Assembly (NCBI GenBank): GCA_014905635.1
Contig: CM026547.1
Span: 1,674,001 to 1,738,000, forward strand
DNA: 64,000 nt
Source: Scenedesmus sp. PABB004
Taxonomy: Eukaryota
Reading direction: 5' to 3'
In this document: positions 1-64,000 of the stretch, piece by piece
Layout: each line of letters opens with the position of its first letter
Numbering within the stretch: position 1 is the stretch's first letter
Made by a program: the position numbers and the translations under genes
Notes under the pieces: generated by a model
Told to the model about the DNA's origin: nothing
The model's input: the letters and a program-made list of their open reading frames with translations, nothing else
Database searches by the model: none

Positions 1-958
1 GGCGCGGCGGGCGGCGGGCGGCGGGCGGCCGGCGGTGGTGCTCAGGGGCGCGCGTGGCGATGCGCGCGCGCAGCACGCAGAGCGCGCGCGCGCGCGCCTC
101 GAAGTGCCGCGCGAGCAGCGCCGCGCCGGCGTCGGTGAAGAGCGCGGTGTTGAACAGCAGGCACGCGCGCAGTGCCGCCGGCGGCGCGCCGCGCGGCGCG
201 GGGCTGAGCAGCAGGGCGACGTCGAGCGCCGCGGCGGCGGCCGCCGCGGCGGCGCCGTCGGCGCCCCACGCCACGCCCGCCTGGAAGAGCGGGTGGGCCA
301 TGGAGCTCTCGGGCGACAGGCCCGCGGCGGCGCAGATGTCTGCCACGCTCATGCGCGCGTGCGGCGCCACGGCGAGCAGGCGCGCGTGCAGCGCGTGCGC
401 GTGGCCGGCGAGCGCGTCGCCGCCGCCCAGCGGCGGGCAGCACAGCGGCACGAGCGGCTCGTCGCCGCCGGCCGCGAGCAGCGCGGCCGCGCGGGGCATG
501 AGCAGCGCTGAGGGCTGCGCGCCGAGCGTGATGACCTCTTGGCCGCTCACGCGCACCAGGTAGGCCTGCGCGTGAGCGCGCGCGCGTGCGGGAGGGGGAG
601 AGGAAGGCGGGCGGGGCGGGCGGCGCGTGGGCGAGAGAGAACGAGGGAGCGAGCGCCGCGCGGGCGCGGGCCGCGTGCGCGCACGTGAAACGCCGCCAGC
701 AGCGCGACGCCCGCGGTCGTGCCGGCGGCGTCGGGCAGATCCAGCCAGAGCGCGTCGGGCAGGCGGCCCAGCGCGACGCGGCCGCGGCGCGCGGTGAGCG
801 AGGCCTGCGTGCGCGCCTGCGGGGCAGCGTGGTCAATGCGCGCGCGCTGTGCGGTGCCGCGGCGCCGCCCCCGCCCGGCGGTGCCGCCGCCGCACCTTAT
901 CGAGCACGAGGTCGAGCGCCTGGGGCGCGCCCGCGAGGTGCTCCTCCCAGAACACCAT
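1..958 (-). CDS. NRPS-like / Lys2-like multidomain enzyme, 5' part (C-terminal half of a condensation domain); continues beyond the window start
   Basis: Exons 958-896, 816-685 and 565-98 splice in frame: MVFWEEHLAGAPQALDLVLDK|ARTQASL...VALLAAFH|AYLVRVSGQEVITLG...HPLFQAGVAW...LDVALLL...LLFNTALFTDAGAALLARHFE. This matches C-domain motifs (YW..QLAG.P..L.LP.D, LLAAF..LL.R.SGQ.D, HPLFQV, EYNT.LF). Confidence 0.75.
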
Positions 959-1223
959 CGCGCGCGGCCCTGCGGTCGGCGCGGGCGGCGGAGCGGGACC
1001 GGTCCCGCTCGCGCGCCGCGCCCGGCGGCCGCCCCGCAGACGGCCCTGGGTGGCGCGACCGCTCAAAACGCGGCACCTCGACCCCTCGCGAGCCGCACCT
1101 GGGCCTCGCGGCGCGAGGGGAGGGCAGGGGCGGGGCGGCAAACGGCGGCGCCGATCCCGGCTCGGCAGGGGCGCGCTGCCGCTCGGCGAGCGCGGAGAGG
1201 GTGAGGCGGAGGTGCGCGCGCGG

Positions 1224-1230
1224 CTTTATA
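1224..1230 (-). promoter_or_regulatory. Putative TATA box (TATAAAG) of the NRPS-like gene
   Basis: Rare AT-rich hexamer in very GC-rich DNA. It is followed by an ATG-free 5' exon and a candidate 5'UTR intron (GT 1098, AG 970) before ATG 958. Confidence 0.5.
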
Positions 1231-1358
1231 GGCCGGGCCGCGCGCGGGCTCAGCGCCCTGACACACACCGCGATGACGCCGCGGCGGCTCGCGCAGTACC
1301 GGCGCCCAGCTCGATCACCAGCGCCTGCGGGGTTGCCACGACGGCTCTCACGCGGTTC

Positions 1359-2447
1359 TCACTCGCCCTCGCGCCAGCCCACGGCGGCGGCGGTCGCCGC
1401 CCACAGGTCCGCCGCGAGCCGCTCGTCCAGCGCGAGCCGCTGGGCGCGGCGTGGCGCGGCGCGGCGAGGCAGCAGCACGCCAGGTCAGGTCGCACGCGGG
1501 GCGGCGCCAGCTGCGGCGCCTGCTGCCGCCGCCTGCTCGCACCCCGCCGCAGCGCGCGCCCGCCGCGCGGCGCACCGGCGGCGCCATGGGCTTGCAGTCG
1601 TGCAGCATCAGCGGCACGGGCGCGTCGGGGCTGAGCTCGGGGCTCGTGGCCGCCCACACCACCACCTGTGCGCCCTGCGCCGGCGTCCTGCCGAGCACCG
1701 GCGCGATGGCCTGAAACAGCCACGCGAACAACGGCGGCACCGACCTGCGGCGAGGCGCGCGAGCGAGGCGCTCGCACCCGCCGCGGGCGGCGGCGACGCG
1801 CGGCGCGGCCGTGCGGCGCGCGGCCGTGCGGCGCGGCGGGCGCGCCTGAAGATGGTGGTGTTGACAAAGCCGGGGCTGCAGCTCGTGGCGATGATGCCGC
1901 GGCCCGCGAGCCGCCGCTGCAGCTCCGCAGAAAACAGCACGTTGGCGAGCTTGGAGTCCGCATACGGCGCGGACCACCAGCGACCCCCCCGCACGCGGCT
2001 GTCCACGACCGCGAGGCACCCGAAGCGCGCCGCGCGGCTGGCGACGGTGACGACGCGGCTGCCGCGGCGCATCTCGGGCAGAAGGAGGTTGGTAAGCAGG
2101 AAAGGGCCGTCGTGATTGATTTCCAATGTTGACGGCCCACCCGGGTCGCCAGCGAGCACGCCCGCGTTGTTCACCAGCACCGCCAGCGGGCGGCGCCGCG
2201 ACCGCAACTCCGCGCGCTGCGACGCCGCGAAGCGCCGTATCGACGCGCCCGACGCCAGGTCGAGCGAGGCGCAGCGGCAGCTCCCCGGCAGCCGCCGGGC
2301 GTCGAGCTCCGCCGCCGCCGCGGCGCACCGTTCGGCGCTGCGGCAGGCGAGCACCACCTCCGCGCCCGCGGCCATCAGCCCCGCGGCGACCTCCTTGCCC
2401 AGGCCCGCGTTGGCCCCCGTCACGATGCACACATCGCCCGGCTGCAT
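1359..2447 (-). CDS. Short-chain dehydrogenase/reductase (retinol dehydrogenase-like), 3 exons
   Basis: VCIVTGANAGLGKE (TGxxxGxG), LVNNAGV, YADSKLANVLFSAELQRR (YxxxK), SPGFVNT; ends AAVGWREGE-TGA. Confidence 0.9.
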
Positions 2448-2739
2448 CTCCCGAGCGCGCCCCGCTGCTGGTGTGGGGCGGCGGCGCTGCTGGCGGCGGG
2501 CGCTCGGAGCTGGTGACGGTGTTGGCGTGCTGCGCTGGTGACGAGATCGGTGTTGGAGTGTGTCGAAATGGGTGTCGGCGTGCCGAGCGGGCGGCGAGGT
2601 CGGCCGTGCGGGTGAGCGCCAGCCGCCGTTGCGCCGCCACAGCCGCTCGTCGCGACGCACCCATGTGATCCGTTTTCCGTCTCATCGCTGCGCTCTCCAC
2701 CCCTGATCCGCGATGCTGCCTCCGCGCCATCCCGCGCGC

Positions 2740-5545
2740 ATGGACGCGCTCAATACGCTGGCGGCCGAGATGCAGGTGCACGGCGGCGGCCGCCGCCGCC
2801 GGGGCGGGCGCGCGCTGCTGCGGGCCGCCGCGATGGCACGCCGGCGGTGCCGTGAAATGCCGGGTGGCGCCACACCCTCGCGCGCCGGCCGCGTGCGGCG
2901 GCGGCGCCGGCAGCAGCAGCGGCGAGGAAGCGGCGTTGGCGCCGCCTGCGCGCCGGCCCGCCCCGGGCTCAGGCCCGCCCGGGACGTTGCAAGCCTCGCC
3001 TGCCCACCGTCAGGCGGGCCGCGGCAGCAGCCCCGCCGCAGCAGGTCGCCCCACTGCTGCTTGAGTGTGACCGGCGCCGCCGCGCCTCCCCGCAGGCGGC
3101 CATGGCCGACGAGGCCGTGCTGGACCACCGCCTGCGGCACACGCGCAGCTTCAACGACGTGCAGGCCGTGGACGCGGGCCACGCGGGTGGGCGCGCGCGC
3201 GGGCGCGCAGGGCCGCGACGACGGCGCGCGCGGGCCGCCGCAGCGGCGCCGCACGGGCGGCCGACCGCTGCCCGCCCGTTGGCCGCGGCGGCGCCGCGGC
3301 GCAGGCGTGATCCCGCCGCTGCAGAAGATCCGCAAGACCAACCTGAGCGAGCAGCTGTTTGCGGGGTCGCTCAAGGCGGTGCAGGAGGACGAGAACGAGG
3401 TGGCTGAGGTCGTCATCGTCTGCGAGCCCGAGGGCGCCACGCTCACCATGGGCGGCCTGCACCCGCGGTGCGCCCGCGGCGGCCGCGCGGCGGCCGCGTG
3501 TCGCGCGGCGCGGCGGCCGCGTGTCGCGCGGCGCGGCTGAGCGGCGGCGCCGCGCAGGGGCTCCCTGTATGAGCGGCCCGTCAACATCGACTCGGCCAAG
3601 GCCCAGCACGCCGCCTTCCGCGAGGTGCGCGCCCTGCGCTGGGGGAGGGGGGGGCTGCGCGCCCCGCGCCGGCGGGGCTGCGCGGGCGGCGCCGGCGGGG
3701 CGCGGGGGCCTGCGCGGGCGGCGCCGGCGGGGGCGCGGGGGCCTGCAGGGGCGCGGGGGCCTGCACGGGCGCCCCCGCCCAGCCGCCCCCGCCGCCCCCG
3801 CCGCGCGTGCGCGGCCGCGCGGCAGGTGCTGCGCGCGCACGGCGTGCGCGTGCTGACGGTGCGCGAGATCCTCGCGTTTGGCGTGGAGGAGCGCATGGGC
3901 GCGCGCGTGGAGCTGGAGGAGCTCGCCGCCGACACGCTGACCTACCGGATCGCCGACGGTGCGCGCGCCCGCGCTCACGCGCCGCTCCCATGCCGCGCCC
4001 TTCGCGCCCCGCGCTCACGCGCCCCGCCGCGTGCGCCAGGCCACGACCCCGCCGACCTGAGCGAGGGCGACCGCTTCTACCTGAGCGACGACTACAAGCG
4101 CAGCGTCGTCAGCGCAATGAGCACGAGCCAGCTCATCGAGATCTGCCTCATCAACCCCACCGTCACGCTGCTGCCCAGCTTCAGGCGCGCGGCACCCGCG
4201 GCGCGCGCCGGCGCGCGCCGGCGCGCGGGGCTCGGCGCGGCCCCGCGCCGCGCCGGCCGCGGCCCCGCGCCGACGCGCCGCCGGCGGCGCGCCCGACGCA
4301 GGGACACGGGCCTGACGGCGAGCTACACGTTCGAGCCGCTCTCCAACCTCGTGTACACGCGGGACCAGCAGATCACGACCTGCCGCGGCATCGTCATGGG
4401 CCGCCTGCGCAGCCAGCAGCGCCAGAAGGAGGTGGAGCTCATGTCGTACTGCTTCAACAAGCTCGGTGCGTGGCGCCGCACACACGCAGCGGCGGCGGCG
4501 CACCCCGTGGCCCCGCCACCAACCGACCTGCTGCCGCCGCCGCCAACCCGCCGCCGCCGCCGCCGCCGCCGCCGCGTCGCAGGCCTGCCGGTCGCGGGGC
4601 GCATCGTTGAGCCGGGCTTCCTCGAGGGCGGCGACTTCTTCCCCATGGGCCAGGACCTCGCGCTCGTGGGCGTGGGCCTGCGCAGCAACGTGGAGGCGTG
4701 CGAGCAGCTCATGGCGCGCGACCTGCTCGGCACGCGCCGCCTCGGCGTCGTGCGGGACGACTTTGACCGCGACCAGGCGCGCGCCGCGCGCGGCCGCGCC
4801 CCGCCCGCGCCGCCGGCGCCGACGCCGCCGCCTGCGCGCGCGTGGCGGCGCCGCAGGACCGCATGCACCTGGACTGCGTGTTCAGCGTGCTGGGCGAGCG
4901 CTGCTGCATCATGCTGGAGACGATCATGGGCGCCGACAGCCCGACGCGCCGCCTCGTGGACGAGTATGTGCGCGACCCGGCGACCAAGAAGTACTCACTC
5001 GCGCGGTGAGCCGCTGCCACGCGTCGCCGCGCTGCTCCGCGCCGCGCCCGCCCGCAGCGGCCGGCCGGCGGCCGGCGGCGTCCGCGGCGGCGCGCGCCCG
5101 CCCGAGCGCCGCCCGCCGCCGCCGGCGCCGGCGCCGCGTGGGCGCAGGGAGGGCGTCGAGTTTGCCGAGTTTGTTCGCGGCGAGGGCTTTTCGATCATCC
5201 CCATCAAGCACGAGCACCAGCTCGCGTACGCCTGCAACGTGCTCAACCTGGGCAAGGGCCGCATCATCAGCGTGCACGCGCCGAGCGCGCGCGAGATCGT
5301 GAAGCACGAGGCCTTCACCGGCGACGTGCAGGCGCGCGCGCCGCGCCGCTGCAGCGCCGCCGCGCCGCCGCGCCGCCGCCGGCTGCTGACCGCCGCCACT
5401 GCTGCCGCGGTCATCATCGCCGCCGCAGGTGATTGACTTCAGCAGCGTGACGTCGATGTACGGCAGCGTGCACTGCGCGAGCCAGGTCGTGCGGCGCGTG
5501 CCCGTCCGCTTCGTCGCGGACGGCGCCGCGCCCGAGGACAACTGA
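2740..5545 (+). CDS. ADI1: Arginine deiminase (amidinotransferase superfamily), ~11 exons
   Basis: Catalytic motifs NLVYTRDQ, LEGGDFF, RMHLDCVFS and YGSVHCASQV are present after splicing; ends DGAAPEDN-TGA. Confidence 0.9.
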
Positions 5546-6121
5546 GGCCCGCCCCGGCGGCGCGCGGGGAATGCTCTGGCGCACGCGCGCGCGCACGCGC
5601 GCGCGCGCAGGCCGGCCGCGCGGGAGCGGGCCGCCGCGCCTTGTGTGCGGGGTCCCGCCCGCCGCGCGGCGGCCGCAGGGGGCGGGCCGCAGCGGCGGCG
5701 CCCACCCTCGTGGGCGCGCGCCCTGGCGGACGCTGGGGGAGGGGCGGGGGCTGTGCGTGTGAAGGGAGGAACGACCTGCGCCAGGGGGACGGGGGGCGGC
5801 GGGCCAGGAAATCGAGCAAAACCGAGCGTCACCCGCGCGCCGCGCGTCGCCGGGCGCCTGACCGCCCGATCGGCGGCGACCGCGCCACCGAGCGCAGTTG
5901 CGTTGGTGAGTTGGTGCGCTGCAGCCGCTGCGCGCACCGGCACCCGTGCCTTGCTGCGGCGGCGGGCGACGACCTCCGGAAGCGCGCGGCCGCCGGCGCG
6001 CGCCGCATCCAATTGCCTCCCCACGGCAGCCCCACATCCCCGCCCGCACGCTCCGCCCGCTCTGCCCTCTCCGCCGTCCTTCCGCCCGTCCACGGCGCGC
6101 CGTTCGCAGCCGCAGAGCAGC

Positions 6122-7422
6122 ATGCAGTCGACCGCGCTCCGGGCCGCCAGGCGCGCTGGCGCGCCCACGCGCGCCGCCCGCAGCGGCGTGACCGTTCGCG
6201 CTGCGGTGGCGGTGCCCCAGCAGGTGCGGGGCGGGGCGCGCGGGGCGCGGCCGCCGCTGGGCGGGCGCGGCAGCAGCAGCAGCTCGACCCCCGCCCCTCG
6301 GCCCGCGCGCCCCGCAGTTCAGCGCCGTGAAGCCCGTGGGCGACCGCGTGCTGGTCAAGGTCGACAAGGAGGAGGCCAAGAGCGTCGGCGGCGTGCTGCT
6401 GCCGGTGGCGTCGCAGACGAAGCAGACGGCGGGCTCCATCGTCGCAGCTGGCGACGTGGGCTCGGTCAAGGTGCGCGCCGCGCGCCATTGGCACGGCCCG
6501 CGCCCTGGGCGGCCCCGGCCGGCGGCGCGGCGCGGCCGCGGCCCGGCGCGGCGGCGCGGCGCGGCCAGCCGCCGGCGGCGCGCGGCGCTGAGCGGCGCCC
6601 GCTCGGCGCTTCGCACCACCGCCGCCGCGCGCAGGCGGGCGACCGCGTGGTGTACAGCAAGTACGCGGGCACCGAGATGGAGCTGGCCGGCGAGGACCAC
6701 GTGCTCATCAAGGTGCGCCGCCCCGGATCGGCCCGCCGCCGCGCGGCCGTGCCCGGGGGAGAGCGAGGGAGGGAGGCACGCGGGCGGCCGGCGCGGCAGC
6801 GGCGGCAGCGGCGGCGGCGGCCCGCGGCCGCCCGCGGCGGAGGGCCCGGCGGCGCTCGGCGGCGGGGCCGGCGCGCGCACCCACGCGCCGCGCCCGCGCG
6901 CCGCGCCGCGCCCGCGCTCTGCCGCCGCTGGCAGGAGGAGGACGTGATCGGCCTCATGCCGGCGGGGGACAAGATCGCGGCGCTCAAGCCCCTCGGCGAC
7001 CGCGTGCTCATCAAGTGCGCGGAGAAGGAGAAGACGACCGCGGGCGGCGTGCTGCTGGCGAGCGACAGCGGCGACAAGCCCAACTTTGGGACCGTCGTCG
7101 CGGTCGGCGCCGGCAAGAAGGCGGAGGAGGGGAAGCCCGCCGAGGCGCCCAACGTCGCCGTCGGCGCGACCGTGATGTACAGCAAGTACAGCGGCACCGA
7201 GTTCGAGGTGAGCCCTCGGCGGCGGGGGCGACGGCGCGCGCGGCCGCGCGTGCCCCGCCGGCAGCGGGGCCGCTCGCCGCGACGGCCGCGCGCGGCGCCG
7301 CCGGAAGGCGGCCGCCCGAGCCCAGCGCCGCGCCTCGCCGTGTCGCGCGGTGCCGCGCGCAGGAGGACGACGAGTCATTCATCGTCGTGCGGGAGAGCGA
7401 CATCCTGGCCGCGCTCTCCTGA
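6122..7422 (+). CDS. CPN20: Chloroplast 20 kDa co-chaperonin (tandem GroES domains), 5 exons
   Basis: Transit peptide MQSTALRAARR...VRAA followed by two GroES repeats (KPVGDRVLVK..GGVLLP..YSKYAGTE; KPLGDRVLIK..GGVLL..YSKYSGTE..VRESDILA). Confidence 0.93.
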
Positions 7423-7854
7423 TGAGCGCGGGCGGCGGCGGGGGGCGGCGGGCGGCGTCTGGGCGCAGGAGTGTGCGGACGGGCGCGCGCTGCCCCCGCG
7501 CCGGCGCGGCTGCAGGCGCAGCGGCGGCGGCGCGGGCGCGCGCGGGCTGCAGCGCGCGGGGTATCGGCTGGCTCGTGCGCCGCGCCGCGCTCCGGTGTTG
7601 GTCAGGCCAGAGCCGCTGCAGCCTCTCCAGCAGCAGGAGCAGCGTCTGCAAGCGCGGCAGGCCCCCACACACCCCGCGCCGACCGCGGCCGCCCGCGCCG
7701 GCCGCCGCAGCCGGCCAGTGCCGGCCGCCGCTGCCGGATCTGTCCGATCTGTGGGCGCCCTGGCGTGCGCGTGGCGCGTCAGCGAGGCTCGGCTAAACCG
7801 CGCCAGCCTGCCGTCTCCGCGAGCCATCCCCCGTGCCCCGCCGCCTGCTCGGGC

Positions 7855-7860
7855 CTTTCT
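7855..7860 (+). promoter_or_regulatory. Putative 5' oligopyrimidine (TOP-like) start of RPL41
   Basis: CTTTCT about 30 nt upstream of the ribosomal protein ATG. Confidence 0.35.
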
Positions 7861-7886
7861 GAATCGTTCAGAAGCAGCCCGTCAAC

Positions 7887-8143
7887 ATGCGCGCCAAGGT
7901 GCGGGGCTCCCGGGCGCGCCGCGGCGGCCCGCCATCGCGCAGCCGGCCGCTGCGGCGCGGCCAGCGGCCGCGGGGCCGCGCCCGCCCGCCCGGGCGCCGC
8001 CCGGGGCGCCGCTGCCCCCAACCCCGCGCCGCGGCGCCGCGCTCAACCCGCGCGCCGCCCGGCCGCTGCGCCCGCAGTGGAGGAAGAAGCGCATGAGGCG
8101 CCTGAAGCGCAAGCGCAGGAAGATGCGGCAGCGCAGCAAGTAG
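7887..8143 (+). CDS. RPL41: 60S ribosomal protein eL41 (25 aa), 2 exons
   Basis: Exon 7887-7898 MRAK, GT-AG intron 7899-8077, exon 8078-8143 [24 protein letters not shown]. Canonical eL41 sequence. Confidence 0.97.
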
Positions 8144-9125
8144 GCGCCGCGCGCAGGCGCCCCGGGCACGCAGGCGGCGCCAGCAGCGGCTGGCGGCCTT
8201 GATCCCGAGTAAAATGCTGCTCGGCGCCCCCGGAGCGCACGGCCGGGCGCGGGGGGCACGGTGGGAGCCGCGGGGCGCAGCCCAGGGCATCCAGCGCCAG
8301 CCGCAGCGGCGCGGCGGGCGGCGGGCAGCGGGCGCGGCGGCGGCTGGCAGCGGCCGGCAGCGACGGCCGGCGGCAGCGGCAGCGGCAGCGGCAGCGGGGG
8401 GCTGGGCGGGCAGCCGGCAGGCAGGGCGCAGCAGCCGTGCGGCAGCGGCGGGGGCCGCAGGCGGAGCGGGAGCAGCAGCGGCGCGCGTGCGGCTGCGGCC
8501 AGCCGGCTGCTCGGCGGGCGGCAGCGCGCAGGAGCAGCGGCGGCGGCAGACGGAGGAGCAGACGCAGCGGCGGCGGCGGTGCCGGCAGCGGGCGGCGCGG
8601 GCGCCAGCAGCAGCGGGCAGCGGCGGGGCCCGGGCGCGCGCGGTTGTTTGCAGACCGGGCGCCGACGACTCGCCGGCGACGACAGCAGACCGAGCGCGCC
8701 ACAGCAGCATCGCCCGGCGCCCCTCTGTGCCACCGCCCGCGCCGGCGGCCGGCGGCAGCCGCGCCGCCTGCGCGCGCGCGCGCTGCAGCCCGTGCGCGCG
8801 CGCGCCGGCGACCGCCCAGCTCAGCCCCGCCCGCGCGGTTGCTTGCGGCGCGGGGCCCGCACCGCGCAGGGCGATCGCCGCGGGCTGCCGCGTGTCGGCG
8901 CGCCAGTCGGGAGCCAACCCCCTCACTTTGCCGGGCCCTGCCGGCAGCTGCCGCCCCCGGCAGCCCCTCCCGCCGATCACTGACCCTTCTCCGCCCGCAC
9001 TCTGAGCTGTCGGCGGCTCCCTGCGCGCTGCCGCTCGCCGGGCGCCGAACGGAGCCGCCTGCGCGCAGTCGGGAGGGCCTGCTGCCCCGCTCGCGCCGCT
9101 GCGGCCGCGCGCGCCGCGCGACGGG

Positions 9126-12100
9126 ATGGGGCTCTTCGCCAAGCGCGCGCCGCCGGCGGCGGAGGCCGCTGCGGGCGAGGGCGGCGCCGCCGGGGGCGGC
9201 GCCGCCGTCGAGCGCGGCGCGTACACGGTGGACGAGCATCTCCTCAAGCCGCACGAGGTGGCGGCGCGCTTCGGCACGTCCATCGACGCCGCCAACGTCG
9301 GCGCCAGCCGCGGCCTCACCGCCGCGCAGGTGCGGCGGCCGCCAGCGGCGCCGGGCGGTCAACGGCCGCTGCTCGCTCGCCGGCGCGCGCCGCACACACA
9401 CCCGCCGCGCCCGCCGCGACCGCGCGCAGGTGGCCGAGGCGCGCAAGGCGCACGGCCTGAACCAGCTCACGCCGCCCAAGACGACGCCGGAGATCGTCAA
9501 GTTCCTGCTGCAGTTCACCAACCCGCTCATGGCGCTGCTGCTCGTGGCGGGCGCGCTCACGTTCATGGCCTACGCCATCCAGTCGCCGCGCGACAAGAAC
9601 AACGCCATCCTCGCCGCCGCGCTCATCATCGTCGTCACGCTGACCTGCATCATGTCCTACTGGCAGGAGCGCTCCGCAAGCAACGTCATGGGTGCGCGCG
9701 CCGCCGCCGCGCGGACGCGGCCGCGGCCGCACCGCCGCGCCGTCGCACTGCCGCGCCGCCGCCGCGCCCCACGCCCCGCCCGCGCCGCCGCCGCGCGCGC
9801 AGCGTCGCTGAAGCGCATGATGCCCAACAAGTGCACCGTCATGCGCGACGGCGTGGAGCAGAAGGTCGACGCGGCGGAGCTCGTGCCGGGCGACCTCGTG
9901 CGCCTCTACATCGGCGACCGCGTGCCCGCCGACATCCGCATCATCGAGACCGCCGACCTCAAGGTGCCGCCGCCGCTGGCCCCGCCGCCGCCCCCGCCGC
10001 TGGCCCCGCCGACCCGCGGAACCGCGGGGCCGCCGCCGACCCGCGCCGCCCGCCGCTCGCGCGCGGCGCCGCAGGTGGAGTGCTCGAGCCTGACGGGCGA
10101 GAGCGACCTGGTGCCGGCGAGCGTGGAGGCCAAGCACGAGACGCCCGCGGAGGCGCGCAACCTGGTGTTTATGAGCAGCCTCGCGATGAACGGCGAGGGC
10201 CGCGGCATCGTCGTGCGCACGGGCGACCAGACCATGATCGGCAAGATCGCCACGCTCGCGACCGACACGCACACGCACCGCTCCACGCTGCAGGCGCGCG
10301 CATGGGGGCGGCGCGCGGGGGCAGGCGCGCGCGCGGCGCCGCGCGGCGCCAGCTGCGCGCCGCCGACGACCGCGCGCCGCGCCGCGCCGCGCCGCGCAGG
10401 TCGAGGTGCACCGCCTCGTGTGGTTTGTGGGCGCGCTCGCGTTCACCGTCGCGCTCATCCTGTTTGTGGTGCGCGCCGCGCCAGCGCGCGTGCGCGCGCG
10501 CGTGCGTCGCGTGTTGGCGCTGCGGGCGCGACGCTCGCGGGCGCGGAGCTCACGCGCCGGGGCCGTGCTGGGCCGCGGCAGGTGGGCCTGATCCGCAAGA
10601 CCAACCCGCTCGTCGCGTTTGTCAACGGCTTCATCCTGGTCATCGTGGCCAACGTGCCCGAGGCGCGCGCCGCGCGCGGCCGCCGGCGCCCCTGCCCGCG
10701 CCCGGCCCCGCGCCGCGCCGCGCCGCGCCGCGCCGCGCCGCGCCGGCGCCCGCCCACGTGCGGGGCACGCGCGCGCAGGGCCTGCCCGCGACGGTGACGT
10801 CGCTGCTGAGCCTCACGGCGCTGCGGCTGCGCGACCGGCGCGTGCTGATCAAGCGCACCGACATCATCGAGAACCTCGGCGTCGCGACGATCATCGCCAG
10901 CGACAAGACCGGCACGCTCACGCAGAACAAGATGACGGTCGAAAACATCTTCTGCAACAGCGTGCGCGCGCGGACCTGTCGCCGCGCGCGGGCCGCCGCC
11001 GCCGCCGCCGCACGCGCCCAGCCAGCCGCCCGCGCCGCCCTGACGCGGACCCCCGCCGCGCGCCGCCGCCGCGTCGCCGCGCAGGAGCTGCACCGCGGCG
11101 CGACCTTCCAGCCGCCGCCGTCGGCGCCGCTCGCGTCGCTGGAGCGCGCGTCGACGCTCGCCAAGATCTCGCTCGCGCGGCGCAGCAACCTCGGCCGCGC
11201 GAGCGCCGCGCTCGGCCGCCTCTCGCGCATCACGTCGGGCGGGCTCGGCCGCACGAGCGCGCTCGCGCGCGTCTCGCACGACCCCGCGACCCAGATGGCG
11301 GTCGGCCGCACGGGGCGCCCGCGCGGCGACGGCTCGTTCGAGCTGGAGGGCGTCAGCAGCGACGGCAAGCCCCCGGCGCAGCCCCTGCCGCCGATGCAGG
11401 AGGAGGCGCCGCGCATCGGCACGTTCATGGTGCAGTCGTTCGCGGAGCTCTCCGCAATCACCTGGGAGCGCAGCAGCGCGCTCACCAAGCTGCTCACCAT
11501 CGCGGTCGTCGCCAACAAGGCCAAGTTCACCATTGGCGAGGACAACGACGCGGGTGCGGCGCGCGCGGCGCGGCCTCGGGCGCGGCCTCGGGCGCGGCGG
11601 GGCGCGGCGCGGCGCGGCGCGGCGCGGCGTGCGCTGCCCGCGCGCGCTCACGCGCGCGCACGCCGGCGCCGCCGTCCAGGCAAGCAGCGCGACCACACGG
11701 CCATCACGGTGCCCATGTTCCAGGGCGGCGAGGACACGCGGCAGATCCTGGGCGACGCCACCGACAGCGGCCTGCTGCGCTACTGCGACCGCCTCGCGCC
11801 CTCGGGCCTCGTGCGCATGGCGTACAAGAAGGTGCGGCGCGCACCGCGCGGGCTGCGCGACCGCCGGGCGCAGCCTTGGCGGCCGGCGTCGCGCGCCGGC
11901 CCGACGCCGCGCCGCGCACCGCCGCGCCGGCCGGCGGTGCAGGTCTTTGACATTCCCTTCAACTCTGCCAACAAGTGGAGCCTCGCGGTCACGAGCTGCC
12001 CCGGCGACGCGGCGCACCAGCTGGTGCTCATGAAGGGCGCGCCCGAGATCGTGCTCACCAAGTGCAGCCACCACCTGCGCGACGGCGCCGAGGCGCCCAT

Positions 12101-13570
12101 CGACGAGGCCTTCCGGGGCACCATGAACGCCGCGTACGAGCGCTGCGGCTTCATGGGCGAGCGCGTGATCGGGTTTGCCTACAAGAAGATCCCCGCGCGC
12201 AGGTGGGGAGGCGGGCGGCGCGGCGCGCGCGCAGCCGGGGCGGCTGAGCGGCCGGGCGGCGCGCGACGGGCGGCGCGCGGCGCGGCGCGGCGCGGCCGCG
12301 CGCGCCGCCCACGGCTGCGCCGCGGCGGGCACCGGTGCTGTGGCCGCAGCGTGGAGTCGTACCACACCGACGGCGCGCCGACGGAGGGCCTCGTGTTCAT
12401 GGGCCTCATCAGCCTGGTCGACCCGCCGCGCCCGGGCGTGCTCGACGCGGTCAACAAGTGAGCGGGGCGCGCGGCGCGCGTGTGTGGGGTGGGTGCGGTT
12501 TGGTTGCTGGCTCCCGGCGTGCTGACGCGGCCACGGCGGCGTGGCATGGTGCGGCGGGGCGCCGCAGGTGCCGCAGCGCGGGCATCCGCGTGGCCATGGT
12601 CACCGGCGACCACCCGCTCACGGCGGAGGCCATCGCGCGCAAGGTGGGCATCGTCACGCTGCCCACGCCGCGCGAGGTCGCGGCCGAGGCGGGCGTGCCG
12701 GAGGGCTCGATCGAGATCACCGACGAGCGCGTGGGCGCGGTCGTGATCACCGGCACGCAGCTCAGGCGCGGCCGCCGCGGCGCCCGCGCCGCGCGCTCGC
12801 CGTCCGCCCGCCGCCCGCGCTCAGCGCCGCCCTCCTTCACGCGCGCGCGCGGCCTCAGGGCGCTGACGAGCGAGGACGACTGGGACGACATCCTCACCAC
12901 GCCCGAGATCGTGTTTGCGCGCACGAGCCCGCAGCAGAAGCTGCAGATCGTGGAGAACCTGCAGCGCCTCGGCGAGGTCGTCGCGGTCACGGGCGACGGC
13001 GTGAACGACAGCCCCGCGCTCAAGCGCGCCCAGATCGGCGTCGCCATGGGCAAGGGCGGCTCGGGTGAGCGCGGGCGCGCGCGGCGGCGGCTGCGGCGGC
13101 GCGCGCCTGGGCCCGGGGCCCGGGGCCTGGGCTGCGCGCCGGCCCTCCAATGCCGCGCGCACCGCGCTCCGCCACCCGCGGCCCCGCAGACGTCGCGCGC
13201 GACGCCGCCGACATTGTGCTCATGGACGACGAGTTCCCCAGCATCGTAGCGGCGATCGAGGAGGGCCGCGTGATCTACGACAACCTCAAGAAGACCATCG
13301 CCTACACCCTCGCGCACGCCGTGCCAGAGGCGAGCCCGCGCCGCCGCCGCGGTTGCCGCCGCGCAGCACCGCGCAGCACCGTGCAGCGCCGCGGCCGCGG
13401 CCGCCCGCCCACGCGCACCGCGTCCCCCGCCGCGCGCCAGGTGTGGCCGCTGTTCCTCGCGCTCGTGCTCAACTTCCCGCTCGGCCTGGGCGGGCTGCTC
13501 ATCCTGTCCATCGACCTCCTCACCGAGCAGGGCCCCGCGATCAGCCTCGCGGTGCGGGCCGCCGCAGGCA

Positions 13571-13603
<33 letters not shown>

Positions 13604-14693
13604 GCCGCGCCGCGCAGCGCCGCGCGCCACCGTGCCCACGCGTCCGCCGCCGCGTCCGCCGCCGCGTCCGCCGCGTCCGCCGCCGCGCAGTACGAGCCCG
13701 CCGAGGCGCAGGTCATGGAGCGCCCGCCGCGCGACATCAAGAACGACCGCCTCATCAGCGGCCCGCTGCTGCGCTACGCCTACATCACATACGGCTTCAT
13801 CACGGTGGGCCCACGCCCCGCCGCGCCGTGCGCCGCGCCCCGCCGCGCGCCGCCGTGCCGGCAGGCGTGGCCGCTGAGTGCGCGCGCGCGCGCTCACGCC
13901 CCCCCCCCTCCTCCCCTGCCGCCCGCAGGCGGGCATCTGCATGCTCTCCTTCTTCACCATCTTCTGGTGGCACGGCGTGCCGCTCTCGGCCGTGTACAAC
14001 CACGGCGACAAGTACTGGATGCCCGGCGCGCCCGACCTCTCGATCTGCCCGTGAGCGCCGCGCCGCGCCGCGCCGCGGGGGGCGCGCGCGCGCCGCGCGC
14101 CGCCGCGCCGCGCCCCCAGGCGCCGACGGGCCGCGCCCGCCCGCCCGCGGCGCGGCGCGGCGCGGCGCGCAGGCGCGGCGGCGGCGCGTGCCGCGTGCTG
14201 GGCGAGCGCGAGCAGCTCGAGATCTACTGGGCGGCGCAGAGCGCGTGGTACGTGACGCTCATCAGCAGCCAGTTCTGGCACATCTGGGTGTGCAAGACGC
14301 GAACGGAGTCGATCTTCAGCCACGGCGTCTTCCGCAACATCGTGACCGTGTACGGCGTGAGCCTGAGCGTCGTGGTCATGATCGTCGTCGTCTACGTCCC
14401 CTTCCTGCAGGCGCGCACCCGGCAGCGCAGCGCGCGCGGCAGCCAACGCCTGCGGTTGTGGGATCAGCCACGCGCGGGCGCCGCCTCGCCGCCGACCGCG
14501 CCGCCGCCGCCGCTGACCGCGCCGCCGACCGCACGCGCGCGCGCAGGGCATCTTCACCACCTGGCACCTGCCCGGCATCGGCTGGGTGCCCATGGTCGGC
14601 ACGCTGCTCTGGCTGCTGCCGTACAGCGAGTTCACCAAGCGCCAGGTGCGAACCAACCCCGAGGGCTGGTGGGCGCGCACCATGGCGTGGTGA
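9126..14693 (+). CDS. P-type ATPase, type IIC (Na+/K+- or H+/K+-ATPase alpha-like), ~19 exons
   Basis: [119 protein letters not shown]. Confidence 0.93.
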
Positions 14694-15261
14694 GGCGGCC
14701 GACGCGCCAGCCGCACCGGCCGGCCGGCGGCGCCGCCTCGGGCGCGCGGCATCGTCGCAGGCTGCCGCCCGCGGGGCCGGCGCCTGCTGTGCCCGGCCTC
14801 TGGGCGGGCATGGGGAGGGAGAGGGAGGAGGGGGGCGGGGGCTGGGGTCTGCCATGATGGCCGCCACAACACGCGCGCGCCTCGGCGGCGCTGCGAGCCG
14901 GGCGGCTGCGGGCCGCACAAGCTCTGCACAAGAGTGCTCTCGTCCACGCACGTTTTGAGGGGGGCCATTCAATGCCGTGGGCGGAGGTTCGACCGGCGCG
15001 TTTGCACGCCCAGCACCCCTAGCAGCGTGGGCGCACCTTACATGCGGCGCGACACCTCGCGACCCGCCGACGCACCTGCCCATTCTGTCTCATATGCATG
15101 CATGCCGCACTGCTTTGCTCTTCCAAGCGCCACCCTGCTGCTTGCCTTCACCCCCCTGCAGAGCCCCGGGGCGCGGACAGCGCCGCAGCCTGCGCGCGCA
15201 CGGGGCTTGCCGTGATGCGGAGATAACTGGCGGGCGGGGGCAGGGATTGAGCAGAGTGCAA

Positions 15262-15266
15262 TTACA
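15262..15266 (-). terminator. TGTAA polyadenylation signal of DPH2
   Basis: Chlorophyte-type UGUAA signal about 25 nt downstream of the stop codon. Confidence 0.5.
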
Positions 15267-15289
15267 GCCTGCCTGCGAGGCCGCCGCCG

Positions 15290-17371
15290 TCAGCCGCGGG
15301 TCGGCTCGTCCGCGTACCCAGCCGCGCGCCCGCTGCGCCCCTGCTCCACGCGCGCCGCCGGCAGGAGCTCGGCGCCCGTGGCGGGCGTCTCCAGGCCGCG
15401 GAACGTGCGCACCTGGGTCAGGTACTGCGCTGCAGAGGTCACCGTGACCTGCTTGCCGCCGGGGCCGCCGCCCGCCGCCAGCGCCCGCGCGCCGGCGCCG
15501 CCCGACACGACCAGCGCGCCACCGGCGCCGGCGGGCGCGGCATCGTCGCCGCCGCCGCCGCCGCCGCCGTCGCTCCTGCCGCCGCTGCCTGCGTGGCTGC
15601 TGCCGCCCGCGCCGGCGAGCAGGTCTCCAAAGTCGAGCCGGTATCGCGCGGCGTCAAACGCGGCGCCCGTGAACGCGAGCCAGGCCTCGTGCGGCGTGAC
15701 GATGGGGGCGAGGTAGTCGCGGCAGTCCAGGATGAGGCCCGCGGGGTCGGCCAGCATCACAAACGCCTCGAGCTCCGGGAAGTTGGCCAGCTTGGCGGGC
15801 GAGGGCTTGCCCATGAGCAGCGTGTAGGTCGTCTTGCCCGCCTGCCGCGGCGGCGCGCGCGCGGGCGGGCGGGCGGCGCGGTCAGGTCACGCGGCGCGGC
15901 GCGGTCAGGTCAGGCGGCGCGGTCAGCGCGCGCGGCCGGCGCGCGCGGGCGGTGGAACGTGGGCGTCCCCCGCCGGCGCGGCGCGCGGCGCGGCGCGCCT
16001 CGGCCGCGCGCGCACCGCGGCGGCGAGGTCGCGCAGCGCGCCGAGCGCCTCGCGGTACCCCGCCGCGCCGAGCGTGCCGACGAGCAGGCCGACCATGGTC
16101 GCGCCGCGCAGGCGCTCGACCAGGTAGTAGCGGCGCTTGAGCAGCGCGGCGAGCGCGGGGGCCAGCCCGGCCGCGGCGCTGCGCGAGTCCGGGTCGAGCC
16201 GCAGCCACGCGCGCGCGCTGTGCGTGAGCTGCAGGTGCGTGAGCGCGGGGCTGTCCGGCGGGCCGAGCCACACCATGCCCGGCGGCTGCGCCGCGCCCGC
16301 GGGCTCCTGCCACACAAGGCCGCCGACGGGCGGCGCGCGGTCCGCCGCGGCCTGCTGCTGCTGCTCCTGCTGCTGCTGCTCCTGTTCCTGTTGTTGCTGC
16401 TGCTCCTGCTCCTGTTGCTGCTGCTGCTCCTGCCCCTGCTGCTGCTCCTGCTGCTGCTCCTGCTGCTGCTCCTGCTGCCGCGATGAATGCCGAGGCTCCT
16501 GCCTGCAGCAGGCCTGGCTCGCGCACGCCGGCTGCTGCGCGGGCTCCCGAAGGCAGCAGCCGTTCGCCGCTGCCGCGCCACCGCCGCCGCCGCCGCTGCT
16601 TGGCAGCAGCTCCAGCGGCGCGCTCTCAGCAAACACCAGCTGCAGCGGGCCCTGCGCGGGCGGCGAGGGGGCAGGCTGGGCGCCCGGCGGCGCATGCGGC
16701 CGCGCGCGGGCGCCGGCCGCCGCGCGCCAGCCCCCGGCGCACCGCGTACGCAGCCGTCAGCGCCGCCCGCAGCTGCGGCAGCAGGTGCAGGTAGCCCTGG
16801 TCGCAGCAGACCACCGCGCGCGGCTGCTGCTGCGACGACGGCGGCCCCGCCCCGCCCCGCTCGCCGCCGTCGCCGCCGTCGCCGCGCAGCTGCTCCGCGA
16901 GCGCGCCGAGCTCGCCCGCCGCCCACGCGGCCGCGGCGGGCACGTCCAGCGGCAGCTTGGGCAGCACGCAGAGCGCGGGCGTGCGCGAGACGGGGTTGAG
17001 CGAGGCGTGGCCGTAGTGCACGACGCAGTCGGCGTGCACGTGCGCCGCCGCGACCTCGTCGACCGCGAGCGGGTTGTACGACGTGTCCGCCAGCACGTAC
17101 ACCTGCGTGACAGGACCGCCGCTGATCTCTGCGCCGCCAGGGGGCCGCCGCCGCTGGCCGGCGGCGCCGCGGCGGCGTGCCGCTGCCAGCGCCGCTGCCG
17201 CCGCACCTCCGCGCCCGAGCCGGCCGCCGCGAGCGCCGCCTGCAGGCCCTCCGCCACGGCGGGCGCGTCGGCCAGCAGGTTGTCGGGGAACTGCAGCGTC
17301 ACGCGCGCCCATCCGCGCGCTGCCACGGCCGAGGCCGTGGCCGCCAGCTCCCAGCGCTGCGCAAAATCCAT
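15290..17371 (-). CDS. DPH2: Diphthamide biosynthesis protein 2
   Basis: RVTLQFPDNLLADA, VLADTSY..VDEVAAAHV.ADCVVHYGH, LKRRYYLVE..VGLLVGTLG, MGKPSPAKLANFPE, PIVTPHE and the DPH2-type C-terminus SAAQYL..RTFRGLE...EQGRSGRAAGYADE. Confidence 0.88.
16352..16478 (-). repeat. CAG/GAG tract encoding a poly-Q/E insertion in DPH2
   Basis: Reads QQEQQQEQQQEQQQGQEQQQQQEQE... in frame. Confidence 0.85.
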
Positions 17372-17664
17372 CGCGCGAGGCGCATCGCCACCGGAAGGAC
17401 CAACAGGAGCTGGTTCTCGCGCGGCGGCGCGGGTGGGTGCGGTATGTGAGCGGGAGCGGGCGGGGCGATGTTAATCGCGGCGCGCGGCCCGCGCCCTGGC
17501 CGTCGCCGTGCGCCACTCCTCGCCGTCACTTCTCACGCCTCGCCCCACCCAGCTGAACGTTGCTGCGCCCACGCACCGCCCTGCCCGCCCGCGCCGCGGC
17601 GCCGCGTCGGTTGCGCCGCCGTCTGTTGCCGCCGGAGTCGCAGCAGCTGGGCGTCGCAGCAGCC

Positions 17665-18349
17665 ATGGGAACCGCCGCCAGCGCGCCCGCGGCGGCGCCG
17701 GAGCAGCTGACCGTGCAGTTTGACGTGCGACGGGCGCCGCCGCTGCCGCGCGCGCGCCGCCGCCAGCGCGCGCGAGCGCGGCCGCGACCGCACGGGCGCA
17801 GGTTTCCTGCCGCATACCGGTGGAGGAGATCATCGCCATATCGGAGCAGGCGGGCGCGGCCATCATGGCCATCTACAACAGCGCGGTGCGCCGCCGCGGC
17901 CAGCCGCGCCGGCGCCCGCCCGCCCGCCAGCTCGGCGGCGGCCGCGGCGGCGGCCCAGGCGCGCGGCCGCGGCCCGCGCGCCGCAGGACCACGGCGTCGA
18001 GTACAAGGGCGACGACTCGCCGCTGACCAAGGCGGACACGGAGAGCAACCGCGTGATCTGCGAGGGCCTGCAGCGCGTGTCGCCGCACGTGCCCATCATC
18101 AGCGAGGAGACGCGCGCGCTGCCGTACGACATCCGCAAGGCGCGGCCGCGGCCGCGGCAGCGGGCGGCGCCGAGGCGGCGGGGGCGTGCCAGCGGCGGCA
18201 CGGGCGGCGGCGGCACGGGCGGCGGCGGCGGCGGCCCGGCGCGCCCTGACGCGCCGGGCCCGACGCGCCGGCGCGCCCGCCGCGCGGCGCGCGCCTGCGG
18301 CGTCGCGCAGCACTACCAGTACTGCTGGGTGGTCGACCCGCTGGACGGG

Positions 18350-18389
<40 letters not shown>

Positions 18390-19396
18390 TGATCGGCCTC
18401 GTGCAGGTGCGACACACACGCAGGGCCGCGCGGCCGGCCCGCACGCACCCGCGCGCCGCGGGGCGGGGGCCGAGCCAGAGCGGCGGCGGCGTGCGCCGCC
18501 CGCGCGCGCGCAGGGCTCGACGCCGGTGCTGGGCGTGGTGCACGTGCCCGTGAGCGGCAAGACCTACTTTGCGGTGGAGGGCAAGGGCGCGTACGTGCGC
18601 GGCAGGGACGGCAGCACCGCGCCGATCCGGGCCAAGGAGTTTGCGGTCGGCGAGAAGGGACTCATCCTGGTCGGCTCCGCCAGCCACGGCGGCGGCGACG
18701 GTGCGCGCGCGGCGGCCGGCGGCGGCCGGCGGCGCGGCCCGGGGGCCCGGCGTGGGGAGGCCAGCGGCGCGCGCGCGCGGGCGGGCGGGTGCTGACGCGG
18801 CGCGCGCGGCCGTGCGTGTGCGTGTGCGCACGCGCGCTGCAGCGATCAAGGACTTCACGGAGCTCTTTGACTCGCCGACGTTCAAGTCGCTTGGCAGCAG
18901 CCTCAAGCTGCTCATGGTCGCGGAGGGCGAGGCCCACGTCTACCCCAGGCGCGGCAGCGACCGCGGCGCGGCCGCGGCGCGCGGGGCGGGCCGGCGCACG
19001 CCCGGCCGCCCCGGCGGCCGGCGCCGAGCGCGGGCGGCGCCGCGCCGCGTGTCGCGCAGGCTGGCGCCGACGATGGAGTGGGACACCGCCGCGGCCGACA
19101 TCATCGTGAAGGAGGCCGGCGGCGTGGTGGTGCAGGCGGGGCGCGTCAGCGGCAAGGGCGAGCTGCTGGAGGACTGGAAGGTGTGCGGCGCGGCCGGCCA
19201 GCGCGCGCGCCGCGGCCACAGCGCGCGCGCGCGCCTTAGCTCGCGCGCGCGCGTGCGTGGCGGCGGCTCCGAGCGCGGCTGCGCCGCTGCGCGCGCCGCG
19301 CGGCAGGACGTTGTGGTGAAGGAGCTGCCGGTGGAGTACAACAAGGAGGACCTGCTCAACCCGGCCTTTGTCGTGTGGGGCAAGCGCCGCAGCTAG
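17665..19396 (+). CDS. cysQ: 3'(2'),5'-bisphosphate nucleotidase, CysQ-type (inositol monophosphatase family), 8 exons
   Basis: [77 protein letters not shown]. Confidence 0.92.
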
Positions 19397-19756
19397 CGCC
19401 AACGCCCGCGCGGGGCCCGGTGGGGGCGTGGGGCGAGAGTTTCTGAGAGCGAGCCGTCGCGGGCGCCCTCGCACGCGCGCCGCCGCCCGCGGCAGGCAGG
19501 CGGGCGGCGCGGTCAGCGGCGCCGCGCCCGTAGCGAACGCGGCGCGGCCGCGCCGGGCCGCCGCCGCGCGGTGACCCCGTTTGCGCGTCTCCCACGCCAG
19601 TCCCGCCCCTGCGCCGGGCACTCTCGCGCACACTACGCGCCGGCGCCGGCGCTACTGCCGCGTCCCGGAGGGCGAGCGCATCGGCCGCGCCCCTGCGCCG
19701 CCCCGCGACCGCGCGGAAGGCTGGCACATGCCGCTCTCAATGTGGTGGGCAGCGCC

Positions 19757-22700
19757 ATGAGCTGCCGGGGCGGCCCCAAGTCCCACAGGGCCAAGGTGCG
19801 TCGCGGCGCGCGGCCCGCGCGGCCTGGCCAGGGCGCGCCGCGCGCCGCGGCGCGGCGTGCGTTCCGGTCGCACTGTGGCGCTGCCGACGGCGTGACAGCG
19901 CGGGCCCCTCGAGCGCCGCACCGCCCGCGCTGGCCGGGGGCGAATGCCCTCCGCGCCCCGGCCTGCCCTGGCGCCCCCGCCGCGCCGCCGGTCCCGGGCG
20001 CGCGCTGAGTGGCAGCGCAGCGCCGCTCCAGATGCCGAGCCCGCCCAGCTGGGCGCGCTGGCGCCGGCGCTGCCAGGCGCGCCGCCGCGCGCGCGGCCGC
20101 CGCTGCCCGCGCCCACGCCCGCCCGCGCCGCGCCGGCGCAGGTCCCTGTGGAGGATGTGCGGGAGAGCCTTGAGTTCTGGATGGGCCAGCTCGACGCCAC
20201 GGTGGCGGAGAAGCGCGCCGCGGCGGAGGCCGCCGCCGCCGAGGCCGCGCGCCGGCAGGCGCTGCAGGCGGAGCAGGCCGCGCTGCAGCTGCAGCTCGCC
20301 AGCTCCGACGAGCAGCGGCGCCGGCTCACGGCGGCGCTGCAGGACATGCAGGCCGAGCAGGCCGCGCTGAAGGGCATGCTCGATGGCATGCAGGCCGAGG
20401 TCGGCGCGATACGCGGGCTGGTCGCCGGCGCGGCCACCGGCTCGGCGCCGGCGTCGCCGCGCTGGAGCGGCGGCGGCGCGTGGGACGCGCCCGCCAGCCC
20501 GCCGCGCGCTCGCGCGGCGGCAGCTTCGAGGCGGCGGTGGCGGCTGCGCTGCAGGAGCACGACGCGCGCGCCGGGCACGCGTGGGCAGGCGACGGCGCCG
20601 ACGCGGGCGACGAGCACCCAGTGGCGACGGTCCGCGCGGCCGCCGCGGCGGCGGTGGCGGCCGCCACAGAGGCGGCCGAGCGCGCCGCGCGCGTGCTGGC
20701 GCGCCACGGCGACTTGGCCGCGGCGGCGCCGGAGCTGCGCAGCGCGGAGCCGCCCGCTGCGGTCGCCGCCGCCGCGGCGCGCGAGCGCGAGCGCGCGGCG
20801 CTGGCCGCACCGGCGTGGCTATCGGCGCCCGCGCCGCAGCAGGCGCGCTTCACGCTGCCGCCGCCCCTCGCGGAGCCCACGGCGGCCGACGCGGCCGCGG
20901 CCGCCGACGCGGCCGTCGCGGCGGTGGCCGCGGCGGCGGCGGCGTTGTCCGCGCCGGCGCCGGCGCCGCAGGCGCTGCCGCACATCCGCATCAGGCCCCG
21001 GCGGCGAGCGCCGGCGGCGCGCCGCCTGCAGTCGCCGCCGCCGTCGGCGTGCCCCCCGCCGCGGCGCCCACCTCGGGCGGCAGCCCTGCCAGCCCCGCCA
21101 GCCTCTACCAGCGCGCTGCCGCGGACGGCAGCGACTCTGTGTGGGCGACGGGCGGCGGCATCGTGACTGCCGCGGATCGCATGCGCGCGCAGCACCCCGC
21201 CGCCAGCCCGCGCCCGCGGCCGTCCCTGCCCGGCTCGCCCGGCGGCGGTCAGCGCTTCGTCGTCGTCGCCAGCCACGCCGGCGCGGGCCTCGTCGGCCCC
21301 GCCGGCCGAGCGGGGCGCGGCGGGGGCGCCTGCGGGCCCGACAGCCCCGCGCGGCGGCAGCCGTCGCGGCTGACGGTCGCGGACCGGCTGCTGGAGAGCG
21401 AGCGCCAGCTCCGCGAGCTCGAGGAGACGGCGCGCACGCAGCTGCGCGCCACGCAGCAGCAGGCGCAGCAGGCACAGCGCGCGCCGGCGCCGCTGCCCTG
21501 GCTCCGCCAGGCGGACGCGCAGCTGCTGCCGGGCGTGCCCCACCTGCTCGCGCTGCACCAGCCAGCGTTTGACCCTCTGCAGCCGCACTGGCAGCCGCAC
21601 ACGCCTTGGCTGGACGCCGACAGCGCCCTGGCGGCGGCCAGCTGGCAGCAGCAGCAGCTGGCGCAGGTGGCGGCGGCGCTGCAGGCGATGGCGCCGCCCA
21701 AGCCGCCGCCGCCGCCGGCGGCGGCGCCGCAGCAGCAGCACCTGGCGGCGCGCCCGGCGCCGCAGCAGCCCGCGCCGCTGGTGCCGGCGCCGCTGGACCT
21801 GCAGGCTGCGTGGCAGCAGCCGGCGCCGCGGCCGCCGCAGCCCCAGCCGCCGCGGCCGCCGCAGCCCCAGCCGCCGCGGCCGCCGCAGCCCCAGCCGCCG
21901 CGGCCGCCACAGCCTGAGCCGCCGCGGCAGCAGCCGCCGCTGGCCAGCCGCTTTGGCGGCGACCCCCGCTACAGCACCAGCGTGGTGCCGCCCGTGCTGC
22001 ACGCGCCGCCGCACGCGCCGCAGCACGCGCCGCCCGCGCCAGTGGCTTGCGGCACGCGGCGCGGCGGCGACGGCAGCGACAGCGGCAGCAGCGGCGGCGG
22101 CAGCCCCAAGCTGTCGCTGCAGGAGCTGCTGGCGGTCACGACGGCACAGCTGGCCGAGGTGGAGGCCTGCCTGGCGGCGCAGGAGGCGCTGCTGGCCGAC
22201 AAGAGCGCCACGCCGGCGGCGCGCGCGGCGGCCGCGGCGGCGACGCGCGCGGCGGCGGCGGCGGCCACGCAAGCGGCCGCGGCGCGCGCCGCGGAGCGGG
22301 CCGACAGCGAGCAGCACTGGCAGGCGCTGCCCGCTCAGCAGCAGCAGCGCTTTGCGCCGGCGCCGCTTGCGGGCGCTGGCGGCGCGCACGAGCGTGCGGA
22401 CTCGCCGCCCTCCAGCGTCACGTCGCCCACCGGCGCCGCGCCCGACACGCCCGAGCCGCGCGAGAAGCGGGCCGAGGTGGCGCTGCCGCAGCCGGGCGCC
22501 GTGGCGCCCCAGGCGCCACGCCTGGCGTCGCCGGGGCAGGCACGCGCGCCGCCGGTGCCTCTGCCGGCGCCGGCGCTGGCAGCCAGGGGGCGCCCGGCGC
22601 AGCGGCAGGCGCCGCACCCGGCGGCCCACGCCGCCCCGCTGCCTGCCCGGGCCGCGCCGGCGCGCGGCGCCGGCGGCCGCGGCAGCGCAGACGACGCGCC

Positions 22701-22807
22701 GCTGGCGGCCATGGCGGGCTGGATGGCTGCGACCATGCTGATGCAGCGCCACGCCGACGGCGGGCAGCAGCAGGCGGCACACAACCGCCACAACGCGCAG
22801 CAGGCGC

Positions 22808-22838
<31 letters not shown>

Positions 22839-23589
22839 CCACTGGCAGCCGCAGCACCCACAGCACCCGCAGCAGCAGCGCGCCGCGCCGGCCAGGCGCA
22901 CTGGCCCGCCCACGGCGCCAGCCTGGGCGGCGCCGAGGGCTGGGGCCCCGGCTTTGCGGCGCCGCAGCAGCCCTCGTCGCCGGGCTCGTCGCCGCCCGGC
23001 TCGCCGGCGTCGGTGGCGTCGTCAGCCAGCCTCGCGTTCAGGGGCGACGGCGCGGGGCGTGCTCGCCAGGGCGCGCCGCATGCGACGCACGCGCGCGCGT
23101 CCGAGTGGGCGGCGCACGCCGGCCACGAGCTGCACGCCGAGGAGCCGGAGCTGGCGTGCCGCTGCGACGCGTGCAGCGCGCACGCGCCGCAGCTGCCGCC
23201 GCGCGCCTTTGACGCGCCCGGCGGCGACGCGCCGCGGCAGGCGCGCCTGCCCGGCCCGCTGCCGGTGATGGGGCTGCCCTTTGAGCACGGGGGCGCGCCC
23301 GGCTGGCGCGGCGCCGCCGCTGGCTGCATCCCCATCTCGCCGGTGGCCTCGCCCACGCAGTCGCCGGCGCCGGCCGGCGGCGCCCAGCCTGGGGGCCGCG
23401 CCCCGCCGACATGGCGGCGGCGCAGGCGTCGTGGGGCCAGTTCCTCAGCGCCACGGGCTTTGCGCCCGGCGCGGCGGAGCCGCAGCGGCCGGAGCACGCG
23501 CACGCGGCGCAGGCGTTTGAGCACCACCAGGAGCGCGCGCTGCAAGCCCAGCAGCAGCACATGCAGCAGCACATGCAGCAGCAGCAGGT

Positions 23590-23642
<53 letters not shown>

Positions 23643-24049
23643 TGATGATGCTGATGCAGCAGCAGCAGCAGCAGCAGCAGGTGCAGCAGCAGCAGCAGTG
23701 GGGCGACCTGGGCGCGTGGCAGACCTCGGCCGCCTTTGCCGGGCCTGGCGTGGTGGCCGCGCCCCCCGCCGGCCCGCACGCGGCGGGCAGCTGGGCCGGC
23801 AGGCCTGCGCCCAGCCCCGCGGCCAGCCTGCTGGCCGTGCTGGGCGGCGGCGCCGGCGGCGTCGGCTCCGTCGGCAGCGGCGTGGGCGCGCTGCTCGAGG
23901 TGGTGCGCCGGGTGCTGATGCTGGTGTGCCCCAACTCCTGGCAGTGGCTGGTGCTGATTGCCACCTCGGTGGTGTGGGGCCTCAAGCGCGTGGCGGCGGC
24001 GCCGACGTCGCGCAGCGGCAGCCCTGTCGGCGCGCGCCCGGGCGTGTGA
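19757..24049 (+). CDS. Hypothetical low-complexity protein (N-terminal coiled coil, Pro/Gln-rich, C-terminal hydrophobic segment); several apparent frameshifts, possibly more than one gene
   Basis: MSCRGGPKSHRAK|VPVEDVRESLEFWMGQLDATV... joined by a GT-AG intron (~19796-20140). Coding-like codon usage continues across several frames to ...WQWLVLIATSVVWGLKR...PGV-TGA. Confidence 0.5.
21826..21930 (+). repeat. 24-nt tandem repeat x4 encoding PRPPQPQP
   Basis: Unit ccgcggccgccgcagccccagccg; the last copy is diverged. Confidence 0.85.
23550..23698 (+). repeat. (CAG)n microsatellite, poly-Gln
   Basis: Long interrupted CAG run. Confidence 0.9.
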
Positions 24050-24393
24050 CCCCCATGCGTCTGCTGTGCTGGGCTGGGCGCTGCTGCGCATGCGCACCGT
24101 GCATGCGCCGCGACGGCGAGCGAGCGATTGACGGCGCGCCCGCGTGTGCGGGCTGCTGGGGGCGGCGCATGGAGCGGCGGCGCGTGGGTTGAGCGCGGGG
24201 GGGGGGGGGCTGTGGCCGCCGCCGCCAGTTTTGGTTTTGTTTGACGTCGCCCGGCAGCGTGACCTGTTTCATCTGACCCTGACCCCGACGTGTCTGTCAT
24301 CACCATCTGTCTGTCCTGAGGCGCGGCGAGGCCATTGCATTGCTGAGCCGCGGCGGTAAGACTCGGCCGCCTGCCCCCGACGCGGCCGACCGC

Positions 24394-24398
24394 TTACA
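24394..24398 (-). terminator. TGTAA polyadenylation signal of the glycosyltransferase gene
   Basis: UGUAA about 20 nt after the stop codon. Confidence 0.5.
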
Positions 24399-24417
24399 CC
24401 ACTCCGCGCGCGGCGGC

Positions 24418-26165
24418 TCAGCCCTGGCTGCAGCGCCGCAGCAGCTCGCGCCCGCTCGCGATGCACTCCTTGCCGCTCACCAGCCGCGGCTGCCCCGGGT
24501 CGGGCGTGAAGCGCGCCGACCCGGCCGCCTGCGGCAGCCAGCGGCCGCGCACGAGCATGTCGTTGCGCGGCGTGCGGTCCCAGGGCCGGTCCCAGGGGCG
24601 GCTGCTCGCAATGAGCGCCTGCAGGTGCACCAGGAAGCCGCAGCCCGGGTCGGGCGAGGCCAGCACGTAGCCGGGCGCGGGCGTGGACTTGTGCACGCGC
24701 GTGTTGACCACGCGCCCGCCGTGCAGCACCGGCTTGCCCAGCAGGCAGGGGCACTGCGCGAGCTGCAGCGCCACGCCCGGCCCGCCCGGCGCCGCGCCGG
24801 CCTCCCAGCACGCGAGCTCGTCGGCGCCGCCGCAGTCGGCGGCCAGGGCGGCGTAGCGCACGAGCGTCGCGCCCGCGCCGCGCTCGCTCAGCAGCGCCCG
24901 GCCGCCGCAGCTCGCGTCTGCAAAGGCGCCGCCGCGGGGGAGCACGAGGTACTCGTCCAGGTCGAAGAAGGCCAACCGCACACCCCGCCCGTGCCCCGCC
25001 AGCAGGGCCAGCTGGTTGCGCGGCACCTGCCAAAAGTAGGGCTGCGGCCCGCGCACGGCCGCGCCGCCGCCGTCGGCACTGCCGCCGCCGCCGCCGTCAG
25101 CACTGCCGCCGCCAGGTGCGGGGCCGGCGTCCGCGCCCGCCGCCCGCCACGCGTCGCCGCCCTGCGGGCAGAAGGGGGTGCGGGCGGCGTCAGCGGGGCG
25201 GCAGGCCGCGCGGGCGGGCGCCCGCGGCGACGGCGGCGGCGGCGGCGCGCGCGCACCCAGACCCAGGGCCAGATGAGCAGGCGCCCCGCCGCGACCTCCG
25301 CGGCGACGCTCGGCATCGCCGCCAGCGCGAGCGCCTCGTCGGGGTTGCAGCGCAGCAGCGTGCCGTTGAACCCCAGCCGCGCGTGGTGCGCGCCGTGCAG
25401 CAGCAGCAGGCGCGCCAGGGTGGCGGGCGGCACGGGGTTGGGGCTCGTGGTAGTCACCACGTTCCACACGCCGGCCAGCTCCACCGCGGGCGCGCGGGAC
25501 GCGAGCGGCGCGGCGCCGCCACCGCCGCCGTCGCCGGCGGCGCACGCCGGGAGCGGGACGTGGTGCTGCAGCGCCGCGCCCTCGAGCACCAGCGACAGCC
25601 CGCGCGGCCGCACGCCGTCGGGGCCGCGCAGCGGCCAGAGCCCCATGTCGGCGCGCGCGTCGTCGCCGTCCTGCCAGCGCAGCGGCCAGGCGCCGCCGCC
25701 GTCGCGCTCGCGCAGCGACAGGCGCAGCGCCGGCTGCGCCTCGGACGGCTGCTTGTAAAAGTAGGCCGCCGCCGTGAAGCCCGGGTCGGTCGGGAAGAGC
25801 CCCGAGAAGCCCCGCACGCCCACGCTGCCGCCGCCGGGCGCGCAGAAGAGGCGCAGGAAGACGCGCAGCTCGCTCGCCGCGAACGACACGCCGTGCACGC
25901 TCGCGTTGCCGGGCAGCGCGACGGGGAAGGAAAAGGTCTGGATGCCCAGCTCCGCGTTGCCCACCACCGCGCGCTTGACCGCCATCGCCTGCGAGGAAGC
26001 GCCCGCGCCGGGCGCAAAGCCGGCAGCAAACACGCCCACGCCGTGCGCGCCGCGCGGGGCCGCCAGCAGCAGCACCAGCAGCGGCGCCGCCGCGGCGAGG
26101 GCCCCCAGCGCCAGCCCCGGCCGCGGCGGCGCTCGCCGCCGCGCCGTGCTGCAGCAACCGCGCAT
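24418..26165 (-). CDS. Putative secretory-pathway glycosyltransferase (GT-A fold, GT92/DUF23-like), 2 exons
   Basis: N-terminal hydrophobic anchor (LALGALAAAAPLLVLLLAAP), HHARLGF, YFWQ...LALL and the DxD-containing RLAFFDLDEYLV motif; one GT-AG intron at ~25260-25162. Confidence 0.55.
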
Positions 26166-26546
26166 GGCGGTTCCGTTACGCGGCCATGCGCGGGGGCAGG
26201 GCGCGGCCCGGCCCCGCACGGGGCGTTCGCGGGCTGCTGCAGGGGCCGCTCTGGCGCTTTGGGGGCTGCGCTCCGTGCGGGCCTCTGCCGACTCTCCGTG
26301 AGCTGGGAAAAGACCACCGCGCCAGGCAGGCGAGCCTGCCGCGCGACTGGGTCGGGCCGGGCGCGCGAAGCGAGCGGCTTGCCTGTGCCGGGATCGTCGA
26401 GGGTCTGCGGCCTGCGCGACCGACACTGCGACTCACTAGAAAGCTCCGCACGCGACGCGGCGGCGCGGCGGCGGCGGGCCGGCGCGCGGCGGCGGGCGCG
26501 CCCGTACGGCCGCGGCCGGCCGGCTTCCAGGGCGCCGCCCGGCGTC

Positions 26547-27150
26547 GGCAGGACCACCTACTCGCGCTGGTGCTGCTCAGGGAGCGGCTCTGGAGCTGCA
26601 TGATTGCGACGTGGCGACGGAACGGCTGCGGCGGGTCGGCTGGGCACGGGCGGCGCGGCGCGGGGGCGCCCGCTTTGAGCGAGGGCGCCCGGAGACTTAG
26701 GTTGTAGGGGTGTCAGTTCGGTGTTATCTCCTACGCGCCGGCACACCCCGCAGCGCCCAGGCGGCCTGGCGCGCCCGATCCGCGGCAGCGCGCGCGGGAG
26801 GGGCGGAGCGGCGCCACCCGGCCTGCGGCTCGTGCGCGCGGCGCGAGCCAGGCGCACGCGCGGCGAGGGGCTCGGGCCCGGGCCTGGCCCCGCGCCGAGC
26901 GCAGGCGGTGAGGCGGCGCTGCGCTGCGCCACACAGCAGGCGGGCGCGCGCGCGCTGGCCCGCCGCGCAGCGCGGTGCTGCGCGCTGGCCCGCAGCGCGG
27001 CGCGTTCCACGCCGTGCGCTGGCACGCACCGCCGCGGGCGAGTTTGCGGCGCCGCGTGGCTCCACGCCGCCCGGCACTGGCGCCGCCGCCGGGACCGCCG
27101 CGGCGCGCGCGCTCCTCAACCCCGCAGCGCGCTCGAGCCACCGCACGAGC
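26547..27150 (-). repeat. Inverted duplicate (left copy) of the NADP-MDH promoter, exon 1 and intron-1 start
   Basis: Reverse complement of 30535-31134 with only a few substitutions and indels; carries ATG 26601 [13 protein letters not shown] and the donor GTAGGT. Confidence 0.95.
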
Positions 27151-27350
27151 GCCCCGTGCGCCGCCGCGGCGGTGACAACCGCCCCGATCCCAGCACCGCG
27201 CACCGCCCCGTGGGCGCGCCAGCCGCCGCCGCGGCCGCCGCTGCCGGCGCGCCAAAATCAAACTTCGCCGCTCATTTCCGAGCCCGCGAGCCCGCCGCCC
27301 GCGTCGATCGCGTCCTCGCCGTGCTCCGAGCTGCCTGGGGCCGATGAGCC

Positions 27351-29999
27351 ATGAAGCAGTTTGCGAAGCGCGGCCCGCGCCAGGCGCCCGCGCCTAGCCG
27401 CGAAGCGCAGCCGCTGCGCGACCAGGGCGTGATAGCCAACGCTCCCGCCTCATCCTCCCTGGGCCTGCCGAGCGCCAGCGCGGAGGATCCCTACAGCTTT
27501 CCCGACCCGGACGCGGCCGAGCCCCTGCCCTCGCCGGCGCCCGCGCCCAGCCGGCCCAGGAGCGCGCCAGCGGCCGAGGTGAGGCGCGCAGCGCGCCCCG
27601 GGGCACGCGCCGCGCCTCGCCGCGGCCGCCGCAACCGCCGCAACCGCTGCTGCCGCCGCTGCTGCGCGCGCCGCCGCGCCGCGCCCGCAGGCGGCCGCCC
27701 CCGCAGCGCCAGGCGGCGCGGCGCCCGGCCGCAAGACGCCCGTGCCCGCGCCCGGGGGCGGCGGCAGCTCGCCCAAGCGCCCGCGCGCGGTGGCGCCCGC
27801 GCCCGCGCCCGCGCAGCGCGGCGCGAGCCCGGAGGACGCCCCGGCCGGCGCGCCCGCCGCTGCAGCCGCGGCTGTCGCGCCCGGCGCCAGCGGCGCCAGC
27901 GGCGCCAGCGGCGGCGGCGCCTCGGGAAGGCCCAGAGCCCGCGCGGACGGGGGCAGCCGCGGCGCCGCGAGCGGCGGCAGGCGGTCGCGCGGCGGCAGCC
28001 CGGCGGCCGGCGAGCCCCGCGCGCCCGGCAGCAGGCCGGCCACGCCGCAGGGCGCCCGCGCCGGCGAGGCGCGCGCCGTGGGGCTGCCCACGCCGCGCCG
28101 GCCCGCCGGCATCCTGCTCCCCGCCGGCCTGCTGGCCGAGGCGCGGCCGGCGCAGACGGTCATGGAGGTGCGGGGCGGCGGCGCACACGCGCGGCGCGCC
28201 CGCCCGGCGGCGCGCGGCGCGGCCGTGCTCAGCGCCGCCGCGCCGCGCCGTGCCGCGCCGCGCAGGCCCAGGAGCGCGGCGAGCTGGTGCAGCTGCAGGA
28301 CGATGCGCGCTACGCCATGGACGGCCTGGCGCCGAGCTGCAGCGTCGAGACGCAGCGCGAGAGCGCCGCGACGCTCACCGACATGCTCTGCACGCGCAAG
28401 GGCCGCCTGGCGCTGCGGTGCGGCGCGCGGCGGCGCCCGGCCGCCCGCCCTCGCAGCCGGCCGACCGCCGCGGCTCGCGTGCGCGCCGCGCCGGCTGACG
28501 CGCGCCCCGCCGCCGCGGCTCCGCGCGCCCCTGCAGCGCGGACGGGCTGGCGCAGCAGGTGCTGTCGAGCCTGGCCAAGCTCAAGGCGGGCAAGGACCCC
28601 GTGATGGGCCTGGCGGCCACGCTGGTGCTGCTCATGCTCACCTCGGAGGACGCGCACCCCACCTACCTCGCCTCGGTCGCGGCGGCGGTGCTCCTGGACC
28701 AGCTGCTGCAGGTGGGCGGCGCCGGCGCCGGCGCCGGAGCGGCGCAAGCATATGCTTACGCACCCACGCGCGCGCCGAGCCCGCCCGCCTGCCTGCCGTC
28801 TCGACCCTGGCGCCGCCGCCGCCGCCGCCACCGCGCGCAGAGCGACGCAAGCTTTGACGACGTCGCGGCGTCGGGGCCCTCCGGCGCGCGCCTGGCCCGC
28901 ATGCTCAAGGCGCGCCCGCTCGCCGGCCTGCTCGCGAGCGCGGGCGTGACGACGCAGCGCGAGCTGCTGCTCATCACGCTGGTGCGGCGCTGCGGCGCGC
29001 AGGGCGGGGGCGCGAGCGAGGGCGCCCGCGGCGGCGCCCCGCCTGCGCAGCGCTGGCCGCGCCCGCGATCGCCGACCCGACCCGCGCGCCGCGCCGCAGG
29101 AGCAAGCCACGAGCAGCGCGCAGGCGAGCAAGCTGGCGGCGGTGGACAAGCTCAAGGCCAACCTGCGCATGTACGGCGGGCTCGCCCGCCTCGGGCGGCT
29201 CGTCGCCGACGCCGCGGGCGACGCCGTGGCGCGCGCGCGGCACCTGCACATGGCGCTGCTGGTGCTCGAGAACGCGACCTTCACCTGCCAGGACAACGGC
29301 GCCGCGCTCGTGTCGCTCGACGTGCTCGCGCCGCCCGGCCTGCGCGGCGGCGGCGGCGGGCGCGGCGGCGGCGGCGGCGGCGAGAGCGCGGCGCTGCCCG
29401 CCGTGCTCGTGCACGCCGCGCGGCAGCTGCTGGGCGGCCTCGCGGCGGGGTCACCGCACTGCGCCCCCGCGCTGCACGTGTGCCTGTCGGTGCTGATGAA
29501 CTTGAGCCACCAGAGCCCGCCCGGCGGCGCCGCCATCAGCGACGCCGGCGGGCTGCAGGCCGCCGCGGCGCTGCTCGGCCAGCTGCTGGGCCCGTCGCAG
29601 CACTCGCACGCGGAGCTGTGCAAGGAGGTGCGCGTGTGGGCGCGGGGCCGGCGGGCCGGCCGCGCTGCCCGCCCGGCGCGCGCGGCGCGCGGCGCGGCGC
29701 CTGGCGCCGACGCTGCGGGCGCGGGCGCCGCGCGCGCGCAGGTGCTGGCGCAGCTGGAGCTCATCAGCGTGGCGCTGGGCGTGCTCATCAACCTCGTGTC
29801 GGGCGAGCCCGCCAACAGCCGCGCGCTGGCGGCCCTGGACGTCGCCGACGGCGGCGAGGGCGGCGGCGGGGAGGGCGGCCTCGTGCCGCTGCTGTGCACC
29901 GTGATGGCCGCGGTCGGCGAGCTGCTGCAGGAGCGCGACCGCGAGCAGGAGCCGGACGGCGACGCCGCCGCGACCGCGCGCGGGCTGCTGGCGCGGCGC

Positions 30000-30062
<63 letters not shown>

Positions 30063-30362
30063 GACGGTGGCGCCGACGCGCCGCCGTGCGACGCGGCCGC
30101 GAGCGCGGGCGAGGCCTCGATCGTGGAGGCCTATTGCGGCATGCTGCTGGGCTTCCTGGTGCGCGACTGCCCGGGCCTGGGCGAGCGCGTGTCGGCGCAG
30201 CTGGAGGGCCAGTCGCTGCTGCCCATCGTCGGCGCGGTGCAGCGCTGCCTCCACTTTTACGTGAGCACCGGCGCCATCACCGAGCACTCGCGCGCGACGC
30301 TGGAGGAGCTGCTCGCGCACCTGGGCGCGGCGTGCGGCGACCAGGAGCAGCCAGCCTCCTAG
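27351..30362 (+). CDS. WAPL: Wings apart-like cohesin release factor
   Basis: TVME|AQERGELVQLQDDARYAMDGL...QRESAATL..LCTRKGRLALR, LLVLENATF, LSVLMNLSH, LGVLINLV, EASIVEAYCGMLLGFL...VQRCLHFY match the plant-type WAPL domain. Confidence 0.82.
30000..30059 (+). repeat. (GGC)n microsatellite, poly-Gly in WAPL
   Basis: About 20 consecutive Gly codons. Confidence 0.9.
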
Positions 30363-30456
30363 GGCTTGCTGGCAGAAGGCTCTTCAGGTGGAGAGCGAAC
30401 GCGGCCGCGCCGGCGCCGGCGACACGACGGGAGGTTGCGAGCGGTGTCTGCCTGCG

Positions 30457-30461
30457 TGTAA
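30457..30461 (+). terminator. TGTAA polyadenylation signal of WAPL
   Basis: UGUAA about 95 nt after the stop, just before the right repeat copy. Confidence 0.55.
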
Positions 30462-30534
30462 TCCCCTGCTCTTGCTGCTTGGTGGTGTGCGCTGCCCGAG
30501 CCGGCGGAGCGGCGCTACGCGTCGAGCGCTGCGC

Positions 30535-31134
30535 GCTCGCGGCGGCTCGAGCGCGCGGGGTTGAGGAGCGCGCGCGCCGCGGCGGTCCCGGCGGCGCCAG
30601 TGCCGGGCGGCGCCAGTGGAGCCACGCGGCGCCGCAAACTCGCCCGCGGCGGTGCGTGCCAGCGCACGGCGTGGAACGCGCCGCGCTGCGGGCCAGCGCG
30701 CAGCACCGCGCTGCGCGGCGGGCCAGCGCGCGCGCGCCCGCCTGCTGCGCGGCGCAGCGCAGCGCCGCCTCACCGCCTGCGCTCGGGGCGGGGCCAGGCC
30801 CGGGCCCGAGCCCCTCGCCGCGCGTGCGCCTGGCTCGCGCCGCGCGCACGAGCCGCAGGCCGGGTGGCGCCGCTCCACCCCTCCCGCGCGCGCTGCCGCG
30901 GATCGGGCGCGCCAGGCCGCCTGGGCGCTGCGGGGTGTGCCGGCGCGTAGGAGATAACACCGAACTGACACCCCTACAACCTAAGTCTCCGGGCGCCCTC
31001 GCTCAAAGCGGGCGCCCCCGCGCCGCGCCGCCCGTGCCCAGCCGACCCGCCGCAGCCGTTCCGTCGCCACGTCGCAATCATGCAGCTCCAGAGCCGCTCC
31101 CTGAGCAGCACCAGCGCGAGTAGGTGGTCCTGCC
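30535..31134 (+). repeat. Inverted duplicate (right copy): native NADP-MDH promoter and exon 1
   Basis: Matches 26547-27150 in reverse complement; includes ATG 31080. Confidence 0.95.
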
Positions 31135-33012
31135 CGCGCGCGGCTCGCAGGGAGCCCGCCCCGCGCCGGCCGGGCGCTGACGCCGCCCCCTCGACCTCCT
31201 GCGCGCAGGGCCATGCGCGCCTCGCGTCGCGCGCGTGCGGGCGCTCGGCCGGCGCGCGGTGCTGGTGCGGGCGGAGGCCACCGCCACCACGGCGCCCCCC
31301 GCCACGGCCGCTAAGCACGCGGAGCACGAGGAGCTGCAGAAGTACGGCGTGTTCAAGCTCAGCTACGAGACCCTCAACGTGCGCGGCGGTCGGGGGCATG
31401 CATCGCGGTGCCTCTTGGCGCGGTCCGGCGCCGCCGCGGGCCGCCGCTCACCGCGCGCCCGCCTCGCGCACGCAGGAGGACCCCTCGCTCACCAAGAACT
31501 GGCAGAAGACCGTGCGCGTCGCCGTCACGGGCGCGTCCGGCCAGATTTCCAACCACCTGCTGTTCATGGTGAGCGCGGCCCGCCGGCGCCCCGCCAGGCC
31601 CACCCCGCGGCCGCGGCGGCCAGGCCGGGGGTCAGTGCACGTAATTGGCCCCCGCGACGACCCCCCGGCGCGGCACGCGCACCGCCGCGCGCGCCGCTGC
31701 CGCCGCGCGCGCGCGCGCCGCCCCACCCCCGCGGCGGCTCATCCGCCCGCCTCCCGCCCGCCCCCGCCCGCCCCGCAGCTCGCGTCGGGCGAGGTGTTTG
31801 GCAAGAACCAGCCCGTCGCGCTGCAGCTGCTGGGCAGCGACCGCTCGCGTGAGGCGCTGGAGGGCGTGGCCATGGAGCTCGAGGACAGCCTCTACCCGCT
31901 GCTGCGCGAGGTGGGGGGCGCGCGCTGTGCGCTGCTGCGCCGCGCTGCGACGCGCGGGGTGGCAGGCCGCGCCGCCGGGCCGCGGGGCTGCACGGCCCCC
32001 TCGCGCGCGCCGCGCTCACCCGCCCCGCGCCCGCGCCCCGCGCCCCAGGTGAGCATCGGCACCGACCCCTACGCCGTGTTCCAGGACGCCGAGTGGGCGC
32101 TCATGATCGGCGCCAAGCCCCGCGGCCCCGGCCAGGAGCGCGCCGACCTGCTGGACCAGAACGGCCGCATCTTCGTGGAGCAGGCACGCAGCACCCCGCG
32201 CGCGCGCGCGCCGCGCCGCCGCGCTCACGCGCCCCTGCGCGCCGCGCTCACGCGCCGCCGCCGCCGCCGCCCCGCCCCGCTGCTCTGCCCGCGCGCAGGG
32301 CAAGGCGCTGAACGAGGTCGCGAGCCGCAACTGCAAGGTCCTCGTCGTGGGCAACCCGTGCAACACCAACGCGCTGATCGCGATGGAGAACGCGCCCAAC
32401 ATCCCGCGCAAGAACTTCCACGCGCTCACGCGCCTCGACGAGAACCGCGCCAAGTGCCAGCTCGCGCTCAAGGCGGGCAAGTTTTACACCAACGTCTCGC
32501 GCACGACCATCTGGGGCAACCACAGCACGACGCAGGTCCCCGACTTCATCAACGCCCGCATCGGCGGCCGCCCCGCGATCGACGTCATCCAGGACATGTC
32601 GTGGTTCAAGGAGGAGTTCACGCCCACCGTCGCGCAGCGCGGCGGCGCGCTGATCAAGAAGTGGGGCCGCAGCAGCGCCGCGAGCACGGCGGTGTCGGTC
32701 GCCGACGCGATCCGCTCGCTCGTCACGCCGACCGCGCCGGGCGACTGCTTCAGCACCGCCGTGTGCACCGACGGCAACCCCTACGGCATCGCGGAGGGCA
32801 TCATCTTCAGCATGCCCTGCCGCTCCAAGGGCGACGGCGACTACGAGGTCTGCGACGACTTCATCATCGACGACTGGCTGCGCAAGAAGATTGCCGCGAG
32901 CGAGGAGGAGCTGGTCAAGGAGAAGGAGTGCGTCGGCCACCTCATCGGCATGACCGGCGCGGCGTGCCGCATCGGCCCCGGCGAGGACACGATGCTGCCG
33001 GGCGAGAACTGA
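31080..33012 (+). CDS. NADP-MDH: Chloroplast NADP-dependent malate dehydrogenase
   Basis: Transit peptide (exon 1 31080-31119, phase-1 intron), [68 protein letters not shown] and the C-terminal redox extension [13 protein letters not shown]...DTMLPGEN. Confidence 0.96.
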
Positions 33013-33574
33013 GCGGCGCGCCGCGCGCGCGGGCCGCCGCCGCCGGCGCGCAGCACGGTGCGGCCGGCGGGGGGCCCCCGCGGGCCGGCGCGCGGCGCGG
33101 GGGGGCGGGCCCTGTAGTCTAGGCGCACTGGGGAGGCGGGGCGGGGCTTGGGAGCGCTGCCCCCGCGGAGCAGCACAGAATCAACGCAGCGCCTGGCTCT
33201 GCGCGGGGTGAGGCGCCCCGCGCCGGGCCGGCGCCGGCCCTGCGCGCGGGCGCCCGCGCCGACTGGCGCGGGCGCGCCCCTGATACCTGGCTGCGCAAGC
33301 CAAGGCTGTACTGGTGTGTGAGAGCGTGCAGGTTGAGAGTGACAAACGAGTGCAACCCCGACGCGTTTGGCATGGCATCGCGCGCTCGGGGCGCAGCGGC
33401 GGGGCGCAGCGGCGCAGGAGCGCGGCGGCGCGCGCCGCAGCGGGGCGCAATCCTCCGCCACCTCGCTGCCGCCCAGCACTCGCGCCGCCCTCGACCGTGC
33501 ACCGCCCAGCGCGCTCGCACGTCCTCCTCGCCGCGCGCCACCTTCGCGGCCACCGTGCATCGCCCGCCCTCGCC

Positions 33575-34856
33575 ATGCGCTGCCTGCACCTCTCACCCGC
33601 CGCCTCCGTGGCGCGGCCCTTTCAGAGCAGCTGCGCCGCGCCACGGCCGCTGGCGGTGCGCGTGCGGCTGGCGGCGGCAGCAGCTGCTGCTCCCTGCCGG
33701 CGAGGCGCCGAGCCCAGCAGGTGCGGCGGGGCTGGGGCGCCCATTGGGGCCGCGACCGCTCCCTGGCGGCCAGAGCCTCACGCCCGCCTCGCCGGCCGGC
33801 GCGCAGCCGCGGGGCGCGGCTAGCGCCGCTGCGGGCGAAGAAGGCCGCCGACGCTGCCGGCGACGTTGACCTGGACATGGTGGCGCTGGAGGCAGAGACC
33901 GACGCGGTGCGCGGGGTGGCGGCCAGCGGCGGCGGCGCGCGGCGCCGGGCGGTGCCGGCGCCCTGCAGCCAGCGCCAGCCGCGGCGCGCCTGGCGCGCTC
34001 GACGGCGGCGGCGGCAGAGCTGGCAGCGGCGCCCCGCGAGCCGCCCGCCGCGGCGCACGCGCGCATGCACGCGCAGGAGGAGCGCATGCAGAAGGCGGTG
34101 AGCGTGGTCGCGGACAACTTCAACACCATGCGCACCGGCCGCGCCAACCCCGCCATCCTCGACCGCATCATGGTGCGGCGGACGGCGGCCGGGCGCGCCC
34201 CGCCCGCCCGCACGCGCCGTCGGTCGCGCCAGCGCCGGCGCCAGCGTCGGCGGCGCGCGTCGCTGAGCGCCCTCCCCGTCCCCCGCCCGCAGGTGGACTA
34301 CTACGGCGCGCCGACGCCGCTGAAGAGCCTCGCCTCGATCGCGGTGCCGGACGCGAGCACGCTGCTCATCTCGCCGTTTGACAAGGGCAGCCTCAAGGAG
34401 ATTGAGAAGGCCATCAACGAGAGCGACATCGGCATCAACCCCAGCAACGACGGCGACAAGATACGCCTCGTCATCCCAGCCATGACCCAGGCGCGCGCGC
34501 GCGCGCCGCGCTGGCGCCGCCGCCGCCCCGCGCTCCTGCCGCGCGCTTGCGCCCCGCGCGCCGCTCCGCCCGCCCACGCGCGCGCCGCGCCGCCCGCCCG
34601 CGCGCCGCGCCGCCGCGGCCGACCGGCGCAGGACCGGCGCAAGGAGCTGACCAAGAAGGTGTCCAAGATGGGCGAGGACGGCAAGGTCGCGGTGCGCAAC
34701 GTGCGCAAGGACTTCCTCAAGCGCCTCGACAAGTACGAGTTCCCCAAGGACACCAAGAAGGGCCTCGAGGACGGCATCCAGAAGACGACCGACGGGTTCG
34801 TCAAGAAGCTCGACGAGATGGTCAAGGCCAAGAGCGAAGACATCATGAAGGTCTGA
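33575..34856 (+). CDS. RRF: Chloroplast ribosome recycling factor
   Basis: Transit-like N-terminus, ERMQKAV..FNTMRTGRANPAILDRI, VDYYGAPTPLKSLA, PSNDGDKIRLVIP, EDGKVAVRNVRKD. Confidence 0.93.
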
Positions 34857-34918
34857 CGCACGAAGAAGGGGGCCTGCTGCGCCGAGGGCCCGCGCCGGGG
34901 ACGCGGGCTGCGGCTTGC

Positions 34919-34923
34919 TGTAA
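34919..34923 (+). terminator. TGTAA polyadenylation signal of RRF
   Basis: UGUAA about 60 nt after the stop. Confidence 0.55.
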
Positions 34924-35142
34924 GCGCCGCACAGCCGAGCACGCGGGCGCGCACCGGCGGCGCAGGGTCCAGCGTGCCGCTGCGCCGCCGGCGGCGCCCC
35001 CTGCGTCCCCGCGCGGCCCCGTCGTCCAGCTGCCCACCCGTGCCACGGCGCCGCGCTCGCACGGCCTGCGCAGCAACGGCGGCGGAGCAGCGCGCCGCCG
35101 CCGCCGCCCGGCTCCCGCAATCAGCGCGACCCACGTCCCATC

Positions 35143-37980
35143 ATGCCACGCCCCATGCGGCGTGCGGTCGCTGTGCGCATGCGGACCTCGCCGCCGCCGC
35201 CGATGCACCGCAGTGCGGCGGCGGCGCTGCTGCGCGCGCTCGGCGATCGCGACGCGGACGCCACGACCTGGGCCGTACCTGCGCGCGGCCGCGGTGGTGT
35301 GCGAGCGCGCCGGGGAGCTGGTGAGCCGCTTCCACGAGCACGGCATCCAGCGCTCGGTCGTCCACAGCTGCATCGTGCCGCTGGTGACGCACGCGGTGTT
35401 TGCCGCCGAGCACGCGGAGCTGCCCGACACAGCGGCCGCGCTCACCGAGTCTGGTGCGACGGCACCCCTGCTGCCGCGGGCAGCGGCCAGCCGCAGCACC
35501 GCCAGCCGCAGCGCCGCCAGCCGCCAGCCGCAGCGCCGCCAGCCGCAGCGCCCGACTGACTCGCTGCCGCCGCCGTCGCCGCCGCTGCCAGGTCTGCTCT
35601 CCTCGCTCGCCGCCGGCATGGCGAGCCTGCTGCCCGTGCTGGCGCGCTGCGACCAGACCCTGGCGGAGGGCGGACTGACGCGGCAGCAGGGCAGGGAGGC
35701 GGAGGCCGCGAGCTTTGCAGGCTGGGCGCTGGCAACCGCGATGCTGGCGCTCTGGGTGGACGTCGCCTGGTGGGTGCAGGGCCGAGAGCAGGACGCGCCC
35801 GGCTGCTGGGCCCAGTGGCAGGCCGACCTGCTGGCGCCGACGCTGCAGCCGGCGGCGTCCCTCGCGATGGCCGCGCTGAGGCTGGCGAGCGACCGCGGCG
35901 CCGCGCACGAGAACGCCGCGATCGCCGCTTCGCACGCTGCGTACTTGGCCAGCATGTTCACGTCGATCTGGTCGCAGGAGCTCGAGCTCACCGAGGCGGC
36001 GTGGGCGCACAACGACTTCAGCGCCACTGTCGGTGGCGCGGTCGTTCACGTGCCGGACGGCCCGCCGCCGTGCGCGGTGCTCGAGGCCCTCAGCACGCCA
36101 GACGCGCGCCTGCTGGCGCTCGCAGCCGTCGGCTTTGCCGCCGAGCGCCTGCACGTCGAGCAGCGCGGCGTGTCGGCGGCGCTCGCGGCGGTGCAGGTCG
36201 CGGCGCCCGCAAGCCGCGCGGCGCGCAAGGCGGGCGGCGGCAGCAGCCGCGCGAGCAGCTGGTGGTGGCGCCGCACCACGCCCAGCTGCTGCGCGCGCTG
36301 GGCATCCCCGCGCCGGGCGCCAGCGGCAGGGACAAGGCCACGTCGTGCGCCAAGGAGCAGGCGATGTACGCGATGCGCGCCCTGACCCACCAGCTCGACC
36401 TGGAGCTCGACCTGCGGCTGGACGCACCGACGATCGGTCGAGCGGCGCGGCTGCGCCGCGGCACGCGCCCGCGCCTGCCGGCGGGGCGCGTCGTCAGCGG
36501 CGAGCTGCAGCTCGCGGCGCTGCCGGCGGTGCTCGAGCTGGTGCTGCTGCAGCCGGATGCGGACCTGGTCGACGTGGGGCTGATGCTGGCGCAGCGCCTG
36601 CTGGACGACCCCCGGCCCGACGGCGCCGGCGACCCGGCCCCCCTCCTGCCTGAGGTGCTGCGCTTCCTTGCGCCTGCCGTGCGCAGCGCCGGCGACTCCA
36701 TCGACCACTTGTGGGAGCGCATGGCGCGTCTGCTCATCCAGTGGGCGTGCGCCTGCCAGGGTGAGCAGTCAGCAGCTGGCGCTGCGGGCCGCGCCGCACC
36801 GCCGCCACTGCTGCGACGACTCGCCGCCGCCCTGCCGCCGTCGCTGGGCGCAGGCACGCCCGAGGCGTTTGAGCGCGCATTCGCGCCGCGCGTCGCTGCC
36901 GCCAGCTGCTTCAGCGTCGAGGCCTCGCTGCGGGCGATCCAGCAGGACTGGCGGCGCGTGTACTTTTACTTTCCGGGGGACAACCCTGCGCGCACCAAGC
37001 CGCCCGGCGAGAAGCCCACGGCGGTGCGGGTCGCTGTGCTGGCGGCGGCGGGCATGGCCGCCGCGGCCGAGGCCGCCGGCCCCGGCGGCAGCATCGGCGA
37101 GCTGGCCTCCTGCGCGGTCACGTGCGCCAAGGTCGTCGCCTCGTCGCTTGCCGCACGCAAGCGCGGCGGGCGCAGCGCCGCGGCGCACGTGGCGCTGGCG
37201 CTGGCGCTGGCGCGCTGGTGCACGGCAGCGGGCCGCGGCCAGGCCGCGGGCGCCACCAGCAGCGGCGGCAGCCGCGCGACGGCGACGGCGGCGCGGCAGG
37301 TCGCGGCCGTGCTGGCGCGGGCGCTGCGCCTGCTCGGCGCCGCTGCGCTCGCGCCGCCGGGCTTGCTGGGCTTCGAAGGCCAAGAGCGGGGCGTGATGCC
37401 CGCCAGGCGTGCTGCCGGCGTGGCCCACGGGGCTGCCGAGGCCGGCGAGCCTGAGGCCGGCAGCGAGCCGGCGACGCTGTGCCTGCCCACTGGCGCGCTT
37501 GCGACGTGCGCGGCCAGCGTGCGCTGGCTGTCCGCGCAGCTGCCGGCGCTCGTGGCCGCTGAGCCGGGCGCTGGCGCAGGAGGCTCCGCAGGCGCGGCCG
37601 CAGGCGGCACAGCACGGCGGGCGCCGGGCAGCAAGGAGCTGCGCAGGCTGCAGCTGCAGTGCCAGCAGACCCTGGCCGCGCTGGAGCGCGGCGACACCGC
37701 ACCCGCTGGCGAGGAGCCGGCCGGTGAGGAGGAGCTGCCCGGCGACGCGGCGGTGCTGCTGCGGGAGCTGGGCGAGGCGGCCGCCGCAGCCGTGCCGGCG
37801 CCGGGCGTGTGCAACAACGCCGCGTGTGTGAGCTTCAGCGGCGACACCGAGGCGCGCACGAGCAGCCGCTGCACGGGCTGCCGGGTGGCGTGCTTCTGCA
37901 GCCGCGAGTGCTTGACTGCCGCCTGGCCGCGCCACAAGCGCGCGTGCCAGCGCCTCGCGGCGGCGGCCAAGGCGGGCTGA
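35143..37980 (+). CDS. Ala-rich protein with C-terminal MYND-type zinc finger; start uncertain, apparent frameshifts near 35270 and 36245
   Basis: CNNAAC...RCTGCRVACFCSRECLTAAWPRHKRAC at 37809-37950. Confidence 0.7.
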
Positions 37981-38158
37981 GGCGGCGCGCGCGCGGGGGG
38001 CCGCCCAGCGCCGCGCGAGCGCGGGGGCAGAGCTTGGTGCAAGTTGCAGTTGCAATTGGCGCACCGCCGCCGCCGCCACAACTCGCCCGTCTGGTCCCGG
38101 CTCGCCGCCGCGCCGCGCGCGCGCGCCAGCGCCGCGCGCGCGCCCTCCGAGGGCCGCG

Positions 38159-40264
38159 TCACTCCCCCGGCGCCGCGTTGACGTCCCAGTCGTAGGCCCG
38201 GTGCTGCACCGCGATGCGGCCCGCGCCCGGGTCGGCCGCGAGCATCGCGCGCAGCGCGCCCGCGGGCGCGGGCGGCAGGAAGGGCAGCAGGAAGGCGAGG
38301 CGCTGCGCCTTGGTGTCCCCAAAGTCCGGGTAGTACCATGAGAATATCTTGCTCAGCACCACCTGAGGACCGCGCGCACGGCAGACAGGCAGAGCGCGGC
38401 CCGGGCGGGGCGGCGCGTGGGCTGGCGGCGCGGCGGCGGGGCGGGGCGGCGCGGCGCGCCTCCCGGGCGGCGGCGGGCGCACGCGCGGCGGCGCGCGCGC
38501 CTTGCTCGCGGCGGCGTCGACCTCCACGTCTGCCGCGACAAACGCCTCTGCCGCGGCCTGCAGGCCCTCTTCGAGCGTGTCGGGCGCGTAGAGCTTGATG
38601 GGCGGGCACGACTTGGCGCCGCACACGAGCGCAAAGTGGATGCGCGCGTCGAGCGGCGACACGACCTGCGCCGGCGGCGGCGGCGGCGGCGCGGCGCGCT
38701 CAGCCCGCCGGCCCCGGCGGTGCGGCGCGGCGGCGGCGGCGTGGCGGCGCGGCCGGCGGCGGCGCACGTGCTGCGCGCGCGGGTCGCCGCGCTTGAACGG
38801 CCCCGACGAGAGCCGCGGCAGGCGCAGCAGCATGCCGAGCGCGGACGCGGCGGGGCGGTTGCCGCGCAGGATGCCGTTCTCGAGGTCGTCCAGCACATAT
38901 TCGGAGCCGCCGATGTTGTAGCGCGCCGCCTGCGGCGCGGCGGCGGCGCGCGCGGGCCGCCGGCTCAAGAGCGTCGCCGCGGCGGCGGCATGGCATGCCC
39001 CCCCCCCCCCCCACACACACAGGGCGGCGGGGCGGACCTTTTGGAAGAAGCCGAGCCGCCCCGCCGCGCTGGCGTACTGCTGCGCGCCGTGCACGACGAG
39101 CGCGTGCACGACGAGCGCGTTATAGGTGTTGATCGCAAAGCACATCAGCTCCGCACGCGACAGCGGCGCCAGGTCGACCTGCGCGCGGGCGCGCGCGCCG
39201 CGGCGGCGGCGCGTGAGGCGCGCGCGCGGCGCGGCGCGTGCGCACGGCGCGGCGCGGCGCGGCGCGGCGCGGCGCGGCGCGGCGCGCACGCGCTGCAGCT
39301 CCGCCGTCGCGTCGACGTACGACCAAAAGTCTGGGTCGGCGCGCAGGCCGGCGTACGAGACGGCGCGGCCGTCGGCGCTGAGGTGGCGGTCGTACAGCGC
39401 GAGGATGCGGGCCCGCAGGCCCTCCGCGACCTGCTGCGCCGGCCGCGCGGGCGCGGGGCCCCACCAGTAGTGCGTGTTGAGCGGCGCGCCCCATGGCACG
39501 GCACCCGACGCCTCGGCGCGCAGGCCGTACCACGCCCCCGGCGCCACGCGCGCCACGTCGGCCGGCGCGGGCTGGGTCAACGAGAGCAGCGTGACCGCGT
39601 TGGCCGCCAGCAGCGCCGCGCTCGCGTCCGCACCCGCGCCCGCGCCGCCCAGCCGCGCGGACGCCCAGTCGAGCAGCGCCGCGCCGCTGAACGCGGGCGT
39701 GGGGCTGCCCGGGCGCGGCGCGCGGCGCAGGCCGCTGCCGGGCGCGGCGAGCGCGTCGAGCAGCTGCTGCAGCTCCGGCGCGAGCGCCGGCGCCGCCGGC
39801 GCCGCGCCCGCCGCGCCCGCCGCAGGCGCGGCCGCCGCGGCCGCGGCCGCCACCGCCGCTGCCAGCTCCGCGGGCAGCTGCCCGCCGCCCGGCGCGGCCA
39901 GCAGCTGCTGGAAGCGCCCGTCGCCGATGGCCGCGGTCAGCGCGTCGCTGCCGCCCACCAGCGCGCCGTTGACAAACACCTGCGGCACCGTGCGCTGCCC
40001 AGTCGCCGCCGCGAGCGCGGCGCGCAGCTCGGCGTTGCCCGACACGTCAACCTCCTGCGGCGCGCGTGCGCGCCGCGCGCGCCGTGAGCCGCCCGGAGCT
40101 GGGCGCAGCGCGAGCGCCAGCGCTGGCCACAGCTGCGCCCGCCGCCGCACATCGTAGCGCACGCCCGCGCCGCGCAGCGCCTCCTTGGCGGCGCGGCAGT
40201 AGGGGCACCCGGACGTGGTGAAGACCGTGACCGGCGGCGCAGCCGCGGGCGTCGCCGCCGCCAT
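38159..40264 (-). CDS. Glutaredoxin - (degenerate DEP) - DUF547 domain protein
   Basis: TTSGCPYCRAAK...TVPQVFVNG.LVGGSD (Grx); FAINTYNALVVH, LDDLENGILRGN, DARIHFALVCGAKSCPPI, LSKIFSWY..DFG, YDWDVN (DUF547). Confidence 0.88.
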   Translation of the reverse strand: MAAATPAAAPPVTVFTTSGCPYCRAAKEALRGAGVRYDVRRRAQLWPALALALRPAPGGSRRARRARAPQEVDVSGNAELRAALAAATGQRTVPQVFVNGALVGGSDALTAAIGDGRFQQLLAAPGGGQLPAELAAAVAAAAAAAAPAAGAAGAAPAAPALAPELQQLLDALAAPGSGLRRAPRPGSPTPAFSGAALLDWASARLGGAGAGADASAALLAANAVTLLSLTQPAPADVARVAPGAWYGLRAEASGAVPWGAPLNTHYWWGPAPARPAQQVAEGLRARILALYDRHLSADGRAVSYAGLRADPDFWSYVDATAELQRVRAAPRRAAPRRAAPCARAAPRARLTRRRRGARARAQVDLAPLSRAELMCFAINTYNALVVHALVVHGAQQYASAAGRLGFFQKVRPAALCVWGGGGACHAAAAATLLSRRPARAAAAPQAARYNIGGSEYVLDDLENGILRGNRPAASALGMLLRLPRLSSGPFKRGDPRAQHVRRRRPRRHAAAAAPHRRGRRAERAAPPPPPPAQVVSPLDARIHFALVCGAKSCPPIKLYAPDTLEEGLQAAAEAFVAADVEVDAAASKARAPPRVRPPPPGRRAAPPRPAAAPPAHAPPRPGRALPVCRARGPQVVLSKIFSWYYPDFGDTKAQRLAFLLPFLPPAPAGALRAMLAADPGAGRIAVQHRAYDWDVNAAPGE

Positions 40265-41042
40265 CGCGCCGCCGCGCTCGGCAGCGCGCGGCGGCGCCGC
40301 TGCTGCGCTGCGCGGCGGTGCCGCGCCCGCCCTCCGGCGAGTCGCTGCTGCGGTCTGGCCGGTCCGGGTCGTCGGCGCGTGGCGGTGGACGGCGGACGCG
40401 GCGCGTGGCGGGCGCTGGGCGTGCATCGGACGTGTGTGGAGAGCGCGTTGTGCCGCGTGCGCAGCGTGGAGCTACGAGCCGCGATCGTCGGCGTGGGACC
40501 GATGGCCAGGCGCGCTCGCTGAGGCATGTTACGCTGCGGGGTCACAGCTGCTGCCAGCGGTCGACGCCGGCAGCCTCCCGGCCCAGTCGGCCGCCGGCAT
40601 CGTCCTCCTCGCAGCGCCCCGCAGCGACGTCACGCCCGGGCGATCGGCGCTGCGATTCGACAGGTGACCCTGCTGCGCATCATCTGCAGCAGTCCAGCGC
40701 TCTCGGGCATCCCCCGAGCGCAGCGCCGGCACGCCAGGGCTCCACCAGGCCTGGCGTCGCGCCAGCCCCGCGCGCGCGGGCCAGCGAGCAGCGGGCGCAC
40801 CAGGACGGCCGGCAGCAGCAGCGCCTGCTCTCTGCCGGGCGCCTGCCGGGCGGGGAGGCACCGCCGCTGGGCCCCGCCGCGCGCTGCCGGTCAGGCCGCT
40901 CGATCGGCCGCCGCCGGAACCTCCCGCCGGGCAGCCGGCGCGCGGCGGCGCCCGCCAACCACCGCCGCCGCCGCCGCTGCCGCAGGCGACCGACCGCGCG
41001 GCCGCCCAGGCTCCACGCCGGCCGGCGGCGGCTGCGTGAGCG

Positions 41043-44000
41043 ATGCCGCTGCTCCATGGTGTCCTCCAGGTGGAGGTGCACCGCGCGACCGACCTGCCGA
41101 CCACGGCGCGCATCCAGGCGGTCGGGTTCATGAAGCGCTACGTGTGCTGCGGCATGCTGCCCGACCTCGCCGGCAGCGTCGACCCCTACCTCTGCCTCGA
41201 CGTCGGCGCGACGAGACGCCTGCGCACGCGCTTCATCCAGGTGGGCGCCCGCCGCGGCGAGCGGCGCCGCGCCGCGCCGCGCCCCCGCGCCGCGCCGCGC
41301 CGCGCCGCTCACCACTGCGGCGCCGCCCGCCCGCCCGCCTGTGTGCTTGCTTCGTCCAGGGCACGCACAACCCGGACTGGAACGAAAAGCATGAGGTCTA
41401 CGTGGCGGACGAGGCGGACACGCTGAAGGTGGAGGTCAAGGTGCGGCGGCGCGCGCGGGGCATGGACAGCCGCGGCGCAGCAGCGGGCGCCGCGGGCGCG
41501 GGCGGCGCCGGCGCTGGGCAGCAGCGGCGAGGGCAGCAGCAGCAACTGCTGCGGCGGCGGCAGCGGCGGCGGCGGCGGCAGCGGTAGTGGCGGGCGGCGG
41601 CAGCGGCCGGCGCGGCAGCGGGCGGGCTGGCTCGCGGCACGCTGCGGCGAGGCCGGCGCCGACGCTCGCGGTTGCGCGCGCCGGGCGCCGCAGGACGCGG
41701 ACGTCGTGGGCGCCGACTTTCTGGGGCAGGCGGTGATCCCTGTGGCGGAGATCATCGGCGGCAAGCCCTGGGACAAGTGGCTCGACCTCACAGACCTCCA
41801 GGTGCGCCGCCGCCGCGTGCGGGGGCTCGGCGCCGGCGCCGCGGCGGCGTGGCTGCGTCGCGCGGCCGTGCGGCGGGGGCGTCACACGCGGCCGCGCCGC
41901 TGCGCCGTAGGGCAAGCCCATGATGGGCAAGGACCACACCGGCGACCCCGTGCCCAGCCGCGTGCACATGAGCATCCTCTTCCAGCCCGTGGGCAGCGAG
42001 GTGCGCCGCGCGTCTCCAGGAGCCGCGCCCGGCCGGCCGGCGTGGCGCGGCGCTCGGCGCGCGCCGGGCGCCGCGCGCCCGCCGCCGCTCCCGGCGCCGC
42101 CGCGCGAGCGCGCGCCGCACACCGCGTACCGCGCGCGCACTTGCAGGACGCGGGGCTCAAGGCGGGCGAGGTGCCGCGCGTGTACTTCCCGCTGCGTGGC
42201 GGCAACCGCGTGACGCTCTACCACGACGCCGTGTGCACGCCGGGGCCGGTGCCGGGCGTGGAGGCGAGCGGCGGGCTGTACAGCGAGTCGAGCTGCTGGG
42301 ACGACCTCTACGCCGCCATCAACGACGCGCAGCGGTGCGCCGCGCCGCGCGCCGGCTGCACACGCGGGCCGCGCGGGCGCAGTGGCGGCCCCCGCGGCCC
42401 GCCGCCGCGTCGCGCCGCGCGGCCGCCCACTCCGCGACACCGCCCGCCGCTGCCGGCGCGTGCGGGCAGGTTCATCTGGATCACCGGCTGGAGCGTGTGG
42501 ACCTCCACGCAGCTGCAGCGCACGCCCGCGGCGGCGGCCGACTCGCCGACGCTCGGCGAGCTGCTGGTCGCCAAGGCGGCGGCGGGCGTGAACGTGCTGA
42601 TGCTGGTCTGGGACGACGCGACCAACAACTCCGGGTTGCACAGTGGCGTCATGGCCACACACGACCAGGAGACGCACGCATACTTCAAGGACACCGAGGT
42701 CACCTGCGTGCTCTGCCCCCGCCAGGGCGGCGACGAGGACAGCTACCTCCAGGCGCGCCGCCGGCGGCCGCCCGCGCGCTCGCCCGCGCGCGCGCGCCGC
42801 GTGGTGGGGCCCCGCGCACCGCGCCCCCCTCGGCCCTGCGCTCAGGCGCGGCGCGTGCCGCCGCCGCCGCCGCCGCCGGTGCCGCCGCCGCCGGTGCCGC
42901 CGCCGGGGAACGCAGAAGATGCAGCGCGGCAACATGTTCACGCACCACCAGAAGACGGTCATTCTGGACACGCCCATGCCCTCCGACCAGGTCACCGCCG
43001 GGCCCGACAGCCAGGCCTACACCAAGCGCGTCCTCGCGTTTGTCGGCGGCCTGGACCTCACCAACGGTGCGCAGCGCGACGAGGGCGCCGCGCCCGCCGC
43101 CGCCGGGCCGCCCGCCCCGCGCCTTGCGCCCGCCGACGCGCGCGCCGCCCTGCCCGCGCGTCTCGCGGGCGTCAGGCCGCTACGACTTCCACCACCACCC
43201 GCTGTTTGACACGTGCGCCGAGGGCGGCCCGCACGCGGCGGACCTGTACCAGGGCTGCATCGACGGTGCGCCACCAGCGACACCGCCACCGCCACCGCCT
43301 GCGCCCGCGGCAGCCCGCTGTGCGCGCCTGGCGGCCGCTCCCGCGCCGGCGCCCTGCGCTGACGGCCCCGCCCGCGGCGCGGCGCGCAGGCTTTGACTGC
43401 ACCAAGCCCGGCCCGCGCGAGCCGTGGCACGACATCCACGCCAAGGTCGAGGGCCCCGCGGCCATGGACGTGGCCATCAACTGTGCGCGGCCGCGGGCGG
43501 CGCGGCCGCGCGCCTGGGCGGCCGCGCGCGCGCGCGCGCCAGTGCTATGCACGCCCCCACGCCACCGCCGCTGCCGCCGCCGCGGGGTGCGCGTGCCGTG
43601 CCGCAGTCATGGAGCGGTGGATCAAGCAGGCGCCCAAGCTGGACCTGCACAAGCTGAGCTCGATCGACGACCACGGCGACATCCTGCTGCCCGAGGTGCT
43701 GCGCATGTTTGCGGTGCGCGCCCGACCTCGCCGCCCGCGCGGCCGCCCGCCCGCACGGCCGCCCGGCCGCCGCGCCGCCGCCGCCCGCGCGCGCGCCGCC
43801 GCGCGCCCACCCGCACCCGCACCCCCCTCCCCCGCGCCGCGCAGTCCAAGCGCGCGCAGGTGAAGGGTCGCGTGAAGGGCCACATCGACCTGCGCATGGA
43901 GGTCATTAAGTCCCACGACCAGGAGGTGGAGCTGCGCGACGTGCCGCCCGGTGAGCGCTGGGAGGTGCAGCTCTTCCGCACGATCGACTCCGACTCGGCC

Positions 44001-45965
44001 GCCGGCTTCCCCGGGTCGTCCGAGGGCGCGTTCGAGGCGGGGCTCAGCGTCGGCAAGGGCAAGGTGCGGCGCCGCGCCCCGCGCCCGCCGCGCCGGCGCG
44101 TCCGCGCCAGGCCTGTGCACGACCACCGGCCGACCACGCCGCCGCCGCCGCTGTGCGTCTGCGTGTGTGTGTGTGTGTGACTCTCTCTCCCTGGTGGTGC
44201 CGCCGTCACCATCAGATCGTGGACGCGAGCATCCACCGCGCCTACATCAACCTCATCCGCCGCGCCAAGCGCTACCTCTACCTGGAGAACCAGTACTTCC
44301 TCGGCAGCAGGCGCGCCACGCACACACCGCGGGGCGCGCGCGCGCGGCTGGCACAGCCCTGCGCGCCTCGCTCACGGGCTGCGCGTCGAGAGCGGGGCCG
44401 GCGCGCCGCGCGCCGCGGCCCGCGTGACCGTGCTGCCGCCGCCGCTTGCGCCGCCGCAGCCACCTGTGGGACAGCGACCAGGACAGCAACTGCATCAACC
44501 TCGTGCCCGCCGAGATCGCGCTCAAGATCTGCGCCAAGATCAAGGCGCGCCGCCGCCGCAGCGGGCGCGCCCGCGCCGCCGCCGCCGCGCCCGCGCCGCC
44601 CCAAACCCTAAAGTGCGCCCGCCGCCGCGCGCCGCGTGCCGCGCAGGCGGGCGAGCCGTTCTGCGTGTACGTCGTGATCCCGATGTACCCGGAGGGCATC
44701 CCCACGAGCGGCAGCGTGCAGGCGATCCTGCACTATGAGACCAAGACGCGGCAGATGATGTACAAGAGAATCGCCGCGGCGATCGAGGAGGCGGGCCTGA
44801 AGGGCCAGGCGCACCCGCAGGACTACCTGCAGTTCTTCTGCCTCGGCAAGCGCGAGGCGGAGCCCGTGTGCGAGGTGACGCGCCCGCGCGCGCGCTGCTG
44901 CGGGGAGCGGCGGGGCCGCCGTGCGGCGGGGCCGCCGCGCGGCCGGCGCTGAACCCTGCCTCTGCTCTGACTGCCTGCCCGCCGGCGCGCGGCGCAGCTG
45001 CCGGCCGACGGCGAGGTGCCGCAGGTGACGGCGGAGGGCGGCGACGGCTGGGTGCCGATGGCCAACGGCGGCGACCTCGCGGCCGCGGCCGCCGACGCCG
45101 CGGCGGCGCCGCCCGGCGGGGACGTCGCGCGCGCGCCCAGCCGCGCGGCGAGCCGGCGCGACCTCACCACCTGCCAGGCGCGCGCCACGGCGGCGCGGCG
45201 GTTCATGATCTACGTCCACAGGCGCGCCGCGCAGCGCGCCGCGCAGCGCGCCGCGCAGCGCGCCGCACGGCGCTGCCACGCCGCGCCGCCGTGCCGCGCT
45301 GCCGCGCACCGCCGCGGCCGGCGGGCCAGGCCGACGCTGGCCGCCGCTGGCCGCCGCTGCCGCAATTGCGTCGTCGCAGCAAGCTGATGATCGTTGACGA
45401 CGAGTACGTGGTCGTGGGCAGCGCCAACATCAACCAGCGCTCCCTCGACGGCAAGCGCGACAGCGAGATCTGCATCGGCGCCTTCCAGTCGGGCCACACG
45501 CTCGGCAGCGCGGGGGGCCCGCTGCCGCGCGGCCAGGTCGCGGGCTTCCGCAAGGTGCTCTGGGGGGAGCACGTCAAGGTGCGGCCCGCGCCGCCGCGCC
45601 GGCGTGGAGGCTCCCATGGGGAGCGCGCAGGGCGCGGCGCCGCGCGGCGCGGGCAGAGCGCGCAGGGCGGGCGGCGGCGCGCGGCTGCTCACGCGCGCGC
45701 CGCGCAGGACCTGCCGGCCGAGGCGGACGACCCGAGCGACGTGCGCTGCATGCGCCTGCTCTCGCGGCTGGGCGCCGAGAACTGGGCGGCGTACGTCGGC
45801 CCCGACAACGAGCCGCTGCCGCACGGGCACCTCATGACCTACCCCACCTGGTGCGACGCCGACGGCAACGTGGGCCCCCTGCCCGACTGCGAGGAGGTCC
45901 CCGACCTGGGCGGCAAGATCACGGGCACAAAGAGCATGATGTTGCCGCCCATCCTCACCACCTGA
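41043..45965 (+). CDS. PLD: C2-domain phospholipase D (plant PLD alpha/delta-like), many exons
   Basis: LLHGVLQVEV, DPY, NPDWNE (C2 domain); IWITGWSV, LVWDD, THHQKTVILD (HKD1), FVGGLDL.NGRYD, PREPWHDIH, LYLENQYFLG, IYVHS|KLMIVDD (HKD2), GSANINQRSLDG.RDSEI, LPPILTT-TGA. Confidence 0.93.
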
Positions 45966-46909
45966 GCGCCGCCGCGCGCGGCGGCGGCACGGGTGCGTGC
46001 GGGGGCCGGGGCGGGTGCGGGGGGGGGGGGGGGGGGGGCGCAGCAGCGGCCGGCGGCCCTTGGACAGCCCTCTGACTGGCCGCCGGCCCGCATCGCGCGT
46101 GACGGGAAGCAAGGAATGAGGTGATGGGGTGTGGCGGCGCCCGTCGCTGCCCGGCCCCGCCCAAGCGCGGCGGGCAGCGCGGCGGGCGGGGCGCTGTGCT
46201 GGGCCTTGTGTTGGCGTTGACGTGCGTGTGTCAGGCCCCGGCGGCCGGCACGGGGCGACTGAACTTGGGCGCGCGCCTGCGGCGTGGTGGCTGTTTCGTG
46301 AACCCCGGGGCGGGGGGTGGGACGTCGACGCTTGCGGCGGCGCCTCACGGGCCGCCTGCTCCCTAGTCCGCTGCGTGCGCGGCGCCCGCCTGGTGCTCAC
46401 GGCGCCCAGCTCTCTTGCATTGCCTTTGCCTTGCCGCCAGAGAGAGCAACAGCACTGGGTCAAGCTGGCACCGCTGCACATGCCGCCCGCGAGCGGCTGG
46501 CAACAGCGGCGGCGCCGCGCGCGCTCGCGTGCCGCTCGGCCAGCTGGGCCGCGCGCCGCGCTGCAACCTGCTCGCCAGTTCACACCAGCGCTGCAGCGCG
46601 CGCGGCGGGCCGTCACGGCACCAGCGGTGGCGGCGGCCGCACCGGCGGCGCCCGCTGGCGAGCGAGCGCACGGCCTGGGTGCTGCCCCGCCGGGCGCGCC
46701 GCGCCGCCCAGGCTCCGCTCTCGGCAGATCGAGCGTTTGGCGGCTGCGAGCAACCGCCAATGGTGCACGCTGCCGACAATGATCGGATCTCGGGCCGGAG
46801 GGCTCAGCATGCCTTGACTCGCGCACACAAGCTGCTGGCGCCCGCCCCGCCCGCGTTGGACTCACCGCCAGCCCCCGCACCTCCCCCGAGCCACAGCAGC
46901 CGCAGCACC

Positions 46910-48486
46910 ATGGCCCTGGCCGCGAAGTCCTTCACGCGGGTCTCCGCCCGCAGCGGCCGCGTGGCCAGCCGCGCCCGCGTGGCCAGCCGCGTGGTGTGCG
47001 CCGCCGGCCGCCCCACCTGGCTGCCCAACCTGAGCCCGCCCAAGCACCTGGACGGCTCGCTCGCGGGCGACTTCGGTGCGGCATCACGCCGCCCTCCCCG
47101 CGCCCTGGCGTCCCGGATCCCCCGCCTCATGCGCGCCCCGACCGCCCCGCCGCAGGCTTCGACCCCCTGGGCCTGGGCGCCGACCCGGCGCGCCTCAAGT
47201 GGTGAGCGGCGGCGCGCGCAGCGGCGCAGCAGCAGCGCGGGGCGGAGCCGTGCGGCACGCGCGCACGGCGCAGCGGCAGGCCGCGCAGCGGCGGGAGCGC
47301 AGCCGCCCGAGGGCCAGGGGGGCAGCCGGGCGAGGGCCGCGCCGGCGCGGCAGCCGGCGGCGCGCGGCGGTCGCGCGCGCGCTGCGCGCCGGCCGCGGCG
47401 CCGATCGCAGCGGATCTGGCGCGATCGGCCGCCGGCGGGCGCGGCAGCGCGCCCAGACCGGCCAGCGACAGCAGCCGCAGCGCTGCCCGGCGCGACAACG
47501 GGCCGCGCCGCGCGGCGGGGACGCAGCCCCGGCAGCACGGCCGCGGGGCAGCAGCAGAGCGGCGGCGGCAGCTGGCGGCGTCGGCGCAGCGCTGCGCGGC
47601 CGGAGCAGCGGCGGCGCCCGGCGCTGACGGCGATGCCGCCGCGTGTGCGCCCGCCTGCGTCAGGTATGCCGAGGCCGAGAAGACCAACGGCCGCTGGGCG
47701 ATGATGGCTGTGGTCGGCATCCTGGGCACCGAGCTGCTGGGCGTGCAGCCCGCGTGGTGGGAGGCGGGCGCCAAGGACTACGGCGTGCCCATGGCGCCCC
47801 TCACGGCCATGGAGTTCCTGGTGCGTGGCGCGGCGCGGCGGGGCCGGCGCACGGCGGCAGTCGGCCGTGCGCGGCGACCGACGGCGGCAGGGCAGCGCGC
47901 CCGCGCGCCCGCGGCCGGGCGCGCAGCGGCGCCGCCTCATGCCGCTGCCGCCCCGCCCGCCAGATCATGGGCTTCCTTGAGACCAAGAGGTACCAGGGCT
48001 TCAAGGAGACCGGCACCGTGAGCGCCGCGCGCAGACGCGGCCGCGGCCGCAGCCGCAGGAGGCGCCCGCGCGGCCGCGGGCCGGGCGCGCCGCGTCACTT
48101 GCGCGCGCGCCGACGCGGCGCCGCCCGCCGCCGCCGCGGGCGCAGTCTGGCTTCATCAACCAGTTCCCCTTTGACCCCGCGGGCATGAACAGCAAGGACA
48201 TGGCCGTGAAGGAGCTCAAGAACGGCCGCCTCGCCATGGTGCGCGCCGCGCCGCCCGCCCGCTCTGCCCGCGCCGCCGTCCTGCAAGCCCGCCAGAGCGC
48301 GCGCGCGCCTGACCGCGCCGCCGCGCCGCGCCTGCGCCCGCGCGCCAGGTTGCGTTCATCGGCTTTGCCGTGCAGGCCCTCGTCAGCCGCACGGGCCCGC
48401 TGGAGGGCCTCGGCAAGCACCTGAGCAACCCCGGCTACAACATCACCTACACGCTCACCCACCTCCAGGACGTCAACACCTACTAA
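46910..48486 (+). CDS. LHCA9: Photosystem I light-harvesting chlorophyll a/b protein, Lhca9 type, 6 exons
   Basis: RPTWLP..PPKHLDGSLAGDFGFDPLGLG, KWYAEAEKTNGRWAMMAV, KRYQGFKETGTSGFINQFPFDPAGMNS, KELKNGRLAM, NITYTLTHL. Confidence 0.9.
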
Positions 48487-48695
48487 ACGTGCGCGCAGCC
48501 GCCGCGCCGCGCCGCGCCGCGCCGCGCCGCAGCGGCCCCGCGGCGGTCGCGCGCCGCTCACCGCGTGCGCGCCACGCCCGCCGTCGCTGCGCAGGCGTGC
48601 ACGCGCGCCGAGGGCAGTGAGCTGCGGCGCTGCGCTGGCGCCAGCGCGCAGAGGCGGGGCTGGCCGGCGCGGGCGCGGCGCGTGCCCTTGTAGTT

Positions 48696-48981
48696 TTACA
48701 CCGTCCCACGTGGGTCAGGCGCCAGTGTACGTGTGTGGTAGGCAGGCGGTTGCTGCGGCAGCAGCTGCTGCGCGCTGGCGGGCGGACGCCGCGCTGGGGG
48801 AACGCCCCTCGCGGGCGCCCGCCATTTTTGTCCCGGCCCGACCAGCAGCCGCCGCTGCGGCTGCGGTCGTCCGCGCGCGGAGCGGCGGGCAGACGCCCCC
48901 GCCGGGAACGCTGTGCGTGGTAACACGCACGAACACCAAGCGCCGTCACGCGGCAGCCGGACGATCGGTCCGCCGGTTACA
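48696..48981 (-). terminator. Two TGTAA polyadenylation signals of ASA1 (48977-48981 and 48696-48700)
   Basis: UGUAA motifs downstream of the ASA1 stop on the minus strand. Confidence 0.45.
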
Positions 48982-49148
48982 CAGCCGCGCCCTACGCGCC
49001 TCCCGCCCCGGCCCCCGCGGCCCAGGTTGTCAAGCTGCCCCGCCCGCCGCACCCCGGCTCTCTGCTCTGCCCCGGACCCTGCCCTGCGCCCCCCCCCCCC
49101 CCCGGTGCGCCGCCGCCCGCCCGCCCCTGGCACCGCGCCGCGGGGCGG

Positions 49149-52100
49149 TCAGGGCACGACCGTGGCCTTGACGGGGATGGCGGTGAGCTCGGGCGCGTAG
49201 AAGCCGTGCTTGGCGCGCGCCTTCTGGCGGCGGTAGCGGATGAGCGGCAGCAGGTGGTGGCTGAGGTGCTCCAGGCCCATCTGGTCCTTCACGTACTCGC
49301 CCTGGCGCGGCAGCGGCGGCGGAGGGTGTGGGCGGGCGCGCGCGGGCCAGCGGCGGCCCCGCGTGCGCGCGCCCCACGGGCGGCCCGCGGGCGCGCGCTG
49401 GGCGCTGGGCGCCGGCGCCGCACCTGCTCGCAGTCGGCGGCCTGGAAGGCCTCGTGGTGCAGCAGGTCCATGCCGTGCGTGAGCTCCCAGTCGAGCTTCT
49501 TGTAGAGGATGGGGTCCATGTGTGCGTACGCAGACTGGGGCAGGTCAAACTCGATGTGTTGCTGCGCGCACAGGGGTTGCGGCGCGGCGGCGCAGGCGGG
49601 CGGGGTGAGGCGGCAGCTTGGCGCGGCGCACGGGCGGGGCACAGCGCGTAGGGCGGGGCCGCGCTGCGCTGCCCCGCGTGGCGCGCGCCTGGATGTGGCG
49701 GCTCTGCTGCTGCAGCGTGAGCAGCCAGAGCTCCTCCTCCTCCGCCTCGACCAGCTTGGCCTCCTCGGCGTCGAGCTCGGCCATCTCCATCTCAAAGCGC
49801 TCCGCGATCGCCTCGGGCAGCTCCAGCTCCTCAAACGCCACGTTGGTGGGGTCTGCCAGGAACGCGAGCTGCTTGTCCAGCACATACTCCTGGTACGCGT
49901 GACCCGCCGCGCCGGCGCGCTGCGCCTTGAGCGCAGCGACCGCGCCCGCGACCTCCGCGCCGTGCTGCGCCATGCGCTGCAGCGGCGTCAGCGGCGCGCG
50001 CTGTGCGGCGAGCAGGCCGTCGGCCGAGCCGGACAGCTTCTGCGGGCGCGCAGCGCAGGGGCGCGGCGCGGGCGGGCGGGGGTGGGCGCCTGCAGCGCGG
50101 CGGGCGGCGCGCGCGGGCGCCTGCAGCGCGGCGGGCAGCGCGCGCGTCGCGTCGCGTCGCCGCTGCACCGTGAGCTGGTCGGCGAGCTCCGCCTCCTCCC
50201 GCTCGTAGCGCTCCGCCAGCTTCATGCCCTCCGCGTACATGTACCTGCGCGGCGGACGCGCACGCGCACGCGGACGCGGCGGCAGGCAGGCGGGCACGCG
50301 TGGGCGCGGGCGGCGCAGCACGCGCGGCGGCGGCGCGGGCGCGCGCGCGCGCGGGCGGGCGGCGCGTGGCGCAGCGCGCCGCGCGCCGCACCGGTCGGGC
50401 GTGTACAGGTGCTCCGTGAGCGTGCGCGCCTCCTCGCTCTTCAGGCGGTTGCTCGCGCCCTCGGGCGTGAGCGTGGGGCCGAGCAGCTGCTCCAGCGCCC
50501 AGCCCTTGTCCTGCAGCTTGGTCGCGAGCTCCACCGCCTCGTTGTCCTGCGCCGGCGCGGCGTGGCGCGTGAGCGGGCCCCGGCGCGCGTGGGCGGGGCG
50601 CCGCCGCGGGGCGCGGGCCCCGGCGCCGCCCCGCGCGCGGCTGGCTCGCCCCCGCCCCCGCCCTCGCCCGCTCGGCCGCGGCGCGACGGCGCACCAGCTC
50701 GGAGGCGGGGAACATGTCGCGGACCTCCTGGCGGCCGCGGCGGAGGAAGAAGCCGTCCATGGCGGTGACGCGCGAGAGGCGCTCCCCGTACGTCGCGGGG
50801 CCGCGGCCCACCGCCTCCACGAGGCCGTCGTACTTGGTGCCCACGTCCTGGGGGGGGGGGGAGGGTGGAGGTGAGGTGAGGTGTGGGGTGGGGCGGGGCG
50901 GGTGAGGTGGGGTGAGGCGCGCGCGCGCGAGCGAGCGCGCGAGCAGACGAGTCGCTGGAGGGGAGGTCGCGCGAGCGCGGCGCGGCGCGTGGGCGGCTGC
51001 GGGCGCGGCGGCTGCAGCGGCGCACCTCGTGCTTGCTCGCGAGCAGCGCGTCGCGCTCCTTGAGTGGCACGAGCGCCTGCTCCGGCGTGGACAGCACGCG
51101 CTTGGCCCACAGTTTCACCCAGCGCGCGTGCACCGCGGCGCGGCGCGCCGAGAGGCGCCGCGCCGCGTCGGCGGCAGACATGAACTTGAACCCGGGCGCC
51201 GGCTTGCCGTCGACCTCCACGTACGAGCGCTCGCTCACCGCCTTCTCCAGCAGCGCCTGCGCGGCGCGGCGGCGCGGGCCGCGCGGGGGCGGCGCGGTGA
51301 GGGCCGCGGCGCAGGGGCGCGCCGGGGCGCTGCGCGCGCGCCGCGGCCGACCGCAGCGCCTGCTCGTGCGCGCCCTCCGGGCAGCTCCCTCCTCTGCTGC
51401 TGCCGCGCGCGCGGCGCGTCACCGCCGCCGCCGCCGCCGCCGGCCGCACCTTGAGGTCGGCGCCGTCGCCGCCCATGGTCTGCCCCAGCGCCGTGAGCTG
51501 CTGCGTGACCTGCGCCGGCAGCGCCGGCGTGCGCAGCTTGGCGCGCGGAGTCATGGCCGCAAAGTAGGCGTCCGTCACGCCCGTGAGCGCGGCCAGCTCC
51601 ACGGGCTTGCCCAGCTCCCACTGCGGCACCGGCAGCTTGGGGAAGGGCTGCGGCGCGGCGTGCGGCGCGCGGCGCGGGCGCGTGAGCGCGGGGCGCGTGA
51701 GTGCGGCCGCCCCCGCCCTCGCCTGCCATCCCGCCGGCGCTGGCGCTGCCCGCCGCCGCCTGCGCGCTGCGGTGCGGGGGGCGTCACCTTGAACTCCTTC
51801 TCCTTGATGCCCTCGGCCGCGAGCTCGCGCCGCGCGTCCCACCACATGCCCTTGACCGCGACCGCCTCGCTCGCGCGCTTGGAGAGCACGCTGTCAAAGA
51901 ACTTGGGCACCTCGCCTGCGCGCAGCGCGGCGCGGGCGTGGGGCACCGCCGCCGCCGCCGCTGCCGCCGCTGCCGCGCGCGCCCTGCCGCCGCTGCCGCG
52001 GCCGCCCGCTGCCGCTGCTGCTGCGATGGCACGCACCGGCCTTGAGGCCGAACTTCTTGAAGTTGGGGATGGGCTTGTCCAGGTCCTCAAACGTGCGGGG

Positions 52101-52913
52101 GTTGTGGAACTTGAGGTACGGCTGCGCACGCGGACAGCCACGGACGCACGCGGCGGCGCGGGCGGGCGGCGCGTCGGCCGCCGCGCGCGGCCGGCGCGCA
52201 GCTGCCTGCCCGCCGCCGCGCTGCCACCACGCCTGCTGCTGCCGGCGGTGCCCCCCGCGCGGGCCCGCGGAGTGCCGCCCCGCGCACCTGGCCCTCGAAG
52301 TCGCCGAGGTCCTTGTACATCTGCATCAGCTTCATCGTCTCCTCGGTCGCCGCCTTGGCGCCCGCCCACTCGGCCGCGATGTTGGGCGCGGTCTTGGAGC
52401 CCTGCAGCAGCGGCGGCGGCGGCGGCGCGCTCGTCCGCGATCCCTGCGCCCCGCGCCGCCGCGCAGCCGCCCGCGGCCCGCCGCGCTGCTGCGCGGTGAG
52501 AGGGGTGGGCCCCACCTTGGGCCCGCCCGCGACATCGTCGCTGAACTCGACCGAGATGGGGCTGAAGTACTGCCGCGTCTGGGCCAGCACCGCCGCGGAG
52601 GCCTCCTGGCCCTGCGGGCCGCCACGGCGCGGGCGTGGGCCCGCGGCGCTCGCAGCGCGCGGCCCGGCGGGGCGCGGCGGCCGCCCAGACCGCCCCTGGC
52701 GCCGGGGAGGGCGCTGCTGCTGGCCGAGATCGCGGCCCGCCACCGCCGCCCCAGGGCGCCCAGGGCCCGCTGCCGCCGGCTGATCAGGCGCCCCGTGCCC
52801 GCCGGCGCCCGAGGCCGCCCCGCCCCGCGCGCCAGCGGCGCCTGCGGCCCCCCCGGCGCCCGCGCCGGCGTGCGCACCTGCCCGCGGGCGCGTGCGGCCG
52901 CCGCGCGCAGCAT
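49149..52913 (-). CDS. ASA1: Mitochondrial ATP synthase-associated protein 1 (chlorophycean peripheral stalk)
   Basis: AVLAQTRQYFSP, HNPRTFEDLD.P.P.F, AGEVPKFFDSV, KLWAKRVL, HLYTPDR.MYAEGMKLA, AEEEELWLLTLQQQ..HIQ, AHMDPILYKKLDWE, HHLLPLIRYRR match remembered Polytomella/Chlamydomonas ASA1. Confidence 0.87.
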
Positions 52914-53301
52914 GCCGCCTGCCTGCGCCGCCCGGCGCTCCCGGCCGGCGCCTGAGGCGGCAGCGCTGGCGCGCGCCGCGCTGCTGCTGCCCTCGCCCGC
53001 TCGACGGGCGCTGCGGCGCTGCTGCTGGCGCCGTGCTGCTGGGCGTCGACAGTGTGGGCGCGGGGAAACGGGACGGCGCTGGTGGCCAGCTGGGCTGCCG
53101 CGGGTTTGGGGGCCCACCCTGCCATCAAAAAAACATCGCCCGCAAGAGCGCCCGCTCCCCTGCCCCTGCACAAAACGCTCGCCCGCCGCGCGTGTGCCAT
53201 GCTCCCGAGCGGGCTCGCCGGCGGCTAGGGCCCCAGCTGTGCCGTGTTGCGCCGGCGGGCGCGCGGCGCGCGCAGCAGCGTTCGAGTCGGGCGCCGCCGC
53301 C

Positions 53302-56300
53302 ATGCAGGCGCAGGGCTGGCAGCTGCCGCGGGCCAGCCTGCCCACGCTCACCACCAGCGTGGTGGGGCTGCCGTTCCCGCTGCCCGGCGAGCCGGCGGAG
53401 CCGGGCGGCGCGGGGGAGCCCGCGAGCGCGGCGCCGCCCAGCGCGGCGGCGCTGGCGGCCGTGGCGGCGGCGCTGCTGCACGCCGATGCCTCCCACGTGT
53501 GAGTGTCCCCGATCTACGCGTCCCTGCGCGCGCCCAGCGCGCGCCGAGGCGCGCAGCGCCCCCACGGCTCGGCCATCGCGCCCCGCAGGAGGCCGCGCCT
53601 GGCGCCCGCGCCCTTCGCCCCCGCGCCCGGGTCGCTGGAGGAGCAGCTGCTGGCCATCAACCGCGACGTTTTCGCGGCGGCATCACGTGAGACGGCGCGC
53701 GCGGGGCGCCGGGAGGGGGCTCGGCAGCGCGGCGCTGCTGCTGCCGCGGCGCCCAGGCGCGGCGCGCGGCGCTGACGGCCCGGCGCCCGCCCACCAGGTG
53801 CCCCAGGCGCCCACCGCACCGTACAGCCCGCCAGCGCGGGGCGCGACGCGGCGGCGGCGGCGGCGGCCGCGGCGGCGCAGCAGCAGCACGCGGCCGCGCC
53901 GACGCCGGGCAAGGCCCGCGGCGCGGCGCGGCAGCTGCCGCCGGCGGAGCAGGCGCAGGTGCGACGCGGCGGGGACGGTGGGCGCGGGGGCTGCGTGCCG
54001 CAGGCCAACCGCCGCAACCGCTCCCTCCGCGCGCACGTGCGCAGGCGTCGCCGGCGAAGCGGCGCAAGCGCGCGGCGGCCGCGCCGGACGAGGAGTTTGT
54101 GGGTCGCAGCGTCGACGCGGCGGCGGTCGCGACCGACGTCGGCGCCGCGGTCGCGGCGTTCCTGGAGCAGGCCGCGGCGCTGCGCGCGGCGGCGGGCGAG
54201 CGCGGCGGCGGCGCCGACGACGGCCCGCCGGCGCAGCCCTACCTGCCGCTGGACATGCTGCGCGCGCTGCAGGCCAGCCTGGGCGCGGGCAAGGCGGCAG
54301 GCGTGGTGGCGCGGCTCGACGAGGGGCAGCTGCGCGCGCTCCTGCTGGCGCTGCTCGGCCACGTGCAGCTGGGCGCCGGCCAGGTGCTGGACGAGCACGA
54401 GCCGGTGCGTGGGGCGCAGCACGGAGCGCTCGCAGGAGCGGCTCGCAGGAGAGAGCCGCGCAGCGCGGCGCCGCGCGGCCGGCGCTCACGGCGCGCGCCC
54501 GCGCCGCGCGCCGCCCGCCGCAGTCCGGCGGCGCCGCCGGCAGGGCGAGCGCCGCGGCGCTGGAGGCGGCGTGCTGCTGCATGCAGCTGCTCGCGTCGCC
54601 GGGCCTGGCGAGCAGCCTCTACCTCAACGAGATCATCACCGCCATGCTGGACCTCGCCAAGCACCAGCTGCAGTACAACGTGCTCGCCCTGCACGACCCA
54701 CACCACCGCCGCCTCTACCGCCCCGCCGCCGCCGCGCCAGGTGCGCGCGGGCGTGCGCGCTCCGCGTTTGAGCGCGAGGACGCCGCCACGCCACGCGCCG
54801 CGCCGTGCCCACACGCCGCCGCACCGCCCGCCGCAGACGAGGCTCCCGCGAGCGTCAAGAAGCGCGGCCGCGCCGCCGAGGCGGCGCCGCGCGCGCCGCG
54901 CGGCGCGGCAGACGTGCGCGCCAAGCTCGAGCTGCTGCTGTCCCTCCTGGCACAGGTGCGTCGGCGCGGGAGGGGGGAGGGGCGGCGTCTCCTGGCCTGC
55001 AGCGCTGCGTGCGGGTCGGGCAGGCGCCACACCGCGCGCCCGCCGGCGCAGGTGGTGGACCGCATGGCGCTGGAGGTGGAGCTGCTGCTGCCCCTCGTGC
55101 GCATCAGCCTGGCCACGTTCGGCGTCAGCAGCCTGCAGCTGCTGCAAGCGGAGGCCATCGGTGCGCGGCGCGACGCGCCGCCGGGCCGCCGCGCCGCGCC
55201 GATTGCCGCCGCCGCTGCGCGCTGAGCGCGCGCGCTGCCGGCAACGCGCCGCAGCGCTGGCTGTCGCCGTGTTCCGGACATACGCGGCGCAGCGCGGCGC
55301 GCTCATGGAGGAGGTGCTGAGCGGCGTGGTCGCGCACATCACGCCCGCGGGCGCGCGCGGGCCGCCGCGGCTGTACGAGGCGAGCGACGCCGAGGGGCGG
55401 CCGCTGCCCATCCAGATGGCCACCGCGCTCGCCATGCAGCTGGTGCAGGCGTCGGTGGCGCTGCCGCCGGTGGACGCCGAGGGCGGAGCCGCGGCGGTGG
55501 CGGCGGGACTCCGCGGCGCGTACGGCTACGCGGACGTATTCTGGGAGGGCGTGTTTGCGCGCCTGCCCGCCGCCAAGGCCGCCAAGAGCGAGGGCGGCGC
55601 CGACATGCGGGCCGTCGCCGAGGCGCTGCTGACGGGTGGGGCGCGCGCACTCTCTCTCGCACGGGCTCCCTCCTCGCGTGCGGGGCGGCGGCGCCACGCT
55701 GTGTGCGCGGCGGCAGGCGCGCCCCCCGCCTGCGGCGCCGACCGACCCCCGCCGCGTCGACGTGACGCAGACCTGCTGGCGGTGCAGATGCTGCCCGAGT
55801 GGCCCGCGGCGACCATCCTGCTGCGCCGCCTGCTCAAGGCCCTCTACAGCGAGCGCGGCTTGAAGCACGCCGACCCTGCGGTGCGCCTCGCGGCAGTGGA
55901 GCTGACCGGCACGCTCGCTGCACGCCTCTGCGGCGAGGCGGTCGCGGCGGAGCGCGAGGCCGACGCGGTCGCGGCGCTGATGGAGGCGGCCGACGACGCG
56001 GCGGGTGCGCGCGCGCGCGCGCTGCGCCGCCCACTCGCTAGCTCAGGCGCGGCGCGCGCCGGCGCGCCCGACGACGTGGCGCCGCCGTCCGGCGAACGTC
56101 GCAGACACGGCGCTGCTGCCCGAGGGCCCGCGACAGGAGCAGCTCGCGGCGGGGCTGCTGCTGGACTACCTGGCCTCGGCAGGCGGCGGCGGCGGCCCCG
56201 CGGGGGCGGCGCGGCGCTTTGTGTGCGCGCGCATGCTGAACGACGCGGTGCACGCCGCCAACCGCGGCTCCGGGGCGGGCGCGCTCGCGCAGCCGGAGCT

Positions 56301-59300
56301 CGCGGCGCTGGTGGTGCAGCACCGGCAGCTGCAGGACGCGCGGCAGCCCGTGCTGGGTGAGCGCGGGCGCGCACGCGCGAGCCGGCACGCGCGCTGCGCA
56401 GGCGGCCGCTCGCCGGCCGCCGTGGCGCCTGAACGCCGCGCGCCGCGCGCCGCCGCAGGCGCCGGCGCGGCGGCGCTGGAGCTCAGTCGCGCGCAGCACG
56501 TGTCGCTGCAGCGGTGGTGGGTTGTGGGCGGCCCGCTGGGCGTGGGGCGTGCGACGCTCATCAAGTGGCTGGTCGAGGCGGGCAGCAGGAGCGGGCCCGA
56601 CCCCAACCCCGCGGCGGTGCGCCGCGCGCGCCGCCGCAGCCGCCAGCGCGGCGCCCCCGCGGCGCCCCCGCGGCCCCGGCCGGCTCACGGCCGCGCGTGT
56701 GCGCCGGCGTGGTCGCCGCCGTCAGGTGCGCACCAAGGTGTTCAAGTGCCTCGGGCTCGTGGTCGAGGCGGACAGCCGGGTGCTCGCGCTGCCCGAGGTC
56801 GCGGCCGCGGTGCGGGGCGCGCTCGAGGACGACAGCGTCGCGGTGCGCGAGGCCGCGCTGGACCTGGTCGCGCGGCTCATTGCCACCAACCCAGCGCTCG
56901 CGGGCGACTACTTTGATGTGCTGCTGCAGGCCTCACACGTGCGCCGGGACGGGACGGGACAGGGCGGCGAGTGGGGGGCCGGTGCATGCGCGCGGCGGCG
57001 CGGCGCGGCCCGAGCGCGCCGCCGCCGCCGCCGCGCGCAGGACGCCGGCCTGAGCGTGCGCAAGCGCGCGATCCGGTCGCTGTGGGACTGCTGCACCACG
57101 CCCGGCTTTGCGCGCGCGTCCGAGGCGGTCGTCGCGGTGCTGCAGCGCGCGGGCGACGCGGAGGGCTCCATGCGCGGCCTCGTGACCAAGATCTGCGGCG
57201 AGCTGTGGTTCACACAGGGCAGCGCCTTTGCCGGTGCGGCGCGGCGCAGCAGCGCGGCGCAGCAGCGCGACGGGCGCAGGGAGTGGGGGCAGGGAGGCGG
57301 CGGCGCCGCGCGACGAGCCCCGCGCGCGCGCGTGCGCGCAGGCCTGCCGGACGGCAGCGCCGCGCCGGCCGCGGCGGCCGGCGCGCCGCGCACGGCAGCG
57401 GTGCGCGCGCGCGAGCTGGCCGACGTCGCGGCGAAGGTGTATGAGGCCGGCGGGCGCGCCATCCACGTGCCGCTGCCGCCCGACCACGCGCTGGTGGTCA
57501 TCCTCCGGGAGGTGCTCGCCCCCGGCGGCAGCGGCGGCGCCGCCAGCGGCGCGGCCGCGCGCGAGGCCGCGGCGCTGCGCGCGGGCGCGGCCGAGGTCGC
57601 GCAGGCGCTGCTGGGCATGGCGCTGCAGCACCAGCAGGTGCGGCGCGCCGCGCCCGCGCCCGCGCGCTCGCCGGCCGCGCCCCGCGCCCGCGCCCGCGCC
57701 CGCGCGCGCCGCCGAGGCGTCAGCCCCCGCCGCCGCGGCGCCACGCGCAGGAGGCGCCCGAGGAGGGGTCCGAGGGCGGCGGGCGCGGGTCCTTCCCCTA
57801 CCTGCTCGCGCTGCACGCGCTCTGCGCCGCCGAGCCGGGCCTCGCGACGCCGCCGGCCGACCCGCAGCGCTTTGTGCGCGCGCTCGCGCCCTACGTTGCG
57901 GCGGCGGGCGTGACGCAGGGCGCGCTCGCGCGCAGCGGCTCCAGTGAGCGACGCGGCGCGGACCGCGCGCGGGGCGGCGGGGGTGGAGGGGGGGGGGGGC
58001 GCGGCGGGCCCGCGCCCCCGCCTGACGCGGCGCCCGCGCCGTGCCCGCAGCAGTGAGTGGCGGCGGCGGCGCGGGAGGCCCCGCCGCCGGCGGCGAGGAC
58101 GCGGCGCGGCGCGCGGCCGAGGAGTGCCTGTGCCTGCTCGCGGTGCTGCGCTCGCTGCTGGTGGCGCTGGGCCCCGTGGAGCGTGAGGTCATGGGCCAGC
58201 TCGCGGCAGACCTGCTGGCGCTGGTCAACAAGCAGCGCTACCTGCAGGTGGGTGGGGGGGGGGTCAGGGGCGGAGGCCCCGCAGCGGGGCGCCGAGCTCC
58301 CGCGCCCCCATGCGCCCGCCCACCGCGCCGCCCCACCCCGCCCCACCCCGCCGTGTCGCGCCGCGCCCCGCCGCAGCTGGTGGCGGCGGGCTGCGAGCTG
58401 CTGTGCACGCTCGCGCCGCTGCACGAGCCCGTGGCCGCCAGCGTCGCGCAGCTGGCCACCAAGTGCTACGGCCTCGCGCTCGGCGCGCTCGCGCCGCCGG
58501 GGCCGCCGCCGCGGGCGCCGCAGGCACCCACGCCCAGCAGCCCCGCGCACACCCAGATCGCGCCCAAGTGAGGGGGGGGGGGCTGACGCTGGGCTCGCAG
58601 CAGCGCGGTGGGGGCCAGGCGATGCTGCCGGCGCGGCCCCCGAGCGGGGCTCTGAGCGGGGCTCTGCCGCCGCGCCGCGCCGCGCCGCAGGGTACTCTAC
58701 ATCCTCGGCCAGCTCTGCCGCCACGGCGCCGCGCTGCTCGACGCGGCCGCGGCGGACAGCCCGAGCATGCGCAACTGCACCGAGTGCCTGGAGCTGTGCG
58801 TCACGTGAGTGCGCCGCGGGCGCCGCCGACGCCCGCTGCCGCCCGCCCGGGCGCCGCCGCGCGCAGGCGCCGATCCCGCACCTGCCGCCGCCGCCCCACC
58901 CCCGCCGCCACCCTGCACGCGCCTGGGCAGGCTGTGGCACCGCCCAGACGCGCCCGACACGCCCGCGGGGCAGCGCGTGCGCGACGCTGCGCTGCAGGCG
59001 CTGGGCTTGGTCGTGATCGGCAAGCCCGCGCTGCTGCTGCAGCCCCTCGCCCTCGGCCTGCTCTCCGACCAGGACGACCAGCCCCAGGGCGCCGCCGCCG
59101 CGCGCGTGAGCGACCGCGGCAGCCCCAGCCACTCGGCCGCGAGCGCGGGCCCCGGCGCGGGCGCCGCCGCGGCCGGCGGCCCGGGCGGCGCGGGGGGCCG
59201 GGGCGTGCCCGGCGGCGCGCCAAAGTGCGCGGCGGAGGTTTACGCCGCTGCGCTGGCTGGCGGCGCGCCCGTGGGCGTCAAGACGCGCGTGCTGACCAAC

Positions 59301-61554
59301 CTGGTGGAGCTGCTCAGGCGCGGCGCGCCCCGCGCCGCAGCCGCGCCGCGCCCCGCGCCGCAGCCGCGCCGCGCCCCGCGCCGCAGCCGCGCCGCGCGCG
59401 GAGCTGCGGCCGGCCCGCGCGCGCCTCCTGCGGCTCCTGCGGCCGCGCCCGCCGCCGGGCCGCCGACGCCCGCGCCGGCGGCCGCGCGCGCAGGAGCGAG
59501 GAGGCGGCGCTCATGGCCGCGCAGAAGGAGGCCGAGGCGGCGAGCACGTCGGGGCGCCTGGCCAGCACGCTGCCGGCGGAGGCGCGCGGGCCGCTGGCGC
59601 GCGTCAACGGCGCCGCCGACGCCGCGGTCGCGACGAGCAGCGCGAGCATCGTGCAGCGCGTATGGTGCGACGTGCTGCGCCTGGCCACGGGCGTCGGTGG
59701 CGGCGCCGCGCCCGGCGGCGGGCCCGCCACGCCCGGCGGCAGCAGCGCCGCGGAGGCGGCGGCCACCATGCGGCGGCGGGCCCTGGACCTCATCGAGGTG
59801 CGCGGGCAGGCCGCGCTGGCGCGCTGGCGCCTCGCGCTGCCGCCGGCGCCCCCCCCCCCCCGCCCCTGAGCGCCGCACCGCGCCCCGGCCCCCAGGTGGT
59901 GCTGCGCGGCGGCCTGGTCGGCCCCTGGACGGCGGTGCCGGCGCTCGTCGCGCAGCTGACCGACGACGCGCTCGACACGCGCGCCGCTGCGCTCAAGGTG
60001 CCGCGCCCCCCGCCCCGCCGCTGCGCGCCCCGCCGCCGCGCTCCCCCAAGACCACATGCACGCTTCCTCCCCCTCATACTCGCCCACCCCCCCCCCCCAC
60101 ACACACACATGCACGCACACGCCAGGTGTTGAAGGCGGCGTGTGAGAAGTGGCCAGACTACGTCTCCAACCAGCTCGCCCCCGGCGTGCTGCTCGCGTAC
60201 GACTTCCAGGCGCGCCTCTGGGCCGCAAAGCACCCCGGCACGCACCTGCCCAAGAGTGAGCAAGCCCCTCGGCCCGCCGGCGCGGCGGCGCACGCGCCAG
60301 CCCGCTCGCCAGGCGCGCCCGCACGCCGGCCCGCGCACTCTGCCCCCCACACACCTCTCACACACACGCGCGCGCGCGCGCAACGACCCCCGCCGTGCAG
60401 CGCCGCGCCCCGAGGTGCTGGAGGGCCTCGCCGCGCTGTACGGCCAGGTCGTCGCGGCGACGCCGCAGGCGCGCGGCCGCTTCCTGGCGCACCTGCTGCG
60501 GCCGCTCGTGTCGGCGGTCAGCGCGGCCGAGCCCGCCGCCGCAGCGGGGGAGGACCTGCACCGCCTCGCCTTTGTCGCGCACGTCGCGGCGGCGCTGCCG
60601 CTGCGGCGCGGCGACGAGCCGCTCGCGCTGCTGCACGCGATCAACGGCGCGGTCAGCCGCCACGCGGCAGAGGTCGCCGACCGGCTGCGCGCCGCGCTCG
60701 TGGCGGCGGGGCTGAGGCGCCGGCTGGGCGACGACGGCGACGACGGCGACGGCGACGCCGGCGCCGCGGGCGCGGGCGGCGGCGACGGCGCCGGCGACGG
60801 CGACGCGCGCGGCGCGCTGCCGCTGCCCCACCCGGCGGGCCTGCTGGGCGCGGTCAAGGCGGGCCTCGCGCTGAGCATGCTGCTGGTGCTTAAGCAGTAC
60901 CTCATGGCCGCCTACGGCCTCAGCGACGAGCGCGTGGCGGGCTTTGAGCTGCGCGGCGAGCGCTTCCGCGGCGAGGCCAAGGCGCTCGTGAGCAGGGACA
61001 AGCGCCTGCCGCCGTTTGGGCTGTCCGTCGTCGACCTGCGCGCGCTCGGCGACGCCACGGGCGAGCTGCTCGCGGGCGCGCACACGACGCTGCGCGGCCT
61101 GCTGGACAACGACGCCGCCAACTACAGGCGCGCGGCGCGCCGCGGCGCGGGCCGCCGCGCAGCGCCGGGGGCGCCGCCGCCGCCGCGCGTGCGCGACCCC
61201 ACGCGCCAACGCTGCGCGCCGCGCGCCACGGGCCGCAGGGAGGCGGCGGTGCTGGCGGCGCTGGACGACCGCGACGACGAGGAGGCGGGCCTCGATGCGG
61301 CCAACCTCGGCGCCACGCCCGCGGCCGGCGGCGCCGCGCCCGGCGGCGGGCTGGTGGTGTACAGCAAGGAGGCGGCCAAGAAGGGCAGCCGCGGGCGCGG
61401 CAGGGCCGGCGGCGGCAGCGCGGGCAAGCGCGGCGGCGGCCGGGGCCGCGGCGGGGGGCGCGGGCGCGGGCGCAAGCGCCAGCGCGGCAGCGACGACGAT
61501 TCCGACGACGAGGACTGGGGGGCCGGGCCGCCCTCCAAGCGCGAGCTGTTCTAG
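53302..61554 (+). CDS. SCC2: Cohesin loader subunit Scc2/Nipped-B-like (HEAT repeats), many exons
   Basis: N-terminal LPTLTTS..LPFPLP, DLL...LPEWPAA..LL, VRTKVFKCLGLVVEAD..L, LEDDSVAVREAALDLV, D.GLSVRKRAIR.LWD.C, RGGLVGPWTAVPALVA, LAFVAHVAAALP..DEPL; basic/acidic tail ending PPSKRELF-TAG. Confidence 0.88.
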
Positions 61555-61783
61555 GTGCGGGCCGGGGCCGGCGCGAGGGTTGGCGGCGTTCGTTTGCGCG
61601 GGCCCAGAGTTCAACCCCTCGGCCCCTCTGCAGGCCGCTGTCCCGCCCCGCCCCCGCGGGTACCCCGGAACCCGCGACCGCCTGTGAGGGACAGCCCGGC
61701 GGCGCCGTGCGCTCGCAGCAATCAGCGCCACGCCGCGCCGCAGCAATCACGCCGCCGCGCCGTGTTCCCTTGCCCCGCGCGCC

Positions 61784-63444
61784 ATGAAGGCGCGGCCCGG
61801 GCCCGCGGCACGGGCACCGGGCGTGGCGTCGCTCCAGCAGCAGGGGCTGCAGTGGCCAGGCGGCGCGAGCAGCGGCGCGCCGCACGGCGGCGCGCCGCCG
61901 CCGCTTGCGCCTCAGCCGCCGGGCGCCTGGTGGCCGCCGTCGCTGGCCTTACCGCAGCTGATGGGGCCCTGGGTCGGCCAGGCCATGCCGAGCCCGCCGC
62001 CCGGCGGCGCGGTCGCCACGCCGCCGAGCGACAGCCGCGCGAGCGACGCCACGGCGAGGTCGGTGAGCCCCGCGGTGCAGCCCCTGTGCTTTGGGGCGCC
62101 GGCGGCCGGCGCCAGCGCCGGCGAGGCAGCGCGCGGCGCGGCCCCCAGGCGCGCCGGCGGAGCGGCCGCTGCTGACGGGGGCGCGCCGGACGACCAGCAG
62201 CAGCAGCAGCTGCTGCCGGCGGCGCCGGCCGACCCCGACTCGCCCGCGGGCCACGCCAACGCCGACGCCGAGGCGATCCTCGAGGCGGCGCAGCAGCTGC
62301 TGCTGCTGCTGGCGGCGGCGCCCGCGGAGGGCGCGCGGCGCCGGCCCGCGCCCCGCGGTGCGCCTGCCGGCGGCAGGAAGCGCTCGCGCCCCGCTCCGGC
62401 GCCAGGCGGCGCGCTCGGGGGCGCCGGGCAGGCGCCGCGCGCAAGCCCGCCGCGGCGCCGTGCGCGCCCGCGGCGGCCGCTGCGGCGCCCCCGCTCGCGC
62501 CCGGCGGCCGCGTGCCGCGCGCGGCGGCGGTGGCGGCGCGCGCCAAGACGGCTGCGTGGGTCGGCGTGGCGCGGGTCACGCCGCCGGGCCGCCCCGGCGC
62601 CCCGGCCCCCGCGCTCTCAAAGGAGCAGCAGCGGCAGGAGCAGCTGGAGCAGCAGGAGGAGGAGGAGCAGGAGGAGCAGGAGGAGGAGGAGCAGGAGGAG
62701 GAGGCAGAGGCCTCGCAAGACTCGTACGGCGCGGACTGGCAGCCCGAGGAGCAGGCGGCGGCGGGCGCGCCGGCCGCCAGGCCCCGCCGCAAGCGCGGCC
62801 AGCAGCAGCGCAGGCTGCACGGCGGCGAGCAGCAGCAGGGCGAGCAGCCGGCGGCCGGGGCGGGCGCGGCCAAGCGGCGGCGCACCGCGCCCCTGGGCCA
62901 GGCGGTGCAGCAGCACATCGCTCACGTCCTCACCCTGCTGCCTGACGACCAGCTGCCAGCTGCGGCGGCGCCCCCGGCCGGCGCGGCCGGGGGCGGGCGG
63001 CAGGGCGGCGGCGGCGAGGCGCCCGACGCGGTGGCGGCCGCGGCGGCCGCCGCCGCCGCCGCGGCGCCGCCGCCGCCCGAGCGCAAGGGCGGCAAGGGCG
63101 GCCGGCCGCGCGGCTCGGGCAACCGGCAGCAGATGGCGCCGCGGGGTGCGGGCGGCACGTTTGCGGCGCGCAGCACGCGCTACACGGGCGTGTACGCCAA
63201 CAAGCGCGCCGGCAGCGGCTGGCGCGCGCAGTTCTGCTGGGCCGGCCGCGTGCTCAACCTGGGGACGTACGACTCGGAGGACGACGCCGCGCGCGCCTGG
63301 AACGCGGCTGCGCTCTTCTTCCGCGGCGAGGGCTGCTGGCTCAACCCGGCCGTGCCGGCGCTGCCGCCCGACTACGCGCCCGGCAGCCTCGGCAGCGCGG
63401 TGCCGCCGGCGACCGCGGCGGCCGCGGCCGCGCGGCGCGCGTGA
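61784..63444 (+). CDS. AP2-domain DNA-binding protein with an AT-hook-like motif; apparent frameshift near 62450-62510
   Basis: STRYTGVY...WRAQF...LNLGTYDSEDDAARAWNAAALFFRGEGCWLN at ~63172-63345; GGRPRG at ~63097-63114; acidic E/Q tract. Confidence 0.75.
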
Positions 63445-64000
63445 GGCGGGCGGGCGCCGGCGCTGCGCTGCCCGGGGGGAGGGGGGGGGGCGTCCTCCGG
63501 TGTCACGTCCGGTGTTACAGTCGGGGCTGCTGCACGCAGTGCACGCAGCGCAGTCTTGCGCGCCGGCGGCTGGCCTCTTGCCGCGTTTCCACACGCCACG
63601 GTTTCTCGTCCACCGTGCAGGGTTTAGGTGGTGAGCCACATGTTCACATGCCAGACAGAGGGGGTGGGCGGGCGGGAGTGCAGTGGACACGGAGGGAGTG
63701 CGGCGCTCGCCGCCGCGCGTGTGTGTGGGGTGGGGTGGGATGGGGTGCGGTTGCGTGGGGTGCGTGGGCTCCTCCACAGAGGAGGAGTGGACAAGTCCTG
63801 CGTCTTTCCTGAGCCCGTGCGCGCGCGGGTGAGTTCGAAGCCCCCGGTTCAAAGCCGCCCGGTGCCCCCCGTGCAGTGCAGCGCGCCCCGTGCGTTCCGG
63901 AGAGGCTTGTAACGAGGCGGCCAACACACAAACTTGCTTTAAAGCGGCAGCCTGCCCGGCTCGCCAGGCTCGCTGGGGCCCGCCCCCCACTCCCGCACGA

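Follow-up and report, generated by a model that had tools for sequence, protein, structure and literature searches.

GC-AG introns in the window

The gene structures of the window, which is the whole 64 kb stretch of DNA analysed here from a Scenedesmaceae green alga with a GC content of 79%, confirm an excess of predicted GC-AG introns. One exon encodes a stretch identical to that of a protein bearing the label Scenedesmus sp. PABB004. In a curated set of 19 genes, 21 of 126 introns are GC-AG (17%, CI 11–24%; a rate for the 64 kb window, not for the whole genome) and the other 105 are GT-AG, which agrees with the very high GC-AG frequency of the original prediction. The plant mean of 1.2% is exceeded about 14-fold (p = 6e-18), and the maximum of 8.5% amongst 121 annotated plant and algal genomes about twofold (p = 0.002) (Pucker and Brockington 2018, PMC6310983); 17% is the highest rate that we have found for a green alga or plant. 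In the openly readable literature covered, we found no report of the GC-AG frequency in Scenedesmaceae or in this strain.

Homology supports 18 of the 21 GC-AG introns, which by themselves still exceed 8.5% (p = 0.02): 13 by alignment to full-length homologues and five by a continuous Pfam profile or by an orthologue that lacks introns. The other three (GRX 38500, SCC2 59318 and SCC2 61128) were called by frame and consensus alone. A self-trained gene finder was used for coordinates only, and its false GC donors, in low-complexity exons, were removed by hand. The introns are listed below with their support; a slash marks the exon–intron junction.

80–97, minus strand: probable 22nd GC donor, gag/GCGCGC at 97, 3′ end of the third exon of gene 958-98; frame and consensus only, outside the count, no acceptor confirmed
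1745–1845, minus: short-chain dehydrogenase (SDR), phase 2; junction collinear with SDR homologues (34–39% identity) that are intronless in L001 and L002
4185–4301, plus: arginine deiminase (ADI), phase 2, no GT inside; full-length homologue alignment
4777–4856, plus: ADI, phase 0, position common to eight other loci; homologue alignment
5332–5428, plus: ADI, phase 0, GT 6 nt upstream would remove a conserved VQ; homologue alignment
10294–10399, plus: P-type ATPase, phase 0, no GT inside; homologue alignment
10663–10778, plus: P-type ATPase, interrupts PE/GL; homologue alignment
12766–12858, plus: P-type ATPase, phase 2, read through in public model P0001; homologue alignment
13330–13440, plus: P-type ATPase, gag/GCGAGC, read through in P0001; homologue alignment
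14411–14546, plus: P-type ATPase, phase 0; homologue alignment
18140–18310, plus: CysQ-like (inositol-monophosphatase family); PF00459 positions continuous to within one position across the junction
18949–19059, plus: CysQ-like, phase 2; PF00459 positions continuous
32184–32298, plus: malate dehydrogenase (MDH), cag/GCACGC, no GT inside; PF00056 positions continuous
34491–34631, plus: ribosome recycling factor (RRF), no GT inside; PF01765 position 88 followed by 89
38363–38500, minus: glutaredoxin/DUF547 gene (GRX); frame and consensus only
42753–42915, plus: phospholipase D (PLD); homologue alignment
44311–44459, plus: PLD, phase 2, within YFLGS/SHLW; homologue alignment
44545–44646, plus: PLD, phase 0; homologue alignment
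45222–45379, plus: PLD, inside the second HKD motif, in its Ser codon; homologue alignment
49562–49688, minus: ATP-synthase-associated protein ASA1; homologue alignment
59318–59493, plus: SCC2/Nipped-B, no GT inside, read-through gives a frameshift; frame and consensus only
61128–61238, plus: SCC2, read-through adds 37 low-complexity residues in frame; frame and consensus only
566–60400: comparison set of 105 GT-AG introns in the same 19 genes

All 12 GC donors named in the original prediction were recovered at their coordinates, each of them AG/GC. Its count of five GC introns in 18 for the ATPase was right, its two to three in ten for ADI proved to be three (4185, 4777 and 5332), and the splits of PE/GL in the ATPase and of H-S/K in PLD were correctly placed. 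PLD has four GC introns in 16 (42753, 44311, 44545 and 45222). The GRX call is less sure because splicing at a GT found 18 nt downstream would give six more residues. For the second SDR exon, PDB and Pfam gave no useful match.

Donor and acceptor sequences

Every GC donor follows an exonic AG, as the original prediction had it. Of the two causes that it offered, U1/U6 variants or a heavy reliance on exonic AG, the second is supported: AG precedes 21 of 21 GC donors versus 45 of 105 GT donors (Fisher p = 2e-7), and none of the 60 donors without it is GC, where about 10 would be expected under independence. GC accounts for 21 of the 66 AG-preceded donors and for 16 of the 33 preceded by CAG. When donors are sorted by exonic AG, T at +2 and G at +5, 39 carry all three, 59 only the T and the G, 21 (the GC donors) only AG and the G, six only AG and the T, and one only the T.

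A purine stands at +3 in 125 of the 126 donors (G in 124) and a G at +5 in 119, both in all GC donors, so that exonic AG, +3 purine and +5 G fit U1/U5/U6 pairing in 21 of 21 GC introns. C at +4 occurs in 95 of 126 donors (66–73 expected from context), including 20 of the 21 GC donors. A at +4 is about threefold over an order-3 background (20 versus 7) and is commoner without exonic AG (15/60 versus 5/66; p = 0.013), a pattern that resembles the U5/U6 trade-off in PMC10581693. Positions +6 to +10 track the intron background, +6 being C or G in all 21 GC donors.

The GC donor hexamers are GCGCGC (15), GCGCGG (4), GCGAGC (1) and GCACGC (1), while GTGCGC and GTGCGG make up 60 of the 105 GT donors, a majority as predicted, and GTGAGT two. 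The GCGC tail of the proposed AG/GCGCGC consensus is mostly base composition, equal to background from +6 onward; the information lies in the canonical purine at +3 and G at +5. GC donors match the published U1-complementary consensus at 4.86 positions on average and GT donors at 4.95, about five of nine. In mammals, GC donors stand in a near-perfect consensus and their gain did not follow local GC (PMC2490688); here, the remaining intronic positions fall short of such a consensus, and the GT donors are equally loose.

The acceptor is CAG in 125 of the 126 introns, including all 21 GC introns. Branch-like motifs peak 20–50 nt upstream in all introns pooled; the motif CT[GC]AC is weak, occurring in 38 of 125 scored introns and in five of the 21 GC introns. 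U12-type introns have strict minor donor and branch consensus sequences. We rejected a minor-spliceosome type for the present introns, whose donors are GYGCG and not the strict minor donor; Chlorophyta lack minor introns and minor snRNAs (PMC11347168).

Arginine deiminase loci of other eukaryotes

Eight of 93 confident introns in the ADI loci of other eukaryotes are GC, all eight behind AG. They increase with intron GC over three classes, from lowest to highest (1/43, 1/24 and 6/26), with 2/67 below 68% intron GC and 6/26 above (p = 0.005), in a comparison that comprises one gene, eight GC events and related loci, the ADI tree being a quick version. Four further GC calls were excluded as unconfident; some of these stand behind TG (L066 position 407, L045 position 92), and exonic AG may therefore not be an absolute requirement outside the window. 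One of the three ADI GC positions of the window was found in other loci, being GC here and in three of them and GT in five; the other two were not seen there. In L001, a relative with 76% GC, ADI is intronless.

In a logistic fit on ln(C/T), a slope of 0 is rejected (p = 0.002) and a slope of 1 is not (p = 0.27). The fitted log-odds cost of C at +2 is 2.0 (1.3–2.9) in the other loci, 2.9 (2.4–3.5) in the window and about 2.7 overall. A single +2 C cost plus the intron C/T ratio accounts for the window and the ADI loci alike; the cost from the other loci taken by itself predicts 54% GC amongst the AG-preceded donors of the window, and 32% is seen.

Origin of the GC donors

We consider it probable that these are ordinary major-spliceosome (U2-type) introns in which the T at +2 has mutated to C under GC pressure, the splicing machinery being unchanged. 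The rate would be high, most likely, because GC pressure turns splice sites to GC at exons that close with AG. Either mutation bias or GC-biased gene conversion would keep driving +2 towards C; C and T make up 47.7% and 5.4% of the intron bodies, a ratio of about 9 to 1. Each donor here draws on exonic AG, the T at +2 and the G at +5; it can do without one of these, almost never without two, hence GC only behind AG and with G at +5. An unchanged U1 that can pair with the exonic AG and with the G at +1, +3 and +5 may tolerate the +2 mismatch, and loop 1 of U5 may hold the exon end. Selection against C at +2 would be weak at AG-preceded sites, as the fitted overall cost suggests, and an equal cost under lower C/T pressure would give a few percent GC in less GC-rich genomes. 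As one cost and the C/T ratio fit both sets, an altered U1 or U6 would not be needed; in yeasts, the donor consensus switches with U1 and U6 invariant.

Several observations count against composition as the explanation. The same transcripts contain 28 unused AG/GC[GA][CA]G sites, and exonic cryptic GC donors are not depleted (15 seen versus 13.7 expected from synonymous shuffling in 15 genes). Emiliania huxleyi, at 65% GC, has 56–65% GC donors, far above what the fitted cost predicts. Conversely, annotated GC-AG amounts to just 0.03–0.7% in Monoraphidium neglectum, Gonium, Volvox and Chlorella variabilis, despite genomes of 65–67% GC in M. neglectum and C. variabilis; annotation bias is a likely, unproven cause of these low values.

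A lineage-specific change in the spliceosome (a U1 or U6 variant, or an altered U1-C, LUC7, PRP8 or METTL16), leaving +2 partly degenerate and GYGCG the true consensus, seems unlikely. It would suit the loose fit of the GC donors to the canonical positions, the surplus of C at +4 and the near-constant G at +3; moreover, an snRNA change was raised, not settled, by Irimia and Roy (2008, PMC2483917) to explain the GTGCGTG donors in Ostreococcus, and far higher GC rates have been able to evolve, as in Emiliania (Feldmesser 2014, PMC4028052). However, the lack of GC amongst the 60 non-AG donors implies that T at +2 still matters, A at +4 is still enriched and +6 is background, the GC share of AG-preceded donors lies below that predicted from the other loci, and the yeast switches left U1 and U6 untouched. 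Rfam gave no match, snRNAs included, in the window or in 12 loci. Also unlikely is an adapted 5′ splice-site reader (the U1 5′ end, the U6 box or a U1-associated protein re-tuned to GYGCG), by which +2 would be nearly neutral behind CAG and the alga an intermediate towards the Emiliania state, arisen independently in green algae; if true, base composition would be reshaping the spliceosome in one of the most GC-rich nuclear genomes.

It is very improbable that the C at +2 is a consensus base-calling error, or that transcripts use a neighbouring GT or retain the intron. Apparent frameshifts do occur in the assembly (MDH transit peptide, DPH2), P0001 reads through two of the five ATPase GC introns, and the spliced aligner put false GC donors at three positions in poorly conserved stretches. 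Errors, however, would not be confined to sites behind AG and before +5 G; exonic invariant Val codons behind AG keep their GT in 21 of 21 cases, and a T-to-C-type change was seen at three of 491 invariant hydrophobic positions. Forcing GT donors costs 22–75 score units at each of 13 junctions, five GC introns (4185, 10294, 32184, 34491 and 59318) contain no GT, and no equivalent junction shift turns a GC-AG intron into GT-AG or AT-AC. Base-calling error and nearby GT donors, two of the doubts attached to the original prediction, do not account for the GC donors. The same donors occur in independent loci, and public models agree with the curated splicing at six of the eight ADI and ATPase GC introns. 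Contigs of DNA run X1 over 2600–19500 are short, about 97–98% alike and of partial cover; one of them extends beyond donor 4185 by 28 bases and another beyond 14411 by 5, neither far enough to bridge the junction. P0001 contains 194 surplus residues that derive from introns (68 from GC introns), and the public ADI model is fused to CPN20; gene models of GC-rich algae should allow for GC donors and draw on RNA evidence.

Recent introner-type transposon insertions, with the GC donor taken from their own ends or the target site as in pelagophytes, are hardly credible and largely refuted as a source: Pelagomonas introner elements have GT and GC donors (10.1101/2021.10.25.465678), lengths are narrow (median 116 nt for GC introns, 119 nt for all 126) and the first 21 bases are identical at donors 4777 and 10663, but the 12 weak intron–intron blastn matches include no GC–GC pair and define no families, neither terminal inverted repeats (6.95 versus 6.49 nt) nor junction repeats are in excess, GC and GT introns are equally long (p = 0.96) and the 4777 position is common to eight other loci. 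There is just as slight a chance that selection favours GC donors for their very weakness, as a means of regulated intron retention or of alternative splicing, to which they are tied in animals and Arabidopsis (PMC2490688), with pervasive intron retention in Emiliania (PMC4028052): read-through is in frame for eight of 21 GC introns, but it would shift the frame in 13, the introns cut catalytic motifs of housekeeping enzymes, and composition alone accounts for their number.

Comparison with known systems

Like the U2-type GC-AG introns of plants, animals and fungi (PMC6310983; Churbanov 2008, PMC2490688), those of the window have GC-AG ends, a strong exonic AG that compensates and GT/GC switching at orthologous positions; they differ in their frequency (17% versus about 1.2%) and in an intronic side that is GCGCG instead of near-perfect consensus. 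Annotated GC-AG is also well over 1% in Ostreococcus tauri (8.5%), Micractinium conductrix (7.0%), Micromonas pusilla (5.8%) and Chlorella sorokiniana (5.7%), several of them GC-rich (PMC6310983 supplement); the window exceeds them two- to threefold, their values coming from annotations of uneven quality. Ostreococcus lucimarinus shares the GTGCG donor core and the CGCAG acceptor preference (PMC2483917), but it has few introns, a strict branch point and 0.3% annotated GC-AG, whereas introns abound in the present alga and their branch motif is weak. Dinoflagellates with GC/GA donors (PMC12584245, PMC5029490) and pelagophyte introners likewise combine frequent GC donors with AG acceptors; unlike them, the window has no GA donors, inverted repeats or intron families.

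High GC-AG in a GC-rich alga has already been published for the haptophyte Emiliania huxleyi, with 56–65% GC and 4% GA donors checked by RT-PCR and GC content proposed as the cause (PMC4028052). Both algae are GC-rich, keep AG acceptors intact and have GC donors missed by gene predictions. The GC donors of Emiliania are constitutive, as those of the window would be. In the green alga GC donors are the minority (21 versus 105 GT), the curated set contains no GA or GG donor with support, and the AG rule is strict. Together, the window and the ADI loci suggest a rule: amongst AG-preceded donors, the proportion of GC would track intron C/T at a roughly constant cost; if it is true, the textbook 1% would be a mutation–selection balance, and Emiliania and the dinoflagellates would be the real exceptions.

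GC-AG introns in the curated gene models

Gene structures from a seeded gene finder were curated by hand, yielding 19 genes with 126 introns. Of these, 21 are GC-AG introns (16.7%; Wilson interval 11-24%), a count for this 64-kb window that may miss GC introns readable through in frame within poorly conserved genes. The labels RPL41, LHC and CysQ are presumptive, assigned from the translations; all others rest on database or homology matches.

GC-AG introns per total introns in each gene
ADI (arginine deiminase): 3 of 10
P-type ATPase: 5 of 18
CysQ-like: 2 of 7
MDH (malate dehydrogenase): 1 of 5
RRF (ribosome recycling factor): 1 of 4
PLD (phospholipase D): 4 of 16
ASA1 (ATP-synthase-associated protein): 1 of 12
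GRX (glutaredoxin/DUF547): 1 of 5
SDR (short-chain dehydrogenase): 1 of 2
SCC2 (SCC2/Nipped-B): 2 of 23
CPN20: 0 of 4
RPL41: 0 of 1
WAPL-like: 0 of 6
LHC: 0 of 5
DPH2-like: 0 of 2
Gene at 958: 0 of 2
Three unnamed genes, together: 0 of 4

The original prediction of a very high GC-AG frequency, with 5 of 18 introns in the ATPase and 2-3 of 10 in ADI, is borne out by these counts. As judged from gene structure, the GC-AG excess in the window is real and striking.

The window has a GC content of 79.2%; the PABB004 assembly (39.8 Mb) is reported at 78.5%, with most Sphaeropleales at about 56% (PMC12571836). P0001, the public ATPase model labelled Atpalpha of Scenedesmus sp. PABB004, matches the exon at 11085-11552 with 100% identity, and one ADI exon likewise matches the public model P0024, which bears the same species label. 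A quick tree places the window ADI together with Tetradesmus obliquus (SH-aLRT 98). G or C occupies 96.4% of third codon positions (coding sequence of 14 gene models) and 89% of intron bodies, values close to the ceiling for nuclear DNA.

Protein evidence for the GC donors

A spliced aligner, fed only with homologues of other species and charging an equal cost for every donor starting with G, put 13 of 13 GC donors of ADI, the ATPase, PLD and ASA1 at the exact position. Forbidding GC donors cost 22-75 score units at each of these junctions, and the GC-free alternatives remove VQ of GDVQVIDF or VPE of VPEGL, or harm the HKD motif. GT is wholly absent from five GC introns, and none of the 21 can be read as GT-AG or AT-AC by a sequence-equivalent junction shift; the use of nearby GT donors instead is not supported. 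The aligner also gave three false GC donors in unconserved stretches, and GC calls that lack support therefore demand caution. Pfam positions run on unbroken where the introns of RRF and MDH and the second GC intron of CysQ are removed, and match within one position at the first CysQ junction. Intronless homologues align collinearly through the SDR junction, and GRX 38500, SCC2 59318 and SCC2 61128 are supported by frame and consensus.

The public models splice six of the eight GC introns of ADI and the ATPase identically; P0001 leaves two GC and three GT introns unspliced and moves one GT donor. As a result of these five introns and the shifted donor, P0001 (window 9126-14693) carries 194 surplus residues. 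P0024 (“CPN20”, 661 aa; window 2713-7422) fuses ADI to CPN20, which are two separate genes in homologues.

Two further features may bear on the assembly. A 529-nt inverted repeat, 98% alike (26537-27065 and 30616-31144, plus 27084-27125 and 30555-30596), borders the WAPL-like gene and duplicates the MDH promoter and first exon; it may reflect a recent inversion or duplication, or else stem from the assembly. The MDH transit peptide, the DPH2-like gene and, by eye, two unnamed genes show apparent frameshifts (31209-31260, about 16740, 20500-21100 and 35140-36300), which are probably assembly indel errors.

Anatomy of the splice sites

Exonic AG precedes all 21 GC donors, as had originally been noted for the donors traced (16 exons end in CAG, three in AAG, two in GAG), vs. 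45 of the 105 GT donors (p = 2e-7). Donor positions were scored against Markov backgrounds built from intron bodies. Of the 126 donors, 125 have a purine at +3 and 119 have G at +5 (52-60 expected). At +4, C stands in 95 donors (66-73 expected) and A in 20 (7-13 expected); from +6 on, the composition is that of the background. The hexamer GCGCGC is in any case frequent in these introns (297 of 11,870 hexamers). Thirty-nine donors combine +2 T and +5 G with an exonic AG; 86 lack one of the three and a single donor lacks two. The +4 A is more frequent in donors without exonic AG, much like the U5/U6 trade-off described in PMC10581693. Reading of exonic AG by U1 and U5 is established (PMC2490688, PMC10581693), and unchanged U1 and U5 may well read it in this alga.

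Most acceptors read CGCAG behind a run of GC repeats; the introns lack a T-rich pyrimidine tract, and a loose branch-like motif lies 20-50 nt upstream. SCC2 has a tandem CAGCAG acceptor (58048-58053), where either AG keeps the frame.

Arginine deiminase loci in other organisms

An alignment search with ADI returned 75 metagenome loci, 42 of which were aligned; 34 were chosen (a single representative of each apparent species, together with intronless loci) and four near-duplicates then removed. The final comparison comprises 27 loci with 110 introns, 93 of which passed a flank filter (12 GT, 4 GC and 1 GG excluded). GC donors make up eight of the 93, every one behind AG: 1 of 43 in introns below 55% GC, 1 of 24 at 55-68% and 6 of 26 above. 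TG precedes some of the excluded GC calls, and other species may therefore follow the AG rule less strictly.

One locus with GC donors in two of nine introns (L056) was placed among chlorophycean proteins; the others fall in other clades of the ADI tree, L045 far outside. The intron at window 4777 occupies the same codon and phase in eight loci, GC in three and GT in five, which shows GT/GC switching at an old intron. The two remaining GC positions of the window ADI were not seen in the compared loci. In L001 (76% GC) and L002 (71% GC) ADI is intronless; its introns have thus been lost in some GC-rich relatives.

In the window (1359-5545) and in L001 (249-3490), SDR and ADI are neighbours in head-to-head arrangement, and in L002 an SDR match lies upstream of ADI on the opposite strand. 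L066 and its sister loci L064-L070 have two confident GC donors and a probable one among seven ADI introns, the latter following TG at a site where other loci have a GT donor; this organism (67% GC) is a further candidate genome with high GC-AG.

Composition and the origin of the GC donors

The intron-body C/T ratio in the window is 8.8. In the model logit(GC share of AG donors) = ln(C/T) - S, the window gives a fitted S of 2.9 and the loci one of 2.0, with 2.7 (2.3-3.2) for both combined; a logistic fit on ln(C/T) rejects slope 0 and does not reject slope 1. The fit presumes that the loci are independent and that intron composition is neutral and stationary, two assumptions that are not strictly true. 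Land-plant introns have a C/T of about 0.37. At that ratio, S = 2.7 gives 1.3% GC-AG overall, near the published plant mean of 1.2%. We propose that GC pressure would turn ordinary U2 donors to GC, and that GC would be tolerated where exonic AG precedes; together, these probably explain the excess.

Altered 5′ splice-site recognition, by U1/U6 variants or reliance on AG, had been put forward originally. A changed spliceosome behind the GC donors now seems unlikely: the loci predict a GC share of 54% among the window's AG donors and 32% is seen, so that PABB004 is not unusually permissive to GC donors, and yeast donor shifts are described as having occurred with U1 and U6 unchanged (PMC10581693). 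Counted against GC pressure are 28 unused AG|GC[GA][CA]G sites within 16 gene models. Such sites are not avoided in exons, and AG|GT[GA][CA]G has 30 used sites and two exonic decoys; site choice would have to draw on further cues, such as the intron length of about 120 nt, the CAG acceptor and composition. Base-calling error is not credible as the source, since it would need a 32% error confined to AG donors: in the exons of ADI, the ATPase, PLD and ASA1, GT is kept in each of the 21 invariant Val codons that follow AG, none of 54 AG|GCN codons falls on an invariant Val, and second-place C occurs at 3 of 491 invariant hydrophobic positions.

Three observations from elsewhere weigh against GC pressure acting on ordinary donors: several GC-rich green algae are annotated with less than 1% GC-AG (supplement of PMC6310983), GC gain in mammals is reported not to follow local GC (PMC2490688), and the GC share in Emiliania lies far above the prediction of the model.

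Relation to known systems

Our literature search, which also covered PMC10639083, PMC11347168 and PMC10932544, found no GC-AG report for Scenedesmaceae. Frequent GC-AG introns are themselves already known from other organisms, and the main value here lies in a testable composition rule and its consequences for annotation. The plant mean is given as 1.2% and the highest value of 121 plant and algal genomes as 8.5% (PMC6310983); the rate in the window is probably a record for green plants. Across kingdoms, splice-site GC is described as weakly correlated with genome GC (PMC7072748). In E. huxleyi, 56-65% of donors are reported to be GC, with an RT-PCR check of 13 junctions and GC content put forward as the cause (PMC4028052). 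Donors are described as GC/GA in dinoflagellates (PMC12584245, PMC5029490), GT/GC in pelagophyte introners and GTGCGTG in Ostreococcus (PMC2483917).
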